DNA of 64,000 nt from Candidatus Deferrimicrobiaceae bacterium. Lineage in GTDB: Bacteria > Desulfobacterota > Deferrimicrobia > Deferrimicrobiales > Deferrimicrobiaceae. The stretch covers positions 64,001 to 128,000 of the forward strand of contig CAWBVY010000009.1 in assembly GCA_963792415.1 (NCBI GenBank), in the 5' to 3' direction. The translations under genes were made by a program, and so were the position numbers. Below are positions 1 to 64,000 of the stretch, in pieces. Position 1 is the first letter of the stretch. Each line of letters begins with the position of its first letter. The notes under the pieces are model-generated. The model made no database searches and had not been told where the DNA came from. It worked only from the letters and a program-made list of their open reading frames with translations.

Positions 1-155
1 CTTCCGAGGTGATAAAGGAAGCGGATCCGCTTTCGCCGTGCAAGCATCTCATCGACGGCAGGAATGAGCACCGACTCGTAGTCGGCCCCGGTCACCTCTC
101 CTTTTGCTTCAAAGCCGAGGACGTTGTCCGGCAATCCCTTCATCCGTTCCAGCAT
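1..155 (-). CDS. STAS/SEC14 (SpoIIAA-like) domain protein, runs off window edge
   Basis: Manual translation from ATG at 155: MLERMKGLPDNVLGFEAKGEVTGADYESVLIPAVDEMLARRKRIRFLYHLG, typical SpoIIAA-like N-terminus; G-rich RBS upstream. Confidence 0.8.
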   Translation of the reverse strand, partial: MLERMKGLPDNVLGFEAKGEVTGADYESVLIPAVDEMLARRKRIRFLYHLG

Positions 156-371
156 GGTGCCCCCCTCTCGGCATCCGCACCGCCTCCGGCGCCAATCTGT
201 CTGCCAACGTCATTATACAAAAGAGACCGCGAATGACGAATCGGCCAAGGTCGTGACCTGTACGACGCGAATGCCGGAGAGGTCTCCAGGAGGCGCGTCG
301 GGCGGCAACGGATCAGGAAAGGGATCACCGCGCTGAAAGAGGACGCCTGTGGCTGCGTCCCCATGGTGGAT

Positions 372-400
372 TTTACTTGCGTGAACCGGCGCAGTATAAT
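372..400 (+). promoter_or_regulatory. sigma70-type promoter
   Basis: TTTACT(372-377)-17 bp-TATAAT(395-400). Confidence 0.55.
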
Positions 401-406
401 TTTCAT

Positions 407-720
407 TAGGCACCCGATCCCACACGGACTCAGGCAGGCCCATGCCAGCCCGGGGGGGGGTGAGGAGGGGCGGTTGGGAGGGGCATTCTTACCTTTCCAA
501 TCCGGGGATTCTTCTTTTCCTCAATCCACCCTTATCCGCAGGTCACCCACCCACGTTTTCCTGGTTCCTCCTTCGTTCCGCATTCCAAAGGAGTTCCATC
601 CCGGCCTGACGGAACTGCACCAAAACGCATAATCCCCACCCTTCATTTCCGACGGCATGGGGGGGGGCCGGGCCAGGGGGGCGTATGGGGTGCTTCCCGT
701 TTTGGCGGATGGATGGGCGT
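407..720 (+). ncRNA. candidate structured 5' leader or sRNA (no known family recognised)
   Basis: Non-coding stretch after a promoter; two long imperfect hairpins (461-523 and 596-716) seen by eye. Confidence 0.3.
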
Positions 721-854
721 CAATGGAACGATCGGCATCTCTTGGAGGCCGATCCGGGAGCCCGACCATCGAGGTTCGTCAGACGTTGGGGCAGGCGGAA
801 TACGGTAACCCCGCGGGGCAATCCCAAAGGGATTGCAGGAAGGAGGAGCGGGAA

Positions 855-1334
855 ATGTACCAGCACATCCTTTTGATGACGAACGGGTGCGCGGACTGCG
901 ATATCAATCCATGCGTCGGCATCCTCCTCGCCAAATCCCTCGAGGCCAGGGTGACGGGGGTTTACGTGACGGAAAACCTCTCCGCGAAGGAAATCCTGGA
1001 TATCTACAATCCCGCCCCTTTGAAGTGGGCCGGGGAGGGCAATAGAAAGAAAGAAGCCATGGCGGACGCGGAGAAGCGGCGAAAGGTCATTGCGAGCAAA
1101 TCCCTTGAAAAGACAGAGAAATCGTGTGCCGACCTGGGGGTCCCGTTTGAAGGCGTGTGCCTGACGGAGGAATCTCCCGTGGACGGCGTCCTGAAAGTGG
1201 TGGCCGACAAGCGGTGCGACCTCATCGTCACATCGACCCATCCGCACGGGCTGAAGGACCTCCTGTTCGACGCCATCGATGCAAAGAAACTCGGGAAGTC
1301 GAAGATCCCGGTCCTGTGCCACCATTGCGGGTGA
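855..1334 (+). CDS. universal stress protein (USP)
   Basis: MYQHILLMTNG...CDLIVTSTH...SKIPVL USP pattern; AGGAGG RBS before ATG 855. Confidence 0.85.
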   Translation: MYQHILLMTNGCADCDINPCVGILLAKSLEARVTGVYVTENLSAKEILDIYNPAPLKWAGEGNRKKEAMADAEKRRKVIASKSLEKTEKSCADLGVPFEGVCLTEESPVDGVLKVVADKRCDLIVTSTHPHGLKDLLFDAIDAKKLGKSKIPVLCHHCG

Positions 1335-1359
1335 CCGAATTGCCTGGAACCGTGCGCGC

Positions 1360-1392
1360 GGAGGAGCGGGAGGCGCCGCAGACCGCTCCTCC
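1360..1392 (+). terminator. GC hairpin after USP
   Basis: GGAGGAGCGG / CCGCTCCTCC 10-bp stem; no clear U-tract. Confidence 0.35.
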
Positions 1393-1432
1393 CGGAAAAT
1401 CCGCGCAAGCTGCAGCTTCCCTCGTCCCGGGC

Positions 1433-1461
1433 TTGACAGTTTGAAAGGCGGTTGAAAGAAT
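1433..1461 (+). promoter_or_regulatory. promoter for MFS gene with TTGAAAG direct repeats
   Basis: TTGACA-17-AAGAAT ending 7 nt before ATG 1469; TTGAAAG at 1441 and 1452. Confidence 0.45.
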
Positions 1462-1468
1462 CGCCGTC

Positions 1469-2663
1469 ATGATCCCGCAGCGTGCCCGTGCCACGCTCGC
1501 CGCAAGCTGCTTCATCCACTTCCTGCACGACGGATGCTCCGATCTCCTGTACGTTCTCTTCCCCGTGTGGGCGCGCGAGTTCTCCCTCTCCTTCGCGCAG
1601 GTAGGCCTGCTGCGCACCGGATACTCGGGCGCCCTCGCCCTTTTCCAGATCCCGGCGGGGTACCTGGCGGACCGCTGGGGCGAGCCGCGCATCCTGGGCG
1701 CCGGAACGTTCCTGACGGCCGTCGGTTTTTTCTGCGTTGGGACCGCGGGGGGTTTCGTCCCGCTCCTCGTGTTTCTGATGATCGGCGGCCTGGGCTCCGC
1801 CACCCAGCATCCGCTATCGTCCTCGCTGGTCTCCCGCGCCTATGAGGCGGGGCGCCGCCGCGTGGCCATCGGGACGTACAACTTCTCGGGGGATCTGGGC
1901 AAGGTGACCTGGCCGGCCTGCGTGGCCTTTGTCACCGCGTGGGCGGGTTGGCGCTGGGCTGCACAGGGCATCGGGCTGGTCGTCCTGGCCAGCGCGGTCG
2001 GCATCTTCTTCCTCCTGGCGTCGCTGGTGGGCACTCCCGCGGGTCCTCGGGCAACTTCGACCGCCGGCCGCGCAGGCAACGGGTGGGGAATCCGGAACGC
2101 GCGGGGCTTCTCGCTGCTCTCCACGATCCACGCCATCGACAACGGGTCACGAACCGTCTTTCTCACCTTGCTGCCGTTCCTCCTGCTCGGCAAGGGCATG
2201 AGGATGGATCTGATGTGGCTGGCGTTGGGGGTGACCTTTGCAGGCGGGGCCACGGGGAAGTTCGTCTGCGGGCACCTGGCCGAGCGGTGGGGCATCATCC
2301 GGACGGTCCTCGTCACCGAGACCGCCACGGGACTCGGCATTCTGCTGCTCCTGCGCCCTCCCCGTGACACCTGCGCTGTTCCTCCTGCCCATCCTGGGCA
2401 TCGCACTCAACGGAACCTCGTCCGTGCTGTACGGCTCGGTCGCCGAGCTGGTGGCGGCGGAGCGCCGCTCGCGCGCCTACGGCCTGTTCTACACCATCGG
2501 CATCGGCACGGGCGCGCTGGCGCCGCCGCTCTTCGGTCTCCTCTCCGACGCGGCCGGCGTCCCGGCGACGTTGGCGGTCCTGGCGGCGGTGATCCTCGCC
2601 ACGCTCCCCCTCGCCCACCTCCTCCGACCGGCCGTCGAGGGAAAATCCGCCCGCGTTTCGTAG
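1469..2663 (+). pseudogene. MFS transporter (Fsr-like), frameshifted near 2354 (real lesion or sequence error)
   Basis: HFLHDG, GYLADRWG, QHP motifs in the 1469 frame; last TMs (ALPVTPALFLLPILG...GLLSDAAG) in the 2238 frame ending at 2663. Confidence 0.8.
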
Positions 2664-2735
2664 CGCTCGCACATTCTCGCCGGTTTCATCTCCCTGATTG
2701 CTGCGATTGTTGGCGGCGCATGGGATCCAAGGCGT

Positions 2736-3089
2736 CTACCATTGCAGACACGCGCAGGCCTGGAGTTCGGGCGGAAACCCCACGGAACAGGAAATCATCG
2801 GCTTCCACCCGGTGAAGGTCCGGTAGATCAGCAAGAGGATGAGAAGGATGAGGAGGAGGAGGACGATTCCCCGCATCCAGTACCGGGAGGATACGTCCCG
2901 TTGCGAATGCGTTTCAACGTCTGCCGCGGGCCCCATCCTCGCGGGGCCTTCCCCCTCGACGATGGAAGCGCCCGAGGATTGCGACAGGACGACGATTCCC
3001 GCCATGGCGTCGTGCGATACGGACCCCGTCATCATCAGGATGGAAGAGAGAAGGAGGGCGGTCGGCAGAAACCAGAATTTCCGTGTCAT
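2736..3089 (-). CDS. hypothetical small membrane protein
   Basis: N-terminal signal-like segment and one C-terminal TM (GIVLLLLILLILLLIY); GGAGGG RBS. Confidence 0.55.
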   Translation of the reverse strand: MTRKFWFLPTALLLSSILMMTGSVSHDAMAGIVVLSQSSGASIVEGEGPARMGPAADVETHSQRDVSSRYWMRGIVLLLLILLILLLIYRTFTGWKPMISCSVGFPPELQACACLQW

Positions 3090-3192
3090 CCGCCCTCCCG
3101 CGGACGGGAAACAACCGGGGGGCACATCGCCGAATCAACGCATCGGCGATTCCATGCCCCCCGGCGTGCCCGATTCCCCCGTACTTGAGGCG

Positions 3193-3390
3193 TTACGCAG
3201 GCGGGCTTCCCGCCTTCATCCCCTTCCGGACCATGTCCTTGAACTCCGGAGTGATCTGGTACTTGTGCACCGTTTTCGCGTGCTGGATCACGGCCTCCAT
3301 CAGTTCCTCTTCGGTATCCGCCGAAACCGCCACGCTGCACTTCACCTCGCCGGGGTAGTCCCGGCAATCCAGGTATTTCCGTGCCATCAT
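3193..3390 (-). CDS. DUF1059-like small metal-binding protein
   Basis: DCRDYPGEVKC...ADTEEELMEAVIQHAKTVH pattern; AGGAGG RBS. Confidence 0.8.
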   Translation of the reverse strand: MMARKYLDCRDYPGEVKCSVAVSADTEEELMEAVIQHAKTVHKYQITPEFKDMVRKGMKAGSPPA

Positions 3391-3494
3391 CGCACCTCCT
3401 TTTGGCAAGGGGGTTGTCTTACGAGGTTGCCGTCCGTATCGTATTCATGCGATGGCCTGCGCCCCGCGAACGATTCCCGATGGAAGGATTTCGT

Positions 3495-4271
3495 ATGGAC
3501 GACCTGATCCGCTCCCATCGCCGATGGCTCAAGGACTCGATCCGCAAGACCGTCGACTGGAGCGCCACGGGCCAATCGCGCGGCCTCCCGCCGCCACCGG
3601 TTCAGAAACCGATCCCCCCGGACGCGCGGACGGTCGCTCTCCCGGGGCCGGACCGGTTCGACTCGGTCTGCACCTCCGGCCTCCTCAGGGTCCTCCAAAA
3701 ACGCCGAAGCGTCCGCCGATTCGCCCAGGATCCTCTCTCCCTCAAAGAACTCGCATTTCTCCTCTGGGCCACCCAGGGGATCACGGGGCGCAGCGGCGAC
3801 GAGGCGACCTTCCGCCCGGTTCCATCCGCCGGCGCGCGGCACGCGTTCGAGACCTACCTCTACTGCCGGAGGGTCGATACGCTCGAGGAGGGGATCTACC
3901 GCTACCTGCCGGTGGAGCACCGCCTCCTCTTCGAGTTTACGGAACCCGGGCTGGCCGCCCGCATCTCCGAGGCCTGTCTCGGGCAACGGTTCGTCGGGCA
4001 GGGGGCCGTCACGTTCTTCTGGAGCGTCCTCCCGTACCGGATGGAGTGGCGGTACGGACCGGCCGCACACCGCGTCCTCCCGATGGACGCCGGCCACGTC
4101 TGCCAGAACCTGTACCTTTCCGCGGAAGCGATCGGGGCGGGGACGTGCGCGGTCGCGGCGTACGATCAGGAGGCCCTCGATGCCCTTCTCCACCTCGACG
4201 GGGAGGAGGAGTTCGTCCTCTACCTGGCGCCGGTCGGAAAGCACGCGACCTCCGGGAAAGGGGCCGGGTAG
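3495..4271 (+). CDS. SagB/ThcOx-family nitroreductase
   Basis: KRRSVRRF, RPVPSAGARHAFETY, DAGHVCQNLYL motifs. Confidence 0.85.
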   Translation: MDDLIRSHRRWLKDSIRKTVDWSATGQSRGLPPPPVQKPIPPDARTVALPGPDRFDSVCTSGLLRVLQKRRSVRRFAQDPLSLKELAFLLWATQGITGRSGDEATFRPVPSAGARHAFETYLYCRRVDTLEEGIYRYLPVEHRLLFEFTEPGLAARISEACLGQRFVGQGAVTFFWSVLPYRMEWRYGPAAHRVLPMDAGHVCQNLYLSAEAIGAGTCAVAAYDQEALDALLHLDGEEEFVLYLAPVGKHATSGKGAG

Positions 4272-4458
4272 GATCGACCCGGCCCGTTCGTACCGCAAGC
4301 CCGGGAACCCCCTCCCCTTTTTCCATCGTCGAACACCCATCCCGGCGCAGCCACCGGGCGCGCCTTCTCCCGCAGGGTATCGGATTCCCTGCGGGATGGG
4401 AATGTGACACTTTTCCCGAATCCCGGGGGAATCCTCCGAATCTAATCGTCACACCCTG

Positions 4459-4498
4459 ACATGGATGGCGGCGACGCAACATGGATGGCCGCGACGCA
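4459..4498. repeat. 2 x 20-bp tandem repeat
   Basis: ACATGGATGGCGGCGACGCA / ACATGGATGGCCGCGACGCA, one mismatch. Confidence 0.85.
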
Positions 4499-4523
4499 AT
4501 CTGGGACGGGAGGTTGGAACCCC

Positions 4524-4988
4524 ATGAAAAAAATCATCTTTCTCATCTTTGTGACAGGCGTGGCTTTATTGTGGATGGGATCCGGATTCGACGTGCCGGC
4601 TGCGAACCCTCCGCGGGCCGGTTCGGAGATGATGACCATCGACAGCCTGGCCGGAGTCGCCGAAAACCCGATCCCCGGGAGCATCCGGGAAGTGACCGCC
4701 TACAACGTGGGGGTGCGGGGGCAGACCAGCGACGACCCGTGCATCGGGGCCACGGGGAAAAACCTCTGCCGCCTCGTCGCGCGGGGGCTCAAGGTCTGCG
4801 CCGCGAACTTCGTCGACCCGGAGACCATCCTGCACATCGAAGGGTACGGCGAGTGCATCGTCCTCGACCGCATGAACCGGCGGTTCGCCCATCGGGTCGA
4901 TATCGCGATGGGAAGGGCCGAGATCGACAGGGCCCTCGAGTTCGGTATCCAGCGGCGGCACGTAAAAGTGAAACCCGTGCGTCCCTGA
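4524..4988 (+). CDS. secreted 3D-domain protein (putative lytic transglycosylase-like)
   Basis: Signal peptide; VTAYN..QT.DDP, AAN, VLDRM, RVDIAM, ALEFG motifs. Confidence 0.75.
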   Translation: MKKIIFLIFVTGVALLWMGSGFDVPAANPPRAGSEMMTIDSLAGVAENPIPGSIREVTAYNVGVRGQTSDDPCIGATGKNLCRLVARGLKVCAANFVDPETILHIEGYGECIVLDRMNRRFAHRVDIAMGRAEIDRALEFGIQRRHVKVKPVRP

Positions 4989-5026
4989 AAACCGGACGGG
5001 CCCGCAGTTCCTCCTTTCCTCGAATC

Positions 5027-5362
5027 TCAGTCTTGGTCTTGACCTCCTGCCGTGCGGAAAGACGGGTCGGAGATCGCTTCTCCCTTGCAGACCGGACATC
5101 GGGACGGCGCCTTGAGCCGGTCCCGTTTCCTGAACACGAACCCGCACCCCCGGCACTCGGCAGGGACCTGTTCCAGACGCCGCCCCTCGGAGTGAAGACT
5201 TTTCCGAAGGTGCTCCAGGTGAATCTCGACCTCCTTTTCCGGCCTGTGGACGGCGGAGGAGATCTCCCTGGCCGTGTGCGGCCCCTTCTCCAGGAGGGTG
5301 CGGATTTGACGCCTCGTGGTTTCCGTTTCCTCCAGCTTTCGGACTACCGAAGCGGCATTCAT
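5027..5362 (-). CDS. HTH plus Zn-ribbon predicted regulator (COG3357-like)
   Basis: TRRQIRTLL...HLEHLRKS...PAECRGCGFVF...PSRCPVCK. Confidence 0.8.
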   Translation of the reverse strand: MNAASVVRKLEETETTRRQIRTLLEKGPHTAREISSAVHRPEKEVEIHLEHLRKSLHSEGRRLEQVPAECRGCGFVFRKRDRLKAPSRCPVCKGEAISDPSFRTAGGQDQD

Positions 5363-5392
5363 CCGCTTTTTCACCCTCCGTCCGAAATCGCC

Positions 5393-6496
5393 TTACTTCC
5401 CGGGGGAATCTCGGAACGTCCAGTAGGTATTGAAAAAATAGTTCACGAACGTCGCCGGGACGATGCCGATCGCCTGATGATATTGCGGGGCGACCTTCGG
5501 GAAAAGGATGCTCAGAAGGACGAAGACGAGGTAACTGATCCCCAACGCGACAAACGAAACGACGTTGAACTTCAATCCCTTGATATGGAGCTTGTCCGCG
5601 ACGTTCCTTTCGGAAAACGTCCATACGTTGTTGAACAGGAAATTGGTGATGATGGAGATCTCTATGGCGATCGGGGAGGCAATATACTTGTTCATCCCGT
5701 AATGCATCAATAGCGAAAATACCCCCAGATTGACGAATACCCCCGTGAGGCCCACAACGCAGAATCTGATGAAAATCCTGCTGTTCTCAAGCCGTATCCA
5801 CCACGCGTCGACATGAACTCCAGGATGTCGGATACGCCGATTTTGGACTCCCCCCGTTTCCTGTCGACGAACTCGACGGGGATCTCCCGGACAAGGGCCT
5901 TCCGCAGTACGGCCTGGTTCAGAAGGGCGATCTGGAAGGCGTATCCACGGACATGCAGCCCCGCCAGGTCGATTTTTTCCAGCAGCGAAGCCCGGATGGT
6001 CCTGAACCCGGCCGTGCAGTCCCGGATCCGATACATCCCCGCGACGTACCGCGCGAATATGTTTCCGCCCCTGGAGATGGCCTTCCTCATCAACCCCCAG
6101 TCTTTCGGGATGGATCCGCCTTCGACGTATCGGCTCCCGATGACGAAATCGGCGCCCCCGGACAGCGCGGATACCATGCGGGGGACATCCTCGGGTTTGT
6201 GGGAAAAGTCCGCGTCCATCTCCATCACGCCGTCGGCGCCCATCACCTCCATGGCGTGTTTCATCCCCCGCATGTAGGCGGAACCCAGCCCCTCCTTGTT
6301 TCCCGTGATGAGAAAAACGTTCCGGCAAGCCCCCATCTTTTCCTTCACGACGGACGCCGTGCCGTCCGGGAGTGTCGTCCACCACGAGAATCGCCATCTC
6401 GTGATGGATCCGCCGGAATTCCTCCTGCAGGCGATCGATCAGCAATCCGATGTTGGGCTTCTCGTTGTACGTCGGGATGATCATCACGATCCGCAT
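5393..6496 (-). CDS. GT2 polyprenol-phosphate glycosyltransferase (DPM1-like) fused to GtrA domain, with two compensating frameshifts
   Basis: IPTYNE and VVDD in the first frame; GLGSAY, MDADFSH, DCTAGFR, RGESK in the 5707-6348 frame; GtrA (RFCVVG, NFLFNNVWTF) back in the first frame. Confidence 0.8.
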   Translation of the reverse strand: MRIVMIIPTYNEKPNIGLLIDRLQEEFRRIHHEMAILVVDDTPGRHGVRREGKDGGLPERFSHHGKQGGAGFRLHAGDETRHGGDGRRRRDGDGRGLFPQTRGCPPHGIRAVRGRRFRHREPIRRRRIHPERLGVDEEGHLQGRKHIRAVRRGDVSDPGLHGRVQDHPGFAAGKNRPGGAACPWIRLPDRPSEPGRTAEGPCPGDPRRVRRQETGGVQNRRIRHPGVHVDAWWIRLENSRIFIRFCVVGLTGVFVNLGVFSLLMHYGMNKYIASPIAIEISIITNFLFNNVWTFSERNVADKLHIKGLKFNVVSFVALGISYLVFVLLSILFPKVAPQYHQAIGIVPATFVNYFFNTYWTFRDSPGK

Positions 6497-6601
6497 CTGC
6501 CCGATCCCCTGAATATTTATCCGCAACGGCCACTTGTGGCGGATGGTACTGTGCCATTATGCAGGAAGGATAACAAGGAAAGCGGGGAATCCTTCGGACC
6601 G

Positions 6602-8188
6602 ATGAACCGACCCCTTCCGGACGCTCCGGCACCCTCCCCCGCCGTTTCGGTTTGGGAAAGCATCACGGGCTGCCTGTCGTTCGATCGTCTGCCGGACCGG
6701 CCGGAGCCGGATCCGCCTTCCACGAAAGCGTTCTGGTGGCTTCTCGCCGTCTTCTTCCTGATCCGGCTGTTCTATATCCGCCTGCTTCCGATCGTCCCGC
6801 AGGAAGCGTACTACTGGAGCTACGCCAAGCACCTGGCGCTCTCGTATTTCGATCACCCCCCGATGACGGCCTGGACGATCGCGCTGTTCACCGCGATCGG
6901 CGGCGACACGCCGTTCTTCGTCCGGATCGGCACGGTGATCTACACGACGGCAACCCTGGCCGTCCTGTTCGCCGCGACGCGGGTGCTGTTCGGGTCCGCC
7001 CGGCTCGCGCTGGCCGTCGGGGTATTGAGCATGTGCACGGTGTTCATCCCGCTGAGCGCCACGGTGGCCACGCCCGATCCCCCGCTCCAGTTCTTCTGGA
7101 GCCTCCTCCTGCTGGCCATGGCCAAACTCCTCCGCACGGGACAGGCGAGGTGGTGGTATCTCGCGGGCGCGGCCTTCGGGCTGGGGATGCTGAGCAAGTA
7201 TTCGGCGGTGCTGGCCGTCCCGGGGATCTTCGTCTGGATCGCGTGGGACCGCGACCGCCGGCGCTGGCTTCTCACGCCGCATCCATACGTCGCGTTGGCG
7301 ATCGGGCTGGTCCTTTTCCTCCCGGTGATCCTCTGGAACGCCCGGCACGAATGGGCATCGTTCGCCTTTCAGTCTTCCCGGCGCTTCGGCGAGATGGGCG
7401 CGTTCCGCCCGCGGTATTTCTTCGAGCTTCTCGGATCGCAGGCCGGACTCCTGACGCCTTACATCCTGCTGGTCGTGCTGGCCGGGTGGGGGTGGGCGGG
7501 TGCCCATTGGTGGCGCACGCGGGACGCACGGTTCGGGCTGCTGTTCTGGCTGGCGGCCCCGGTGTATGCGGTCTTCACGGCGACCAGTTTCCGGAGCCTG
7601 GTGAAAATGAACTGGATGGCGCCGGCGTACCTGTCCTCCCTGATCGCGGCGGGGGCGTGGCTGACGCACTCGACGGGCCCCGTCTCCGCGCGGTTCCGCA
7701 AATGGGCACGGCCCGGGCTGGCGCTGGCCCTGGTTCTCCTGCTGACGGTGCACATCCTCCCGCTGGCGCGGGCCGTCCCGCTGGGCCGCGCCGATACGTG
7801 GAGCGGCTGGCCCGAACTGACCCGGAAAGTCCTCGAGACGAAGGCGGAGATGGGACCCGGGGCGTTCGTCTTCAGCGATGAATACAAGATCTCGAGCGAG
7901 ATCTCCTTCCATTCCCCGCGCCACGGGGACACCTGCATGTCGGAGATCCTCGGCGGAAGCGGATTGCAGTACCGCTTCTGGACGAAGCCCGACGCGCTGG
8001 TCGGCCGGAACGCGGTGTTTGCGACCGACAACAGGAACGTCACCGGGACGACGGTACGCCTCAAATCGTATTTCTCCGACGTGCGGCCCGAGCCCCCGCT
8101 CGAGATCGTATACGGCGGGAGGACCTTCCGGACATTTTACCTGTACCGCTGTTACGGGTACCTCGGGGCGGGAAAACCTTCCCGCTAG
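6602..8188 (+). CDS. GT39/ArnT-like polytopic glycosyltransferase
   Basis: EAYYW, YFDHPP, TPD.P, LSKY motifs; many TMs; start approximate. Confidence 0.85.
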   Translation: MNRPLPDAPAPSPAVSVWESITGCLSFDRLPDRPEPDPPSTKAFWWLLAVFFLIRLFYIRLLPIVPQEAYYWSYAKHLALSYFDHPPMTAWTIALFTAIGGDTPFFVRIGTVIYTTATLAVLFAATRVLFGSARLALAVGVLSMCTVFIPLSATVATPDPPLQFFWSLLLLAMAKLLRTGQARWWYLAGAAFGLGMLSKYSAVLAVPGIFVWIAWDRDRRRWLLTPHPYVALAIGLVLFLPVILWNARHEWASFAFQSSRRFGEMGAFRPRYFFELLGSQAGLLTPYILLVVLAGWGWAGAHWWRTRDARFGLLFWLAAPVYAVFTATSFRSLVKMNWMAPAYLSSLIAAGAWLTHSTGPVSARFRKWARPGLALALVLLLTVHILPLARAVPLGRADTWSGWPELTRKVLETKAEMGPGAFVFSDEYKISSEISFHSPRHGDTCMSEILGGSGLQYRFWTKPDALVGRNAVFATDNRNVTGTTVRLKSYFSDVRPEPPLEIVYGGRTFRTFYLYRCYGYLGAGKPSR

Positions 8189-8255
8189 GGGAAATTCGCG
8201 GTCGACCCGCACCCGGGCCCTCCCCGCCTTCTGATGCCATTCGGCGGCGGGTATA

Positions 8256-8708
8256 ATGGAGACACAGTGGGGGTGGGATATGGTCCAACTGCTCAAGCCG
8301 CTCCGTCAGTCCGCTCGCGTGTCCGCAGGCCTGCTCCTGCTCAGGCTCGTGGCGGGGGCGGCGTTCCTGCACCACGGCTACGGGAAGATCCAGGACCCGT
8401 TCGGCTGGATGGGTCCGGACGCCGCCATTCCCGGCATCTTCCAGGCGCTGGCGGCCGTCTCCGAGTTCGGGGGCGGGCTCGCCTGGATGCTGGGCCTGCT
8501 GACGCCTTTGGCTTCGTGCGGCCTGGCCTGCACGATGACGGTGGCGGTCTGGATGCACGCCGGCGTGCTCCACGACCCGTTTGTGGCCCTGCAAGGCGGC
8601 CGCTCCTACGAATTGGCCAGCGTCTACCTCTGCGTCGCCGTCCTGCTCCTGCTCGCCGGGCCGGGGCGCTTCTCCGCGGACCGCGTCGCATTCGGCGAGA
8701 AGGCCTGA
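8256..8708 (+). CDS. DoxX-family membrane protein
   Basis: LLRLVAG..F.HHG..K, EFGGG, GPGRFS.D; start may be 8280. Confidence 0.85.
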   Translation: METQWGWDMVQLLKPLRQSARVSAGLLLLRLVAGAAFLHHGYGKIQDPFGWMGPDAAIPGIFQALAAVSEFGGGLAWMLGLLTPLASCGLACTMTVAVWMHAGVLHDPFVALQGGRSYELASVYLCVAVLLLLAGPGRFSADRVAFGEKA

Positions 8709-8781
8709 CCGGTGATTTTCCTCAGGAGACGCTACCGGCTTTTGTTGACACCTTTTTTGGTCCGATGGTAGCATCCACCGC

Positions 8782-9315
8782 ATGAAAAAATGGGCTTTCC
8801 GGCTTCCCCTGGCCGCCGCTCTCCTGCTGCTGGCGGTTTCCCTTCCGCAACGGGGGTTCGCCGACGCAGGGGTGGCGGCGGGGGCATCCTTCGGGCAGGG
8901 GCGCGCGTCCCTATCAGTTTTCGGCGGGAGCGGATCCTCCTTCAGCCAGTCCTATTTCGTCCTGGGGGTGGGCGCGAATTATTACGTCATCCGGGGCCTG
9001 GGGCTCGGCTTGAATTTCGAGTCCTGGCTCGGCAACACCCCCGGCATCTACAAGCTCACGCCGAATGTCCAGTACGTCTTCACCCTGATTCCCTCGGTGC
9101 AGCCGTACGTGGGGGTGTTCTACCGGCGCGTGTTCATCGATGACCTTTCCGACCTCAATTCGGTGGGTACGCGCGCGGGGGCATACCTGCCGATCGGATC
9201 CAACACGCACGTCGGGCTGGGGGGGGTCTACGAGAAGTACCTCGACTGCAATGAGAGCTCCTACCATTCCTGCGACGATATCTACCCGGAGATCAGCTTC
9301 ACCGTCAGCTTCTGA
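8782..9315 (+). CDS. hypothetical outer-membrane beta-barrel-like protein
   Basis: Signal peptide, alternating beta-strand pattern, C-terminal ISFTVSF. Confidence 0.65.
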   Translation: MKKWAFRLPLAAALLLLAVSLPQRGFADAGVAAGASFGQGRASLSVFGGSGSSFSQSYFVLGVGANYYVIRGLGLGLNFESWLGNTPGIYKLTPNVQYVFTLIPSVQPYVGVFYRRVFIDDLSDLNSVGTRAGAYLPIGSNTHVGLGGVYEKYLDCNESSYHSCDDIYPEISFTVSF

Positions 9316-9430
9316 CCCCGAATTCCTCTTGTCCTGCCCCCCTCGAACCGGTCCGGGGTGTGTCAATGATGCTTTTCATACCGATTCGAGGGGACCAGGA
9401 GAGGTTCGCCGGAAATGCAGGGAGGGCCGC

Positions 9431-10366
9431 ATGACCAGGTCGCGATCCGTTTTCAATGTCGTTCTGTCCGGACTGGTGGCGCTGCTCGTCGCGGCCGTCG
9501 TCCCTTCGGCCGTTTCCGCCGCTTCCTGCCGCTGGAAAGACCCGACCGTGCTTCGGAACATCGAATACAGAGAAATCTACGGGAACGCGATACCCCTGGG
9601 GGACGGCGTCTACGAGGGGAAGCCGTTCGTCCCCGGAGGTGCGTCCCGGCCTCGGGTGGAACTGCTCGCCATGCCTCCCGTGCTCCAGGACCTGGACGGG
9701 GACGGGATCGATGACGCCGCCGCACTGCTGGCGGAAAGCTCCGGCGGGAGCGGGGTGTTTACCTACCTGGCCGTCGTTTCCTGCCGGGACGGCAGGGCGG
9801 TCAACATCGGAACCATCGGTCTCGGGGACCGCGTCATGATCCGCTCCATGGCCGGCCGGGAGGGCGCCATCGTCGTGGAATTGGTCACGGCGGGTCCCGG
9901 CGAGGCCCTCTGCTGTCCGACCCGGAAAGTGCGGAACCGATACCGCCTGCGGGACGGGAACCTTCTCCTCGCCTCCTCGGAAGAGCAGGGAACCCTCTCC
10001 CTCGCCGACGTGAGGGGGGTCACATGGCGGCTCTCCCGCCTGGGACGGAACGAGCGCGTTCCGGAAGGCGTGAGGGTCACGGCGGTGTTCGGGGAAGGTA
10101 GGGTCTCGGGGTCGGGCGGCTGCAACCGGTATTCGGCCGGGGTTGTCGAAACCGGCCCCCTGGAGTTCTCGATCGGCCCCGCCGCTTCCACCAAAATGGC
10201 GTGCCCCGATCCGGCCGGGGGGTTCGAGGACAGATATTTCTCCGCCCTCCAGGCGTCGAACCGGTTCGGCTTCCTCCTCGGGGATCTCGTCATTCACCAT
10301 GGGAAGGGGGATGCACGGGAAACGATGGTCTTCGAACGCGAGGTCCCCCGCGACAACCCGGAATGA
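9431..10366 (+). CDS. secreted META (HslJ) domain protein
   Basis: GSGGCNRY, STKMAC motifs; N-terminal DLDGDG/GGSG domain; signal peptide. Confidence 0.85.
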   Translation: MTRSRSVFNVVLSGLVALLVAAVVPSAVSAASCRWKDPTVLRNIEYREIYGNAIPLGDGVYEGKPFVPGGASRPRVELLAMPPVLQDLDGDGIDDAAALLAESSGGSGVFTYLAVVSCRDGRAVNIGTIGLGDRVMIRSMAGREGAIVVELVTAGPGEALCCPTRKVRNRYRLRDGNLLLASSEEQGTLSLADVRGVTWRLSRLGRNERVPEGVRVTAVFGEGRVSGSGGCNRYSAGVVETGPLEFSIGPAASTKMACPDPAGGFEDRYFSALQASNRFGFLLGDLVIHHGKGDARETMVFEREVPRDNPE

Positions 10367-10424
10367 CTGAAGTATTCCCGTTTCCTGCCGATACGAATCG
10401 GAAGATCCCCGTGGGGGCAGGGAA

Positions 10425-11714
10425 ATGGATTTCTCCAGGCTGAAATATATTTCCACCGATGCCCCAACCACCGATGAGCTGGAACTGCTGAACGAATCCA
10501 GGATCCGGATCTCCCAGGTCATCCGGGCCCGCTGGATCATCCTTGGGATCCTGGCGGTGTACGGGGTCGTTCCCTACGCCATTTTCCAGTACTATTCCAT
10601 CGACATCGGTTCGATCACCACCCTGCAGTTCCTCTTCCCGGTACTCGCCTGGTGCGCCATGGCGATCTATAACGCCTTCTTCCTGTTTTCCTACCAGTGG
10701 TTCGCGAACATCCGTCCCCTCAACCAGGCGCAGCTGCTTCTCGACCTGCTGTTCGTCACGGTCGTGATCCATTACAGCGGAGGAGCGGTGTCGTGGTTCT
10801 GGCCGATGTACCTGGTCGTGACCCTCGAATCGGTCCTGCTGATGGAGAAGTCCTCGGACACCTTCGCCTTCGCCCTGGGGGCATCCCTGGCGTACGGCGG
10901 GCTGCTTCAGTTCGAATACTACGGGATCCTCCCGCCCATGAGCATGCCGTTCGAAAACCTCTCCCTCCAGCAGACCCTCCCGTACGGCGTGACGAAGTGG
11001 GCATGGGTGACGATGACCAACATGAGCATGGCCGCCATCGGCGTCTATCTGATGAAGACGATCCGCCACCGGGAGGAGGAGCTCAAGAAGCTCGTCATCA
11101 AGGACAACCTCACCAACCTGTACAATCGCGCGTACTTCTATTATCGGGTCCATTCGGAGATCCAGCGCGCGAAACGGTACAAACGCTCTCTCTCCCTCCT
11201 CATCATGGACATGGACAATTTCAAGCGGTTCAACGACCGGTACGGACACCTCGTCGGGGACCATCTGCTCCGGGTGCTCTCCGGCATCCTTCGGTCGAAC
11301 ATCCGGCACAGCGCCGGGAAGCCGAGCTACGAACTGGACATCCCCTGCCGGTACGGAGGGGACGAGTTCGCCATCATCCTTCCCGAGACGACCTCCCCCC
11401 AGGCGACGATCGTGGCGGAGCGGCTCCGCAAAGAAATCGCCTTGAAATGCGGGCACGAGATGATGGCGCAGATCCAGGCCGCCACCGGCTCCCTCCCGAT
11501 GGAAGTGCCGGAGGTCACGATGAGCGTCGGCGTGGCCTCCTTCCCCGAACACGCGTCGATGACGGAAGCGCTGGTGAAGGCGGCCGACGACGCCATGTAC
11601 GTGTCAAAACGGTCGGAAAAGAACAAGGTGGTCGTATCGGAAACGGTGGCATCTCCCCCCGGCGCTTCTCCACTTGCGGGGGGAGTTCTCCGCACCGCGG
11701 CAATCCGAGAATAA
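10425..11714 (+). CDS. membrane diguanylate cyclase
   Basis: About 6 TMs; D.LT.LYNR, DMDNFK.FND.YGH, RYGGDEF. Confidence 0.92.
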   Translation: MDFSRLKYISTDAPTTDELELLNESRIRISQVIRARWIILGILAVYGVVPYAIFQYYSIDIGSITTLQFLFPVLAWCAMAIYNAFFLFSYQWFANIRPLNQAQLLLDLLFVTVVIHYSGGAVSWFWPMYLVVTLESVLLMEKSSDTFAFALGASLAYGGLLQFEYYGILPPMSMPFENLSLQQTLPYGVTKWAWVTMTNMSMAAIGVYLMKTIRHREEELKKLVIKDNLTNLYNRAYFYYRVHSEIQRAKRYKRSLSLLIMDMDNFKRFNDRYGHLVGDHLLRVLSGILRSNIRHSAGKPSYELDIPCRYGGDEFAIILPETTSPQATIVAERLRKEIALKCGHEMMAQIQAATGSLPMEVPEVTMSVGVASFPEHASMTEALVKAADDAMYVSKRSEKNKVVVSETVASPPGASPLAGGVLRTAAIRE

Positions 11715-12051
11715 CCCGGATTCACCCGAAACAGCCGGAGTATCGGACGGGAAGGTGTCGCAGGGGCGCGGGAATAGAAAGGCGCCGAGTCGGTGGCCGG
11801 TTTGTCGGATTCGGCCTGACGCAGCGCCCGTTCCAGCGCCTTGGCGGTGGTCAGGAATCCATTCCTGGTCGCCACAGCGTTGGGGAGGGCGGTCATTCCG
11901 CCCTCGATTCAATTATCATCCCTCCGGGGCCGGACATCAACCTGAAAATCAATCCTCCCGAGCGGCCCGCGAGACGGGGAGTGCGGGTTTCCGCCTGCGG
12001 CCCCGTTGACCGTTTACCGTCCCATGCGGGAGCGGAGCGCGGGGAAACGCA

Positions 12052-13734
<1,683 letters not shown>

Positions 13735-13841
13735 TCACTCCGTCACGGCGGGTTGGTTGCTCGGGAATATCCGTCCGACCGGATCCCCCGTCTACCATGA
13801 TAAACTTAATTTGCATCCATGGATCCAATAAGGAGGGGGCA

Positions 13842-14393
13842 ATGAAACAATATCGAATTGCCGTTGTCGTAGGCAGTCTTCGCAAGGAGTCGTTCAACCG
13901 CAAGCTTGCCGACGCCGTCGCGAAGCTGGCGCCGCCCGATTTCTCGTTCCACCAGGTGCCGATCGGCGACCTGCCGCTCTACAACCAGGACGACGACGCG
14001 GGCCCGGCCGACGCCGTCAAGCGGCTGAAGAGCGAAATCACCGCTTCCCAGGGCCTCCTGTTCGTCACCGCCGAATACAACCGCTCGATCCCCGGGGTGC
14101 TCAAGAACGCGATCGACCACGCCTCGCGCCCGTACGGCCAGAGCGCCTGGGCTGGCAAGCCCGCCGGAGTGTTGGGGGTTTCGATCGGCCCCATCGGCAC
14201 ATCCCTGGCGCAGCAGCACCTGCGCAATGTCCTCTCGTACCTGGACGTACCGACGCTCGGCCAGCCCGAAGTGTTCCTGCAGGCCAAGGACGAACTGTTC
14301 GACGAGGCCGGCGACATCGGGCCGGCCAGCAGAAAATTCCTTCAGAACTGGATGGATCGGTATGTCGCCTGGGTGAAGAAGCACGCTGCCTGA
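13842..14393 (+). CDS. NADPH-dependent FMN reductase (ChrR/YieF-like)
   Basis: GSLRKESFN, EYNRSIPGVLKNAID, AQQHLR. Confidence 0.9.
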   Translation: MKQYRIAVVVGSLRKESFNRKLADAVAKLAPPDFSFHQVPIGDLPLYNQDDDAGPADAVKRLKSEITASQGLLFVTAEYNRSIPGVLKNAIDHASRPYGQSAWAGKPAGVLGVSIGPIGTSLAQQHLRNVLSYLDVPTLGQPEVFLQAKDELFDEAGDIGPASRKFLQNWMDRYVAWVKKHAA

Positions 14394-14452
14394 GGCGGCC
14401 CGGGGAAACGCTCCGAAGAACTCCGGTCCCCCGGGGGCGACCCGCACCCGGA

Positions 14453-14551
14453 ACGCATGGAGTTCCTCCCCCGGATCAGGAAGAAGATGGCGAAGGCGAC
14501 GATCAGGAAATTGACGACGGTGCCCACGAACATTCCTTCGTTGAAGGCTCC
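14453..14551 (-). pseudogene. mscL: MscL remnant (TM2 only)
   Basis: GAFNEGMFVGTVVNFLIVAFAIFFLIRGRNSMR resembles MscL TM2 (YGxF..NFLIVAF.IF); no TM1 upstream. Confidence 0.7.
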
Positions 14552-14590
14552 TCCCCCCCCCTCACGCGGAGGAAGGAGCCGGCCTGAGGG

Positions 14591-14872
14591 TTATTTCTTC
14601 TTCGTTTCCTTCGCCTTCGCGTCCTTGACCTCGATCGTGGCCGCGGTCATCCGGTATTCGATGGTGACCTTGGAGCCGACCTTGAGGTCCCCCGTGACCT
14701 TCGTGTCCTTGCCGCGGGCGATCTCCCACTTGTCCTTCCCCTTCTGCACGACGATCACGTCGTCCTTGAGCTCCAGGACGGGCCCGGTCACCTGATACGT
14801 GTTCGGCGGGCCGGCAACGGCGAGCGAGGCGACGAGCAGCAGTGCGCAAACGAACAGCAGCGTGCGCTTCAT
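14591..14872 (-). CDS. small secreted beta-rich (OB-fold-like) protein
   Basis: Signal peptide MKRTLLFVCALLLVASLAVA; YQVTGPVLE...LKVGSKVTIEY; GGAGG RBS. Confidence 0.8.
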   Translation of the reverse strand: MKRTLLFVCALLLVASLAVAGPPNTYQVTGPVLELKDDVIVVQKGKDKWEIARGKDTKVTGDLKVGSKVTIEYRMTAATIEVKDAKAKETKKK

Positions 14873-15032
14873 CGGAATCCCTCCTTCGGGCATGCGGGGT
14901 GTGATCGATATAAGTAATTATAGTTTGGTTTTTCAACGCGTTGAAACGCATATTTCCGGTCGTCGCGGGTCGGCCGGTTCCCCGGCCGGATTCCCATCGG
15001 GCATTGCGGCGGTGCCGAAGGGGGGGCTCCTC

Positions 15033-15091
15033 CCGCCATGCGCCCCGTGACGAATCGTTCGCCGATTCCGATGCCGGCCTCCCCCGCGCCG
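15033..15091 (-). repeat. 59-bp orphan copy of a malic enzyme internal segment (12759-12817)
   Basis: 55/59 identical by eye; encodes [19 protein letters not shown]. Confidence 0.85.
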
Positions 15092-15113
15092 GGGAGCGTC
15101 GGGGCCTCGATCG

Positions 15114-16217
15114 TCACTCCCCGTCTTCCGGGCGGAAAACGGACGCGGTCTCGACGGGAAGCGCCAGGCCGACGACGTCCCCTTCGTTCGGCGCCTCCCC
15201 GTCCGTGAGGACCGTGAGGATCCCCCCTGCGGTTTGCACGGAGACGAGCCTCTCCCGGCCGAGATTCTCCGCGGAGACGACGACCCCGCGGAGGGCGGGA
15301 GGTCCGGGATCCCCGGAAATCCTCACGTGCTCGGGGCGCAGGCCGAGAAGGACCCGACGGGTCCCGAGCCCCCGGACTTCCCCGGCCTTTCCGGGAGACA
15401 GGGCGATGGTTTCCTCTCCCATGCGAAGGTGCAGGCGGCCCTTCTCCTCGAAGACCCCCGCATCCAGGAGGTTCATCGGGGCGGGCCCGATGAACGACCC
15501 TGCGAAAGGCGTCCGCGGCGACTCGTAGAGTTCCCGCGGCGTCCCGACCTGGAGAACGCGCCCATCGCGCATGAGGGCCACCCGGTCGCCGAGGGTCATC
15601 GCCTCCGTCTGGTCGTGCGTGACATACAGCGTGGTGACGGCCAGTTCGCGCTGGAGGCGCTTCAACTCCGCCCGGGTCGCGGCACGCAGGGCGGCGTCGA
15701 GGTTCGACAGCGGCTCGTCGAGCAGGAAGAGACGGGGCTTCCGGACGATCGCGCGCGCGATCGCGACCCGCTGGCGCTGCCCCCCGGAGAGCTCTCCCGG
15801 CCGCGCGCGAAGCAGGTCGCCGATCCCGAGCATGGACGCGGCGCGGGCCACCTCCGCCGCGATCGATTCCTCCTTCCCCCCGGCCACGCGCAAGGGGAAG
15901 GCGATGTTCCCGAACACGTCCAGGTGCGGGTAGAGCGCGTAGCTCTGGAAGACCATCGCCACGTTTCGCTCCCGGGGGGAGACGAAGACCTTCTTCCGGG
16001 GCGCCGCCACCAGCTCGCCGTCGAACCGGATCTCCCCCGAGGAGGGCTTCAGCAAACCCGCCGCGAGGGAAAGGAGCGTCGACTTTCCGCAGCCGCTGGG
16101 TCCGAGAAGGACGAACAGTTCCCCTTCGCGGACCGTCAGGTCGACCCCCCGTACCGCCGGGACCTCCCCGCGCTCCGAGACGAAGGTCTTGCCGATCCCG
16201 TGGAACGTCAGCATCAT
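15114..16217 (-). CDS. sugar ABC transporter ATP-binding protein (MalK-like)
   Basis: GPSGCGKS, VFQSYALYPH, LSGGQRQR, DEPLSNLD. Confidence 0.93.
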   Translation of the reverse strand: MMLTFHGIGKTFVSERGEVPAVRGVDLTVREGELFVLLGPSGCGKSTLLSLAAGLLKPSSGEIRFDGELVAAPRKKVFVSPRERNVAMVFQSYALYPHLDVFGNIAFPLRVAGGKEESIAAEVARAASMLGIGDLLRARPGELSGGQRQRVAIARAIVRKPRLFLLDEPLSNLDAALRAATRAELKRLQRELAVTTLYVTHDQTEAMTLGDRVALMRDGRVLQVGTPRELYESPRTPFAGSFIGPAPMNLLDAGVFEEKGRLHLRMGEETIALSPGKAGEVRGLGTRRVLLGLRPEHVRISGDPGPPALRGVVVSAENLGRERLVSVQTAGGILTVLTDGEAPNEGDVVGLALPVETASVFRPEDGE

Positions 16218-17044
16218 TCCTTGACCGCCCCTCTCGTGAGTCCCGTCACGATCCCCCGCTGGAACGCCAGCACCAGGAGGACGACCGGCACGACCGCGAG
16301 CGTCGCCGCCGCCATGATCATGCCCCAGGGGATCTCCCCGTGCAGCCCCTCGAAGAGCGCGATCCCCACGGGGATCGTGCGCGCGTTCCTGCCCGTGGTC
16401 AAGAGAAGCGCGAACAGGAACTCGTTGAAGGCGAAGATGAACGCCAGGATCGCGGTGGAGAGGATCCCGGGGGCGGCGACGGGAACCATCACCTTCCGCA
16501 GCGCGGCAAGCCGGCCGCAGCCGTCGAGGAGCGCCGCGCGGTCGAGGTCCCGGGGGATCCGGGAGAAGTGGCTCGCGAGGATCCACAGGGACAGGGGGAG
16601 GACCCAAGCCGTGTAGGGGAGCACCAGGGCGGCGTAGGTGTTGATCCAGCCCAGGGCGCTCATCATCCGGAAAAGATAGCTCACCAGGCTCACGGGCGGA
16701 AACATGGAGACCGCCAGGACGAGGAAGAGGAAGGACATCCGGCCCGGCAGTTCCAGCCGGGTGACCGCGTAGGCGGCAGGGGCCGCGAGGGCCACGGCGA
16801 GGATGGCGGAAAGCCCCGATACCACGATGCTGTTCACGACATACTCCGGAAAATGGAGCGACCCCGTTCCGAGCACCTCGAGGAAATGCCCGGCGGTCAG
16901 GCGCACCTCCGCTCCCGCGGAGAGAACGTCGGGGCGGCTCGACGCCGCGACGAGGACCATGTAGGCGACCGGCAGGAGGCAGAACGCCGTCATCGCCGCG
17001 GCGCCCACGGTGTAGAGGATCCGGATCCTGCGCTCCTCGCTCAT
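16214..17044 (-). CDS. carbohydrate ABC permease (MalG-like)
   Basis: NSIVVS, AALLDG EAA-like loop, NEFLFAL; ATGA overlap. Confidence 0.9.
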   Translation of the reverse strand: MSEERRIRILYTVGAAAMTAFCLLPVAYMVLVAASSRPDVLSAGAEVRLTAGHFLEVLGTGSLHFPEYVVNSIVVSGLSAILAVALAAPAAYAVTRLELPGRMSFLFLVLAVSMFPPVSLVSYLFRMMSALGWINTYAALVLPYTAWVLPLSLWILASHFSRIPRDLDRAALLDGCGRLAALRKVMVPVAAPGILSTAILAFIFAFNEFLFALLLTTGRNARTIPVGIALFEGLHGEIPWGMIMAAATLAVVPVVLLVLAFQRGIVTGLTRGAVKE

Positions 17045-17931
17045 GCGACCTCCCTCCCGAACCGGCTTGCCCGCAGGTACAGAAGGGAGAGGATGAAGGC
17101 GAGGAGGAACAGGACGACGGAGACCGCCGACCCGTATCCGAAATCCCCCCCGACGAAGAAGCGGTACCCGTACAGGGAAAGGGAGGTCGTGCTCCCTCCC
17201 GGCCCTCCTCCCGTCAGGACGAATATGAGGTCGAAGACGCGCAGGGAGTCGATCGTGCGGAAAAGGAGGGCCACGACGAAGACGGGCCGCAGCAGCGGGA
17301 GCGTGACCCGGAAAAACCGCTGCAAGGGGCCTGCCCGGTCCACCTCGGCCTGCCGGTAGAGGTCCTCCGGGATCGCGGAGAGGCCGGCGAGGAGCAGGAT
17401 CGCGACGAACGGGGTCGTCTTCCATGCGTCCGCCGCGACGAGCGCCAGGAAGGCGCCGGCGGACGTCCCGAGCCAATGGACGGGTCCCTCGGAAAGCCCG
17501 ATTCCGGTCACGAGCGCATTCGCCAGCCCGTACTGGACGTTGTAGATCAGTTCGAAGACCCTCCCGGAGACGGCGGCCGGGATCGCCCAGGGGAGGAGGA
17601 CCCCGGCGCGCAGAAACCCGCGGGCGGAGGTGGGGTGTTCGAGGAGGAGCGCGAAGGCGAGCCCCAGCGCCAGCTCCAGGGGGACGGAGACGAGCGTGAA
17701 GAGCCCCGTGAAGCGGAGGGACTGCCAGAAGCCCGGGTCCGATGCAAGGGACCGGTAATTCCCGAGGCCGATGAAACGCCGCGGAAGGAAGGTCACGTCG
17801 CGGTGCAGGCTGTCCAGGACGGTCCCCATCACGGGGAGGAAGACGAACGCCAGCAGGAGGGCGCACACCGGGGCGAGAAAGGCGTACCCTTTCAGGAGTT
17901 CGCGAAGATCGTGGTCTTTCCTCATGTTCAC
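17041..17931 (-). CDS. carbohydrate ABC permease (MalF-like)
   Basis: GL.NY, WKTTPF, LY.QAEVD, TGGGPG. Confidence 0.9.
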   Translation of the reverse strand: MNMRKDHDLRELLKGYAFLAPVCALLLAFVFLPVMGTVLDSLHRDVTFLPRRFIGLGNYRSLASDPGFWQSLRFTGLFTLVSVPLELALGLAFALLLEHPTSARGFLRAGVLLPWAIPAAVSGRVFELIYNVQYGLANALVTGIGLSEGPVHWLGTSAGAFLALVAADAWKTTPFVAILLLAGLSAIPEDLYRQAEVDRAGPLQRFFRVTLPLLRPVFVVALLFRTIDSLRVFDLIFVLTGGGPGGSTTSLSLYGYRFFVGGDFGYGSAVSVVLFLLAFILSLLYLRASRFGREVA

Positions 17932-17934
17932 GCC

Positions 17935-19230
17935 TCAATCGTACCGCGACAGGACGTCGCGGATTTCCCTCTGGGCGGCGGCGAGCGCCTCCCCGGGGGA
18001 CAACCTGCCGGCCAGGGCGGCGTTCAGGCGGCGCTGGAGGATTTCCGATACCTGGCTGTAGTACGGCACCACCGGGCGGGGCCGGGCGCGTTCGATCACG
18101 GCCCGCAGTTCCCTGTAGTACGGGAGCCGCTCCGCCACTTCCGGATCGTCGTAGACGTCCATCCGCCCGGGGTTCCAGCCGAGGCGGAGGGCGAGCTTCT
18201 TCTGGATCTCGCGGGAGGTGAGAAAACCGATGAGCTTTGCGCCTTCCGCCGCGGCGTCGCCGTACCGGGAAAGGCCGATATGCCATCCCCCCAGGCACGA
18301 CGTGCCGCGGCCCGGCTCGAACCCCGGGAGCGGGGCGGCGCCCGTCACCCCCTTGACCCTGGAGCCCGGCGCCTGGTGAAGGGACCAGGCGTAAGGCCAG
18401 TTCCGCTCGAAGAGCGCGTTCCCCTCCTGGAAAAAGGCGCGCGCCTCCTCCTCCGTCATTTCCGTGTAGGTGTTCGGCGGCGAGATCCCGTATTCGTGGA
18501 TCAGGTCGCGCATGAACCGGAGCGCCTTGCGGTTCCGGGGGGTGTCCACGATCACCTTGCCGCCGACCGTCTCCACCCCGCCGTCCGCTCCCGCGAACTC
18601 CAGGAAGTCACAGACGAGTCCCTCGTACTGCGCTCCCTGCCAGACGAACCCGTAAAACCCGGGACGATCGCGGCGCTCCCCCGCCTGGACCTTGAGAGCG
18701 GCCTCCTTGAGCTGTTCCCAGGTGGCCGGGGGACCGGGGATGCCGTATTTCCGCAGGAGATCGGTCCGGTAATAGAGAATCCCGCCATCCACGTACAGCG
18801 GCAGGGCGACGGTTCGCCCCTGCCATGTGTCGACAAGTTCGAGGATACGGGGGAAGAAGGCATCCCTCGCGCTGCATCCGTCGCGGCCCAGGTGGGTGTC
18901 GAGGGGGGCCAGCCACCCGGAAGCGGCGAATTGCGCCAGCCATGCCACGTCCATGAGAAACACGTCGGGGTCCCTTTCCCGCGCAAGGAGCGCGACGGAA
19001 AGGGTCTGGCGACGAAGGGTCGTGTCGGTGGGTTGGCGCAGAAGGTCGACGCGGATCCCCGTCCGGGCGGTGAACTCCCGGAGGAGCTCCTCCCAGTAAT
19101 CCAGCTCGGAGGGCGCGCCCCCCACGGCGAACGTAAGGGTCTTTACGGGTGGGCGCAGACCGGCAGGGTGCGCATCCCTGGAAGTCCCCAGCAGAAGCAC
19201 GGCGGCGAGAAGGAGGATCCGGGTCCGCAC
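17935..19230 (-). CDS. sugar ABC substrate-binding protein (trehalose/maltose-like)
   Basis: DVAW..QFA, QYEGL.CDF, ERNWPYAW, LGGW, RP..PYY. Confidence 0.88.
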   Translation of the reverse strand: MRTRILLLAAVLLLGTSRDAHPAGLRPPVKTLTFAVGGAPSELDYWEELLREFTARTGIRVDLLRQPTDTTLRRQTLSVALLARERDPDVFLMDVAWLAQFAASGWLAPLDTHLGRDGCSARDAFFPRILELVDTWQGRTVALPLYVDGGILYYRTDLLRKYGIPGPPATWEQLKEAALKVQAGERRDRPGFYGFVWQGAQYEGLVCDFLEFAGADGGVETVGGKVIVDTPRNRKALRFMRDLIHEYGISPPNTYTEMTEEEARAFFQEGNALFERNWPYAWSLHQAPGSRVKGVTGAAPLPGFEPGRGTSCLGGWHIGLSRYGDAAAEGAKLIGFLTSREIQKKLALRLGWNPGRMDVYDDPEVAERLPYYRELRAVIERARPRPVVPYYSQVSEILQRRLNAALAGRLSPGEALAAAQREIRDVLSRYD

Positions 19231-19331
19231 GCGACCTCCGGTACGGTTGCGGGCCCATTCGGCCCGATCGTGATGCCTCGAATCGTATCTTCACCCTGAT
19301 CCGGGCATAATATCAACCGGAGGAGCGTCGG

Positions 19332-19973
19332 ATGCGTGAAGTGATCGAGCCTTTCATCGAACACCAGGGCGAGAAACGCGGCTTCTGGCTCAGGAAGCCG
19401 CGGACCATCGGCGAAAAGCTGCTGCTCGCGAAGAAAGGCAGCCCCCTGCGGATTCCCGGTAAAACCGTGATCCTTCTCGATCCCCGGAGCGCGTTCGGCA
19501 CCGGCGGACACGGCACCACGGAAGGGTGCCTCGCCGCGCTCGAAAAGCGCATCAAGGGGGGCGAGACCGTTCTGGATGTCGGAACCGGTACGGGGATCCT
19601 CGCGATCGCGGCGAGTAAACTCGGGGCCGGTCGTGTCACCGCGATCGACATCGACCCGGTCGCCTGCGCGGAAGCCGTGAGGAACATCGCCTTGAACGGA
19701 ATCGGCGACGGGATCGACGTCATCGAGGGCGGGATCGAATCCGCGAAGGATCGATACGACGTCATCGTCGCGAACCTGAGGACTCCCCTCCTCGTCGACC
19801 TCATGGACAGGCTGACGGAACGCCTCGCCGGGCGCGAAGTGGCGATTTTCTCGGGAATCATGGAGATGGAGCTTCATCCCTTCCTGGCGTTCCTCGATGG
19901 GCGTTGCATGGAAACAGTCGAACTGGAGAGGATCGGCGGCTGGATGACGGTGGTCTCGAGAAAGAGACCGTAG
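19332..19973 (+). CDS. prmA: PrmA-like SAM methyltransferase (short, lacks most of the N-terminal domain)
   Basis: DP.SAFGTG.H.TT, LDVGTGTGILAI, DIDP, VANL, SGI, W near the C-terminus. Confidence 0.65.
   Translation: MREVIEPFIEHQGEKRGFWLRKPRTIGEKLLLAKKGSPLRIPGKTVILLDPRSAFGTGGHGTTEGCLAALEKRIKGGETVLDVGTGTGILAIAASKLGAGRVTAIDIDPVACAEAVRNIALNGIGDGIDVIEGGIESAKDRYDVIVANLRTPLLVDLMDRLTERLAGREVAIFSGIMEMELHPFLAFLDGRCMETVELERIGGWMTVVSRKRP
19926..19968 (+). repeat. direct repeat, left copy (prmA-like 3' end); partner 23594-23636
   Basis: 39/43 identity. Confidence 0.85.
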
Positions 19974-20016
19974 GAATACCCTCTTCCGGGTTTTTTCCTC
20001 TCCGGCATTCCGAATT

Positions 20017-21270
20017 TCACAAAAGGCCGGCCGCGTGGGCGATGTTCCGGAGGATCTTCCACTCCTCGCCGATCCGCGTGCGGGCGGAGGCCCACGGGCT
20101 CGGGTCGATCTTCCGGGGCGACCGCCGGGCGCCCACGAGGGCCTCGTAGATCGCGAGCTGTTTCGAGGCGCTCCGCGGCATCGAGAATTCGCGGGCCGTC
20201 GCCTCCACCCCTTCGGCCAAGCGGCGCCGTTCCCCGGGATGCAGCTCCGCTACCCACCGGAGGGCCTCCCGGAAGGCTTCCGCATCGGGACGCGGGACGA
20301 GACGGCCGTTTACCCCGTCCCGCACCACCTCGCGCGCTCCCGGGGCATCGAGCGCCACCACCGGCACCCCGGCCGCCATCGCCTCCGTCAGCACCATCCC
20401 CTGCGTCTCCGTCAACGACGCGAAGGCGAAGACGTCCATCGCCTTGTAAGCGGAGGCGAGTTCGCTGCCTTGCAGCACCCCGCCGGCGTTGATCCGCCCT
20501 GACAGCCCGTGCCGATCGAAGGTTGCGAGAACCTCCCCCTTGGACGCCCCCTCCCCGATCAGGAGGAAACGCCCACTCGGGTACCTCACGAGGAAGCCCG
20601 CCACGGCCTCGGCGAGAAAGCCCATGTTCTTCTCCGGGGCCAGCCGTCCCACGTGGCCCACGACGAACGGGCGGTCCGGGATCCCCGCCGCCCTCCGGTA
20701 GGCGGAACCGTCCGCCCGGTCGAAGAGATCGAGGTCCACACCCGTCGGGATCACGGCGATGGGGGCCGTGACCCCCCTGCGGAGGAGGAGATCCTCGACC
20801 GTCTCGCTCGGCGCGATCACCGCGTCGCAAAGGTTGCAGTACCCGGTCGTGAGATCGATCACGAAACGTTTGAGCTGCGGGGAATCGCCGGGGACGTAAT
20901 GCGTGTATTGCTCGTACATCGTGTGGTGCGTGAACACCACCGGAAGATCCCGGGAGGCCGCGACCCGCAGGGCGGTGTCGCCCAGGAGAAACGGATGATG
21001 GGAGTGGACCACCTGGGGCAGAAACGCCTTCAGGGCCGCGGACACCCCCCGGGTGATCGGGACGGGCACGGCGAAGTCGCTCCCGTTGAAATGCTGCACC
21101 GCGGGCACGCGAACGACGTCCTGCTCCGTCCGGGGCGGCCCCTCGAACTCCGGGGCCACGACGAGGACACGGTGCCCGCTCTCGCGGAACGCTTCCGTGA
21201 ACCTCCGCACGCTGCCGGCCACCCCGCCCACGTGGGGAGTGAACGTGTTCGTAACCATCAGGATGTTCAC
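20017..21270 (-). CDS. GT4 glycosyltransferase
   Basis: GTG start; PHVGGV, HSHHPF, GRLAPEKN, ETQGMVLTEAMAAG. Confidence 0.9.
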   Translation of the reverse strand: MNILMVTNTFTPHVGGVAGSVRRFTEAFRESGHRVLVVAPEFEGPPRTEQDVVRVPAVQHFNGSDFAVPVPITRGVSAALKAFLPQVVHSHHPFLLGDTALRVAASRDLPVVFTHHTMYEQYTHYVPGDSPQLKRFVIDLTTGYCNLCDAVIAPSETVEDLLLRRGVTAPIAVIPTGVDLDLFDRADGSAYRRAAGIPDRPFVVGHVGRLAPEKNMGFLAEAVAGFLVRYPSGRFLLIGEGASKGEVLATFDRHGLSGRINAGGVLQGSELASAYKAMDVFAFASLTETQGMVLTEAMAAGVPVVALDAPGAREVVRDGVNGRLVPRPDAEAFREALRWVAELHPGERRRLAEGVEATAREFSMPRSASKQLAIYEALVGARRSPRKIDPSPWASARTRIGEEWKILRNIAHAAGLL

Positions 21271-23525
21271 GGAGCGGCCTCGGGCTCGAGGAGCATCGAC
21301 CCCTGCCCGGCCGGCGCCTCGACCGCCGCGAAGCCCGGGAGTCTCGCCTCGACGCGAGGGGGGACTCCCCTCCAGGAGCCGCCCCAACGCACCTCCGCCC
21401 GGCGGCCCCTGCGCACGATTTCCACGCGAACCTCGCCGAACGAGGTGGGCGCGGGACCGAGCGAGATCGGGCCTTCCATCTCCAGCCACTCAGGGAGAAT
21501 TCCCGACGCAAGGACCAGCCGCTCCTCCTCCTCCCGGACGAACATGTTCCGGATCATGAGGACCCATTCGGCGGACGCCCACGCGTGCTGTCCATCTCCC
21601 ATGCACCCCCCCCCTGTTCGGGGGTGCACCGCCTCCGGCCATTGCCCCGTTGGAGACGCCAGGTTCGCCACGGTGCGGACCAGTTCCCGAAAACGCCCGT
21701 CCCCGGCGCGGAGCAGGACCTGCGCCATGTGCAGGGTCAGGTACGGGTTGATCCCGGAGTGGATGATGTCCTGGTAGAACCCACCGTTCACCATGCAGTG
21801 GGAGAGGAGAAACTCCGTCGTGTCGAGGAGACGCGCGTCGTGCGGAGCGAAGATCCGCAGCGGATACCCGGCGGCCAGGGAGCCCACGGCTCCGGAGTCC
21901 AGCCGCCTGTGCGGCGACGCGGGCATCCCGGGCCTCCCCAGGCGCAGGGCGACGCGGGAGAGGCTTTTCTCCACGGCTTCGCGGAACTGCCCCGCCTCCT
22001 CCCGGAACGAGGAGGGGTCCGCATCCCCATCCGCCGGAGGAAGCAGCCGGGACGCCGCGTGAAGACCCGCGATCCCCCAGAAATCGTCCCAGTAGTAGTA
22101 GTCGTTAGGGCCAAGATGCTCAGCGCTGAAGCCTGCCGGGAGGAGCCCCGCCTGCAGCTTTTCGTCGTCGGCCGGCAAACGGTTTCTTCGGATCCAGCGC
22201 GCCCCCCTCTCGATCGAGCGCCTCCATTCCGGTTTCGCCGGACGGCCGGTGAGTTCACAGTAGCGCATCAGGGTCCAAAGCGCTTCCCCGTTGGAGTCCC
22301 ACTCGCCATCCTGCGAGTAGTACAGACCGGTGCGGGTCTGCCGCCGCGGGAACGTATCCAGGACCCTTTCCGCCCGATCCGCGAGGCCGAGACAGAGGAG
22401 GGCGTGGAGAATGAAGGACGCGTCCCGGAACCAGAAGCGCTTGTACGTGTAGGGCCCGGGGTAGACCTCCCCCGCCTGCGTGTGAAGGACGAGGTTGCGG
22501 ACGGCCGCATCGAACAGCGACTGCATCCGCTGCCCCGGCAGCCGGAGGGCGGCGACTCCCGACAGGGCACGGTCCCAGCCCGGTGATCCCCGGGAAGAGG
22601 TGCGCGCGCGCTCCTTCCTCTCCGCGGGGACCCGCACCACCGCCTGCCGTTCCCCGCCCCCGCCGATCTCGTACAGCGCCGCCGCCGTGGCCATCCCCAC
22701 GGCGCAGCGTACGCCGTCCCGCGCGTCGCGATCGAGAAGACGGGTATAGACGTCTCCGTTGTGGTAATCCGAGAAGGCGCACCGGTCCGGCGCGGGGTCG
22801 AAGAGCACGGCGTGGCGGTGGCCCACCCTCCAGCCGGCGCCCTGTCCGTCCGCATGGACCTCCTCCACGATGCTCACCCCTTCAGGATTGTACGGGCGAA
22901 GGGCTACCACGAGGTACGCGTCCGACGCGCTCCCCGCCCGGAGGGAGAGGACGCACTCCGGCGAGCCCCCCCGTTCCTCCACGCTCGTGCGCGACAGAAG
23001 CTCCATACCGTCGCATGCGCTGCGGGTCACTACCGAGATGCTGTCTCCCAACTCGAGGTGCTGGTCGACGGCCTGCAGCTTGGAGGGGATGAGGCGGCGC
23101 CCGTCCCTGGCCACAACCCACACGTCGAGCGACCAGCCGTCCCAGAACGGCGTCACCAGGCCTCTCGGATCCACTATGGGAAGCCAGTCGCGGTCCGGCA
23201 CCCCGATCGCGGTCCAGTTGCGATGCGTCAGATTGACGTGGGTGATCGAGAAGGCCCGCGGAATGAAGGCGTCGTCCGCCGGGTCGTACTGGCGCTCCAC
23301 CCAGAAAGGCCAGATCCAGTCCAGGTTGTGCTGGATGGCGCCGGTGTTGAGAAGGCCCCTGGCGTGGAAAACCAGGCCCGCCCGGATCAGTTCAAGCGGC
23401 ACCTTCCCCTCGAGCGGCTGCGCGAAGCTCTCCAGGCGGGAGAGCACCTTCACCGGGTCGATGAGCCCCCGGGCCCGAGCGGCGCGGCTTACGAGAAGCT
23501 TCCAGGGAAACCATCGCAACCACAT
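21267..23525 (-). CDS. six-hairpin glycosidase-like protein of unknown specificity
   Basis: Y..FWFRD, EWDSNG, YYWDDFW, WPE, D..H.W motifs; overlaps GT4 start. Confidence 0.7.
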   Translation of the reverse strand: MWLRWFPWKLLVSRAARARGLIDPVKVLSRLESFAQPLEGKVPLELIRAGLVFHARGLLNTGAIQHNLDWIWPFWVERQYDPADDAFIPRAFSITHVNLTHRNWTAIGVPDRDWLPIVDPRGLVTPFWDGWSLDVWVVARDGRRLIPSKLQAVDQHLELGDSISVVTRSACDGMELLSRTSVEERGGSPECVLSLRAGSASDAYLVVALRPYNPEGVSIVEEVHADGQGAGWRVGHRHAVLFDPAPDRCAFSDYHNGDVYTRLLDRDARDGVRCAVGMATAAALYEIGGGGERQAVVRVPAERKERARTSSRGSPGWDRALSGVAALRLPGQRMQSLFDAAVRNLVLHTQAGEVYPGPYTYKRFWFRDASFILHALLCLGLADRAERVLDTFPRRQTRTGLYYSQDGEWDSNGEALWTLMRYCELTGRPAKPEWRRSIERGARWIRRNRLPADDEKLQAGLLPAGFSAEHLGPNDYYYWDDFWGIAGLHAASRLLPPADGDADPSSFREEAGQFREAVEKSLSRVALRLGRPGMPASPHRRLDSGAVGSLAAGYPLRIFAPHDARLLDTTEFLLSHCMVNGGFYQDIIHSGINPYLTLHMAQVLLRAGDGRFRELVRTVANLASPTGQWPEAVHPRTGGGCMGDGQHAWASAEWVLMIRNMFVREEEERLVLASGILPEWLEMEGPISLGPAPTSFGEVRVEIVRRGRRAEVRWGGSWRGVPPRVEARLPGFAAVEAPAGQGSMLLEPEAAP

Positions 23526-23593
23526 GGCGCACCCCCCGAACCTTCATTATATCGCGGGGGCCCGCAAGGGTCGGAGCATTCCCGGAGCGTATC

Positions 23594-23636
23594 GAAAGGA
23601 TCGGCGGCGGGATGACGGTGGTCTCGAGGAGGAGAC
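23594..23636 (+). repeat. direct repeat, right copy (orphan prmA-like 3' end)
   Basis: GAAAGGATCGGCGGCGGGATGACGGTGGTCTCGAGGAGGAGAC vs 19926-19968. Confidence 0.85.
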
Positions 23637-24013
23637 TACAGGATGTACATTATCCTGATTTTTTCCTCGATCGAGACCCGGAGACCATGGTCCAGCCGGA
23701 GCACCTTTCGAACCGGCGGCAGATCGGGAATCACCCGGATCGAGAGAACGAGGATCCCCACCACCGAGAGGAACCCGAGAAGATTGAACGAGGCGTCGGC
23801 GTTCTCCCTCATCGGTTCGGATCGGACATAGTTCGGAGACGGTTTCGGAAGCTGCAAGGTCCCCATCACGTACGCACCCTGCCACATCAACCGCTCGGCA
23901 GGCACCGAGAATAGCACGCACCCATAGATCACCAGGAGGGCGGCGGCCACCACGGCTCTCCTGATAAAACTCTTCCTCTCGGCTTCGGCGTCGGGATCCA
24001 CGGTTTTCTCCAT
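23636..24013 (-). CDS. hypothetical 2-TM membrane protein
   Basis: GGAGG RBS before ATG 24013; two hydrophobic segments. Confidence 0.55.
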   Translation of the reverse strand: MEKTVDPDAEAERKSFIRRAVVAAALLVIYGCVLFSVPAERLMWQGAYVMGTLQLPKPSPNYVRSEPMRENADASFNLLGFLSVVGILVLSIRVIPDLPPVRKVLRLDHGLRVSIEEKIRIMYIL

Positions 24014-24070
24014 TTCCTCCCGGATATGCGACGGTTCTCCCATATTAGAGCGCTGTCCGACGAAAAAAGT

Positions 24071-24802
24071 TCAACCGCCAGGAAGAATCCGGCCCCCCGA
24101 AGCGAGGCAACCGCGCACCTTCTCCGCCAGGTCGGGGATATCCGCTTCCGTCTTTTCGCGAACATCGAGCGGCGGAAATACTTCGATGGAAATCACCCCT
24201 TTATGAAAGTGCCCCGATCCGCCGGGGGGGCAGACCTGCCGGGCGCCCTCGATCCGGACGGGGACGATCGGGAGACCCGCCTGGATCGCAAGGTGAAAAC
24301 CCCCCTTCTTCAGCGGGAGGAGTCTTCCGTCGTGGCTGACCCACCCTTCCGGGAAGATCATGATGGAGTTGTTCCCGGAGAGCCCCGAGATCGATCCGCC
24401 AATGGACGCCCTGGCCTGCTCCGTGTTCTCGCGGTCCACCATGATCTGGCCGAGGGACAGCAGCGCCCAACCGAATACGGGGATCCGGGCAAGTTCCTTC
24501 TTGAATACGCAGTGGAACGGCTGGGGGATGGCGATCGCCAATGCGAGAGGATCCGCGATGGAAGTGTGGTTCGCCATGAAGACGTATGGGCGTTGCGGAT
24601 CGATCTGTTCGAGCCCTCGCGGGACGACGCGCACCCGGAAGCCGGTAAACAGGACCCTGGAGTAGGTTTTCGCCAGCGGGCGGAAAAGACGCCCTTTACC
24701 GGTCAACCCCTTCCGGAAGAAACCGAGAAGGGTGAAGGGAGGCAGGAGGATGAGCGTGACCAGGCCGACGAATATCCACTGGAATATCGTCGTCGCTCTC
24801 AA
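24071..24802 (-). CDS. plsC: lysophospholipid acyltransferase
   Basis: NHTSIAD (HX4D), FPEG, K.G.F. Confidence 0.88.
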   Translation of the reverse strand: MRATTIFQWIFVGLVTLILLPPFTLLGFFRKGLTGKGRLFRPLAKTYSRVLFTGFRVRVVPRGLEQIDPQRPYVFMANHTSIADPLALAIAIPQPFHCVFKKELARIPVFGWALLSLGQIMVDRENTEQARASIGGSISGLSGNNSIMIFPEGWVSHDGRLLPLKKGGFHLAIQAGLPIVPVRIEGARQVCPPGGSGHFHKGVISIEVFPPLDVREKTEADIPDLAEKVRGCLASGGRILPGG

Positions 24803-24841
24803 CGGGCGGGAATCCCCGGATCCACGGTTATCTCTCCCACC

Positions 24842-25600
24842 TCACTGCATCGGCCGGATCCGCACTTCGGTCTCCTTCTGACTCCGGAGGAGTTCGACGA
24901 TCCTGCCGGTGTCGGTCTCGCCGAAATGGTACGGATAAAGGATCTTCGGGCGGAGCATGCGGGCGGCGTCGGCCGCCATCTCCGGGGTCATGGTATACGG
25001 GAGATTCATCGGAAGGAACGCGATGTCGACCCCGGCGAGTGCTTTCATCTCGGGGATGTTCTCCGTGTCGCCGGCCACGTAGACCCTCTTGTCCCCAAAG
25101 GTGAGCACGTAGCCGTTGCCGCGCCCCTTCGGGTGAAAGGGGACCCCGGGGCTGCGCTCGTGGACGAGATTATAGGCCGGGACGGCGAGCACCGGGATGC
25201 CGGGAGAATTCTTCCGGGCGCCGGGGAACACCTTCCGATCACCGTTCTTCAGGACCACGGCGCCGGGAATCTTTTCGGCGGCGGCCGGGTTCGCCGCCAC
25301 CACGGTCCGGTCGCCCCGGATGGACTGGATCGCCCCCAGGTCGAGATGATCGCCGTGTTCGTGGGTAACGATAAGGATGTCGGCCTTGGGGAGGGAACCG
25401 TAGTCAGCGACCTTGCCGTAGGGGTCGATGGCGATGGTCGTGCCGTCGAAGGAGAAGAGGAGGCTCCCGTGGCCCAGGAAGGTCACGGTGAGGTCGCCGG
25501 CCCCCGTCGGGATGATGTCGGTTTCGTGCGGTTCTTTCCCGAAAGCCGTTCCCGCCAGCAGGGTCGCGAGGAACAGAATTGCGAAATGCGATCCCTTCAT
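24842..25600 (-). CDS. secreted MBL-fold metallo-hydrolase
   Basis: Signal peptide; THEHGDH, YVAGDT, PYH. Confidence 0.88.
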   Translation of the reverse strand: MKGSHFAILFLATLLAGTAFGKEPHETDIIPTGAGDLTVTFLGHGSLLFSFDGTTIAIDPYGKVADYGSLPKADILIVTHEHGDHLDLGAIQSIRGDRTVVAANPAAAEKIPGAVVLKNGDRKVFPGARKNSPGIPVLAVPAYNLVHERSPGVPFHPKGRGNGYVLTFGDKRVYVAGDTENIPEMKALAGVDIAFLPMNLPYTMTPEMAADAARMLRPKILYPYHFGETDTGRIVELLRSQKETEVRIRPMQ

Positions 25601-25709
25601 CTTCGCCTCCACGCGGTGGTTGCGACTCCTTTGATAATATACATTAGGATCCGGATGATCCGGTCCGGAAGTCGCAGGGCCCCATCTCCCTTTTCGAGGA
25701 AGGAATCCG

Positions 25710-26882
25710 ATGAAGATCGTCGACATCCAGGAACGTACCGCGTCCATCGCCTCCCCGATCCGGAACGCGTACATCGACTTCAGCAGGATGACGGTATCGG
25801 TCGCGGCCGTCGTCACGGATGTGGTCCGGGACGGCAAGCCGGTCGTGGGATACGGTTTCAATTCGAACGGCAGGTACGCGCAGGGATCCCTGCTGCGGGA
25901 GAGGTTCATCCCCCGCGTTCGCGAGGTCGATCCCTCGGCGTACGTGTCCGGGACCGGGGACAACCTCGACCCCTTCCGGCTTTGGGACATCATGATGGCC
26001 AACGAAAAGCCGGGCGGCCACGGTGAGCGGTCGGTGGCCGTGGGGGTCATCGACATGGCCGTCTGGGACGCCGTGGCGAAAATCGAGCGGAAGCCGCTGT
26101 ACCGCCTGCTCGCCGACCGGTACAACGGGGGCGTCGCGGCGAGCCGGGTGTTCGTCTACGCCGCCGGAGGCTACTACTACCCCGGGAAAGGGAAACGGGA
26201 GTTGCTGGACGAAATGAGCCGCTACCTGGACGCCGGGTACCGGACGGTGAAGATGAAGATCGGAGGGGCCCCTCTTTCCGAGGATCTCGAAAGGATCGAG
26301 TCGGTCCTTTCCCTGGTGTCCGATGGAGACCGCCTCGCGGTCGACGCCAACGGCCGGTTCGACCTGGACACCGCGGTGCGTTACGGAGATGCGCTCGCGC
26401 CATACGGCCTGCGGTGGTACGAGGAACCCGGTGACCCCCTCGACTACCAACTTCACGCGGACCTCGCGGCCCGGTACAAAGGCCCCATCGCCACCGGTGA
26501 AAATCTTTTCTCCATGCAGGATGCGAGAAACCTGCTGCGACACGGGGGGCTCCGGAAGGACCGCGACATCCTCCAGATGGACCCGGTCCTCTCCTACGGC
26601 CTGGTGGAGTATCTCCGGATGCTCGAAATGCTGGTCGGGATGGGTTGGTCCCGCAACCGCTGCATCCCCCACGGCGGACACCAGTTCGCCCTCAACATCG
26701 CCGCCGGACTCGGACTGGGCGGCAACGAATCCTACCCGGAAATGTTCGCCCCGTTCGGTGGGTTCGGCGATAGCACCCCCGTGGAGAACGGGATGGTCGG
26801 CCTTCCGGAAATCCCGGGGGTCGGCTTCGAGGCCAAGTCGGCCCTGATCGACCGGATCCGCTCTCTCTTCGATCCGGTCTGA
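25710..26882 (+). CDS. tarD: D-tartrate dehydratase-like enolase-superfamily enzyme
   Basis: IRNAYIDF, GFNSNGRY, NEKPGGHGERS, KMKIG, HGGH, close to the B. japonicum TarD sequence as I recall it. Confidence 0.85.
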   Translation: MKIVDIQERTASIASPIRNAYIDFSRMTVSVAAVVTDVVRDGKPVVGYGFNSNGRYAQGSLLRERFIPRVREVDPSAYVSGTGDNLDPFRLWDIMMANEKPGGHGERSVAVGVIDMAVWDAVAKIERKPLYRLLADRYNGGVAASRVFVYAAGGYYYPGKGKRELLDEMSRYLDAGYRTVKMKIGGAPLSEDLERIESVLSLVSDGDRLAVDANGRFDLDTAVRYGDALAPYGLRWYEEPGDPLDYQLHADLAARYKGPIATGENLFSMQDARNLLRHGGLRKDRDILQMDPVLSYGLVEYLRMLEMLVGMGWSRNRCIPHGGHQFALNIAAGLGLGGNESYPEMFAPFGGFGDSTPVENGMVGLPEIPGVGFEAKSALIDRIRSLFDPV

Positions 26883-26919
26883 CGTTCAGGAAACCGGGGA
26901 GGACGGATCCCGGCCCGGT

Positions 26920-27111
26920 TCAGGCGGCTTTCTCTCGAGCCACCGAGCAGGCGGCCTGATAGATCTCCTCCACCTCGAACCAGTCGTCGGTATGCTCCTC
27001 TTTCACATGGCGCATCAGCGACTCGACGACGTTCTCGCCTGTCTTCCCCTCGATAACGAAATCACACGAAATCCCCAACTCCCTGCAACCGATCGAGGTA
27101 TTCATTTCCAA
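26920..27111 (-). CDS. DUF1059-like small metal-binding protein
   Basis: C.ELG..CDF.....T.E.V......H...EH. Confidence 0.75.
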   Translation of the reverse strand: MEMNTSIGCRELGISCDFVIEGKTGENVVESLMRHVKEEHTDDWFEVEEIYQAACSVAREKAA

Positions 27112-27376
27112 CCTCCCATCCTTGAGCCGGCTCGTCCCAAAACCACATTTTGTTCCTGCTTATAGGATATGCTCCGAACTCTTCGGAGTTTCGTCCGGCG
27201 GACAAGTCACCCGGATCTTCGTCGTCACGGATAGATCAAGGTGGTCCCGTGCCGCATTGGATCCGCGTCGACACGTCAAGCTGCCGCGGAAGGAATGAAG
27301 GGGGTAGAATCAAGAGGATTGGACGGGAACGGCCGGGGCTTGGCCGGCGGGTGTACCCTGTGGAGAGGACAGCGGC

Positions 27377-28723
27377 ATGACGGAACTCGACCTTGCACGC
27401 GCTCAGATGGCGATGCTGTTCGCCTTCCACATTCTCTTTGCCGTGGCCGGAATGGGGATGCCCGTCCTCATGGTGATCGCCGAGAGGGCGCACCTCCGGA
27501 CCCGGCACCCCGTCTACGCGGAACTCGCGCGGCGCTGGGCGAAGGGGACAGCGGTCCTCTTCGCGGTGGGCGCGGTCTCCGGAACCGTCCTGTCCTTCGA
27601 GCTGGGGCTGTTGTGGCCCAGGTTCATGGCGTTCGCCGGCGGGGTCATCGGGCTCCCCTTCGCACTGGAGGGATTCGCATTCTTCACCGAGGCGATCTTC
27701 CTCGGGATCTACCTGTACGGCTGGGACCGCGTCTCCCCGCGCCTCCACCTCGCATCCGGCGTTCTCGTGGCCATCGGGGGGATCCTCTCCGGGATCTTCG
27801 TCGTGACCGCCAACGCCTGGATGAACAGTCCGGCGGGCTTCACCCTTGCGGACGGGAGGCCGGTCGACGTTTCCCCCCTCGCGGCGATGCTGAACCCGGC
27901 CTCGGCGACGGAGACGATCCACATGACCCTCGCCGCCTTCGCCGCGTCCGGATTCGCGGTCGCGGGGATCCACGCGTTCCTCCTTCTGAGGGACCGGGAG
28001 AACCTGTTCCATCGGAAAGCCCTGGAGATCGCCCTCGCGGTCGGGTGCGCCGCCGCCGTGCTCCAGCCGCTCAGCGGCGACATGAGTGCGCGCTTCGTCG
28101 CGCGGAATCAGCCGGTGAAGCTCGCCGCGATGGAGGGGCAGTTCGAGACCGAGGACGGGGCGCCGCTTCGGATCGGGGGAATTCCCGACGTCGCATCGCG
28201 GACCACGCGGTACGCGATCGAGGTCCCGAAAGGCTTGAGCCTGCTGGCCTACCACGATCCCGACGCCCGGGTGCAGGGGCTCGCCGCATTCCCCCGGGAC
28301 GAATGGCCCGATCCCGTCCCGGTGCACCTCGCCTTCCAGGTGATGGTGGCCGGCGGCACGGCCATGGCTCTCCTCTCCGTCGCGGCGGCCTGGCTTTTCT
28401 GGAAGAAGCGGGAGGGTCTCTTCGGCCGCCGGTTCCTGATGGCCGTCGCCCTCTGCGGACCGGTCGGGCTCCTCTGCGTGGAGGCCGGGTGGGTCGTCAC
28501 CGAAATGGGCCGGCAGCCCTGGGCGATCCGGGGCGTCATGAGGACGGCGGAGGCGGTGACCCCCGTCGGGGGCCTTCTCCTCCCCTTCGCGTTCTTCTCG
28601 CTTCTCTACCTGGGCCTCGGGGCGGCCTCGGTCTGGCTGCTGCGGCGCGAAGTCGCCGCGAGCCCCTTCTTTCCCGCCGGCAGTCGTGCGGCGGACCCCC
28701 ACGGTACGGAAGGGAAGGAGTAG
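27377..28723 (+). CDS. cydA: cytochrome bd oxidase subunit I (short Q-loop)
   Basis: AFHI, EGFAFF.E, NAWM, QP.KLAAME, EAGW..TE.GRQPW. Confidence 0.95.
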   Translation: MTELDLARAQMAMLFAFHILFAVAGMGMPVLMVIAERAHLRTRHPVYAELARRWAKGTAVLFAVGAVSGTVLSFELGLLWPRFMAFAGGVIGLPFALEGFAFFTEAIFLGIYLYGWDRVSPRLHLASGVLVAIGGILSGIFVVTANAWMNSPAGFTLADGRPVDVSPLAAMLNPASATETIHMTLAAFAASGFAVAGIHAFLLLRDRENLFHRKALEIALAVGCAAAVLQPLSGDMSARFVARNQPVKLAAMEGQFETEDGAPLRIGGIPDVASRTTRYAIEVPKGLSLLAYHDPDARVQGLAAFPRDEWPDPVPVHLAFQVMVAGGTAMALLSVAAAWLFWKKREGLFGRRFLMAVALCGPVGLLCVEAGWVVTEMGRQPWAIRGVMRTAEAVTPVGGLLLPFAFFSLLYLGLGAASVWLLRREVAASPFFPAGSRAADPHGTEGKE

Positions 28724-28726
28724 GAC

Positions 28727-29749
28727 ATGCCGGATCCCGCAACGCTGTCGGCCGGATGCATCCTGGCATCCCTCGTTCTCTACGCGCTCTTCGGCGGCGC
28801 CGATTTCGGGGGAGGCGTCTGGGACCTGCTGGCGCGAAATCCGGGCGCGGCAGACCGGCGGCGACTCATCGCCAGCGCCATCGGGCCCGTGTGGGAGACC
28901 AACCACATCTGGCTCATCGTGGCCATCGTGATCCTCTTCACCGCGTTCCCCGCGGCGTTCGCCGTCGTCTGCACGGCCCTTTTCGTTCCGCTGACGATCG
29001 TTCTCGCCGGGATCGTCCTCCGCGGGGCGGCGTTCGCCTTCCACGCATACCGCCTCCACGAGGAGCGGGGGGCGGGACGGTGGGGGGCCGTCTTCGCCTC
29101 GGCCAGCCTCGTCACCCCGGTCTTCCTCGGGATCGTGTTCGGGGCAATCTCCTCCGGACGGATCCGGGCGACGGAACCGCTGGCGTTCACTGGGGACGTG
29201 ACGTTGTGGCTCTCCCCGTTCCCGGTCGTCATCGGGTTCCTCACGCTGGCCTCCTTCGCCTTCCTCGCCGCCGTCTACCTCATCCACGAAACGGATGACC
29301 CGGGATTGCGGGAGAAATTCCGCCGGGACTCCTTCCGGTCCGCCGCCGCGCTCGTCTTCCTCTCCGGGCTGACCCTGGCGCTGGCCGCCGTCGATGCGCC
29401 TGAATTCTTCCGTGCCCTCACGGGCGGGACCTGGTCGATACCGCTTCTCGCGGCGGAGATCGCGGCCGCCGCAGGGGCAATCACCTCTCTCGCGCTGCGC
29501 CGCTATCCGCTCGCGCGCGCCTGCGCCGCCGCGCAGGTATCCCTCCTTTTGATCGGATGGGGGATTGCCCAGTACCCGTATCTCGTCCGCCCGGACATCA
29601 CCGTATTCTCCGCGGCCGCATCCCCCGGGACGCTGCGGTTCCTGCTCGGGGCGCTCGCCGCGGGAGCCGTCCTCCTCTTCCCGGCGGTCTTCCTTCTCCT
29701 CCGGGTGTTCAAGTGGGAAGCGATCTCCGGAACTCCCCGCCGCCCATGA
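28727..29749 (+). CDS. cydB: cytochrome bd oxidase subunit II
   Basis: GADFGGG, IGPVWE.N..W, LRG.AF. Confidence 0.93.
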   Translation: MPDPATLSAGCILASLVLYALFGGADFGGGVWDLLARNPGAADRRRLIASAIGPVWETNHIWLIVAIVILFTAFPAAFAVVCTALFVPLTIVLAGIVLRGAAFAFHAYRLHEERGAGRWGAVFASASLVTPVFLGIVFGAISSGRIRATEPLAFTGDVTLWLSPFPVVIGFLTLASFAFLAAVYLIHETDDPGLREKFRRDSFRSAAALVFLSGLTLALAAVDAPEFFRALTGGTWSIPLLAAEIAAAAGAITSLALRRYPLARACAAAQVSLLLIGWGIAQYPYLVRPDITVFSAAASPGTLRFLLGALAAGAVLLFPAVFLLLRVFKWEAISGTPRRP

Positions 29750-30597
29750 TCCCGTATTTCCCGCAGCCCAAGCTCCACCTGTTCGGCCCGCTCACCGTCC
29801 ACGCCTTCGGGGCAATCGTCGCCGCGGCCGTCATCGTCGGCTGGCAAAGGGTCGTCGCCCGGACCCGCGCGAAGCGCCTGGACCCCGAACGCGTCCAGGA
29901 CCTCCTGTCGTATGTCGTCCTCTGCGGCTTCGTCGTCGCCCACCTCTACTCCGTCCTCGCCTATTTTCCTCGGGAGGCGATGCAAAACCCGCTCCTTCTC
30001 CTGAAGTTCTGGGAGGACATCAGCTCCTTCGGGGGATTCGTCGGGGGACTCCTCGGGCTCTGGCTCTTTTTCCGTTTCAGGGCGCGGGATGCCGACGCGA
30101 CGACCCGGTTGCGCTACCTGGACGTCATCGCGTACGTCTTCCCGTTCGCGTGGGCGATCGGGCGCATCGCCTGCACGGTCGCGCACGACCACCCCGGCAC
30201 GGTCACGACGTTCCCGTTGGGGATCAGCCTGGCATCCCCGGAGGCGCAGGCCTACATCGCTTTCTTCTACCGGGAGGCCGGCCGGCTGGCGGAACTGCCC
30301 CCTCCCGAGATCCTGTCGAAGATGGCGTTCCATGATCTTGGGTGGTACGAATTCCTCTACATGGCGTGCCTGATGGTCCCCGCCTTCCTTGCGCTTGACC
30401 GGAAACCGCGCCCGCCGGGGTTCTTCCTGGCCGCCTTCCTGCTCCTCTACATCCCGGCCCGCTTCTTCCTCGATTTCCTGCGGATCGGCGATGTCCGGTA
30501 CTTCGGGCTGACCCCCGGGCAGTACGCCGGGGTCGCGGTTTTCCTCGCCGCGCTCCTCTTCACGGTTCGCATTTCCCGCTGGAAAGAGAAGGAGTAG
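29746..30597 (+). CDS. Lgt-family (prolipoprotein diacylglyceryl transferase-like) paralog
   Basis: ISSFGG, D..A, AIGRIAC, H..G.YE, RF..DF.R, T.GQ. Confidence 0.75.
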   Translation: MIPYFPQPKLHLFGPLTVHAFGAIVAAAVIVGWQRVVARTRAKRLDPERVQDLLSYVVLCGFVVAHLYSVLAYFPREAMQNPLLLLKFWEDISSFGGFVGGLLGLWLFFRFRARDADATTRLRYLDVIAYVFPFAWAIGRIACTVAHDHPGTVTTFPLGISLASPEAQAYIAFFYREAGRLAELPPPEILSKMAFHDLGWYEFLYMACLMVPAFLALDRKPRPPGFFLAAFLLLYIPARFFLDFLRIGDVRYFGLTPGQYAGVAVFLAALLFTVRISRWKEKE

Positions 30598-30599
30598 CC

Positions 30600-31295
30600 A
30601 TGCCTGGAACGATCCACGCCGAGAAGCACTTCACCGCGTCGGAGTCCGTTCGCGACGTGGTCATCGGGATGGCGGACGGACTGACCGTCCCGTTCGCGCT
30701 GGCCGCAGGGTTGTCGGGCGCCGTGAGTTCCACCGGAGTGATCGTGGTCGCGGGGCTGGCCGAGATCGCCGCGGGTTCGATCGCGATGGGCCTGGGGGGA
30801 TACCTCGCGGCCCGGACCGACCGGGAGCACTACGCCTCGGAGCGCGCGCGGGAGTTCCGCGAAATCCGGGAGATGCCGGCGGCCGAGCGGCAGGAGGTCG
30901 CCGCCATCTTCCACGGGTACGGCCTGGACGACGAGCAGGCCGCCCCGGTGGTCACGGCCATCTGCTCCGATTCGGACCGGTGGGTGGATTTCATGATGCG
31001 GTACGAACTGGGGCTCGAAGCGCCCGACCCGGGAAGGGCCATGAAGAGCGCCGTGACGATCGGCCTGTCCTACGTCGTCGGGGGAATGGTCCCTCTCATC
31101 CCCTACATGACGACCGGGAACGTCCTCAAGGGCCTCGCGGTCTCCGCGGCGGTCACGCTGCTCGCCCTCTTCGCGTTCGGGGTCGTGAAGGGACGGCTCA
31201 CGGGGATCAGGCCGCTGCTCGGCGGTCTCCAGACGGTCGGCATCGGGGGGATCGCCGCGGCGGCGGCGTTCGGCATCGCGCGATGGATCTCGTAA
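30600..31295 (+). CDS. VIT1/CCC1 iron/manganese transporter
   Basis: RDVVIGMADGLTVPFAL, AEIAAG.IAMGLGGYL. Confidence 0.9.
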   Translation: MPGTIHAEKHFTASESVRDVVIGMADGLTVPFALAAGLSGAVSSTGVIVVAGLAEIAAGSIAMGLGGYLAARTDREHYASERAREFREIREMPAAERQEVAAIFHGYGLDDEQAAPVVTAICSDSDRWVDFMMRYELGLEAPDPGRAMKSAVTIGLSYVVGGMVPLIPYMTTGNVLKGLAVSAAVTLLALFAFGVVKGRLTGIRPLLGGLQTVGIGGIAAAAAFGIARWIS

Positions 31296-31801
31296 CCGAA
31301 GAGCCCCGGCGACGTGGCCTCCGGGTGGTCGCCGTATTCGAGGGCGCGAAGGGAGGGTTGGTCCTCGTTACGGGCTTCGGACTCCTCGCCTTCCTCCATC
31401 GCGGCCTCCACAACGCGGCGGAAGAAGTCGTCAGGCACCTCCATTTGAACCCCGCCCGGCATTATCCCCGCATCTTTCTCGACGCGGCCGCCCACGTCAC
31501 CGATACCCAGCTCCGGCTCCTCGCCCTTTCGGCGTTTCTTTATGCCGTCGTCCGATTCATCGAAGCATTCGGCTTATGGCATCGGAAACGCTGGGCGGCA
31601 TGGTTCGGGGTCCTGAGCGGAGGCGTCTATGTCCCGGTGGAACTCTTCGAGGTGGCCCACCGCCTTTCCTGGGCCAGGCTGACCGCACTGGCGGTCAATC
31701 TGGCGATCGTCGCGTATCTGGTCCATGAGCTCACGACCCGCGGACGGCCACCTCGAAATCCCTCCCCTCCCAGGTCCCCGCGTCGATCCAGAAAAACGTG
31801 A
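31283..31801 (+). CDS. DUF2127-like membrane protein
   Basis: A.FE..KG, Y....IEA.GLW..KRWA, Y.P.E..E, N..IV.YL. Confidence 0.75.
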   Translation: MDLVTEEPRRRGLRVVAVFEGAKGGLVLVTGFGLLAFLHRGLHNAAEEVVRHLHLNPARHYPRIFLDAAAHVTDTQLRLLALSAFLYAVVRFIEAFGLWHRKRWAAWFGVLSGGVYVPVELFEVAHRLSWARLTALAVNLAIVAYLVHELTTRGRPPRNPSPPRSPRRSRKT

Positions 31802-34133
31802 AGCGGATCCGCCCGCCCTGCGGCGGCAGGGAGGCGACATCGACGTATTCGATCCCCAACGCGGTCGGGGTGGAGTGCGAATCCTCCACGGTGCCCCAGT
31901 CGTTCCGCGTCCAGCGGAGGAGAAACGGCGCCCCCGCCTGGATGCGAAGGATGCCCCCCTCCCGGACCTCGCGAACCTCGCGGTTATGCTTCCAGATCTC
32001 CATCGGCTTGCAGACCCTGCTGCCGGAGAGGTAGCGGTCCGCCACCTCGGGGACGAGGTCGAACACCTGGCCGTCCGACGCCGACCGGAGGAGCTTGATG
32101 TATTCGGCGTGCGCCCACATCAGCGGCCTGGCGGAGCCGGTGGGCCGCCCGAGGAACATGAAGAGATCCGGCCGGTCCGGCTCGTCCCAGACCTGCTCCG
32201 GGAGCAGCCCGGTCGGGGAGGCGAACCCCTCCATGGCCCGCAGGAACGAACCCGGGGAGCGCCCGGCGGCCAATTCGTAATGCCCCCGCTCCCCGGTGAG
32301 CAGGGGCCACGCGCGCCCCTTCCCGTACCCGACGAACGGACCGCCGTCCTCCCTCTGCCCGTACCCGTCGTGGTTGTACCGCCGCCAGCACGGGCCGTCC
32401 GGCGTGTCCACCTTGAGCACGGCATCGAGCACGCGCAGGGAGTCGACGATCAGGGGATCGTCCGCCTTCCGGATCCCGTACCGGACAAGCTCCAGAAACC
32501 CTCCGTCGACGATCTCCTTCGCGGGGAACCGCCAGGGGGAACCCGGGGGGCGGTTCGCAACCGCGAGGACGCCGCGATTGGGGTCCTCGGGCGGGAATGG
32601 ATCGGTCACATCCACCGGGAGGATGCGGATGTAGTGCCTCGGTATCCCCGCGACGAGCGCCCCCTCCTTCGTCACCATCCAGGCTTCGACGTGGCATTCG
32701 AGAAAATCCGCGTACTCCTCGAGGAAAGCGGCGGTCGCCCCGTCTCCCCGTTCGCGGGCGAAGGAGGCCGCGCAGACGAGCGCCGCGATGTTGGAGGCGA
32801 TCGTGGAGGGGGAGTAGCCGCCGGCCTCCTCCCACCGCTCCTGCTGCGTCGCCGGTCCATGGAGGATCAGATAGCGGGCCGCCCCCATCACCATCGGATA
32901 CGGGTCGAAGTTCCCGAGGCCGCCCTTGCGCAACAGGCGCCACGCCAGAAGGATGGGGAACGCGACCTCGTCGAGCTGGATCCCCCGCCAGTACGACTCC
33001 CCGTCGATCCAGAAGTTCTGGGAGAACCCGCCGTCCTCGTGCTGGCTGACGGCCAGGTAGATCAGGGCGCGCAACGGCGACTCGGTGTTCCCGGCGGCGA
33101 GGAGGCCCGTGGCCGTGTTGACCATGTCCCTCGTCCAGACGAGGTGATACCCCCCGCGGTCGTCGTCCCCCTTCGACTCCCCCCACGGGATCGACAGCGA
33201 CGCGATGAAGGCCCCGGGATACGTCTTGTCCTCGTGCGCGAGAAGGAGGCTGTAGCTCCCGTGGTACAGGTCCCCCCCGTCGGACGCCGATTTCTCGAGC
33301 GGCAGCAGGCGCCTGCACGACCGGTTCCACTGCTCGGCGTACCGTTCCCGATGGGCATCGAAAGGAGTCGCGAGGGATTCCAGGAGCGTCGTCGCCGCGT
33401 TGTGGAGGCCATCCCCGAAGGCGAGCCCCATCGTGAACTCCCGGCGGTCGCCCAGGTCCAGCTCGCCGGTGAGGGCGATGTTTCCGTCCGTCGCACGGTC
33501 GAACTCCCAGTCCATCCGATACCCGGAGGCGAGATCCGTCCACCCGTCGCTTTGCCCCACGTAGCCGCAGGAGAGGCGCGAGAAAGGGACGGTCGCGGCC
33601 AGCGCGAGCCAGACCCCGCCCTTCTCGGCGGTCAGGATCTTCCTGCCCGCGATCTCCACCACGCGGCCGTTGTTCCCCCATCCCCCCATCCCGAGGTGGG
33701 GGGCGCACAAGGCGTAGAGCCGGAGTCGTTTCAGGAACGATTCGCCACCCGAGAGGGTCGTATTCACGAGGAGGCACGGCAGGTGGGGGTCGGAGAGGAT
33801 CACCTTGGCGATGGAATAGCGCCCCTCCGGGTCGGAGTTCGTGATCCTGTATCCGAGGACATGATGGGAGATCCGTTCCGTCGCGGAACGGAGATGGCGC
33901 TTCTCCTCGTGGAAGAAGCTCTCCCCGTCCGTGACGAGGAACTGGAGATCCCGGAGCTGCGGCCGGTCCACGGTCGGGTAGTAGACTTCGGTGACGACCC
34001 CGTTCCAGAGAGTGAACCAGAGACGGCTCGAGCTGGCGTAGGCCGTGCCGACGCCGTCTTTCGCGGAATGGGTCCAACGCGGCGGGATCCCCGGCCTTCC
34101 GAACGCTTCGTTCCGATCGGCATCCTTCCCCAT
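31731..34133 (-). CDS. GH15 glucoamylase / glucodextranase-like enzyme
   Basis: Y.LVW.RD, QLDE, QERWEE, RY..DGYG, WPLL.GER, LPEQVW, PL.WAHA. Confidence 0.92.
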   Translation of the reverse strand: MGKDADRNEAFGRPGIPPRWTHSAKDGVGTAYASSSRLWFTLWNGVVTEVYYPTVDRPQLRDLQFLVTDGESFFHEEKRHLRSATERISHHVLGYRITNSDPEGRYSIAKVILSDPHLPCLLVNTTLSGGESFLKRLRLYALCAPHLGMGGWGNNGRVVEIAGRKILTAEKGGVWLALAATVPFSRLSCGYVGQSDGWTDLASGYRMDWEFDRATDGNIALTGELDLGDRREFTMGLAFGDGLHNAATTLLESLATPFDAHRERYAEQWNRSCRRLLPLEKSASDGGDLYHGSYSLLLAHEDKTYPGAFIASLSIPWGESKGDDDRGGYHLVWTRDMVNTATGLLAAGNTESPLRALIYLAVSQHEDGGFSQNFWIDGESYWRGIQLDEVAFPILLAWRLLRKGGLGNFDPYPMVMGAARYLILHGPATQQERWEEAGGYSPSTIASNIAALVCAASFARERGDGATAAFLEEYADFLECHVEAWMVTKEGALVAGIPRHYIRILPVDVTDPFPPEDPNRGVLAVANRPPGSPWRFPAKEIVDGGFLELVRYGIRKADDPLIVDSLRVLDAVLKVDTPDGPCWRRYNHDGYGQREDGGPFVGYGKGRAWPLLTGERGHYELAAGRSPGSFLRAMEGFASPTGLLPEQVWDEPDRPDLFMFLGRPTGSARPLMWAHAEYIKLLRSASDGQVFDLVPEVADRYLSGSRVCKPMEIWKHNREVREVREGGILRIQAGAPFLLRWTRNDWGTVEDSHSTPTALGIEYVDVASLPPQGGRIRFTFFWIDAGTWEGRDFEVAVRGS

Positions 34134-34194
34134 CGCAACTCCTTTCGGTGACCGGAAGAGAAGGAAAAAGGCCGTGGTGGAGAGGGTCCCCCGC

Positions 34195-34647
34195 TCAGTC
34201 GCCCGCTTCCTGCTTCACCAGAAGGACGGAGCAGGGAAGCCTGCGGATGATGGCGGCGTTGATGCGCCCGAACAGGAAGTGCTCGAGCCGGCTCTCCTCG
34301 TGGGCCGGCATGAGGAGGAGATCGATTCTCTCCTCCTCCACCACGTTCCGGATCACGCCGATCGGCTCCCCCTGCCGGACCAGTTCCTTCACCGGCAAAC
34401 CCCCCGTCGCCTCGGAGCGGACAACCTTCTTCAGGTTGTTCCCGGCTTCCTTGAGGAGTTCCTTGTACTCCTCCTCCACGGACAGAAACGGCAGGTTCCA
34501 GCCAGCCTCCCCGAAGGGATCGTGTTCCACGTGGAGAACCACCAGTTCCGCGCCGTACTTCTTCGCCAGGGAGACCCCGTAGCGCACCGTTTCGCGGCTG
34601 TGCTTGAGGTCCGAGGCCACAGCCATGATCCGCTTGATGTCGTTCAT
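34195..34647 (-). CDS. universal stress protein (USP)
   Basis: IKRIM.A.D, G.P...I, DLLLM, I.R.LPCSVLLVK. Confidence 0.88.
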   Translation of the reverse strand: MNDIKRIMAVASDLKHSRETVRYGVSLAKKYGAELVVLHVEHDPFGEAGWNLPFLSVEEEYKELLKEAGNNLKKVVRSEATGGLPVKELVRQGEPIGVIRNVVEEERIDLLLMPAHEESRLEHFLFGRINAAIIRRLPCSVLLVKQEAGD

Positions 34648-34690
34648 CTCATCCTCCATCCGATATTGGGAGCGCCCGACGGCAATCGGG

Positions 34691-35707
34691 TCATTTCTTC
34701 TCCAGGTGGCCGCCGAAGGCGAACCGCATGGCGGAAAGGATCCTGTCGGCGAAGTCCGCCTCGCCACGGGAGGCGAATCGCTGGTAGAGGGCTGTGGTGA
34801 GCACCGGCGCGGGGACCGCCTCGTCGACGGCGGCGTGGATCGTCCATCGCCCTTCGCCGGAGTCGGAGACCCGGCCGGCGTATTTTTCGAGAGCCGGGTC
34901 GTCGAGCAGGGCGGCGGCGGTCAGGTCGAGGAGCCAGGAGGAGATGACGCTCCCGCGGCGCCAGACTTCCGCGACGTCGGCCAGGTCGAAATCGTACCGG
35001 TAACGCTCCGGGTCCTGAAGCGGCGTGGTCTCCGCGTCCCGTTCATGACGGAGCTTGCCGACGCCGGCGTGCCGCAGGATGTTGAGCCCCTCGGCGTAGG
35101 CGGCCATGATGCCGTACTCGATCCCGTTGTGCACCATCTTGACGAAGTGTCCGGCGCCGTTCGGCCCGCAGTGCAGATACCCCTGCTCGGCGGTGCCGCC
35201 GGCCTTCTCCCGTCCGGGCGTGCGCGGGGCCGAGTCGGCGGGCGGCGCCAGCCCCCTGAAGACGGCGTCAAGACGCTTCACGATGTCCGGCTCCCCGCCG
35301 ACCATCTGGCAGTACCCGCGATCGAGGCCCAACACGCCGCCGCTCGTCCCCACGTCCACGTAGTGGATCCCCTTCGCGGAGAGTTCCTTTGCCCGCCGGA
35401 TGTCGTCCACGTACCAGGAGTTCCCCCCGTCCACGAGAACGTCGCCCCGCGCAAGCCGCGGCGCGAGGTCGGCGATGGCCCGGTCCACGACACCCGCCGG
35501 GACCATCATCCATACGACGCGCGGCTTCGGGATCCTGCCCAGGAAGTCGTCGAGAGAGGCGGAGCCCGTCGCCCCTTCCTTCACGAGGGCCGTCACCGCC
35601 TCCGTCGACGTATCGTACACGACGACCCTGTGCCCGGCGCGCATGAGCCGCCGCACCATGTTGGCGCCCATCCGGCCGAGGCCGATCATTCCAAGCTCCA
35701 TGGTCAT
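34691..35707 (-). CDS. gnd: 6-phosphogluconate dehydrogenase (short type)
   Basis: GLGRMG, DGGNS, GTSGG, KMVHNGIEYG, DSGEGRW, MR..FGGH. Confidence 0.93.
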   Translation of the reverse strand: MTMELGMIGLGRMGANMVRRLMRAGHRVVVYDTSTEAVTALVKEGATGSASLDDFLGRIPKPRVVWMMVPAGVVDRAIADLAPRLARGDVLVDGGNSWYVDDIRRAKELSAKGIHYVDVGTSGGVLGLDRGYCQMVGGEPDIVKRLDAVFRGLAPPADSAPRTPGREKAGGTAEQGYLHCGPNGAGHFVKMVHNGIEYGIMAAYAEGLNILRHAGVGKLRHERDAETTPLQDPERYRYDFDLADVAEVWRRGSVISSWLLDLTAAALLDDPALEKYAGRVSDSGEGRWTIHAAVDEAVPAPVLTTALYQRFASRGEADFADRILSAMRFAFGGHLEKK

Positions 35708-35788
35708 TCCTCCCCCGGTGCGGCGAGGGCAAGCCGGCGGTTCCGGCCCACTACTCCCGGTGTCCGGCGCCTGTCCCGGTCCCCCGGG

Positions 35789-36121
35789 TCACTTAAAGGT
35801 ATTGAGGACGTACTGCGCGATCTCCTTCGCATCCTTGTCGGAAATTGTCTTCGCGTCGAAGCGGGACATCCCGGGTCCCGGGTTCCGCATCTTCCCAACG
35901 ATGTCCTGGGCCGTCTTGACACCGTTGGCATCCATGTCCTTCTTGCGGAGCGTCAAGCCCGGCTTGATGATATTCCCCCCGTTCGGGTGGCAGGCGGCGC
36001 AGTACTGCTGAAACAGCTTCGCACCCGCCGATTCCTTCTTCTCCGCCGCGTTGAGTCCGGCGGCCGCCAGGACCAGGCACATGGACACCATGAGGATAGC
36101 GACCTTCGTCAACGTTCTCAT
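35789..36121 (-). CDS. monoheme cytochrome c (c6/PetJ-like)
   Basis: Signal peptide; CAACH..GGN; distal Met (PGPGM). Confidence 0.88.
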   Translation of the reverse strand: MRTLTKVAILMVSMCLVLAAAGLNAAEKKESAGAKLFQQYCAACHPNGGNIIKPGLTLRKKDMDANGVKTAQDIVGKMRNPGPGMSRFDAKTISDKDAKEIAQYVLNTFK

Positions 36122-36210
36122 CTTCCCCTCCTTTTTCGCATCGCTGAGATGCGTTTCTTTCCCGGAACTCCGTTTTACCCTCTTATTATCGTATCACTTC
36201 GGAACGTCGG

Positions 36211-37035
36211 TTACGGACACCGTGTCTCCGCCAGGAACCGATCGATCAGCCGCCTGGCGATGGTTCCATGATGCGGTATCCGGAGCCGGAGGACCTCCTC
36301 CGGGCCGAACCAGCCGGCCCGAACGATCTCCTTTTCCTCGAGAACGAGTTCCCCGCCGGCGAACGAAGCGGTGAAGCCGACCATCAGGGAGTGCGGGAAC
36401 GGCCACGGCTGGCTTCCGAAGTACCGGAGGTCCTCCACCTCGATCCCGACCTCTTCCCGGATTTCCCGGCGCACGCACTCCTCGAACGTCTCCCCCGGCT
36501 CGACGAATCCGGCCAGCACGCTGTAGAAGGCCGCGGGGAACCTGCTGGATTGGGCAAGGAGGATCTTTCCGTCCCGGACCACGGAGACGATGACCGCCGG
36601 CGTGACCCGCGGAAAAAAATGGAGCCCGCACCCGGCGCAGACCCTCCCCCGCTCTCCCTCCAGCGGACCGGTGACCCCCCCGCACTTTCCGCAGAACTGG
36701 TGCGTCCGATCCCAGTCCATGACCTGGAACGCCCTTCCGGCGAGGGAGAATATCTCTTCCGGGAGCGCCCCGAGCAGGGGGCGCAGCGCGCGGAAGGAGG
36801 TGCCTTCCGGTCCGGCCTCCCCGGCCAGTTCCCCGGAGTAGCAGGGAGCGCCGTCCAGCGTTCCGAGGAATTGCGTCCGAACGGGGAACAGCCCCGCGTC
36901 TTCCGCGGAAGCCCAACGCGGAATCGCGACCTCGAGACCACGGACTTCCACCAGGAGCCGGTCTCCGTGGAAGAGGAACCACCACGCGGTGTTCGAACGG
37001 GTTGGCGGAGGAACGACGGCGGGGAGAAAGAGCAA
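36211..37035 (-). CDS. nudC: NAD(+)/NADH diphosphatase
   Basis: CGKCG...C..CG zinc site, Nudix box AGFVEPGE..E.CV.RE..EE, SQPWPFP; TTG start inferred from GGAGG. Confidence 0.9.
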   Translation of the reverse strand: MLFLPAVVPPPTRSNTAWWFLFHGDRLLVEVRGLEVAIPRWASAEDAGLFPVRTQFLGTLDGAPCYSGELAGEAGPEGTSFRALRPLLGALPEEIFSLAGRAFQVMDWDRTHQFCGKCGGVTGPLEGERGRVCAGCGLHFFPRVTPAVIVSVVRDGKILLAQSSRFPAAFYSVLAGFVEPGETFEECVRREIREEVGIEVEDLRYFGSQPWPFPHSLMVGFTASFAGGELVLEEKEIVRAGWFGPEEVLRLRIPHHGTIARRLIDRFLAETRCP

Positions 37036-37266
37036 AAGGGGTTCCTCCGGTTGGGTTGGCCGCCTGTACTCCCGGATCTTAATCATACCGCTGGATTTCC
37101 CCCGCTTCTTCCCAAAGAATGATTTTTGTCGAAACCTTTCGGCCAGCGTGGCACTCGTCAAGGCGATGGGAGGCGGCCGGGAAGCGTCGCCTTGCGGTAA
37201 CCTTTCCCGTCGCCCTGCCGCCCTTAAAGGGAAAGAGGCCGATCAAGGCCGATCAGGGAGGGAACG

Positions 37267-37794
37267 ATGAAAATATTGCACAAGGGATGTACCGCGCTGG
37301 TCTTTCTTACGGCGGTTGCCGTGGGGGCGACGATGGTTTCCGGAAACGCCTGGGCTCACCGAGGCGGAGACCGCGACGGAGGATGTGGCTGCTCCCAACG
37401 CGATGGCGGGTGGAAAGGGCACGGCCCGCAGGGCGACCGGCTGGCGAAGGAGCTCGACCTGTCCAGGGAGCAGACGGAGCAGGTCAAGGCGATCTTCCGG
37501 AAACATCGTGACGAGACCGCCCCGCTTCGCAAGGAGATGGTGTCCGGGCGGCGGGAATTGCGGAACCTGACCCAGTCGGACAAACTGGACGAGACGGCCA
37601 TCCGGGAGCAGGTGAAGAAGATCGCCGCTACGAGCGGGGATCTCGCCGTCCGCCGGGCCAGGGTGTCCCAGGAAGTGCGGGCTTTGCTGACGCCGGAGCA
37701 GATCCAGAAGTTCCGGGCCTTGCAGGAAAAGCGGGACCGGCGGATCGACGGGAGGATGAAGCGCGGGCAGGAAGGGCCGCCGAAGGGAGAATAG
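37267..37794 (+). CDS. Spy/CpxP-family periplasmic chaperone
   Basis: Signal peptide; LS.EQ and LTPEQ motifs. Confidence 0.88.
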   Translation: MKILHKGCTALVFLTAVAVGATMVSGNAWAHRGGDRDGGCGCSQRDGGWKGHGPQGDRLAKELDLSREQTEQVKAIFRKHRDETAPLRKEMVSGRRELRNLTQSDKLDETAIREQVKKIAATSGDLAVRRARVSQEVRALLTPEQIQKFRALQEKRDRRIDGRMKRGQEGPPKGE

Positions 37795-37818
37795 TGCTTG
37801 TACGCTTTGGGGGTGCCG

Positions 37819-38373
37819 ATGGCGGCGCCGGACGAGGATGCCGACCTCGTCCGGTCCGCGATCGGGGGCGACGACGACGCGTTTGCGGAGCTGGTGCGCC
37901 GACATAAGGGGACGGTTCTCCGCAGCGCCGCCCGCTTCGCGCGCAACCCCGCGGAGCTCGAGGATCTCGGACAGGAGACGTTCCTGAGGGTGTACCGGGA
38001 CCTCCGCTCCTTTCGCGGCGACGCCCCTTTCGGGCACTGGCTGTCGCGGATCACGGTGCACGCATGTTACGACGCGCTGCGGAAACGGCGCCGGGAGGAG
38101 AAGGATGTCTCGCTGGAGGTCCTGGCCTCGCCGGTCGCGGACCCTTCCACCGGAAACGGCCCTTCCGCCCAACTGGCCCGCATGATCCTCGACCAGGCGA
38201 TGTCGCGCCTCAAACCCGAGGACCGGCTGGTCATCACGTTGTACGAACTGGAGGACCGGCCGCTCCGGGAGGTGGCCGAGTTGACCGGGTGGAGCGAAAC
38301 CCTGGTGAAGGTGCGCGCTTTCCGCGCGCGGCAGGCGTTGAAACGGCTGATCGGAGGGGACGATGAACGATGA
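37819..38373 (+). CDS. ECF sigma factor
   Basis: D.DAF.ELV, EDL.QETF, F..WL..I, region 4 EVAE...VKVR.FRAR; start may be 37798. Confidence 0.9.
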   Translation: MAAPDEDADLVRSAIGGDDDAFAELVRRHKGTVLRSAARFARNPAELEDLGQETFLRVYRDLRSFRGDAPFGHWLSRITVHACYDALRKRRREEKDVSLEVLASPVADPSTGNGPSAQLARMILDQAMSRLKPEDRLVITLYELEDRPLREVAELTGWSETLVKVRAFRARQALKRLIGGDDER

Positions 38374-38671
38374 ACGACGCGACCGGGGGGACGTGGAGCT
38401 CGACCGGCTTTTCGCGCTGGCGCGGCAGGCACCCCCGGACATCACCGGGGTCGAACGAAACTTCGAGACGCGCGTGATGGCGAGGGTTCGGGAGTCGCGG
38501 GAGCCCTGGTACGCCTGGGCGTGGCGGCTGGCGCCGATCTTCCTCGTGCTGACGATTCTTCTCGGGGGGTGGAGCGTGCTCTATCCGCCGGTGCAACCGG
38601 CCGATCCGGTGACCATGCTCGCCTCGGGAGCCCAGGAAGTCGCGCTGCTCGACTATCTGACGGGAGAGTGA
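38363..38671 (+). CDS. putative single-TM anti-sigma factor
   Basis: FETRVMAR motif plus TM; overlaps sigma stop. Confidence 0.65.
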   Translation: MNDERRDRGDVELDRLFALARQAPPDITGVERNFETRVMARVRESREPWYAWAWRLAPIFLVLTILLGGWSVLYPPVQPADPVTMLASGAQEVALLDYLTGE

Positions 38672-38676
38672 CGACC

Positions 38677-39069
38677 ATGAAACGATGGAAATCGATCCTC
38701 GGCGTCCTGCTGGTCTTCCTGCTCGGCGCCCTCGCGGGGGCCGCGGTCCTGCACCGCATCGACCGTCAAAACACCGAGGCCGTTCTCTCCGGGCGGGACG
38801 GGGCCACGGTGGACCTCGTCGTCAGGCGGCTTTCGCGGTCTCTGGACCTCGACCCCACCCAGCGGGACCAGGTGCGCGCCATCGTCTCCGAGACGCACCG
38901 GGACATCGACGAGATCCGGAAGCCGATCCGTGCCCAGGTCATGGCCTCGATCGAGAACTCCCGCGCCCGCGTTCGCGCGATCCTGCGCCCCGACCAGCAG
39001 GAGAAGTTCGACCGCCTCCAGGCCGAGCGCCGAAAACGAAGGGGTTGGCCGGAATCGTCCCGTCCTTGA
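38677..39069 (+). CDS. periplasmic helical (LTxxQ-like) accessory protein
   Basis: N-terminal TM; LDL...Q, IL.P.Q..KF. Confidence 0.7.
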   Translation: MKRWKSILGVLLVFLLGALAGAAVLHRIDRQNTEAVLSGRDGATVDLVVRRLSRSLDLDPTQRDQVRAIVSETHRDIDEIRKPIRAQVMASIENSRARVRAILRPDQQEKFDRLQAERRKRRGWPESSRP

Positions 39070-39141
39070 ATCAAACGCCGCCCGTCCCCGGCGGCTGACT
39101 ACCGAACCCGGGCCTCTCCGGCAGCCCTCGGGGCCCCGGCG

Positions 39142-39693
39142 TCACCCCCGCAGGCGCGCCAGAAGCTTCCCGATCTGCCCCTGGTGGTCCCGCTCGTGCA
39201 AGAGCACCGTGAGGATGGGCCACTCGTACAGGTCCGGGTCCGCTTCGAACAGCGGGTGCGGGAAGGTCGCCGCCCGGGGATCGACGGTGGCGAGCATCGC
39301 GAAGGAGGACGCGGTCTGTTCCCGGGTTTCGCGGGCAAGGCGGAGGAGGTCGGCTTTCCCCGGCGGATCCTCCGGCCGGACCGCCGCCGGGGCCTGGTAC
39401 GCGGAGAGCGGCTTTTCCAGTTCGCGGACCTCAAGGACGGCATCGTCCGCCGGGTACGGCGGCAGCGAACCGGCCGCCGTCCTGATCGCCTTCCGGATCA
39501 CCTTGCTCATGCCGGTCTCGGCCATCAGGATGTGGTGCAGGATCTGCGCGGCCGACCACTCTCCCCCCACCTTCCGGGAAAACTCCTCGTCCGTCAGCCC
39601 CGACAGGGCCGAAAGCGTCTCCGCGCGGATCGCCTCCATCTCTCCGTACAGGGAGGCGAGTTTCGGCGGCAGCGCCGGGTTTCCTTCTCCCAT
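39142..39693 (-). CDS. DinB-family protein
   Basis: WS...IL.H, HP, HE..H..QI. Confidence 0.82.
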   Translation of the reverse strand: MGEGNPALPPKLASLYGEMEAIRAETLSALSGLTDEEFSRKVGGEWSAAQILHHILMAETGMSKVIRKAIRTAAGSLPPYPADDAVLEVRELEKPLSAYQAPAAVRPEDPPGKADLLRLARETREQTASSFAMLATVDPRAATFPHPLFEADPDLYEWPILTVLLHERDHQGQIGKLLARLRG

Positions 39694-39809
39694 CGGTGCT
39701 CTCCCTTCTTCGTTTCCCGTCCGGGTGGCGAGACCCCGGATCCGTTCCCTTTGGCCTCGCGTGCTCGAGGAGTTTTCGGGATTCGCGACATAGTATATTC
39801 GGGATGAAG

Positions 39810-39858
39810 ACGGGCGTCACCGGGAGGGGGCGAGTTCCCCCCTCCCGGCGACGCCCGT
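39810..39858 (-). terminator. strong hairpin after vWA gene
   Basis: ACGGGCGTCaCCGGGAGGGG...CCCCTCCCGGcGACGCCCGT, about 20-bp stem. Confidence 0.6.
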
Positions 39859-39861
39859 TCC

Positions 39862-41211
39862 CTACCGCTGCTGGAGCGTCTCGTACGCCCGGTACTTGAT
39901 CGCCTTCTGGGCCCCCTTGGCCGACTCCGAGCTCATGTCGCCCATCGCGTCGAGGCTGTCCTTGTACCGGTTCGCGTGATCCATCTCCGCGCGGACCGCG
40001 GGCGACGGGGGAGCGGCGGCCAGCCCCGCCGCGGCCTTTCCGAGCACCCCCTTCGCCTCCTCCTTCTTCCCCTGGTCGGCCAGTCGCGCCGCTTCCTGCA
40101 CCAGCACGTTCGCCTCCGCGACCGCCTTCTTTTCCTGCACCGACCGGTCGAACCCCTCCCGGTAGGCCCGCTCGTCGCGGACGAGTTCGAGGGATACGCT
40201 TTGCGCGGAGGCGGTGACGACCTTCGACGTCACCGGATCGCGGTACCGGAGCGCCACGTCCCCGACTTCGCGCATGCCGGTCCCTTCCCCGCTCACGTTG
40301 AGCCTGGCGAAGACGGTCCGGCGCTCGCCCGCCGAAAGATCGCCCAGCCGGATGACGTAGGCGTCGCCGTCGCGCCGCCAGTCGCGCCCGAGGACCGAGC
40401 CGAAGCGGCAATCCCTCTTGAGCCGGATGATGATCTCGACCTCGGAAGCGGCCGTCCGCGAGGCCGTGTGGAACTCGGATTCCAGCGCCGCCACGATCCG
40501 CTCGGGGTCGCCGAGATATCGGTAATTCCCCCCCCCGCCGCCGGCGATCCCCGCCATCAGCTCCTCGTCGAAATGGTTGCCGACCCCGAACGTGGAGACG
40601 GAGACCCCGTGCTCGGCCATCTCCCCGGCGCGCTCCCTCAGGGAGCCGCGGTGAATCACGCCGACATTGGCCAGCCCGTCCGAGAGGAGGAGAACCCGGT
40701 TCAGGGTGCCCCTGCGCTTCCCGGATTGCGCCTGCCGGAACCCTTCCTCCAGCCCCCCGGAGAGGAAGGTCGACCCGCCCGCGTACAGGCCGGAGACGAT
40801 CCGGTGGAGCTCCCCCCGGTTCCGCCCCACGGGACGCGACGGCCACGGGACCTGTACCTGCTGACTGTAGGTCACGATGGAGAGGAGATCGTCCGGCCCC
40901 ATCATGTCCACGAGATGGTGGGCGGCCGTTCTGACGAAGTCGAGCTTGCGCGCCTCCGCCATCGAGCCGCTCCGGTCGATGACGAGCGCGAGGTTCAGCC
41001 TGGGCCGGTTTGTGCGGATCCCCGGGATGTCCGGGGCGATCACCTGGATCTGGATCGTCCCGTCGCCGGGGCCGGGGACGAGCACCGTCCGGTTCTCCGA
41101 CCGGACGTCGAGCATAAGGGGCGCCGCATGGGCGCCCGCCGAGCCGAGAAGCACCGCCGCCAGCGCCACGGCCAGCGTGACGATCCTGTTGCCGATCCGC
41201 GCCGTTTCCAT
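39862..41211 (-). CDS. secreted vWA-domain protein (YfbK-like)
   Basis: MIDAS DRSGSM, T, LLSDG.AN; signal peptide; GGAGG RBS. Confidence 0.9.
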   Translation of the reverse strand: METARIGNRIVTLAVALAAVLLGSAGAHAAPLMLDVRSENRTVLVPGPGDGTIQIQVIAPDIPGIRTNRPRLNLALVIDRSGSMAEARKLDFVRTAAHHLVDMMGPDDLLSIVTYSQQVQVPWPSRPVGRNRGELHRIVSGLYAGGSTFLSGGLEEGFRQAQSGKRRGTLNRVLLLSDGLANVGVIHRGSLRERAGEMAEHGVSVSTFGVGNHFDEELMAGIAGGGGGNYRYLGDPERIVAALESEFHTASRTAASEVEIIIRLKRDCRFGSVLGRDWRRDGDAYVIRLGDLSAGERRTVFARLNVSGEGTGMREVGDVALRYRDPVTSKVVTASAQSVSLELVRDERAYREGFDRSVQEKKAVAEANVLVQEAARLADQGKKEEAKGVLGKAAAGLAAAPPSPAVRAEMDHANRYKDSLDAMGDMSSESAKGAQKAIKYRAYETLQQR

Positions 41212-41256
41212 GAGAATCCTCCGTTTCACCGAGATGGTATTTCCGTTCCCGCCCCA

Positions 41257-41287
41257 TATACCCCGGCCGGCCGGTCTTTATTCCCGC
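41257..41287 (-). promoter_or_regulatory. putative ECF promoter for vWA gene
   Basis: GCGGGAATA-N16-GGTATA on the minus strand. Confidence 0.7.
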
Positions 41288-41308
41288 TCGATCGACATCC
41301 TTTTCCGG

Positions 41309-41339
41309 GCGGGAATATTTTCGCGGCTCGTATGGTATA
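41309..41339 (+). promoter_or_regulatory. putative autoregulatory ECF promoter
   Basis: GCGGGAATA-N16-GGTATA, boxes identical to the divergent copy. Confidence 0.7.
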
Positions 41340-41350
41340 GAGGTTGAGGG

Positions 41351-41923
41351 ATGCGCGCGGACCTCGAAGAGGAGAAGGACGAACGGCTTGCCGCGCTGGC
41401 GGCGGGGGGCGACCGGGACGCGTTCGACGCGCTGGTGACCCGCCACCGGCAGGCGGTCTACCGGCTCTGCTGGTCGGCGGCGGGGAACGCCGCCGACGCC
41501 GACGACGCGGCGCAGGAGACGTTCGTGCGGGTGTACCGGTCGCTCCCCTCGTACGATCCGGCGAGGCCGTTCGGCCCGTGGCTCCGGAAGATCGCGTGGA
41601 ACTGCGGCCTGACGGCCCGCCGCGACGGGAACGCGGGAGTGGCCAGAGTCGCCGGGAGCGACGCGCCCGAGGCGGTGGACCCGGCCCCCGGCCCCGAAGA
41701 GGAGGCCGCGGGAAACGAAGAGAGGCGGCGGGTGGCGGATGCGATGGCCGGCCTCCCCGCCGAGCTTCGGATGGTGATGGTGCTGCGGGCGGTGGAGGGG
41801 CTTTCCTACGCCGAGATCGCCCTGGCGGCGGGGATTCCGGCGGGCACGGTGATGTCGCGCCTCTCCCGCGCGCGGACGCGGCTGCTGGCCGCGCTGAATG
41901 CACGGTCCGGAGGAGGTTCGTGA
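41351..41923 (+). CDS. ECF sigma factor
   Basis: GD.DAF..LV, DA.D..QETF, F.PWL..I..N, LSY.EIA...GTV.SRL.RAR. Confidence 0.92.
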   Translation: MRADLEEEKDERLAALAAGGDRDAFDALVTRHRQAVYRLCWSAAGNAADADDAAQETFVRVYRSLPSYDPARPFGPWLRKIAWNCGLTARRDGNAGVARVAGSDAPEAVDPAPGPEEEAAGNEERRRVADAMAGLPAELRMVMVLRAVEGLSYAEIALAAGIPAGTVMSRLSRARTRLLAALNARSGGGS

Positions 41924-42990
41924 TGGAGTGCCGGGAAACGCAGACGCTGCTGAGCGCCTTCCACGACGGGGAGCTGCCCGCCGCCGACCGCGCCCGGGTG
42001 GAAGAGCACCTGCGCGGGTGCCCGGAATGCGCCGCGTTGCTGGCCGACCTGGCGCGGGTCGATCGGGCGGCCGGCGTGCCCGACCCGGGACCCGCGTACT
42101 GGGACCGGTTCAACGCCCGCGTGATGGATCGCGTCGCGCGGGATGCGGACGGCCCGGGAGTGCGGGTGCTGCGACCGAAAGGAGGCTGGATGCGGGAACA
42201 GCTCCGCTATCTCGTCCCGGCCGCTGCCGCCGCGGCGCTGGTCGTTGTAATCGTCCATTACGCCGGGATGCGTCCCGGCGCCCCGGTCCCGACCCCGGCC
42301 GCACCTCCGGCGGCGAGCAAAACGGCGGCGACGGATTCGCCAGTAGAGCGGATGGCCAAGACGGAACCCGAGTCCCGCGCGACGAAAAAGGCCGGGAGCG
42401 CCGCGGCGGCGCGACCCGTCCCGCCGCCGGCCCCCGTCAAGGAGCGGCTCGACGCCGTGGCGCGCGAGGAGGGGGACCGCCTGGCCGATCGCTCCCCTGC
42501 GGCGGGGGACGAGGGGGCGTCGCGGGATCGCACGGCCCCCCCGGCCCCCGGTCCACCGCCGGTCACCGCGGCGGGCGGGATGACGCAGGAGAGTCCGGCC
42601 GAGCGGAAGAAGATGGAGAGGGTGGCCGCGCCGATGGCGGAACCGCAAGGCGCCGGCACGGCGGCATCGGCTCCCGGGATGGGGATCGCGCAGGAGCCGT
42701 CTCCCGTCTCTCCTTGCGAGCGTGCGCACGCGCTTGCCGAACGGGATCGGATGCGGGATGCGGAAGCCGCCCAGCGGGCGTGCCTCGCGGGGGATCTGGA
42801 CGCGCCCTCCCGGGAAAAGGGCCTCGTCTTCCTGGCCGAACTGCTCGACCGCCAGGCGCGCTTCTCCGAAGCCGACGCGGTCATCGAGGAGGTCGACCGG
42901 CGGTTCCCCCAAAGCCGGCCGCTGGACCTGTACCGCCGGCAGCGGCCGATGGTGCAGAAGCGACCGGAGGCGGTCCCGGTCACCCGCTAG
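41923..42990 (+). CDS. zf-HC2 (ZAS) anti-sigma factor with TM, Pro/Ala linker and TPR-like C-terminus
   Basis: MEC...DGEL...HLRGCPEC; TGATG coupling with sigma. Confidence 0.85.
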   Translation: MECRETQTLLSAFHDGELPAADRARVEEHLRGCPECAALLADLARVDRAAGVPDPGPAYWDRFNARVMDRVARDADGPGVRVLRPKGGWMREQLRYLVPAAAAAALVVVIVHYAGMRPGAPVPTPAAPPAASKTAATDSPVERMAKTEPESRATKKAGSAAAARPVPPPAPVKERLDAVAREEGDRLADRSPAAGDEGASRDRTAPPAPGPPPVTAAGGMTQESPAERKKMERVAAPMAEPQGAGTAASAPGMGIAQEPSPVSPCERAHALAERDRMRDAEAAQRACLAGDLDAPSREKGLVFLAELLDRQARFSEADAVIEEVDRRFPQSRPLDLYRRQRPMVQKRPEAVPVTR

Positions 42991-42991
42991 G

Positions 42992-43390
42992 TCAGCCCCC
43001 GCTCTTCGTCGGGATCAGCTCCCGGACGTTCCCCTCCTGGGCCCCGGCGGATTCCCCATCGCTCCTCATCCGGGCGCGCCCGTCGAAGACCGCCCCTTCG
43101 GAGATCGCGAGCTTCGGCGCGTGGATCTCCCCGACCATCCTGGCCTTCTCCCTCAGTTCCACCGTCTCCGTCGCCTCGATGTTCCCCTCGACGGATCCCC
43201 CGACGACCATCCCGCGCGTGCGGGTGTCCCCCAGGATCTTCCCGGTCACGCCGACGACGACCCAGTCGGCCTGGACGTCCCCCTCCACGGTCCCGTCGAC
43301 GCGGATCGTTCCCTTCACGCTCACTTTTCCCTCGATGCGCGTGTCGTTGCCGACGATCGTCTCCAGCTTCTGCGAGCCTTTTCCGAACAT
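42992..43390 (-). CDS. bactofilin
   Basis: T.VG..T.IEG, I.VDG.VEG.V, I.EGA.F.G repeats; GGAGG RBS. Confidence 0.9.
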   Translation of the reverse strand: MFGKGSQKLETIVGNDTRIEGKVSVKGTIRVDGTVEGDVQADWVVVGVTGKILGDTRTRGMVVGGSVEGNIEATETVELREKARMVGEIHAPKLAISEGAVFDGRARMRSDGESAGAQEGNVRELIPTKSGG

Positions 43391-43392
43391 GA

Positions 43393-44226
43393 TCACCTCC
43401 TGGCGAGATATTCCGACGGGTTCGTATGGCGGCCGTTTTTCCAGATCTCGTAATGCACGTGCGGGCCCGTGGAGACGCCGGTGGAGCCGGACATCGCGAT
43501 CACGTCGCCCCGGACGATGCGCTGACCGACCCGGACAAGCGCCTTCCGGTTGTGCGCATAGGCCGTGCTGAACCCGTGCCCGTGCTCGGCGACCACCACG
43601 ATGCCGCTGTTCTCCGTCCATCCGGCGAAGCTCACGATCCCGTCCGCCGTCGCTTTCACCGCGGTGCCGGGCGGGACGGAGAGGTCGACGCCGGTGTGGA
43701 ACTTCCTCTGCTCGTACACCGGGTGATCCCGGTATCCGTAGGACGAGGAAAGCCTTCCCTGCACGGGCCACCCGAAGGGCGTGGCGAGATGGAGGTCCCT
43801 CTGTTCGGCGATGTAGGCGCGGATCTCCGAAACCGACTGCATCGCCGCCTCGATCTCCTCCCGCAACACTTCCATGTCGAGGGATCCGGTGTCGCCGGGT
43901 TCCGCAGACTCCAGGACGGCGGTTTTCGACTTCAGGGAGAACAGCTTCCGGAAATCCTTCTCCGCCTGTTTCAGGGAATCCATCGTCCCCTTCATTTCGA
44001 GGAACTGCGCGGTGACGAGCGACAATCGCTCCTGCATCCGGCGGTACTCCACGGCCCGGACCGACACGGAAACGACGAAGGCGGTCCCGATCAGGAACAG
44101 GCAGACCGACGCGGCGACCCCGACCACCGGGACACGGACGCTGACGGGCCTGGTCCGGCCGTGGGGTACCAGCAGGATGGTCACGGGAGTGAAAAGTCTT
44201 TTCAGGAACCTCCGCGCGCGGTTCAT
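43393..44226 (-). CDS. M23 metallopeptidase (TM plus coiled coil)
   Basis: HTGVD, YAH, STGPHVHYE. Confidence 0.92.
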   Translation of the reverse strand: MNRARRFLKRLFTPVTILLVPHGRTRPVSVRVPVVGVAASVCLFLIGTAFVVSVSVRAVEYRRMQERLSLVTAQFLEMKGTMDSLKQAEKDFRKLFSLKSKTAVLESAEPGDTGSLDMEVLREEIEAAMQSVSEIRAYIAEQRDLHLATPFGWPVQGRLSSSYGYRDHPVYEQRKFHTGVDLSVPPGTAVKATADGIVSFAGWTENSGIVVVAEHGHGFSTAYAHNRKALVRVGQRIVRGDVIAMSGSTGVSTGPHVHYEIWKNGRHTNPSEYLARR

Positions 44227-44476
44227 TGCGACCTCCTTCAAGATGTGCCCGATGGCGGAACGACGGACACCTTTTTCACTGGAAAACCCTGCAACCGGCA
44301 TTCCGGAAAGCCTTTTCGATAACCATTTGAAATAAAGACGAAATTTAACCCGTCGGGCATGCAGCGGTTGCATTTTCCGAACCCGGGCATGAGGAGATGA
44401 CGAATTTGTATTCCATGGGTTCGGACGGGAGGGGGGATCGGAGTCCCCGCAACTGCCCGACGGTAAAGTGCCCTCT

Positions 44477-46630
44477 TCATGTCCCGGTCAATTCCAGTTC
44501 CGGATGCGTGGCCCCGCTTCTCCCCGCCTCAACCCGGTGGTACGCCTCCACGATCGTCGGGTCGAATTGCAGCCCCGCATTTTCCCGGGTATACCCGAGG
44601 ACCTTTTCCCGCGACCAGCCGGGACGGTACGGACGATCCGAAAGAAGGGCGTCGACGGCGTCCGCCACGGCGAGAATCCGCGCATGCAGGGAAATGGAAA
44701 TCCCCGACAGGCCATTCGGGTACCCCTTCCCATCGAACCGTTCGTGGTGCTGGAGGACCAGGGGAAGGATCTTCTTCAGGTTCGGGACCGGCCGGAGAAT
44801 CATCATCCCATTGGAAGGGTGTTTTTTAATAACATCGAACTCCTCCTCCGTCAACTTCCCCGGCTTGTCGAGGATCGAGGGAGGAACGCCGATCTTGCCG
44901 ATGTCGTGGAGCAGCCCGCCGCGTTGCAGCAGGTCGATCTCTTCCCGAGGCAATCCCAGTTCCCGACCGATGTCCATGGCCAGGGCGGTCACCCGTTCGG
45001 AGTGGCCCGCCGTCCAGGAGGAGTTGGTGTCCACGGTCCGGGCGAGAGCCTGCAAGGTTCCCAGATCGTTCTGGGAGAGCTCTTCAACGATTCTGGCCTG
45101 GCTCAGGGCGACGTTTACCTGGTCTGCGAGCTGACGGAGGCGATTCAGGGATTCGGGAGACGGTTCCGCAGGATTCCGGCAGCCGATGATGAGCACTCCC
45201 ACCAATTCTTCCTTGAAAACGAGGGGGGAAAAGAGGAAGACCGCGGGCCGCGAGGGAGTCCATCGCGAAAGGAAATTGCCGAATTCGGCATCCTTCGCCA
45301 CGATCACGTTCATTTTCCCGGAAAGCATCCTGCGGATCTCGTCCGTGGAGAGAAACAGGATGGCCTTGCAGGTTACCGATGGGATGATGGACGTGTCCTC
45401 CCGGATGTAGGTGACCGCCGCGTTCTCGACGACATCGGGGGCCAGGATGGATAATCCGATGCAATCGCAGGGAAAGACGTTGTTCACGTTGTCCAGCACC
45501 GCTTTGACGATCTTTTCTCTGGTCGTCTCGCCCAGGATCGCCTGGACCACCCGGGTCATTTCTCTCTGGATCCCGAATTCCCTGCCAATGTGGTTCGCCA
45601 TCGTGTTGAACGACCGGGCCAGTTCCTCGAACTCGTCCCCGCTCCGGATCGCGATGCGGCTGTCGAAATCCCCCCCGCTGATGCGCCGAGTCCCCTCCTT
45701 CAGCACGGCGAGGGGGGCGACGCCTCTGCGGACAAGCACGTGGGCGAAAAAAATGGTAATCAGCATGACGAGGAAGATGTACATGAAAAGATTCCGCGTG
45801 AAGCTTTTCGCGGCGGCGAATGTTTCCGCTCTGGGCTGGCTGACCACTACGAGCCAGTCATCGGATAAAAAGGCCGGTTTCAGGAAAATCGCGGCATGGT
45901 CGACCAGCAGGGTCCCGGATCCCTGTCCCCATTCGAAGTTTCCGGCGGGTCCCTTATGACGCTCCTGTTCGATCCGCCCGAGGACCCCGACAGGCGTGGG
46001 CTGGGTCTGAAAAAGAGGCACTCCCTCCGGAGACAGGATGGCAACCTCCGCCACCGGTGGAACAGCGTCCCGCACGCGTCCCCAGAGAAAGTCGGGATTC
46101 ACCTCCGAGACCAGGAATTCCCTTTCCGGGGCTTTCCCCCGAATTGCGTGGGCCAGGAAGACGCGGGAGGACCCATCGGCGTTCCGTTGCAGGTAGAGCA
46201 GTCCATTGCCGGAGGCGAGATGGTTCCGTGCGGCGCTGGTCTGCGGAGGGGGTGGACAGGGGTTCCCGTACAACGTTTCCGTCCGGGGGGGGGAGGCATG
46301 GAAGAAGCGGGTCGCGCCGAGAAGAACCCGGTTGTGGAACAACCAGCCCCAATCCGACGATCGACTGGAGGTGGTAACCGTCCCGTCCCCCAGGAGGCCG
46401 GCGAGGAATTCCACCTCGGTCTCAATGGTAGAAATCCCCCCGTGGATCGACATCCCGATCTCCCGGCTCTGAACCCGCATCTGTCGCATCGTTTCCTGGT
46501 GGAACTTCTCCTCCACCTGACGGAGCGAAAAATAGCCGAAGACGGCTCCGGGCACCACGATGCAAAGGGTGAACAGGAGGAGGAGCCGGTGCCCGAAGGA
46601 AAAGCGAAAATGGGAAAAGACGGAAGGCAC
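44477..46630 (-). CDS. membrane sensor with periplasmic domain, HAMP, GAF and HD-GYP phosphodiesterase
   Basis: Two TMs; DEF.EL..SFN.M; T.GHSERV, LHDIGK, HHER.DG.GYP, VAD..DA..S.RPYR; start approximate. Confidence 0.88.
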   Translation of the reverse strand: MPSVFSHFRFSFGHRLLLLFTLCIVVPGAVFGYFSLRQVEEKFHQETMRQMRVQSREIGMSIHGGISTIETEVEFLAGLLGDGTVTTSSRSSDWGWLFHNRVLLGATRFFHASPPRTETLYGNPCPPPPQTSAARNHLASGNGLLYLQRNADGSSRVFLAHAIRGKAPEREFLVSEVNPDFLWGRVRDAVPPVAEVAILSPEGVPLFQTQPTPVGVLGRIEQERHKGPAGNFEWGQGSGTLLVDHAAIFLKPAFLSDDWLVVVSQPRAETFAAAKSFTRNLFMYIFLVMLITIFFAHVLVRRGVAPLAVLKEGTRRISGGDFDSRIAIRSGDEFEELARSFNTMANHIGREFGIQREMTRVVQAILGETTREKIVKAVLDNVNNVFPCDCIGLSILAPDVVENAAVTYIREDTSIIPSVTCKAILFLSTDEIRRMLSGKMNVIVAKDAEFGNFLSRWTPSRPAVFLFSPLVFKEELVGVLIIGCRNPAEPSPESLNRLRQLADQVNVALSQARIVEELSQNDLGTLQALARTVDTNSSWTAGHSERVTALAMDIGRELGLPREEIDLLQRGGLLHDIGKIGVPPSILDKPGKLTEEEFDVIKKHPSNGMMILRPVPNLKKILPLVLQHHERFDGKGYPNGLSGISISLHARILAVADAVDALLSDRPYRPGWSREKVLGYTRENAGLQFDPTIVEAYHRVEAGRSGATHPELELTGT

Positions 46631-46635
46631 GAAGG

Positions 46636-47196
46636 CTACGGATCGTACGTCGACGCCTTGCCGACGAAGGCGCCGTCGTTGGCCCGGACGATATCGTCCC
46701 GGCTGGGCCCGCTCGTAAGCGGTTTGTTGCTCTGCCCATCGGGCCCCATGCTGTACAGGTCGAAGTCCGAATTGATGGGGACAAGGTTGTGATCCCTGCG
46801 CGCTTGAGGCAGGTTTCCGGGGAACCCGGAAAGGGGCAGATACTGGTACGGGTGGCCCCAAGGGTCGATGAGAGGGAGGGCGATGCCGAAGTTGATCTGA
46901 GCCAGGGTGACCGGCAAGGCGCCTTCCATATTTGCCCCGGCGAGCCGCGATGCAATGAATTTGAGGTCGGAGATGGCGGTAGCTTCCTTGGTCTTCTCGA
47001 GATAGCGGAGATAGCTGGGTACGGCGATAGATGCGAGGATTCCCACGATCGCCACGGCGATCAGGATTTCGACGAGGGTGAACCCGTTTTTCCCCCGGTG
47101 GGAGCGAACCGTGTCAGACCGGCAGGAGGCGCGATCCGGTTCCGGGGGATTGCGGCGATATCTTCCCACACAAAGGGATGCGGGAATTTTTTCCAA
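46636..47196 (-). CDS. orphan GspG-like pseudopilin
   Basis: G|FTLVE prepilin cleavage site, DPWG.PY.Y, DLYSMGPDG, DDI; true start uncertain. Confidence 0.85.
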   Translation of the reverse strand: MEKIPASLCVGRYRRNPPEPDRASCRSDTVRSHRGKNGFTLVEILIAVAIVGILASIAVPSYLRYLEKTKEATAISDLKFIASRLAGANMEGALPVTLAQINFGIALPLIDPWGHPYQYLPLSGFPGNLPQARRDHNLVPINSDFDLYSMGPDGQSNKPLTSGPSRDDIVRANDGAFVGKASTYDP

Positions 47197-47378
47197 AAAG
47201 GGCTCCCTTCCGATCCGGAACGAGCGGCATCCCGGGGATTACAGATGTTTCCATGGGTGTTTATCGGCAACCGTTTGAGAATATTCAGTCTTTTTCGATA
47301 TCACCGAAATGGCATGGAGATGGACTTCCGCCGGTTTTTCCGACGACTGCCCGGGCAAAATCGCGGGGCCATCGAACT

Positions 47379-47450
47379 GCCCCGGTTCACGCCGCATTTC
47401 CGGATGCAATCCTCAACAGCGCCTTCGCGTGGAGAGGAGGATGCGATGTC
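47379..47450 (+). repeat. direct repeat, left copy (orphan promoter/RBS/start of thioesterase); partner 57225-57296
   Basis: 69/72 identity. Confidence 0.9.
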
Positions 47451-47546
47451 CGCCGGCGGGAACCTTTCCCCGAACAAACGCCATCTGTTAATTGGTCCTT
47501 GTCGTACCGAAGGGCCGGGAATCCATTCGGGATCACGGAGAAGCCG

Positions 47547-48275
47547 ATGGGAAATCATCTCGAGGGAGCGGCGGATACGCCCCTCATCGAACTGCGCGCG
47601 CTGGCGAAGAGTTACCCCGAGGGGGGAAGCAAGCGGGTCGTGTTCCGGGATCTCTCCGCCAGGATCCGCCGGGGGGAAACGGTGGCCCTCCTCGGTCGCA
47701 GCGGCTCGGGGAAATCGACCCTCCTGAATCTCATCGGCGGCATCGACCTCCCTACCGCCGGCGAGGTGCTCCTCGACGGGACGAACCTCACGGCCCTCTC
47801 CGAGCAGCGGCGGACCCTGTTCCGCCGTCGCCACATCGGCTTCGTCTTCCAGTCGTTCAACCTCATCCCCACATTGACGGCGGTCGAGAACCTGCTCCTC
47901 CCCCTGGAACTGAACGGCGCCTCCGGGGGGCGGGCACGCGCGACGGCGCTGGACCTCCTCGAGAGGGTCGGTCTCGCCGACCGGGCCGGGACGTACCCGG
48001 ACCGCCTGTCGGGCGGGGAGCAGCAGCGTGTCGCGGCCGCCCGCGCGGTGGTCCACGACCCCGCCATCCTGCTGGCGGACGAGCCGACGGGGAGCCTCGA
48101 CGCAGAGACGGGAAAGCGGGTCCTCGAGCTTCTCGTCGGCCTCGCGCGCGACGACGGGAGGACCATGGTGGTCGTGACGCACAGCGACGCCGTGGCCCGG
48201 GCCGCCGACCGGGTTCTCGTCCTCAGGGACGCCCGCCTCTTCGAGGAGACGCTGAAGGGGGGGGCGCCGGCGTGA
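47547..48275 (+). CDS. ABC ATPase (LolD/YbbA-like)
   Basis: GRSGSGKS, FQSFNL, LSGGEQQR, ADEPTG. Confidence 0.92.
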   Translation: MGNHLEGAADTPLIELRALAKSYPEGGSKRVVFRDLSARIRRGETVALLGRSGSGKSTLLNLIGGIDLPTAGEVLLDGTNLTALSEQRRTLFRRRHIGFVFQSFNLIPTLTAVENLLLPLELNGASGGRARATALDLLERVGLADRAGTYPDRLSGGEQQRVAAARAVVHDPAILLADEPTGSLDAETGKRVLELLVGLARDDGRTMVVVTHSDAVARAADRVLVLRDARLFEETLKGGAPA

Positions 48276-50809
48276 TCCTCCGGCTCGCCGGCCTGCGGCA
48301 CCTTTCCCGGCATCCCCTTCAACTGGCGCTCGGCGTCTTGGGCGTGGCCCTCGGGGTGGCGGCGGTCTTCTCGATCGACCTCGCCAACGAGAGCGCCCGG
48401 CGCGCCTTCCGTATCTCCGCGCAGACCGTCGCCGGGAAAGCGACCCACCGGATCGTGGGGGGTCCTTCCGGGCTGGAAGAGTCGCTCTACGCGACGCTCC
48501 GCCGCCAGGGGGGGATGCGGACGATCGCCCCGGTCGTCGAGGGGTACGCCCGTGTTCCCGGGCATCCCGGGTTCACCCTCCACATCCTCGGGGTCGACCC
48601 GTTCGCGGAGGCCCCGTTCCGGAACTACACGCGGGGGACGGCGGCGGGCGCCGACATCCCCCGCTTCCTGACGCGCCCCGGGGCGGTGCTCCTCCTCGAG
48701 GAAACGGCGAAGCGGATGGGGGTCTCGCCGGGAGACGTTCTTCCGCTACGGGTCGGCCTCGAACCCGCTTACGCCACGCTGTCCGGCTTCCTCCGTCCGG
48801 GGGACGACGTGACCCGCCAGGCGCTGGAGACGACCGCCGTTGCCGACATCGCGACGGCCCAGGAGCTCCTCGGCAAGGTGGGACGTCTGTCCCGGATCGA
48901 CCTTCTGGTCCCCGGGGGGGCCGGGGAAGAGGCGGCCCTTTCCCGGATCCGGGGGAGCCTTCCCCCGGAAGCGGAGATCGTTCCCGCCGGCGCGCGCGGC
49001 AACGCCCTCGACCAGATGACCCGGGCCTTTTCCCTGAACCTGAGCGCCTTGAGCCTCCTCGCCCTCGTGGTCGGCACGTTCCTCGTCTACAACACGATGA
49101 CCTTTTCGGTCCTGCAGCGCCGGCAGCTCGTGGGGACGCTGCGGGCGCTCGGGGTCACCAGGGGGGAGGTGTTCGGGCTGATCCTCTCCGAAGCGGCGGT
49201 CCTCGGCGCGGCGGGGACGGTCCTCGGTCTTCCCCTCGGGTACTTCCTCGGCAAATTCCTCCTGGAGATGGTCACCCGCTCGATCGGGGACCTGTACTTC
49301 GCCCTCTCCGTCCGGGAGGTTTCGGTGACGGCGGCGACGCTCCTCAAGGCCGTCGGCCTTGGGACCTTCGGCGCGGTCGCGGCGGCCCTGGTACCCGCCC
49401 ACGAGGCGACCTCCACCCCGGCCCGGGACGTGATGCGCCGTTCCGCCATCGAGACGGGGGTCCGCAGGATCCTCCCGGCGATATCGGCAACGGGGGCCGG
49501 CCTGATCCTGCTGGGAGCGGGGTTGCAGTTCTACCCCTCCCGAAGCATCCTCCTGTCCTTCGGCGGACTGTTCTCCATCGTGGCGGGGTATGCGCTCCTC
49601 GCGCCGGGCGCGACCACGCTCCTGGTCCGGGGGATCCAGCCGGCGCTGACCGCGGCCTTCGGGACGCAGGGAACGATGGCGGCCCGGAGCATCCCGGCAT
49701 CGATCAGCCGCACGGGGGTGGCGGCCGCCGCCCTCGTGGTGGCCGTGTCCACCACGGTAGGGATCGGGATCATGGTCGGCAGCTTCCGCCGGACGGTCTC
49801 CGACTGGCTCGATCAGTCGCTCCGGTCGGACATCTACGTCTCTTCCGCGGAGGACCGCAGGGGTCCCGAACGAACGCCCCTCCCGCCGGACCTGATCGCG
49901 GGCGTATCCTCCGCCCCCGGGGTCTTCCAGGTCGCACTCGTCAGCCGAACGACCCTCGAGTCCGCCTCGGGGTTCACGGAGCTGTTCGTGATGCGGACCC
50001 CACGGGAGACATTCGACGCCTTCCGCTTCCGCGAGGGAGACGCCCAAACCGCGTGGGAGGCGATGCACGGCGGCGCCGTGATCGTCTCGGACCCGTACGC
50101 GTACCGGCACGGATTGCGGAAGGGGGACACGGTGCGCCTGCGCACCGATCGGGGAGAGCGGGAGTTCCCCATAGCGGGAGTCTATTACGACTACAGCTCG
50201 GACCAGGGGCTGCTGGGGATCCTCGGGGAAACGTACGAACGGTTCTGGGACGACCGGGGCGTGGATTCGATCGGGATCCGGCTCTTGCCCGGGATTCCGG
50301 CCGACGCCGCGATCGGACGGATCCGGGAGATCGCGGGCGACCGGCCGGTCCTGATCCGCTCCAACCGGTCCCTGCGGGAGGCGTCGCTACGGGTCTTCGA
50401 CCGGACCTTCGCGGTGACGAACGTCCTGCGTTTCCTCACGGTCCTCATCGCATTCGTCGGGGTACTGAACGCCCTGATGGCGATCCAGATGGAGCGCGGC
50501 CGGGAGCACGCGGTGCTCCGGGTCCTCGGGCTCACCCCCCGGCAGGCGTGGGGACTGGTCGCGGGGGAGTCCGCCGTGATCGGACTGGTCGCAGGGGTTC
50601 TCGCCGTCCCGCTCGGGGCGGCGCAGGCGCTGGTGCTCATCCGGTTCATCAACCGCCGCTCCTTCGGGTGGACGATGCAGACGTTCGTCGACCCATGGAT
50701 CCTGCTCCAGGCCGTGGCGCTGGCCCTGGCCGCCTCCCTTCTCGCCGGGATCTACCCGGCGACCCGGCTGGCGCGCTCCTCACCCTCGCGGGCGCTGCAG
50801 GAGGAGTGA
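48272..50809 (+). CDS. FtsX/MacB-like ABC permease (duplicated)
   Basis: GTGA overlap; two R...G.LR.LG motifs; two periplasmic domains. Confidence 0.88.
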   Translation: MILRLAGLRHLSRHPLQLALGVLGVALGVAAVFSIDLANESARRAFRISAQTVAGKATHRIVGGPSGLEESLYATLRRQGGMRTIAPVVEGYARVPGHPGFTLHILGVDPFAEAPFRNYTRGTAAGADIPRFLTRPGAVLLLEETAKRMGVSPGDVLPLRVGLEPAYATLSGFLRPGDDVTRQALETTAVADIATAQELLGKVGRLSRIDLLVPGGAGEEAALSRIRGSLPPEAEIVPAGARGNALDQMTRAFSLNLSALSLLALVVGTFLVYNTMTFSVLQRRQLVGTLRALGVTRGEVFGLILSEAAVLGAAGTVLGLPLGYFLGKFLLEMVTRSIGDLYFALSVREVSVTAATLLKAVGLGTFGAVAAALVPAHEATSTPARDVMRRSAIETGVRRILPAISATGAGLILLGAGLQFYPSRSILLSFGGLFSIVAGYALLAPGATTLLVRGIQPALTAAFGTQGTMAARSIPASISRTGVAAAALVVAVSTTVGIGIMVGSFRRTVSDWLDQSLRSDIYVSSAEDRRGPERTPLPPDLIAGVSSAPGVFQVALVSRTTLESASGFTELFVMRTPRETFDAFRFREGDAQTAWEAMHGGAVIVSDPYAYRHGLRKGDTVRLRTDRGEREFPIAGVYYDYSSDQGLLGILGETYERFWDDRGVDSIGIRLLPGIPADAAIGRIREIAGDRPVLIRSNRSLREASLRVFDRTFAVTNVLRFLTVLIAFVGVLNALMAIQMERGREHAVLRVLGLTPRQAWGLVAGESAVIGLVAGVLAVPLGAAQALVLIRFINRRSFGWTMQTFVDPWILLQAVALALAASLLAGIYPATRLARSSPSRALQEE

Positions 50810-51982
50810 ATGTCGCCCCGACGGGTCGCAGGCCTGGCCGCGCTGTGCGCGGCCGCTCTCCTCGCCTCCGGCCTCTTCCTGTGGCGCGCCCTGGCTCCGC
50901 GCCCCGCGCCCTCGTCCCCGGCCGCGTCCGTGACCGCCCTGCTCGGAGGGGAAGAGCCGGGCGGCTTCGCCCGCGCAACCGCCCCCCGCGAATTCCGGTT
51001 CCCGGCCGACCACGGCCCGCACCCGGAGTTCCGGCACGAGTGGTGGTACTTCACCGGCAACCTCCGGGCGGCCGGGGGGCGGCGCTTCGGATACCAGCTC
51101 ACCTTCTTCCGCTTCGCACTCTCCCCCCGCCCTTCCGACCGGCGGTCGCGGTGGGCGACGACCCAGGCGTACATGGCACACTTCGCCGTCACCGATGCGC
51201 AGGGAAACCGGTTCCACCACTTCGAGCGGACCGGGCGCGGCGCCCTCGGACTGGCCGGGGCGACCGCGCGCCCGTTCCGGGTATGGCTCGACGACTGGTC
51301 GGCGGAGGGGGGCGAACCCTCCACCCTGCCGGTCCGCTTGCGAGCCGCTGAAGGAGGTGCGGGGCTCGACCTCGTCCTCGACACCACAAGGGCGATCGTG
51401 CCCCAGGGGGACCGGGGGCTCAGCCGAAAAGGCGCCGCCCCGGGGAACGCGTCGCACTACTACTCGATGACCCGGCTCTCTACCCGCGGAACCGTGCGGG
51501 TCGACGGCGTTTCGTTCCCGGTGGAGGGGAATTCCTGGCTGGACCGCGAATGGGGGACCAGCTCCCTGGAGAAGGGGCAGGTGGGATGGGACTGGTTCGC
51601 CCTTCAGCTGTCGGACGGAAGAGACCTGATGTTCTATCGGCTCCGCCGCGAGGACGGCGGGACCGACCCGTTCAGCGCCGGCACGCTGGTCTTACCGGAC
51701 GGCGCTGTCCGGCCCCTTTCCGGCGACGACGTACGGATCGAGACCCTCGGATACTGGAAGAGCCCGGAGAGCGGTTCGCAGTATCCGTCCCGCTGGCGAT
51801 TGGTGCTCCCGTCCGAAGGGCTGGAGCTGGAAGTCGTCCCTCGCATCGCGGACCAGGAACTGCGGACCGCCGTCCGGTACTGGGAAGGGGCGGTCGGGGT
51901 GCGTGGGACGTCCCGCGGGGAACCGGTCGAGGGGGAAGGGTACGTCGAGCTGACGGGGTACGGGGAGACGGCCGGGCGCTGA
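50810..51982 (+). CDS. AttH/CrtC-like lipocalin-fold protein
   Basis: FP.DHGPH, EWWY.TG, W.DREW, GWDWF, YWEG, GY.ELTGY. Confidence 0.88.
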   Translation: MSPRRVAGLAALCAAALLASGLFLWRALAPRPAPSSPAASVTALLGGEEPGGFARATAPREFRFPADHGPHPEFRHEWWYFTGNLRAAGGRRFGYQLTFFRFALSPRPSDRRSRWATTQAYMAHFAVTDAQGNRFHHFERTGRGALGLAGATARPFRVWLDDWSAEGGEPSTLPVRLRAAEGGAGLDLVLDTTRAIVPQGDRGLSRKGAAPGNASHYYSMTRLSTRGTVRVDGVSFPVEGNSWLDREWGTSSLEKGQVGWDWFALQLSDGRDLMFYRLRREDGGTDPFSAGTLVLPDGAVRPLSGDDVRIETLGYWKSPESGSQYPSRWRLVLPSEGLELEVVPRIADQELRTAVRYWEGAVGVRGTSRGEPVEGEGYVELTGYGETAGR

Positions 51983-51987
51983 CCGGA

Positions 51988-52009
51988 CTATCGCCTCGCC
52001 GCAACCCGT
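51988..52009 (+). repeat. orphan copy of PEP-utiliser 3' end; partner 53391-53412
   Basis: CTATCGCCTCGCCGCAACC identical for 19 bp, 21/22 overall. Confidence 0.7.
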
Positions 52010-52055
52010 CGGGATCTTGGGAATCCAATGGAAGGGATCTCCTTCGGAAAGGGTA

Positions 52056-52646
52056 GTGAACCGCGTGAAACCGTTGATTGCCGCCGCGGCCGGGTGGACC
52101 CTGGGGATGCTGGTCACGGCTTGCGGGCCGTCATTGCCGCCCCTGGAGACCGTTCCGCGAGTCGATATCCCCCGCTTCATGGGGGACTGGTACGTGATCG
52201 CCAACATCCCGACGTGGATCGAGGAGGGGGCGCACAACGCCGTCGAGTCGTACCGACTGGACGCGGACGGGACGATCGTGACGACGTTCACCTTCCGCAA
52301 GGGAGGGTTTGACGGCCCCGTGAAAACGTACAACCCCAGGGGCTTCGTCCTCGATCCCGCTTCCAATGCCACGTGGGGAATGCAATTCCTGTGGCCGTTC
52401 AAGGCCGAGTACCTGATCATCTACCTCAACGAGGATTACACCCAGACCGTCATCGGGCGGAGCAAGCGCGACTACGTCTGGATCATGGCCCGGACCCCCG
52501 ATATGGGGGAGGTGGACTACCGGCGGATCACGGACTGGCTGGGCACCCTTGGCTACGACACCGGCCGGCTCCGCCGGATCCCGCAGCGCTGGCCGGATTC
52601 ACCGAAAGACCCGGCCTCGGGGCCGTTGGAAGGGTCGGGCAGGTGA
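52056..52646 (+). CDS. blc: bacterial lipocalin lipoprotein (Blc-like)
   Basis: Lipobox-like VTAC; VD..RFMG.WY.IA; Y.WIMARTP. Confidence 0.85.
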   Translation: MNRVKPLIAAAAGWTLGMLVTACGPSLPPLETVPRVDIPRFMGDWYVIANIPTWIEEGAHNAVESYRLDADGTIVTTFTFRKGGFDGPVKTYNPRGFVLDPASNATWGMQFLWPFKAEYLIIYLNEDYTQTVIGRSKRDYVWIMARTPDMGEVDYRRITDWLGTLGYDTGRLRRIPQRWPDSPKDPASGPLEGSGR

Positions 52647-52666
52647 CGATTGGTGCAACCGGGGGA

Positions 52667-53326
52667 ATGTGCGTGGAGAACGGCCGGATACGATTTCGTC
52701 CTACCCGCGGGAGGATCGGGAAAACGTTTCTACCCGTCCTGGTAATTGCCGCGTTTTTCCTTGGGGGGTGCGCCACGGTGCCCGAGCCGTCCCACAAAGT
52801 CTTGTCGAGGAACGACGGCTACGAGGTGCGGGAGTATTCCGGGTATCTTGTGGCCGAAACCACCGTGTCGGGGCCGTGGAAGGAGTCCCTCAACGAAGGG
52901 TTCCGCCGCCTTTTCTCCTACATTTCAGGGAACAACGAGGGCCGTGCCAAGGTGGCGATGACCGCTCCCGTCCTCTCCGGCGAGCCGGAGAAGATCGCGA
53001 TGACGGCACCTGTGCTCCAGGAGACGGGGACCGGCGACCTGCAGGTCGTCTCCTTCATCGCCCCGTCCTCCTACACGTTGGAAACGATCCCGGTGCCCAA
53101 GGACCCGCGGATCCGAATCCGGCAGGTCCCACCCTTCATCGCGGCGGTCCTCCGTTACGGCGGCTGGACCGATCCGGAAACGATCGAAAGGAAAACCGGA
53201 GAGCTTCGATCCATGCTCTCCCGGGATGGGAAAACCCCGGTCCCGCCGTTCCTTTCCGCTCAATACAACCCGCCGTGGACGATTCCCCCGTTCCGGCGCA
53301 ACGAGATCATCGTCAGGATCCGTTGA
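52667..53326 (+). CDS. SOUL heme-binding lipoprotein
   Basis: LGGC lipobox; YEVR.Y, F.RLF.YI.G.N, MTAPV, YNPPW..P..RRNE; start approximate. Confidence 0.88.
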   Translation: MCVENGRIRFRPTRGRIGKTFLPVLVIAAFFLGGCATVPEPSHKVLSRNDGYEVREYSGYLVAETTVSGPWKESLNEGFRRLFSYISGNNEGRAKVAMTAPVLSGEPEKIAMTAPVLQETGTGDLQVVSFIAPSSYTLETIPVPKDPRIRIRQVPPFIAAVLRYGGWTDPETIERKTGELRSMLSRDGKTPVPPFLSAQYNPPWTIPPFRRNEIIVRIR

Positions 53327-53390
53327 CCTCCGGAACCTTTCCCGCGATCCACCCATCGGTTCAAGGAAAAAGGACGGGCCCGGATCGGGC

Positions 53391-55595
53391 CTATCGCCTC
53401 GCCGCAACCGGTATGTCGCAAGACGCCTCATGCCCCAGGCGGGTGACGATCCCCAGGTAGCCGTCCACCGACACCGTGTCGCCGGTCCGGATCCGGTGAA
53501 CGGCGTCGGGAACCCCGGTGACGCAGGGGATCCCGTACTCCCTTGCGATGATCGCACCGTGGATCAGCATCCCGCCCCGCCGCTCGACGACCGCGCTTGC
53601 CAGGGGAATCGCGAACGTCATGTTCGGATCCACCGCGTCGCAGACCAGGACCTCTCCGGCCCGCAGGGAAAAGAGGTCGGCGGTCTTGTGAACGACCCGG
53701 GCGGGACCCCGGGCGTACCCCGGCCCCGCGGGGTGGCCCACGAGTTGCCTGTCCCGTTGGAGAAAGGACGGAGTCTCCATCACGGGAGGAATATCATCGC
53801 CGGGGGGAGCCGACGGTTCGTTGAGCGTCTCGATCGTATCCCCCGGCCCGTTTCGGACGACCCCATCCCAGGATCCGCCGGAAGCCCTTTGCCGCCGCTC
53901 CTCGACCGCACGTGCCAGAGCGGAGTGCAGCCGGCCAAGGCAGATGTTGTCGTCGTCCCGGAGCCGATAACAGTCCCGGGCCAGTTCGAGGAGATCCGCC
54001 GCGAAGTTCCGGGCCTCGCCGTCGAACCGGGAGAGAAACCGTTCGCGCCGCGCCGCGTCGTCCTCGGCGCTTCCCCTGGATGCCCCGGGCGGACGACGGG
54101 ACATCTCAAGGAGGATGGAAAGGACCCCTCTCCGACCGGCCTCGCTCCCTGCGGAGCCGAAGAAGTCGCCATATTCCAGGAACAAGTGCCCGACCCGGGT
54201 CTCGAAATCCGTGTCGCCTCTCCCGTCGGTGCCGACGCGTTCCGCAAGATTCCGTTCGGTGCGCAGGCGCTCCGCAAGCTCGCCCAGCAGGGCATTCCGC
54301 TCGAGAGAGAGCATTCCGGTCCCGGAGAGGAGCAGGGTGAATTCGAAGGGATCCTCGGGAGCGACCGCGTCGTTGTAGAACTGGCCGAAGAGCCGAATGC
54401 CGTGCGCCAGGGGGATGAACTCGCTCTTGTAGATCCCCTCCCATTTCTTCACCACCCCCTCGCGGCGCCGGATCTCCTCCGCCAGCTCCCCGTCGGCGAG
54501 GGCCGGAAGGTCGACTGAGGCCAGCTCCTCGGCCTCGCGACCCATCGCGGGAAGGAGTTCCGCCTCGACCCGGGCCCGGAGGTTTTTCAGGTTGCCGAAG
54601 CTGCGCTTGAGGCTCAGGTACCAGGACCTGTTGTCGCTGCCGTCCGGCGTCGCCCGGGTCGTGACGGGGCGGGACTGGAGGACGTGAAGCACACCGCATG
54701 CGATGCACCACTCCACATCCTGGGGGGAGCCGAAGAACTCCTCCGCCGCAAGGGCCAGGCGGAACACGTCGCACGCTTCGTCATCCGAGATGGGAGGCCG
54801 GCCCGACAGATTCGGTGGAAGGTCCGACAGAGCGGTCCCGGCAGGTCCGGGTACGACCCGTTTTTCCCGGACCGGGGCATGATGGTCGACCACCCTCCCC
54901 GTGCTCCGGTGGAGTGTCCACCGGTCCGGCTCCACCGTGCCGTCCACCAGACCTTCGTTCAGCCCCCAGACCGACTCCACGACGGCCGCGGCCGGGTCGA
55001 ACGGACTCATCCCGAACACGACCCCCGACCGCTCCGCGGGGACCATCTCCTGGACGAGGACCGCCATTTCGCTTCCGGCCGGCGTCAGCCCCAGCTCTTT
55101 CCGATACAGCAGCGCCCGGTCCGACCAGAGGGAAGCGAAGACCCGTCGCACGCTGTCCAGCACGGCGTCCGGACCCTTGACGTTCAGAAACGATTCGTGC
55201 AATCCCGCAAACGAGGCCTTCACCCCGTCCTCCCCCGGGGCCGAGGAACGCACCGCCACCGGACGGTCTCCGAACACCGACCGGATCCCCTCCCGCAGCG
55301 CTGCTCCCTGTTCGATCGGCCACGCGGTCCGGTCAAACAGCGTGCGGATCCGAAGCGCCGCGTCCCAGATCTCCTCCCACCGCATGTCCTCGAACCGCTT
55401 GCGCCCAAGTTCCCGTGCGATCGCCCCGCGCAAGCCGCCCGAATCGACGAATCGGGAGTACGCTTCGGTCGTCACGCAAAGGGCCTGCGGTATGTTGAAT
55501 CCGGCCATTCCGAGACGCGCCAGCGCCAGGGCCTTGCCGCCGACAAGGGTGCGTTCCTCCACCACCGTCCGGTCGATGGGAAGAAGATCCCTCAT
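53391..55595 (-). CDS. PEP/pyruvate-binding (ATP-grasp) plus PEP-utiliser His-domain protein (Rph-like architecture)
   Basis: GGKA..L, VRSSA..ED...SFAG, DVEW, LQSRPVT, GG.L.HGAIIAREYGIP. Confidence 0.85.
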   Translation of the reverse strand: MRDLLPIDRTVVEERTLVGGKALALARLGMAGFNIPQALCVTTEAYSRFVDSGGLRGAIARELGRKRFEDMRWEEIWDAALRIRTLFDRTAWPIEQGAALREGIRSVFGDRPVAVRSSAPGEDGVKASFAGLHESFLNVKGPDAVLDSVRRVFASLWSDRALLYRKELGLTPAGSEMAVLVQEMVPAERSGVVFGMSPFDPAAAVVESVWGLNEGLVDGTVEPDRWTLHRSTGRVVDHHAPVREKRVVPGPAGTALSDLPPNLSGRPPISDDEACDVFRLALAAEEFFGSPQDVEWCIACGVLHVLQSRPVTTRATPDGSDNRSWYLSLKRSFGNLKNLRARVEAELLPAMGREAEELASVDLPALADGELAEEIRRREGVVKKWEGIYKSEFIPLAHGIRLFGQFYNDAVAPEDPFEFTLLLSGTGMLSLERNALLGELAERLRTERNLAERVGTDGRGDTDFETRVGHLFLEYGDFFGSAGSEAGRRGVLSILLEMSRRPPGASRGSAEDDAARRERFLSRFDGEARNFAADLLELARDCYRLRDDDNICLGRLHSALARAVEERRQRASGGSWDGVVRNGPGDTIETLNEPSAPPGDDIPPVMETPSFLQRDRQLVGHPAGPGYARGPARVVHKTADLFSLRAGEVLVCDAVDPNMTFAIPLASAVVERRGGMLIHGAIIAREYGIPCVTGVPDAVHRIRTGDTVSVDGYLGIVTRLGHEASCDIPVAARR

Positions 55596-56044
55596 CGGCG
55601 GACGTGGAGTTCCGAAACGGACTGGAAACGGGTGACGACGTAGTAGGCTTCCACTTCGACACGGAAGATGGCGCAGTTCGGCGATCGGGCGAATGACGAA
55701 AGATAAGGATGTTTCCCGAGGAACAAGGTGAGACAGGCCTCCCTCTCCTCCCCTGTTGCCTCACGGGCATTCCCCAGGATGGTTGCCGCGGCGGCCTCGG
55801 CGAAGTCCTCCTCGCGGTTTCCCCGGTTGTCCACGAGGAGGGATACTCGCGCGTTTTCGGAAAGGTTCGAGAATTTCCGGGTGGGGCGGGGGGTGGCGAA
55901 AACCAGGGCCTTCAGATCCGGTGCCGCGGCGAATGCGATCAGGCTCGAGTAGGGATTCCCCTGGGCCTCCGTCGCGAGGACCGCCAGTCGTTGCGAGGAC
56001 AGAAGTTCCTTGACGATCCGCTCCAACGCATGTGCGTCCTCCAT
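55592..56044 (-). CDS. pyridoxamine 5'-phosphate oxidase-family protein
   Basis: LAT, PY.SL, T...TRK..NL..N..VSL; ATGA overlap with PEP-utiliser. Confidence 0.85.
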   Translation of the reverse strand: MEDAHALERIVKELLSSQRLAVLATEAQGNPYSSLIAFAAAPDLKALVFATPRPTRKFSNLSENARVSLLVDNRGNREEDFAEAAAATILGNAREATGEEREACLTLFLGKHPYLSSFARSPNCAIFRVEVEAYYVVTRFQSVSELHVRR

Positions 56045-56081
56045 CCCGCCCCCCTTGTCGTTTCCGTCGTGCGTCCCCGGA

Positions 56082-56576
56082 CTAAGGACGTTTCTTCTCC
56101 ATTTCGTCGAGTTTCTTCAGCAACTCCTTGTTCTTCGGGACTCCGCGCACGGCGTATCGGACGATCCCCGTCCTGTCGATGATGAAAGTGATGCGATCCT
56201 GTCCCCCGTAAAGGTTCATGACCCTGCCCTCCGGATCCGCGATCAACGGATACCTGATCCCGTATTTTTTCGCGAACTCCTTGTGGGTACCGATGGTGTC
56301 GCTGCTGACGCCCAGGACCTGGGCGTTGCGCCTTTCGAATTTGGCGAGGTCCGCCTGAAAGGCCTGCATTTCCCCCGTTCAAACGGGGGAAAAGTCCGCG
56401 TAGTAGATCGCCAGGACGACATTCCTCTGCCCGAGGAAATCCGACAGACGCACGGTTCCCGTCGTGGATTCGGCCTCGAACGACGGGGCGTTCGCTCCAG
56501 CTTCCGGGGCCGCTGCCCAAAGGGGTTGGGCGAACAGGACGGCGAAAAACAGCGCCAGGATCGTCTTAGGGTTCAT
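56082..56576 (-). CDS. secreted peroxiredoxin (AhpC/TSA, BCP-like), probable selenoprotein with UGA at 56381-56379
   Basis: Two in-frame ORFs joined as YADFSPV-UGA-TGEMQAF, with UGA at the peroxidatic Cys position; VLGVS.D, R.TFIID follow. Confidence 0.85.
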
Positions 56577-56703
56577 CCTTCATCCTCCTTTCCGCTCGCA
56601 TGGTTATAAGAGATGCCCAGGTCGGCAAAGGTTCCGGCCCCCGGCGCTGGCCGGAATCCCGGAACTACGATGTGGGGGTCCCCCCACGGCTGGTGAAACC
56701 GGG

Positions 56704-57174
56704 TTACCGTCGGAACGCTTCGTACGCGACGACCAGGACCGTACCTTCCAGAAGGACCAGAAGGTTGACGCCCATCGAGATCCCGTGGAGTCGGGAAAAT
56801 TCCTTGCGGGCGGGACCCCCGGGGGGGGCGGTCTCGAAGGAAGGCGCCGATCGCTTCACCTGCTCCATTCGCGGCACGAGCCCGAACGCCTGGTAGCCGG
56901 TCAAAAGAATCGCCGTCGCGATCAGGAGGGTCCCGACCCATTGACGCGCGCCGTGGAACGCCTCCCCGGCGGCGATGCGGGCCAGCAGGGCGAGGGCGGC
57001 GAGCACGAGCCCGTAGCGGAAATATACGGGGAAGATCGACCCCACGACCTTTCCCGCGGCGTCCCTCCCCTGCGTGCGGAAGATCACCGGGGTCACGACG
57101 AACGTGAACAGCGCGATTCCCCCCACCCATAGGGAGAGGGCAAGCCGGCACACGGCGGAAGCGAGGATCATCAC
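56704..57174 (-). CDS. DUF4149/TMEM205-like membrane protein
   Basis: W.GG, P.IF, AG.....FP.YF, F..LH..S...N. Confidence 0.8.
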   Translation of the reverse strand: MMILASAVCRLALSLWVGGIALFTFVVTPVIFRTQGRDAAGKVVGSIFPVYFRYGLVLAALALLARIAAGEAFHGARQWVGTLLIATAILLTGYQAFGLVPRMEQVKRSAPSFETAPPGGPARKEFSRLHGISMGVNLLVLLEGTVLVVAYEAFRR

Positions 57175-57224
57175 CGCAAGGCCTCCTTATTCGTCAAGGT
57201 GCCTGTACGATGTATCCGGGAGGC

Positions 57225-57296
57225 GCCCCGGTTCACGCCGCATTTCCGGATACAATCCTCAATAGCGCCTTCGCGCGGAGAGGAGGATGCGATGTC
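57225..57296 (+). repeat. direct repeat, right copy; upstream region, RBS and start of thioesterase
   Basis: Contains TACAAT, GGAGAGGAGG and ATG 57292. Confidence 0.9.
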
Positions 57297-57765
57297 TGAG
57301 GATTCGAAGCCGGTATCGGCAACCCGCCTGGTGATGGCGCAGGAGATGACGCCCCAGGACGCGAACCCCGCGGGGAACGTCCACGGGGGGAATATCATGA
57401 AGATGGCCGACTCGGCCGCCGGGGTGGTGTCGATCCGCCACTCCGGGCGGAACTGCGTCACCGCCGTCGTCGACCGGTTCATGTTCCACGCTCCCGTCTT
57501 CGTCGGAAACCTCGTGCTCGTTTTCGCCTCGCTGAACTATGTCGGGCGCACCTCCATGGAGGTGGGGGTCCGCGTGGAAGCGGAAGATCCGCGCACGGGG
57601 AAGCGGATCCACACGAACTCGTCCTATTTCGTCATGGTCGCCCTGGACGATTCGGGGCGTCCGGCCGAGGTCCCGCAGCTCATCCTCGAGACGGACGAGG
57701 ACCGCCGCCGGAACAAGGAGGCCCGGCAGCGGGCGAGCGACCGGCAGCTGCGAAAGAAAAAGTAG
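57292..57765 (+). CDS. hotdog acyl-CoA thioesterase (YciA-like)
   Basis: P.DAN..GNVHGG, CVT, GRTSMEVGV, F.MVALD..G.P. Confidence 0.92.
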   Translation: MSEDSKPVSATRLVMAQEMTPQDANPAGNVHGGNIMKMADSAAGVVSIRHSGRNCVTAVVDRFMFHAPVFVGNLVLVFASLNYVGRTSMEVGVRVEAEDPRTGKRIHTNSSYFVMVALDDSGRPAEVPQLILETDEDRRRNKEARQRASDRQLRKKK

Positions 57766-57778
57766 TGCGGGCGGAAGG

Positions 57779-58036
57779 ATGACAACCGATCAAGGGAGGC
57801 GGCCCGGATCGCGGCTGCTGCTGGGGATCGCGCTCTTCGCCGGGACCCTCGCGGCGATGTGGGGAGGGGCGCTTCTCGCGGATTTCGCGCTGGACCTTCT
57901 GGGCATCGCCTCGCCGCCGGTCCGGCTCGGGGTAAAGGTGATCGCCATGGCGGCCGCGCTGCCGGCCGGGTTCTACCTCGTCGAACGCGCGTTCCTCGCC
58001 CGGTCCTCCGCTACCCGGAAAACACCTGGGCCTTGA
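57779..58036 (+). CDS. hypothetical 2-TM protein
   Basis: Two hydrophobic segments directly after the thioesterase. Confidence 0.5.
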   Translation: MTTDQGRRPGSRLLLGIALFAGTLAAMWGGALLADFALDLLGIASPPVRLGVKVIAMAAALPAGFYLVERAFLARSSATRKTPGP

Positions 58037-59075
58037 CGCGGGTCATCACCATCTCGAACACCTCGCCCGCGTAGGCGTGGATGTTGCGGCGCATCTCGAT
58101 CAGGTACCGCTCGATCTCGGGCCACTCCTTCCGGATCGCCGTTCTCTGCGCGGCATAGGCCGCCTCGTACTCCTGCCGCATCTTGTCGTGCAGCCGCACC
58201 CGCCTCGACGGGTCGTCCGGGTACGCCTTCTTCGGGAGGAACTCGTAGATCGGCTCGAAGATCCGGACGTCGGTCTCCTCCAGGTGGAACAGCTCGATGT
58301 TGTCGATCATCACCACGTCCTTCTTCGGGGTGGCAACGTAGTGCCCGTAGCGCAGCGCCGTTCCGATGCAGTCCCCCAGGGCGTCCTGCCGGGCCGCGCC
58401 CGCGACCCACCAAACGCCGTCGCGGTTGATCCGGGCGAGGGTCACCGAATCGTCGTGGTATATGTTGATCCCCTCCTCCTTCGGCTTCAGGAGCACCTCC
58501 TCGCCCTGCGGTGTCACGTGGTAGACGGTCGGGAGGGCGGGCAGCCCCACCAGCTTCGGCAGGCCGCTGTAGATGTGCTCTCCCATGCACCCGAACCGGG
58601 AGAGGTAGATGTCGCGTTCCTTCCCTTCCGGCGTCCGCACCGTGAAGAGCGTGTCCTTGTGGACCTTCTCGATCAGCAGGACCTCGGTGACCTCGAAGTC
58701 GCGGTGCTGCTCCCCCGTCATCGCGTGGAGCAGCGTCAAGATCGCCTTTTTCAGCCCCGTCGCCTTGAACTTGGAGGTGAAGATCTTCACCCGCGCCTGG
58801 GCCGGCATCATCCGGATCGCGCCGCGCACCCAGTTGACGTAGGAGTGGGAAATGCTGATCGGGAGCATGTCGGTGCTGGTCGGGTCGAGGAGTTCGTCGA
58901 TCTTCGCTTCCCAGAGCGGGATGTGCATGCCGAGGAACTCCTGCGGGTTCTCGACCCCGAGGGCCCTGAGGATCTTCTCCCTGTCCTCGGTCTTCCGCTC
59001 GGCGGCGGGCGTCTGGAAGTAGCGGTTCAGGGTCCGCTCGTACTTCTGCAGGGCGGAGTGGGAAGAAGACATCAT
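58011..59075 (-). CDS. hypothetical protein, HipA/PI3K-like kinase fold with degenerate catalytic motifs
   Basis: GC3-rich 354-aa ORF with RBS; E...S.L..L.GLP, D.IG..LRY.HY, VMIDN..LF spacing. Confidence 0.6.
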   Translation of the reverse strand: MMSSSHSALQKYERTLNRYFQTPAAERKTEDREKILRALGVENPQEFLGMHIPLWEAKIDELLDPTSTDMLPISISHSYVNWVRGAIRMMPAQARVKIFTSKFKATGLKKAILTLLHAMTGEQHRDFEVTEVLLIEKVHKDTLFTVRTPEGKERDIYLSRFGCMGEHIYSGLPKLVGLPALPTVYHVTPQGEEVLLKPKEEGINIYHDDSVTLARINRDGVWWVAGAARQDALGDCIGTALRYGHYVATPKKDVVMIDNIELFHLEETDVRIFEPIYEFLPKKAYPDDPSRRVRLHDKMRQEYEAAYAAQRTAIRKEWPEIERYLIEMRRNIHAYAGEVFEMVMTRVKAQVFSG

Positions 59076-59131
59076 TGCCCTCCCGGCCGTTGGAGTGGGA
59101 ACCTCCTGATCTTATCACCGGCGGCGACTTG

Positions 59132-59355
59132 TTAGCGTGATCCCTTTGCAAGTTCCTCGAGGGTAGCCGCCAGGGGGCCACCCCTCGACATCGATGAGGC
59201 ATGAGCGGGGGTACCCCCGTTAGCGGCTCCCCTTTGTAAGTTCCTCAAGGGTGTCGTCAGGGGGGCACCCCTCGACATCGATGAGGCATGAGCGGGGGTA
59301 ATCCCTTCAGCGGCTCCCCTTTGTGAGTTCCTCGAGGGTAGCCGCCAGGGGACCA
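59132..59355. repeat. about 2.5 copies of an 87-88 bp unit (Kef 3' end plus invariant 35-bp element)
   Basis: Units start at 59132, 59220 and 59307; CACCCCTCGACATCGATGAGGCATGAGCGGGGGTA identical at 59179 and 59266. Confidence 0.9.
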
Positions 59356-61319
59356 TGCCCGCCGAAGAAGACGAGCTTGTCCCCCGCCTCGATCTTCTCC
59401 CCCGGGGACGGCTGCACGATCGCGCGGTCCCCCCGAAGGACGGCGAGGACGACGACCCCGTCGCCGTTCCCGGCCGGAAGATCCCCCAGGGTCCGTCCCG
59501 CCCACGGCGAGTCCGGGGAAACGAAGAAGACCTCGATCACCTTCTGCCGCAGGAACGCTTCGAACTCCGGCAGCATTCCGTCGTCCCTTGAAGGAACACG
59601 TTCCCGCAGGATCCTGTACGTCCCGCTGCGGATCAGTTCATCCTGCTGCGAGATGATGTGCTCGGGGACGTGGTACTCCCGCAGGACCCGGGAGAAGATC
59701 TCCACCGACGTCTCGAACTCCTCCGGGATGACCGCGTTCGCCCCCAGGGCGATCAGGTCGTCCACGTCCGCCACGAACCGCGTCCGAACGAGGATGACCA
59801 GCCGCGGGTTGGCCCGCCGGGCCACCGCCACGGCGCGGCGGGTCGCCATCGGGTCGGAGATGGCCAGCACCAGCATGCGGGCCTGGCCCACCCCGACGCG
59901 GTCGAGGATTTCCGGGTTGTTCACGTCCCCGTAGAAGATCGGCTCCCCCGCCTCCCGGCCTTCCCGCACCAACGCGTCGTTCAGGTCGACCACGACGTAG
60001 GGAACGTGCGTCGAGCGCAGCACGCGGGCGAGGTTCTTCCCGTTCATCCCGTACCCGGAAACGATCACGTGGTTCTCGACCCGCACCACTTGAGGCGACT
60101 CCCCGCCGTCGGCCTCCTCCCCCGAATCCTCCGCCTTCACACCGCGAAAGAAGTGCCCGACGATGGATCTCGCCGCCTGCGGGGCCGCCCCCATGAGGAA
60201 CGGCGTAGACACCATCGTGAGGATGGCGACCGCGAGGAGGTACTGGTACACATTCGCTCCCACCAGTCCGTTCCGGGATCCCTCGGACATCAGGAGGAAC
60301 GAGAATTCCCCGATCTGCCCCAGCCCGATCCCGGCGATCAAAGAGACCCTCCAGGGGTACTCCATGGTCCGGATCGCGCCGGCGGCGCAGATCCCCTTCA
60401 CCAGCACGACCCCGATGGAAAAAAGAAGGATCACCGGGAGGTGACGCATGAGAAACGTAAGGTCGAGCAGCATCCCGACGGAGATGAAGAACACCCCGTT
60501 GAAGACGTCCCGGAAGGGGAAGATCTGGGCGGCGATCTCGTGGACGTAGACCGACTCGGAGATCACCAGGCCGGCGAGAAACGCCCCCATCGCCAGGGAG
60601 AGCCCCCACCACTGGGCGATCCACGCCGTCCCGAGGATGAGGCACATCACCGTCATCGCCAGGATTTCCCGGCTGTTCAGCCGGATGACTTCCTTGAGGA
60701 GGAGCGGGACCAGGAAACGGGACACCAGAAGGATTACCGCGACGCCCACCCCCGCCTTGGCCAGCGTGAACGCCACGGTGGAGAATTGCGCCGTCTCCCA
60801 CTGCCGGAACGAGGGGATGAGCAGGATCATCGGGATCACGGCCATGTCCTGGAACAGCAGGATGCTGGTCGAGATCTTCCCGTGGCCGCTGTCGATCTCC
60901 ATCCGGTCGGCGTACACCTTCAGGACGATCGCCGTGCTCGAAAGGGACAGGACGAACCCGATGAAGATCGCCTCCGGGAGGGGAAACCTCGCGAGGGAAA
61001 GGACGGCCACGGTGAGCAGGATCGTCGCCGAGAGCTGGAGCCCACCCCCCTGCAGGATCTGCCGGCGCATCTTCCCCAGGTTCGCAAGGGAGATCTCCAG
61101 CCCGACGGTGAACAGCAGGAGGGCGACGCCGATCTCGGCGAGGGAATCGACCATCCCGGACTCGGCCACCAGCCCCGCCCCGGTCGGGCCGAGGATGGCG
61201 CCGGCGACCAGGAACGCCGCCACGACGGACAGGTGGAGCCGCCCGAACAGGAGCGCAACCGCCGTGGCGATCGCCAGGACGATGGACAGGTCGCGAAGGA
61301 CCAGAGGAAGGTCGGTCAA
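59307..61319 (-). CDS. CPA2 cation:proton antiporter (KefB/C-like) with TrkA-N and TrkA-C domains
   Basis: LSSTAIV, LLFQD, FF.SVGM, QIGEFSF, GYG..G, YGD. Confidence 0.92.
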   Translation of the reverse strand: MTDLPLVLRDLSIVLAIATAVALLFGRLHLSVVAAFLVAGAILGPTGAGLVAESGMVDSLAEIGVALLLFTVGLEISLANLGKMRRQILQGGGLQLSATILLTVAVLSLARFPLPEAIFIGFVLSLSSTAIVLKVYADRMEIDSGHGKISTSILLFQDMAVIPMILLIPSFRQWETAQFSTVAFTLAKAGVGVAVILLVSRFLVPLLLKEVIRLNSREILAMTVMCLILGTAWIAQWWGLSLAMGAFLAGLVISESVYVHEIAAQIFPFRDVFNGVFFISVGMLLDLTFLMRHLPVILLFSIGVVLVKGICAAGAIRTMEYPWRVSLIAGIGLGQIGEFSFLLMSEGSRNGLVGANVYQYLLAVAILTMVSTPFLMGAAPQAARSIVGHFFRGVKAEDSGEEADGGESPQVVRVENHVIVSGYGMNGKNLARVLRSTHVPYVVVDLNDALVREGREAGEPIFYGDVNNPEILDRVGVGQARMLVLAISDPMATRRAVAVARRANPRLVILVRTRFVADVDDLIALGANAVIPEEFETSVEIFSRVLREYHVPEHIISQQDELIRSGTYRILRERVPSRDDGMLPEFEAFLRQKVIEVFFVSPDSPWAGRTLGDLPAGNGDGVVVLAVLRGDRAIVQPSPGEKIEAGDKLVFFGGHGPLAATLEELTKGSR

Positions 61320-61530
61320 CGTTTCTCCCGGAGGCGGGGTGCCTGTATCAGTCTACCAGTCCGGGGGACCTCGAGTGAACCGGCCCCACCCGGGGAGGGG
61401 AAATATCCCCTGAAGTTCTCCTGAAGGAATTCCGAAGAGAGAATGCAGAAGAACGGTACCACCTGCCTCCCTTCCCAGGGGGGGCAATTAGCCCGCACAC
61501 CCCTCCAACGGTACGCGGGCGACACAAACG

Positions 61531-61564
61531 GTCCCTCGGGGTTCCCGCCTGCGCCCCGAGGGAC
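61531..61564 (-). terminator. hairpin terminator after CoA-transferase genes
   Basis: GTCCCTCGGGG / CCCCGAGGGAC followed by GTTTGT on the minus strand. Confidence 0.55.
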
Positions 61565-61585
61565 TCGCTTTCCCCGTGCGTCCCG

Positions 61586-62905
61586 TCAAAACGTCCCGGA
61601 CTCCGACAGTCGACGGTACTCCTCCTCCGTCATCCCGAGGATTCCGAGGTACACGTCCCGGTTGTCCGACCCCGGGGGCCGGCACCCCGACTTCCACCGT
61701 GCCGGGGTCCCGCTCATCTTCCAGGGCGGGGCGGCGAGCAGCAGATCGCCGTAGACAGGGTCCCGGGCGCGCAGGAAGCACCCTCTCTCCCGCCAATGCT
61801 CCTCGGAGAGCGTCTCGAGTGGGCGGTTCACCCGCCCCGTGACCACGGCGGCTCCGGGACCGCCCCGCTTCGAGGTGTACTCCTCCACCGTCCTGAGGAT
61901 CTCGTCGGCCGTGCGGTCGCAGGACCACTCCTCGAGGATCGAAAGGAGCGCCCGTTCGTTCTCGAGGGCGACCCGGCGCTTCGGCGTGGAGAACCGCGGA
62001 TCGCGGGCCACTTCCGGACGGCCGATGATGTGCATCAGCGAATCGAACGCCTCGTCGTTATAGGCGGCGAGGAAGGTGTAGCCGTCCCGGCAGCGGATGT
62101 AGGTGTACGGGAAGACGGCGGGGTCGAAGTTCCCGACCCGCTGGCGCGCCTTTCCCCCCGTGTGCATCCAGGTGATGTTGTAGTCCGCGAACATCATCAA
62201 CGACTCGGCGCCCGAGAGGTCCACGACCTGGCCCTTCCCGGTCTCCGCGCGGAAATGCAGCGCCGCGAGAACCCCGTAGGCTCCCCACAGCCCCTGGACG
62301 AACGCCCCGTGCCAGTTGCCGAGGCGGGTCGGGGCCTCGTGCGGCAGCGGTGTGCCGTCCTCCCGCTCCGGCTCCCCGACGATGTGCGGGGCGCCGGAGA
62401 GCGCCTGGCAGAGGATGTCGCTGTCCCGCACGGGACGGGAGGCGTCGGGACCGAACGCGCCGTAGGTGGAGAGGGAAAGATAGACGATCCCCGGGCGCTC
62501 CCCGCGCAGGGAGAGGTAGTCGCACCGCATCGCCTCCATGCGCTCCGGCGGCTCCGTCGTTATGATCACGTCCGCGGAGAGGGCAAGGCGCCGGAAGACG
62601 TCCCGCCCGGCGGGGTCGTCGGCGTCGAGGGTGACGAAGCGTCGGTTGCGCGCCTCGGAGAGGAAAGGGAGCCCCGTCCCGGCCACCAGGATCTCCTCGG
62701 GGGCCACGAGGCGGAGCGGATCGCCATCCGGAGGCTCCACCTTGATCGTTTCCGCGCCGAATTCCGCCAGGACCGAGGCGGCCACCATCCCCCCGAAGTG
62801 GCCGGGGCAGAATTCCAGGACCCGGATTCCTTCGAGCGCCTCGGGCTTCCCCGCCGCGGACGAAGGCTCCGTCGCCTCCCGCACCCACGCCGTGAAACCG
62901 CTCAT
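61586..62905 (-). CDS. family III CoA-transferase subunit (CaiB/BaiF)
   Basis: LEGIRVLE, GAE.IKVEPP.GD, YGAFGP, G.GQ.VDLS. Confidence 0.88.
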   Translation of the reverse strand: MSGFTAWVREATEPSSAAGKPEALEGIRVLEFCPGHFGGMVAASVLAEFGAETIKVEPPDGDPLRLVAPEEILVAGTGLPFLSEARNRRFVTLDADDPAGRDVFRRLALSADVIITTEPPERMEAMRCDYLSLRGERPGIVYLSLSTYGAFGPDASRPVRDSDILCQALSGAPHIVGEPEREDGTPLPHEAPTRLGNWHGAFVQGLWGAYGVLAALHFRAETGKGQVVDLSGAESLMMFADYNITWMHTGGKARQRVGNFDPAVFPYTYIRCRDGYTFLAAYNDEAFDSLMHIIGRPEVARDPRFSTPKRRVALENERALLSILEEWSCDRTADEILRTVEEYTSKRGGPGAAVVTGRVNRPLETLSEEHWRERGCFLRARDPVYGDLLLAAPPWKMSGTPARWKSGCRPPGSDNRDVYLGILGMTEEEYRRLSESGTF

Positions 62906-64000
62906 GGCGCGCTTCCGCCCGGCGGCCGGGCGCCGGGGATGTCTGCCCACTTCCCGATCACCTTCTTCCGGGAGAGCGCCTCCATCTCCTCAGCGGTCAT
63001 CCCCAGCAGATCCCCGAAGACCCGCTCGTTGTGCCAGCCCACCGGTTTCGCGCTCCACTTGACCCTCCCCGGGCTCTCCGAGAGCTTCGGCGCCGGCCCG
63101 TACTCGTCCACGCGCCCGTAGAGGGGATCGTCCACCGAACAGACCGTTCCGCGGGCCCGCAGGTGCGGGTCGTGGTAATGATCCTTCCCTCCCCGCACCG
63201 GCGCCGCCGAGAATCCGGCGTCTTCCGCGATGCGCACGACCTCGTCGACCCTCCGGGAGGCGCAAAACCCCGCGACGAGTTCCGGCGTGGCGACACGCAT
63301 CTCCTCCGGATCGGTGGCCCCGAGTGCGTGCGCGAGAGGGATCAACTCCTCCTCGTCCCGCGCCGAGACCGCCACGAACCCGTCGCGGCAGCGGTAGATT
63401 CCGGAGGGGGGGTACGAGGGATCGACGTTTCCGTTCCGCGCGCGGTCCTTTCCCGTCAACCCGGCGTACGGCCACGTCCAGTCCAGCGTGCGGATCATCG
63501 CCTCGGCCTGGGAAAGGTCGATCATCTGCCCTTCGCCGGTCTTCCGGCGCGCGGCAAGGGCGGCGAGGATCGCGGTGGCGGACATCAACGCCGCCGTGTA
63601 GTCCCCGACCCAGAACCCCGCCTTCATCGGGGGCTGGTCCGGAAACCCCGTGACGGCGGAGAAACCGGAAACGGCCTGGGCGGTCGCGTCGTACGACGCC
63701 CTCCCCGCCGAGAACGGCCCCCATTGCCCGAACCCCGAGTTGGCGGCGTAGACGATCCGGGGATTCCGCTCGCGAAGCTGGAGGTACCCGACGCCCCACG
63801 CGTCCATCGTTCCGGCGCGGAGATTCTCCAGAACCACATCGGACCGCTCGGCGAGCCGAAGGAAGAGCTCCTTCCCCTCGGCCGGGTGCAGGTCGAGCCC
63901 CACGTGGAGCTTGTTCCGGTTCAGGGGGAGGAAGGCCGGCGACACCTCCTTCCAGAAGAACCCTTCGGGCGCCACGTATCGCATCAGGTCGCCGCGGGGG
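62902..64000 (-). CDS. family III CoA-transferase subunit, 5' end outside window
   Basis: NRNK, DV.LEN.R.G, SGFGQ.GP, YD..AQA, GD, GQMIDLS. Confidence 0.9.
   Translation of the reverse strand, partial: PRGDLMRYVAPEGFFWKEVSPAFLPLNRNKLHVGLDLHPAEGKELFLRLAERSDVVLENLRAGTMDAWGVGYLQLRERNPRIVYAANSGFGQWGPFSAGRASYDATAQAVSGFSAVTGFPDQPPMKAGFWVGDYTAALMSATAILAALAARRKTGEGQMIDLSQAEAMIRTLDWTWPYAGLTGKDRARNGNVDPSYPPSGIYRCRDGFVAVSARDEEELIPLAHALGATDPEEMRVATPELVAGFCASRRVDEVVRIAEDAGFSAAPVRGGKDHYHDPHLRARGTVCSVDDPLYGRVDEYGPAPKLSESPGRVKWSAKPVGWHNERVFGDLLGMTAEEMEALSRKKVIGKWADIPGARPPGGSAP

Follow-up and report, generated by a model that had tools for sequence, protein, structure and literature searches.

Diverged gene-end repeats around accessory cassettes without a recombinase in a Candidatus Deferrimicrobiaceae genome

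How do blocks of ordinary genes come to lie between two copies of a neighbouring gene's end when no recombinase travels with them? A stretch of 64,000 nt from a Candidatus Deferrimicrobiaceae genome (hereafter the window) raises this question at four gene ends, namely the 3' end of a PrmA-like methyltransferase gene (case (i)), the 5' end of a thioesterase gene (case (ii)), the 3' end of a PEP-utiliser gene nested in the latter block (case (iii)) and the 3' end of a Kef-type antiporter gene (case (iv)). In bacterial hot spots, most accessory genes lack a recognisable mobile element next to them, and their arrival is usually inferred rather than seen. The genome under study (G000) was compared with relatives from Ca. 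Deferrimicrobium (G001 and so on) in a set covering 28 species of the genus and 27 other genus genomes, and case (i) was searched in 40 other genomes. With a probability of roughly 0.6, the repeats are scars left where cassettes were gained or replaced in a homology-anchored, recombinase-free way, in hypervariable intergenic hot spots flanked by conserved genes. The cassettes look like blocks of ordinary genes between duplicated neighbour-gene ends, left by recombination of related genomes with different gene orders rather than by a dedicated mobile element.

The four repeats and their cargo

The four gene-end repeats claimed in a sequence-only reading of the window all proved real by repeat search, sequence and alignment, lying where they had been placed or a few bases off (Table 1), and, as had also been stated, no core was shared between the sites. 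For case (iii), the 22 nt given shrank to 19 nt exact, and the 43-nt core of case (i) extended to 75 nt at 79% identity. Exact direct repeats of at least 19 nt, 300-15000 nt apart, amounted to 279 runs genome-wide with paralogues included, against a chance expectation of 0.75 per whole genome, and inverted runs of the same class numbered 17.

Table 1. Features of the four loci (positions in the window)
Feature	Position	Strand	Basis
PrmA-like methyltransferase, case (i) target, intact ORF of 213 aa	19332..19973	+	Pfam PF06325, E 8.5e-46
Repeat (i), gene-attached copy	19926..20000	.	repeat search, alignment
GT4-family glycosyltransferase, cargo (i)	20017..21270	-	Pfam Glyco_transf_4, Glycos_transf_1
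752-aa protein, no named family, cargo (i)	21267..23525	-	Pfam/NCBIfam without match
Repeat (i), displaced copy, overlapping orf135 3' end	23594..23668	.	repeat search, alignment
orf135, resident right-hand neighbour of empty site	23636..24043	-	synteny in G018, G014
Repeat (ii), displaced copy: thioesterase promoter region, RBS, first two codons	47379..47450	.	repeat search, promoter alignment
ABC ATPase	47547-48275	+	Pfam
FtsX/MacB-type permease	48272-50809	+	Pfam
CrtC-type double lipocalin	50810..51982	+	Pfam CrtC, Lipocalin_9
Repeat (iii), displaced copy: remnant of PEP-utiliser 3' end beside CrtC stop	51988..52006	.	sequence
Lipocalin_2 + SOUL cassette	52035..53333	+	Pfam
Lipocalin_2	52056-52646	+	Pfam
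SOUL	52667-53326	+	Pfam
PPDK_N/PEP-utiliser gene	53391..55595	-	Pfam, terminator scan
PNPOx	55592-56044	-	Pfam
AhpC in two ORFs	56082-56369, 56379-56576	-	Pfam
DUF4149	56704-57174	-	Pfam
Repeat (ii), gene-attached copy	57225..57296	.	repeat search, promoter alignment
4HBT thioesterase, case (ii) target	57292..57765	+	Pfam PF03061
Tandem array A-B-A-B-A at 3' end of Kef-type gene	59142..59355	.	repeat search, sequence
Kef-type K+/H+ antiporter with TrkA_N, TrkA_C, case (iv) target	59307..61319	-	Pfam

Pfam agreed with the proposed gene identities except for a 'glycosidase' and the PrmA-like assignment. The PrmA-like protein matched the PF06325 profile at positions 106-295 only, the N-terminal part of the profile being absent, and scored under the NCBIfam equivalog cut-offs. 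For the 752-aa protein taken as the glycosidase, neither Pfam nor NCBIfam held a match; its language-model feature matches included MGH1-like_GH / Bac_rhamnosid6H clusters at ranks 16-30, and as a lead only it may be (alpha/alpha)6 glycoside-hydrolase-like.

The gene-attached copy of repeat (i) consists of the final 48 nt of the PrmA-like gene and 27 nt downstream, and an ancestral terminator-like hairpin (23639-23657) is kept in the displaced copy. Split at the stop codon, the copies differ at 7 of 48 coding and 9 of 27 downstream positions; a sevenfold contrast in divergence, obtained by splitting at a conserved word, fell to about twofold at the stop codon and was not decisive. Among the 40 other genomes searched, G018 (L007) and G014 (L006) possess the empty site with one repeat copy, orf135 following directly after the PrmA-like gene. 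Counted on the alignment, the G018 empty site agrees at 25 of 28 positions with the displaced copy in its downstream part, and at only about 17 of 28 with the gene-attached copy. The two-gene GT4 block was also found at other loci in G017, G015, G010 and G011, where comparison of the junctions revealed no flanking repeats, and the native cargo flank in G017 has only a 10-11 nt word in common with the PrmA-like gene end. The postulated donor arrangement, with the GT4 block natively beside the PrmA-like gene, occurred in no sampled genome, and when the native site of the block was sought in G000, its flanks were located 16.5 kb apart on C6 with no clear empty site.

The two copies of repeat (ii) are 72 nt long, 96% identical and 9846 nt apart, and the ATG at 47445 in the displaced copy is in frame with the ABC ATPase ORF. 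The ABC ATPase/permease block between them recurs at 92-93% identity in two relatives (G002, G020) and at 85% in two others (G017, G023). In 'state 1' (S1) relatives, the gene natively upstream of the thioesterase is DUF4149. The gene-attached copy of repeat (iii), at 53391-53409, starts with the stop codon of the PPDK_N/PEP-utiliser gene, whose own terminator-like hairpin was located at 53391-53377 by the terminator scan. At E<=1e-8, a DNA search of the 27 other genus genomes returned no match to this gene; where G000 has the displaced copy, G002 retains a 75-nt orphan remnant of the gene end, the gene itself being absent. The left edge of the Lipocalin_2/SOUL cassette (52035-52056) is formed by the final ~22 nt of another gene, which stands complete upstream of a second copy of the cassette at G000:C9:11161-12000.

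Case (iv) is an array with a period of 87-88 nt and 2.5 units, in which unit A comprises the last 15 codons and stop of the Kef-type gene (48-49 nt) and unit B measures 38-39 nt. The claim that this gene end occurs three times was borne out, the intervening element, given as 35 bp, being slightly longer. The Kef end is present once in G017, which represents the empty site, twice in G001, G002 and G024, and three times in G000; its head-to-tail units, differing in number among relatives, are those of a variable-number tandem repeat. The two B units of G000 match different alleles, one G001-like and the other G024-like, which fits a presumed out-of-register recombination between alleles, and the case is better described as an old 87-nt insertion-duplication later expanded in that way. 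No other full-length copy of the 39-nt B unit exists in the genome, only a short palindrome being shared with a dispersed repeat family.

Recombinase search and genome-wide pattern

The absence of a recombinase from the cargo held in protein family scans. Integrase, resolvase and transposase families were lacking from the 46 predicted proteins scanned at 17935-61319, PF00589 and PF00239 gave no match within the window, and neither recombinase nor transposase was found in 46 proteins of the other cassettes and their flanks. Elsewhere in the genome, PF00589 had five matches above cut-off, some beside other repeats. Terminal inverted repeats above control level were found at none of the nine cargo ends examined, the best inverted match between cargo ends being 7-8 nt in all nine cases and, in the six with matched controls, at or near the control mean and well under the control maximum. 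The loci thus differ from insertion sequences and transposons in having no transposase, no terminal inverted repeats and duplications of 19-265 nt, and from integrase islands in having neither a recombinase in or beside the element nor one fixed core per site. For comparison with integrons, no motif common to the cassette ends was recognised by eye, and the window has no PF00589 protein. The same genome also contains integrase-free cassettes between tRNA 3' ends, at C6 60722/63556 (43 nt, 100%) and at C7 214139/217640.

The genome-wide set was confined to strictly two-copy, non-paralogous direct repeats 0.3-15 kb apart (n = 30 pairs), the strict copy-number and frame filter having removed 142 of 172 direct pairs. 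A gene 3' end was touched by 11 of these 30 pairs, compared with a permutation expectation of 4.3 +/- 1.8 and with none of 200 permutations reaching 11; 5' ends were touched by 2 pairs against 4.5 expected. The enrichment at gene termini implied by the sequence-only reading therefore holds at 3' ends and fails at 5' ends. Direct pairs outnumbered inverted pairs of the matching class by 30 to 4. Three cases, at C2 11209, C7 8956 and C4 462975, were removed by the strict filter though real.

At least six further loci of G000 carry cassettes of the same build without a recombinase. In cases (i) and (iii) and in the extra cases a, b, d, e, f and k, the target gene end is restored and a diverged copy is displaced to the far side, the repeat of case d being 76 nt at 97%. 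Empty sites were recognised for case a in G004, G019 and G023 among the 27 and for case k in G018, with none found for case f. Downstream of the MM-CoA mutase gene all relatives examined differ, so the flank of the displaced copy could be matched to no resident type there. Single-copy empty sites in relatives, by which the claimed acquisition could be judged, are hence present for (i), (ii), (iv) and two extra cases, and together with the 3'-end enrichment they support a gene-preserving route that needs no recombinase in the cargo.

Allele types at the thioesterase and XFP/PGM sites

Structure (ii) is common to the independent assemblies G002 and G020. In G020, the 'state 2' flank (Z-171 nt) lies left of the displaced copy, and in state-2 (S2) genomes such as G017, G013, G021 and G011 that flank is joined directly to one promoter copy, constituting the empty site. 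The repeat at this 5' end varies in length, being about 65-70 nt in G020, 72 in G000, 79 in G002 and 265 in G001. In G002 and G020, the sequence upstream of the displaced copy is of S2 type and that of the gene-attached copy of S1 type, so the two represent different alleles, and similarity between them starts where S1 and S2 begin alike, near window position 57248. This is the one event in which similarity was found to end where shared sequence ends, the mark of homology-facilitated illegitimate recombination (HFIR). Both copies in G000, and those in G001, have lineage-specific bases in common, which points to an in-lineage duplication or else would need later gene conversion. Before the ABC gene, orphan SOUL ends without a partner measure 26 nt in G002 and 10 nt in G020.

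The XFP/PGM site has been filled independently in at least five species, with a different cargo and a different inner repeat boundary each time. The displaced XFP-end copies start at 90510 (G000), 90527 (G021), 90528 (G016), 90546 (G002) and 90520 (G006); G042 keeps a 153-nt remnant, and in G002 a 44-nt copy of the PGM 3' end is nested as well. Ordinary double crossovers should dominate here because both flanks are conserved, yet 4 of the 12 loci examined carry the repeat, with remnants in 2 more. Substitutions in the displaced copy of G000 were mostly seen in no other allele and 5 of 6 are non-synonymous, which shows decay of the copy rather than its origin; allele sharing among the displaced XFP copies was uninformative.

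Origin of the repeats and comparable systems

In the scheme that we infer, including its order of events, donor, route of DNA entry and linear or circular intermediate, the DNA would come from a related lineage with a different gene order beside the same conserved gene and would pair homologously with that gene on one side. On the far side, an illegitimate or out-of-register joint would form within the resident copy of that gene end, a few tens to a few hundred bases in, either by HFIR or, what amounts to the same, by a circularised fragment undergoing Campbell-type insertion-duplication. The intact gene end would then be supplied by the incoming allele, the resident end being left beyond the cargo as a short displaced copy that decays, and only short repeats would last, because long ones would recombine and delete the cargo. 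Against this scheme stand the missing donor arrangement of (i), the modest divergence contrast within repeat (i), the conserved flanks of the XFP/PGM site and the lineage-specific bases common to both copies of (ii) in G000 and in G001. From the sequences compared, the outer repeat boundary is best read as the point where the two gene orders stop sharing sequence, with the inner boundary varying by event. The repeats are accordingly best read as a by-product of homology, giving no support to the dedicated 'system' that had been proposed, or to a 'sequence-independent' route. Among the three mechanisms offered earlier, HFIR and single-crossover integration of circles fit and are indistinguishable here, while a recombinase acting in trans fits poorly. 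In Campbell-type insertion-duplication, a circle with one homologous segment yields cargo flanked by two copies of that segment, and a cassette flanked in this manner could likewise loop out and reinsert; it differs in requiring a circular intermediate with the gene end, and the 87-nt unit of (iv) is too small for one.

That strain variants of a metagenome-derived genome were joined in series is extremely improbable. Favouring such an artefact are the metagenomic origin of G000 and of every relative found, a contig GC spread of 0.596 to 0.672, and the sighting of structure (i) in G000 alone; against it, (ii) recurs in G002 and G020, the A-B-A arrangement of (iv) in G001, G002 and G024, and case k in G012, and no shared k-mer could create the junctions because cargo and repeat join as unrelated sequence. 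Judged by the structures (ii) and (iv) shared among independent assemblies of related species, the four repeats are not assembly artefacts. It also seems unlikely that four unrelated by-products were merely grouped by eye, (iv) arising from slippage or unequal crossing-over, (iii) from microhomology deletion or insertion, (ii) from promoter duplication and (i) from an old island. The tandem behaviour of (iv) with 1, 2 or 3 copies among relatives, the mere 19 nt of (iii) and the position of (ii) at a 5' end, a class without enrichment genome-wide, all favour this lack of a common cause, but the 3'-end enrichment is significant, direct pairs far exceed inverted ones, and the same build recurs at the further G000 loci and at the same sites in other species.

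Integrase-borne islands, like prophages and cis-mobilisable elements, enter a tRNA or protein gene at its 3' end and bring a replacement end, and the present loci resemble them in the intact target gene and the diverged 3'-end copy at the far side of the insert. The cassettes might thus be decayed or non-autonomous integrative elements, each carrying a spare gene-end copy and moved by tyrosine recombinases encoded elsewhere, with the repeats as attL/attR. This is decidedly unlikely: the five PF00589 matches, some adjoining other repeats, and the cassettes at tRNA 3' ends agree with it, as does the build, but the inner boundary differs between events at one site, the repeat length changes at the thioesterase site, no core is common to the sites, and at least ten different targets would have to be served by four or five recombinases. 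Moreover, no serine recombinase was found, no cargo holds an integrase remnant, and cargo (i) is just two genes that are found elsewhere without repeats. Highly improbable, too, is an unknown insertion process in which cuts staggered by 19-265 nt are ligated to foreign DNA and filled in, yielding target duplications identical at birth. It would explain why young pairs such as case d and case (ii) are nearly identical, why the copies of (ii) in G000 and G001 share lineage-specific bases, and why (iv) has a 39-nt filler, without another full-length genomic copy, between 48-nt duplicates. On the other hand, the G002/G020 copies are different allele types whose similarity starts at the synteny boundary, the downstream part of (i) departs far more from the empty-site sequence in the gene-attached copy than in the displaced one, no Ku was found, and we know of no machinery for a stagger of this width.

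Homology-anchored gain or replacement is a kind of process already known; its density and recurrence here are unusual. The genus offers an unusually dense and legible record across its 28 species, comprising empty sites, independent fills, varied remnants and copies assignable to two alleles, so population reads could directly test how much one-sided homologous recombination, integration of circles and deletion each contribute. Annotators are also warned that a long direct repeat of a gene end is not, on its own, a sign of an integrase-borne island. A bolder reading, that any gene end with its terminator is a portable attachment site for general recombinase-free cassette mobility in the lineage, is unlikely. 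If true, cassettes would loop out as circles carrying one gene-end copy and reinsert at the same gene end in related genomes, a mobility that would need no dedicated recombinase, would perhaps be RecA-independent as for the E. coli H47 island, and would assemble, at convergent gene ends, the flexible genome of Ca. Deferrimicrobium.

For the microcin H47 island of E. coli, the cited passages (Azpiroz et al. 2011, PMC3191183; Azpiroz & Lavina 2017, PMC5426353) describe extensive imperfect direct repeats, no encoded recombinase, recombination in several segments of identity, and RecA-independent excision and integration shown experimentally. The imperfect repeats and the lack of a recombinase have their counterpart here; mobility was demonstrated by experiment there, whereas the present cassettes are known from sequence alone, and nothing in those passages presents the H47 repeats as copies of a neighbouring gene's end. 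Small variable segments at dimorphic loci, as far as the cited text of Touzain et al. 2010 (PMC2884548) goes, have direct repeats on either side in 10-18% of cases and empty alleles in other strains, homology-assisted illegitimate recombination being proposed (Figure 7a legend); 66-94% of these repeats fall below 30 bp, and they are seen chiefly as substrates for deletion. On that account they share with our loci short variable segments at fixed positions, direct repeats and empty alleles, and differ in concerning strains of one species, in contrast to gene-end copies of 19-265 nt among species of a genus. The literature search returned nothing closer than the papers cited and no paper on this pattern in this lineage, which does not prove that none exists.

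HFIR has been described in bacteria capable of natural transformation (de Vries & Wackernagel 2002, Prudhomme et al. 2002 and Meier & Wackernagel 2003, cited in PMC2884548). One homologous anchor and one illegitimate joint, the latter expected at a GC-rich microhomology of 3-8 nt, import foreign DNA without a recombinase. This accounts for repeats that stop where shared sequence stops, for inner boundaries that vary and for orphan remnants; in the classical accounts the emphasis is on insertion accompanied by loss of recipient DNA, whereas at the present loci, read from their DNA, a duplicate of the anchor is retained. ComEC and DprA are present in the genome, an unspecific observation because 10-11 of 14 control genomes matched them as well.

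Repeat-bracketed cassettes in the window and across the genome

The genome under study (G000) comprises 2.84 Mb in 11 contigs, one of which, C9, carries the window at 64001-128000, and the related records compared with it, labelled Candidatus Deferrimicrobium, Deferrimicrobiaceae or 'Deltaproteobacteria bacterium CSP1-8', are all metagenome-assembled. The four repeats described by the sequence-only reading at the ends of the PrmA-like, thioesterase, PEP-utiliser and Kef-type genes, cases (i) to (iv), were all recovered, and the gene names assigned there agreed with Pfam, except that the 'glycosidase' matched no family. The cassettes had also been said to lack a recombinase, and indeed a scan of 46 predicted proteins from the region 17935-61319 found no recombinase or transposase. 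PF00589 had no match in the window, all matches of the G000 genome falling elsewhere, and neither a serine recombinase nor Ku was found in the genome.

The same build, in which an intact gene is followed by the repeat, a recombinase-free cargo and a displaced copy of the gene end, was observed at other G000 loci (cases a, b, d, e, f and k). Two further cassettes, neither of which contains an integrase, lie between copies of a 3' end that by eye is tRNA-like. Inverted repeats at the cargo ends did not exceed the control level in any of the nine cases inspected.

Repeats and repeat-bracketed cassettes of G000 (bare coordinates are window positions; C1 to C7 are other contigs)
Feature	Position	Repeat	Cargo
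Case (i)	19926-20000 and 23594-23668	75 nt, 79%; contains a 32-nt stretch matching 31/32
Case (ii)	47379-47450 and 57225-57296	72 nt, 96%
Case (iii)	51988-52006 and 53391-53409	19 nt, exact
Case (iv)	59142-59355	unit of 87-88 nt, 2.5 times
Case a, phosphoketolase (XFP) 3' end		60 nt	4.5 kb
Case b, sigma-54 response regulator 3' end		72 nt	TRAP transporter and malonyl-CoA decarboxylase
Case d, methylmalonyl-CoA mutase 3' end		76 nt, 97%	10-kb glycosyltransferase cluster
Case e, metallo-beta-lactamase-fold gene 3' end		42 nt	MscS-type channel
Case f, ABC permease 3' end		208 nt	chaperone-usher operon
Case k, Na/H exchanger end		42 nt	DUF2254 gene
tRNA-like 3' end	C6:60722-63598	43 nt, 100%	TANGO2 and rhomboid
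tRNA-like 3' end	C7:214139-217677	38 nt, 97%	phosphoribosyltransferase and adenine deaminase
63-nt direct repeat	12759-12821 and 15033-15095	92%
165-nt element	C1:177557-177720 and C1:180835-180997	87%
GGGGTACCCC family, example	C4:72386-72634
GGGGTACCCC family, example	C5:73459-73644
GGGGTACCCC family, example	C6:631542-631698

Genome-wide, exact direct repeats of at least 19 nt spaced 300-15000 nt apart formed 279 runs, paralogues included, against a chance expectation of 0.75, and inverted runs of the same length and spacing classes numbered 17. Self-BLAST of G000 for pairs of 20-300 nt lying 300-15000 nt apart returned 172 in direct and 49 in inverted orientation; once paralogues, taken as pairs that share the reading frame of two genes, and members of multi-copy families had been removed, 30 direct versus 4 inverted pairs remained. 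The enrichment at gene termini implied by the sequence-only reading held for 3' ends, which were touched by 11 of the 30 direct pairs compared with 4.3 +/- 1.8 in 200 random relocations (none reached 11), but not for 5' ends (2 observed, 4.5 expected), the genes being predicted with our own dicodon caller, in which stop codons are exact and starts approximate.

Empty, filled and rearranged sites in related genomes

Empty sites carrying one repeat copy had been proposed for relatives lacking the cargo, and case (i) provided them: among 40 other genomes searched, the PrmA-like gene lies directly before orf135 in G018 and G014, with a single repeat copy and without cargo. The cargo in G000 (20027-23571) shares 78-85% identity with a two-gene block found in G017, G015, G010 and G011 in other contexts without flanking repeats. 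The displaced copy retains the ancestral terminator-like hairpin, and in the downstream part of the repeat it matches G018 at 25/28 positions versus ~17/28 for the gene-attached copy, as counted manually on the alignment. The predicted donor arrangement, in which the GT4 block and the PrmA-like gene are native neighbours, was not found in the sampled genomes.

XFP and PGM are convergent genes with a hot spot between them, which is empty in G004, G019 and G023 and bears different cargo in G000, G021, G016 and G002. The displaced XFP-end copy starts at 90510, 90527, 90528 and 90546 in these four genomes, respectively, and G002 additionally carries a nested 44-nt PGM-end copy. The displaced copy of case a has lost the stop codon, and of its six differences five are non-synonymous. 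XFP-end remnants of 54 nt and 153 nt persist in G006 and G042, in neither of which was full-length XFP found at high identity, and in G014, G009, G017 and G007 the site contains cargo without the repeat. Case k likewise has an empty site with one copy in G018, is filled and repeat-bearing in G012 as in G000, and is filled in G014 with a remnant of only 13 nt; here the displaced copy keeps the original stop and the gene itself has a new tail. The case d cargo gave no DNA match in any of the 27 other genus genomes apart from short stretches of 66-75% identity, and its left flank lies ~600 nt from the mutase gene in G021, G017 and G042. For case f, no empty site was found among the relatives.

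The region upstream of the thioesterase gene is of two types in the genus, S1 following DUF4149 and S2 following gene Z and 171 nt, which converge in sequence near window position 57248. The order in G020 is Z, 171 nt, S2-type copy, ABC, FtsX, CrtC, DUF4149, S1-type copy and thioesterase, the S2-type copy (about 65-70 nt) including the first thioesterase codons; G002 is arranged similarly with a copy of 79 nt. The two repeat copies in these genomes are thus two alleles, and the repeat starts at the point where both gene orders start to share sequence. G001, with a 265-nt repeat and different cargo at this site, represents a separate event. In G000, both copies are S1-type with lineage-specific bases in common and the ABC-side joint is unlike that in G002 and G020, indicating either a further event or one homogenised later.

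The segment from Lipocalin_2 to AhpC is absent from G002 and G020, and the PEP-utiliser, PNPOx and AhpC genes had no DNA matches in any of the 27 other genus genomes. After CrtC, G002 nevertheless retains 75 nt of the PEP-utiliser 3' end, and a SOUL 3' end remnant lies ahead of the ABC gene in G002 (26 nt) and G020 (10 nt). The Lipocalin_2-SOUL cassette has two copies in G000, the left edge of the window copy being the final ~22 nt of a gene that is intact at the other.

For case (iv), the Kef 3' end (A) is single in G017, arranged with the filler unit (B) as A-B-A in G001, G002 and G024, and as A-B-A-B-A in G000, where one B unit is like the G001 allele and the other like the G024 allele. This pattern fits an old insertion-duplication of 87 nt, after which alleles recombined out of register.

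Origin of the repeats

The interpretation given in the sequence-only reading, a gene-preserving acquisition route for recombinase-free cassettes, is supported in part. A recombinase acting on a fixed core is disfavoured by four findings: inner boundaries differ between fills of one site, shared sequence ends at the outer boundary, G002 and G020 carry copies of two allele types, and orphan remnants occur. For those events, the same findings also speak against duplication of a target by staggered cuts, and they fit homology-anchored recombination. The conserved gene would provide the homologous anchor and a joint that is illegitimate or out of register would close the other side, through homology-facilitated illegitimate recombination (HFIR) or its circular equivalent, insertion-duplication, two routes that the data do not distinguish; the displaced copies would decay afterwards. 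A bias to short repeats would be expected, because recombination between long ones would remove the cargo. Homology-anchored recombination has its weak points: the copies in case (ii) of G000 and in G001 look like in-lineage duplicates, and where both flanks are conserved ordinary double crossovers should prevail, which leaves the large proportion of repeat-bearing fills partly unexplained.

According to excerpts of Touzain et al. 2010 (PMC2884548), repeats, mostly <30 bp, flank 10-18% of small variable segments, and for dimorphic loci homology-assisted illegitimate recombination is proposed with reference to experimental HFIR papers. The H47 island of E. coli, as excerpted from PMC3191183 and PMC5426353, has extensive imperfect flanking repeats, no recombinase and RecA-free excision. 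Compared with both as described in these excerpts, the Deferrimicrobium repeats are longer and are copies of gene ends, the structures are frequent (at least 10 loci in 2.8 Mb), and the same sites are hit again across a genus. On these descriptions the present case is a variant of the Touzain-type segments and the H47-type island, and the literature search found nothing closer.

Other repeats and cargo genes

A dispersed, mostly intergenic family of ~60 nt is centred on the palindrome GGGGTACCCC, which occurs 65 times in G000 (10.7 expected; 48/65 intergenic), often in tandem arrays with a period of ~60. It looks like a REP/BIME-type element and accounts for many intergenic repeat pairs; in the window, the palindrome alone is present (59208-59217). 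The 63-nt repeat lies in the interior of a 554-aa gene (minus strand) and at an intergenic site 2.3 kb off, at no gene terminus. The 165-nt element, which has inverted ends and looks MITE-like, brackets SelA, a GntR regulator and a sugar-phosphate isomerase-like gene, adjoined by an HNH endonuclease gene. Over 71 nt, two ECF-type sigma factor genes 3.5 kb apart (37798-38373 and 41351-41923, with a zf-HC2 anti-sigma gene after the second) are 72% identical; these are paralogues and do not belong to the cassette repeats.

In the second cassette copy (C9:11161-12000, outside the window; compared with window 52035-53333), the Lipocalin_2 gene is 95% identical, and the SOUL gene after it has an internal deletion of ~465 nt. 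Its surroundings contain 145-250-nt repeats (C9 3553/7273/12223) and an integrase fragment (C9:3272-3415). The same cargo genes recur in different hot spots: a SOUL homologue lies within the XFP/PGM site of G043 (C311:11418-28957), and a SOUL fragment adjoins remnants of the case f ABC permease gene in G014 (C130:44430-46208). AhpC/peroxiredoxin is split into two ORFs (56082-56369 and 56379-56576, minus strand), the downstream one covering profile positions 45-123 only, and is probably broken by a stop or frameshift. In the region 47445-48275, the ORF of the ABC ATPase is in frame with the duplicated start codon of the thioesterase at 47445, and in G000, G002 and G020 the ABC operon lies downstream of the thioesterase promoter copy via different joints, which may represent promoter capture.
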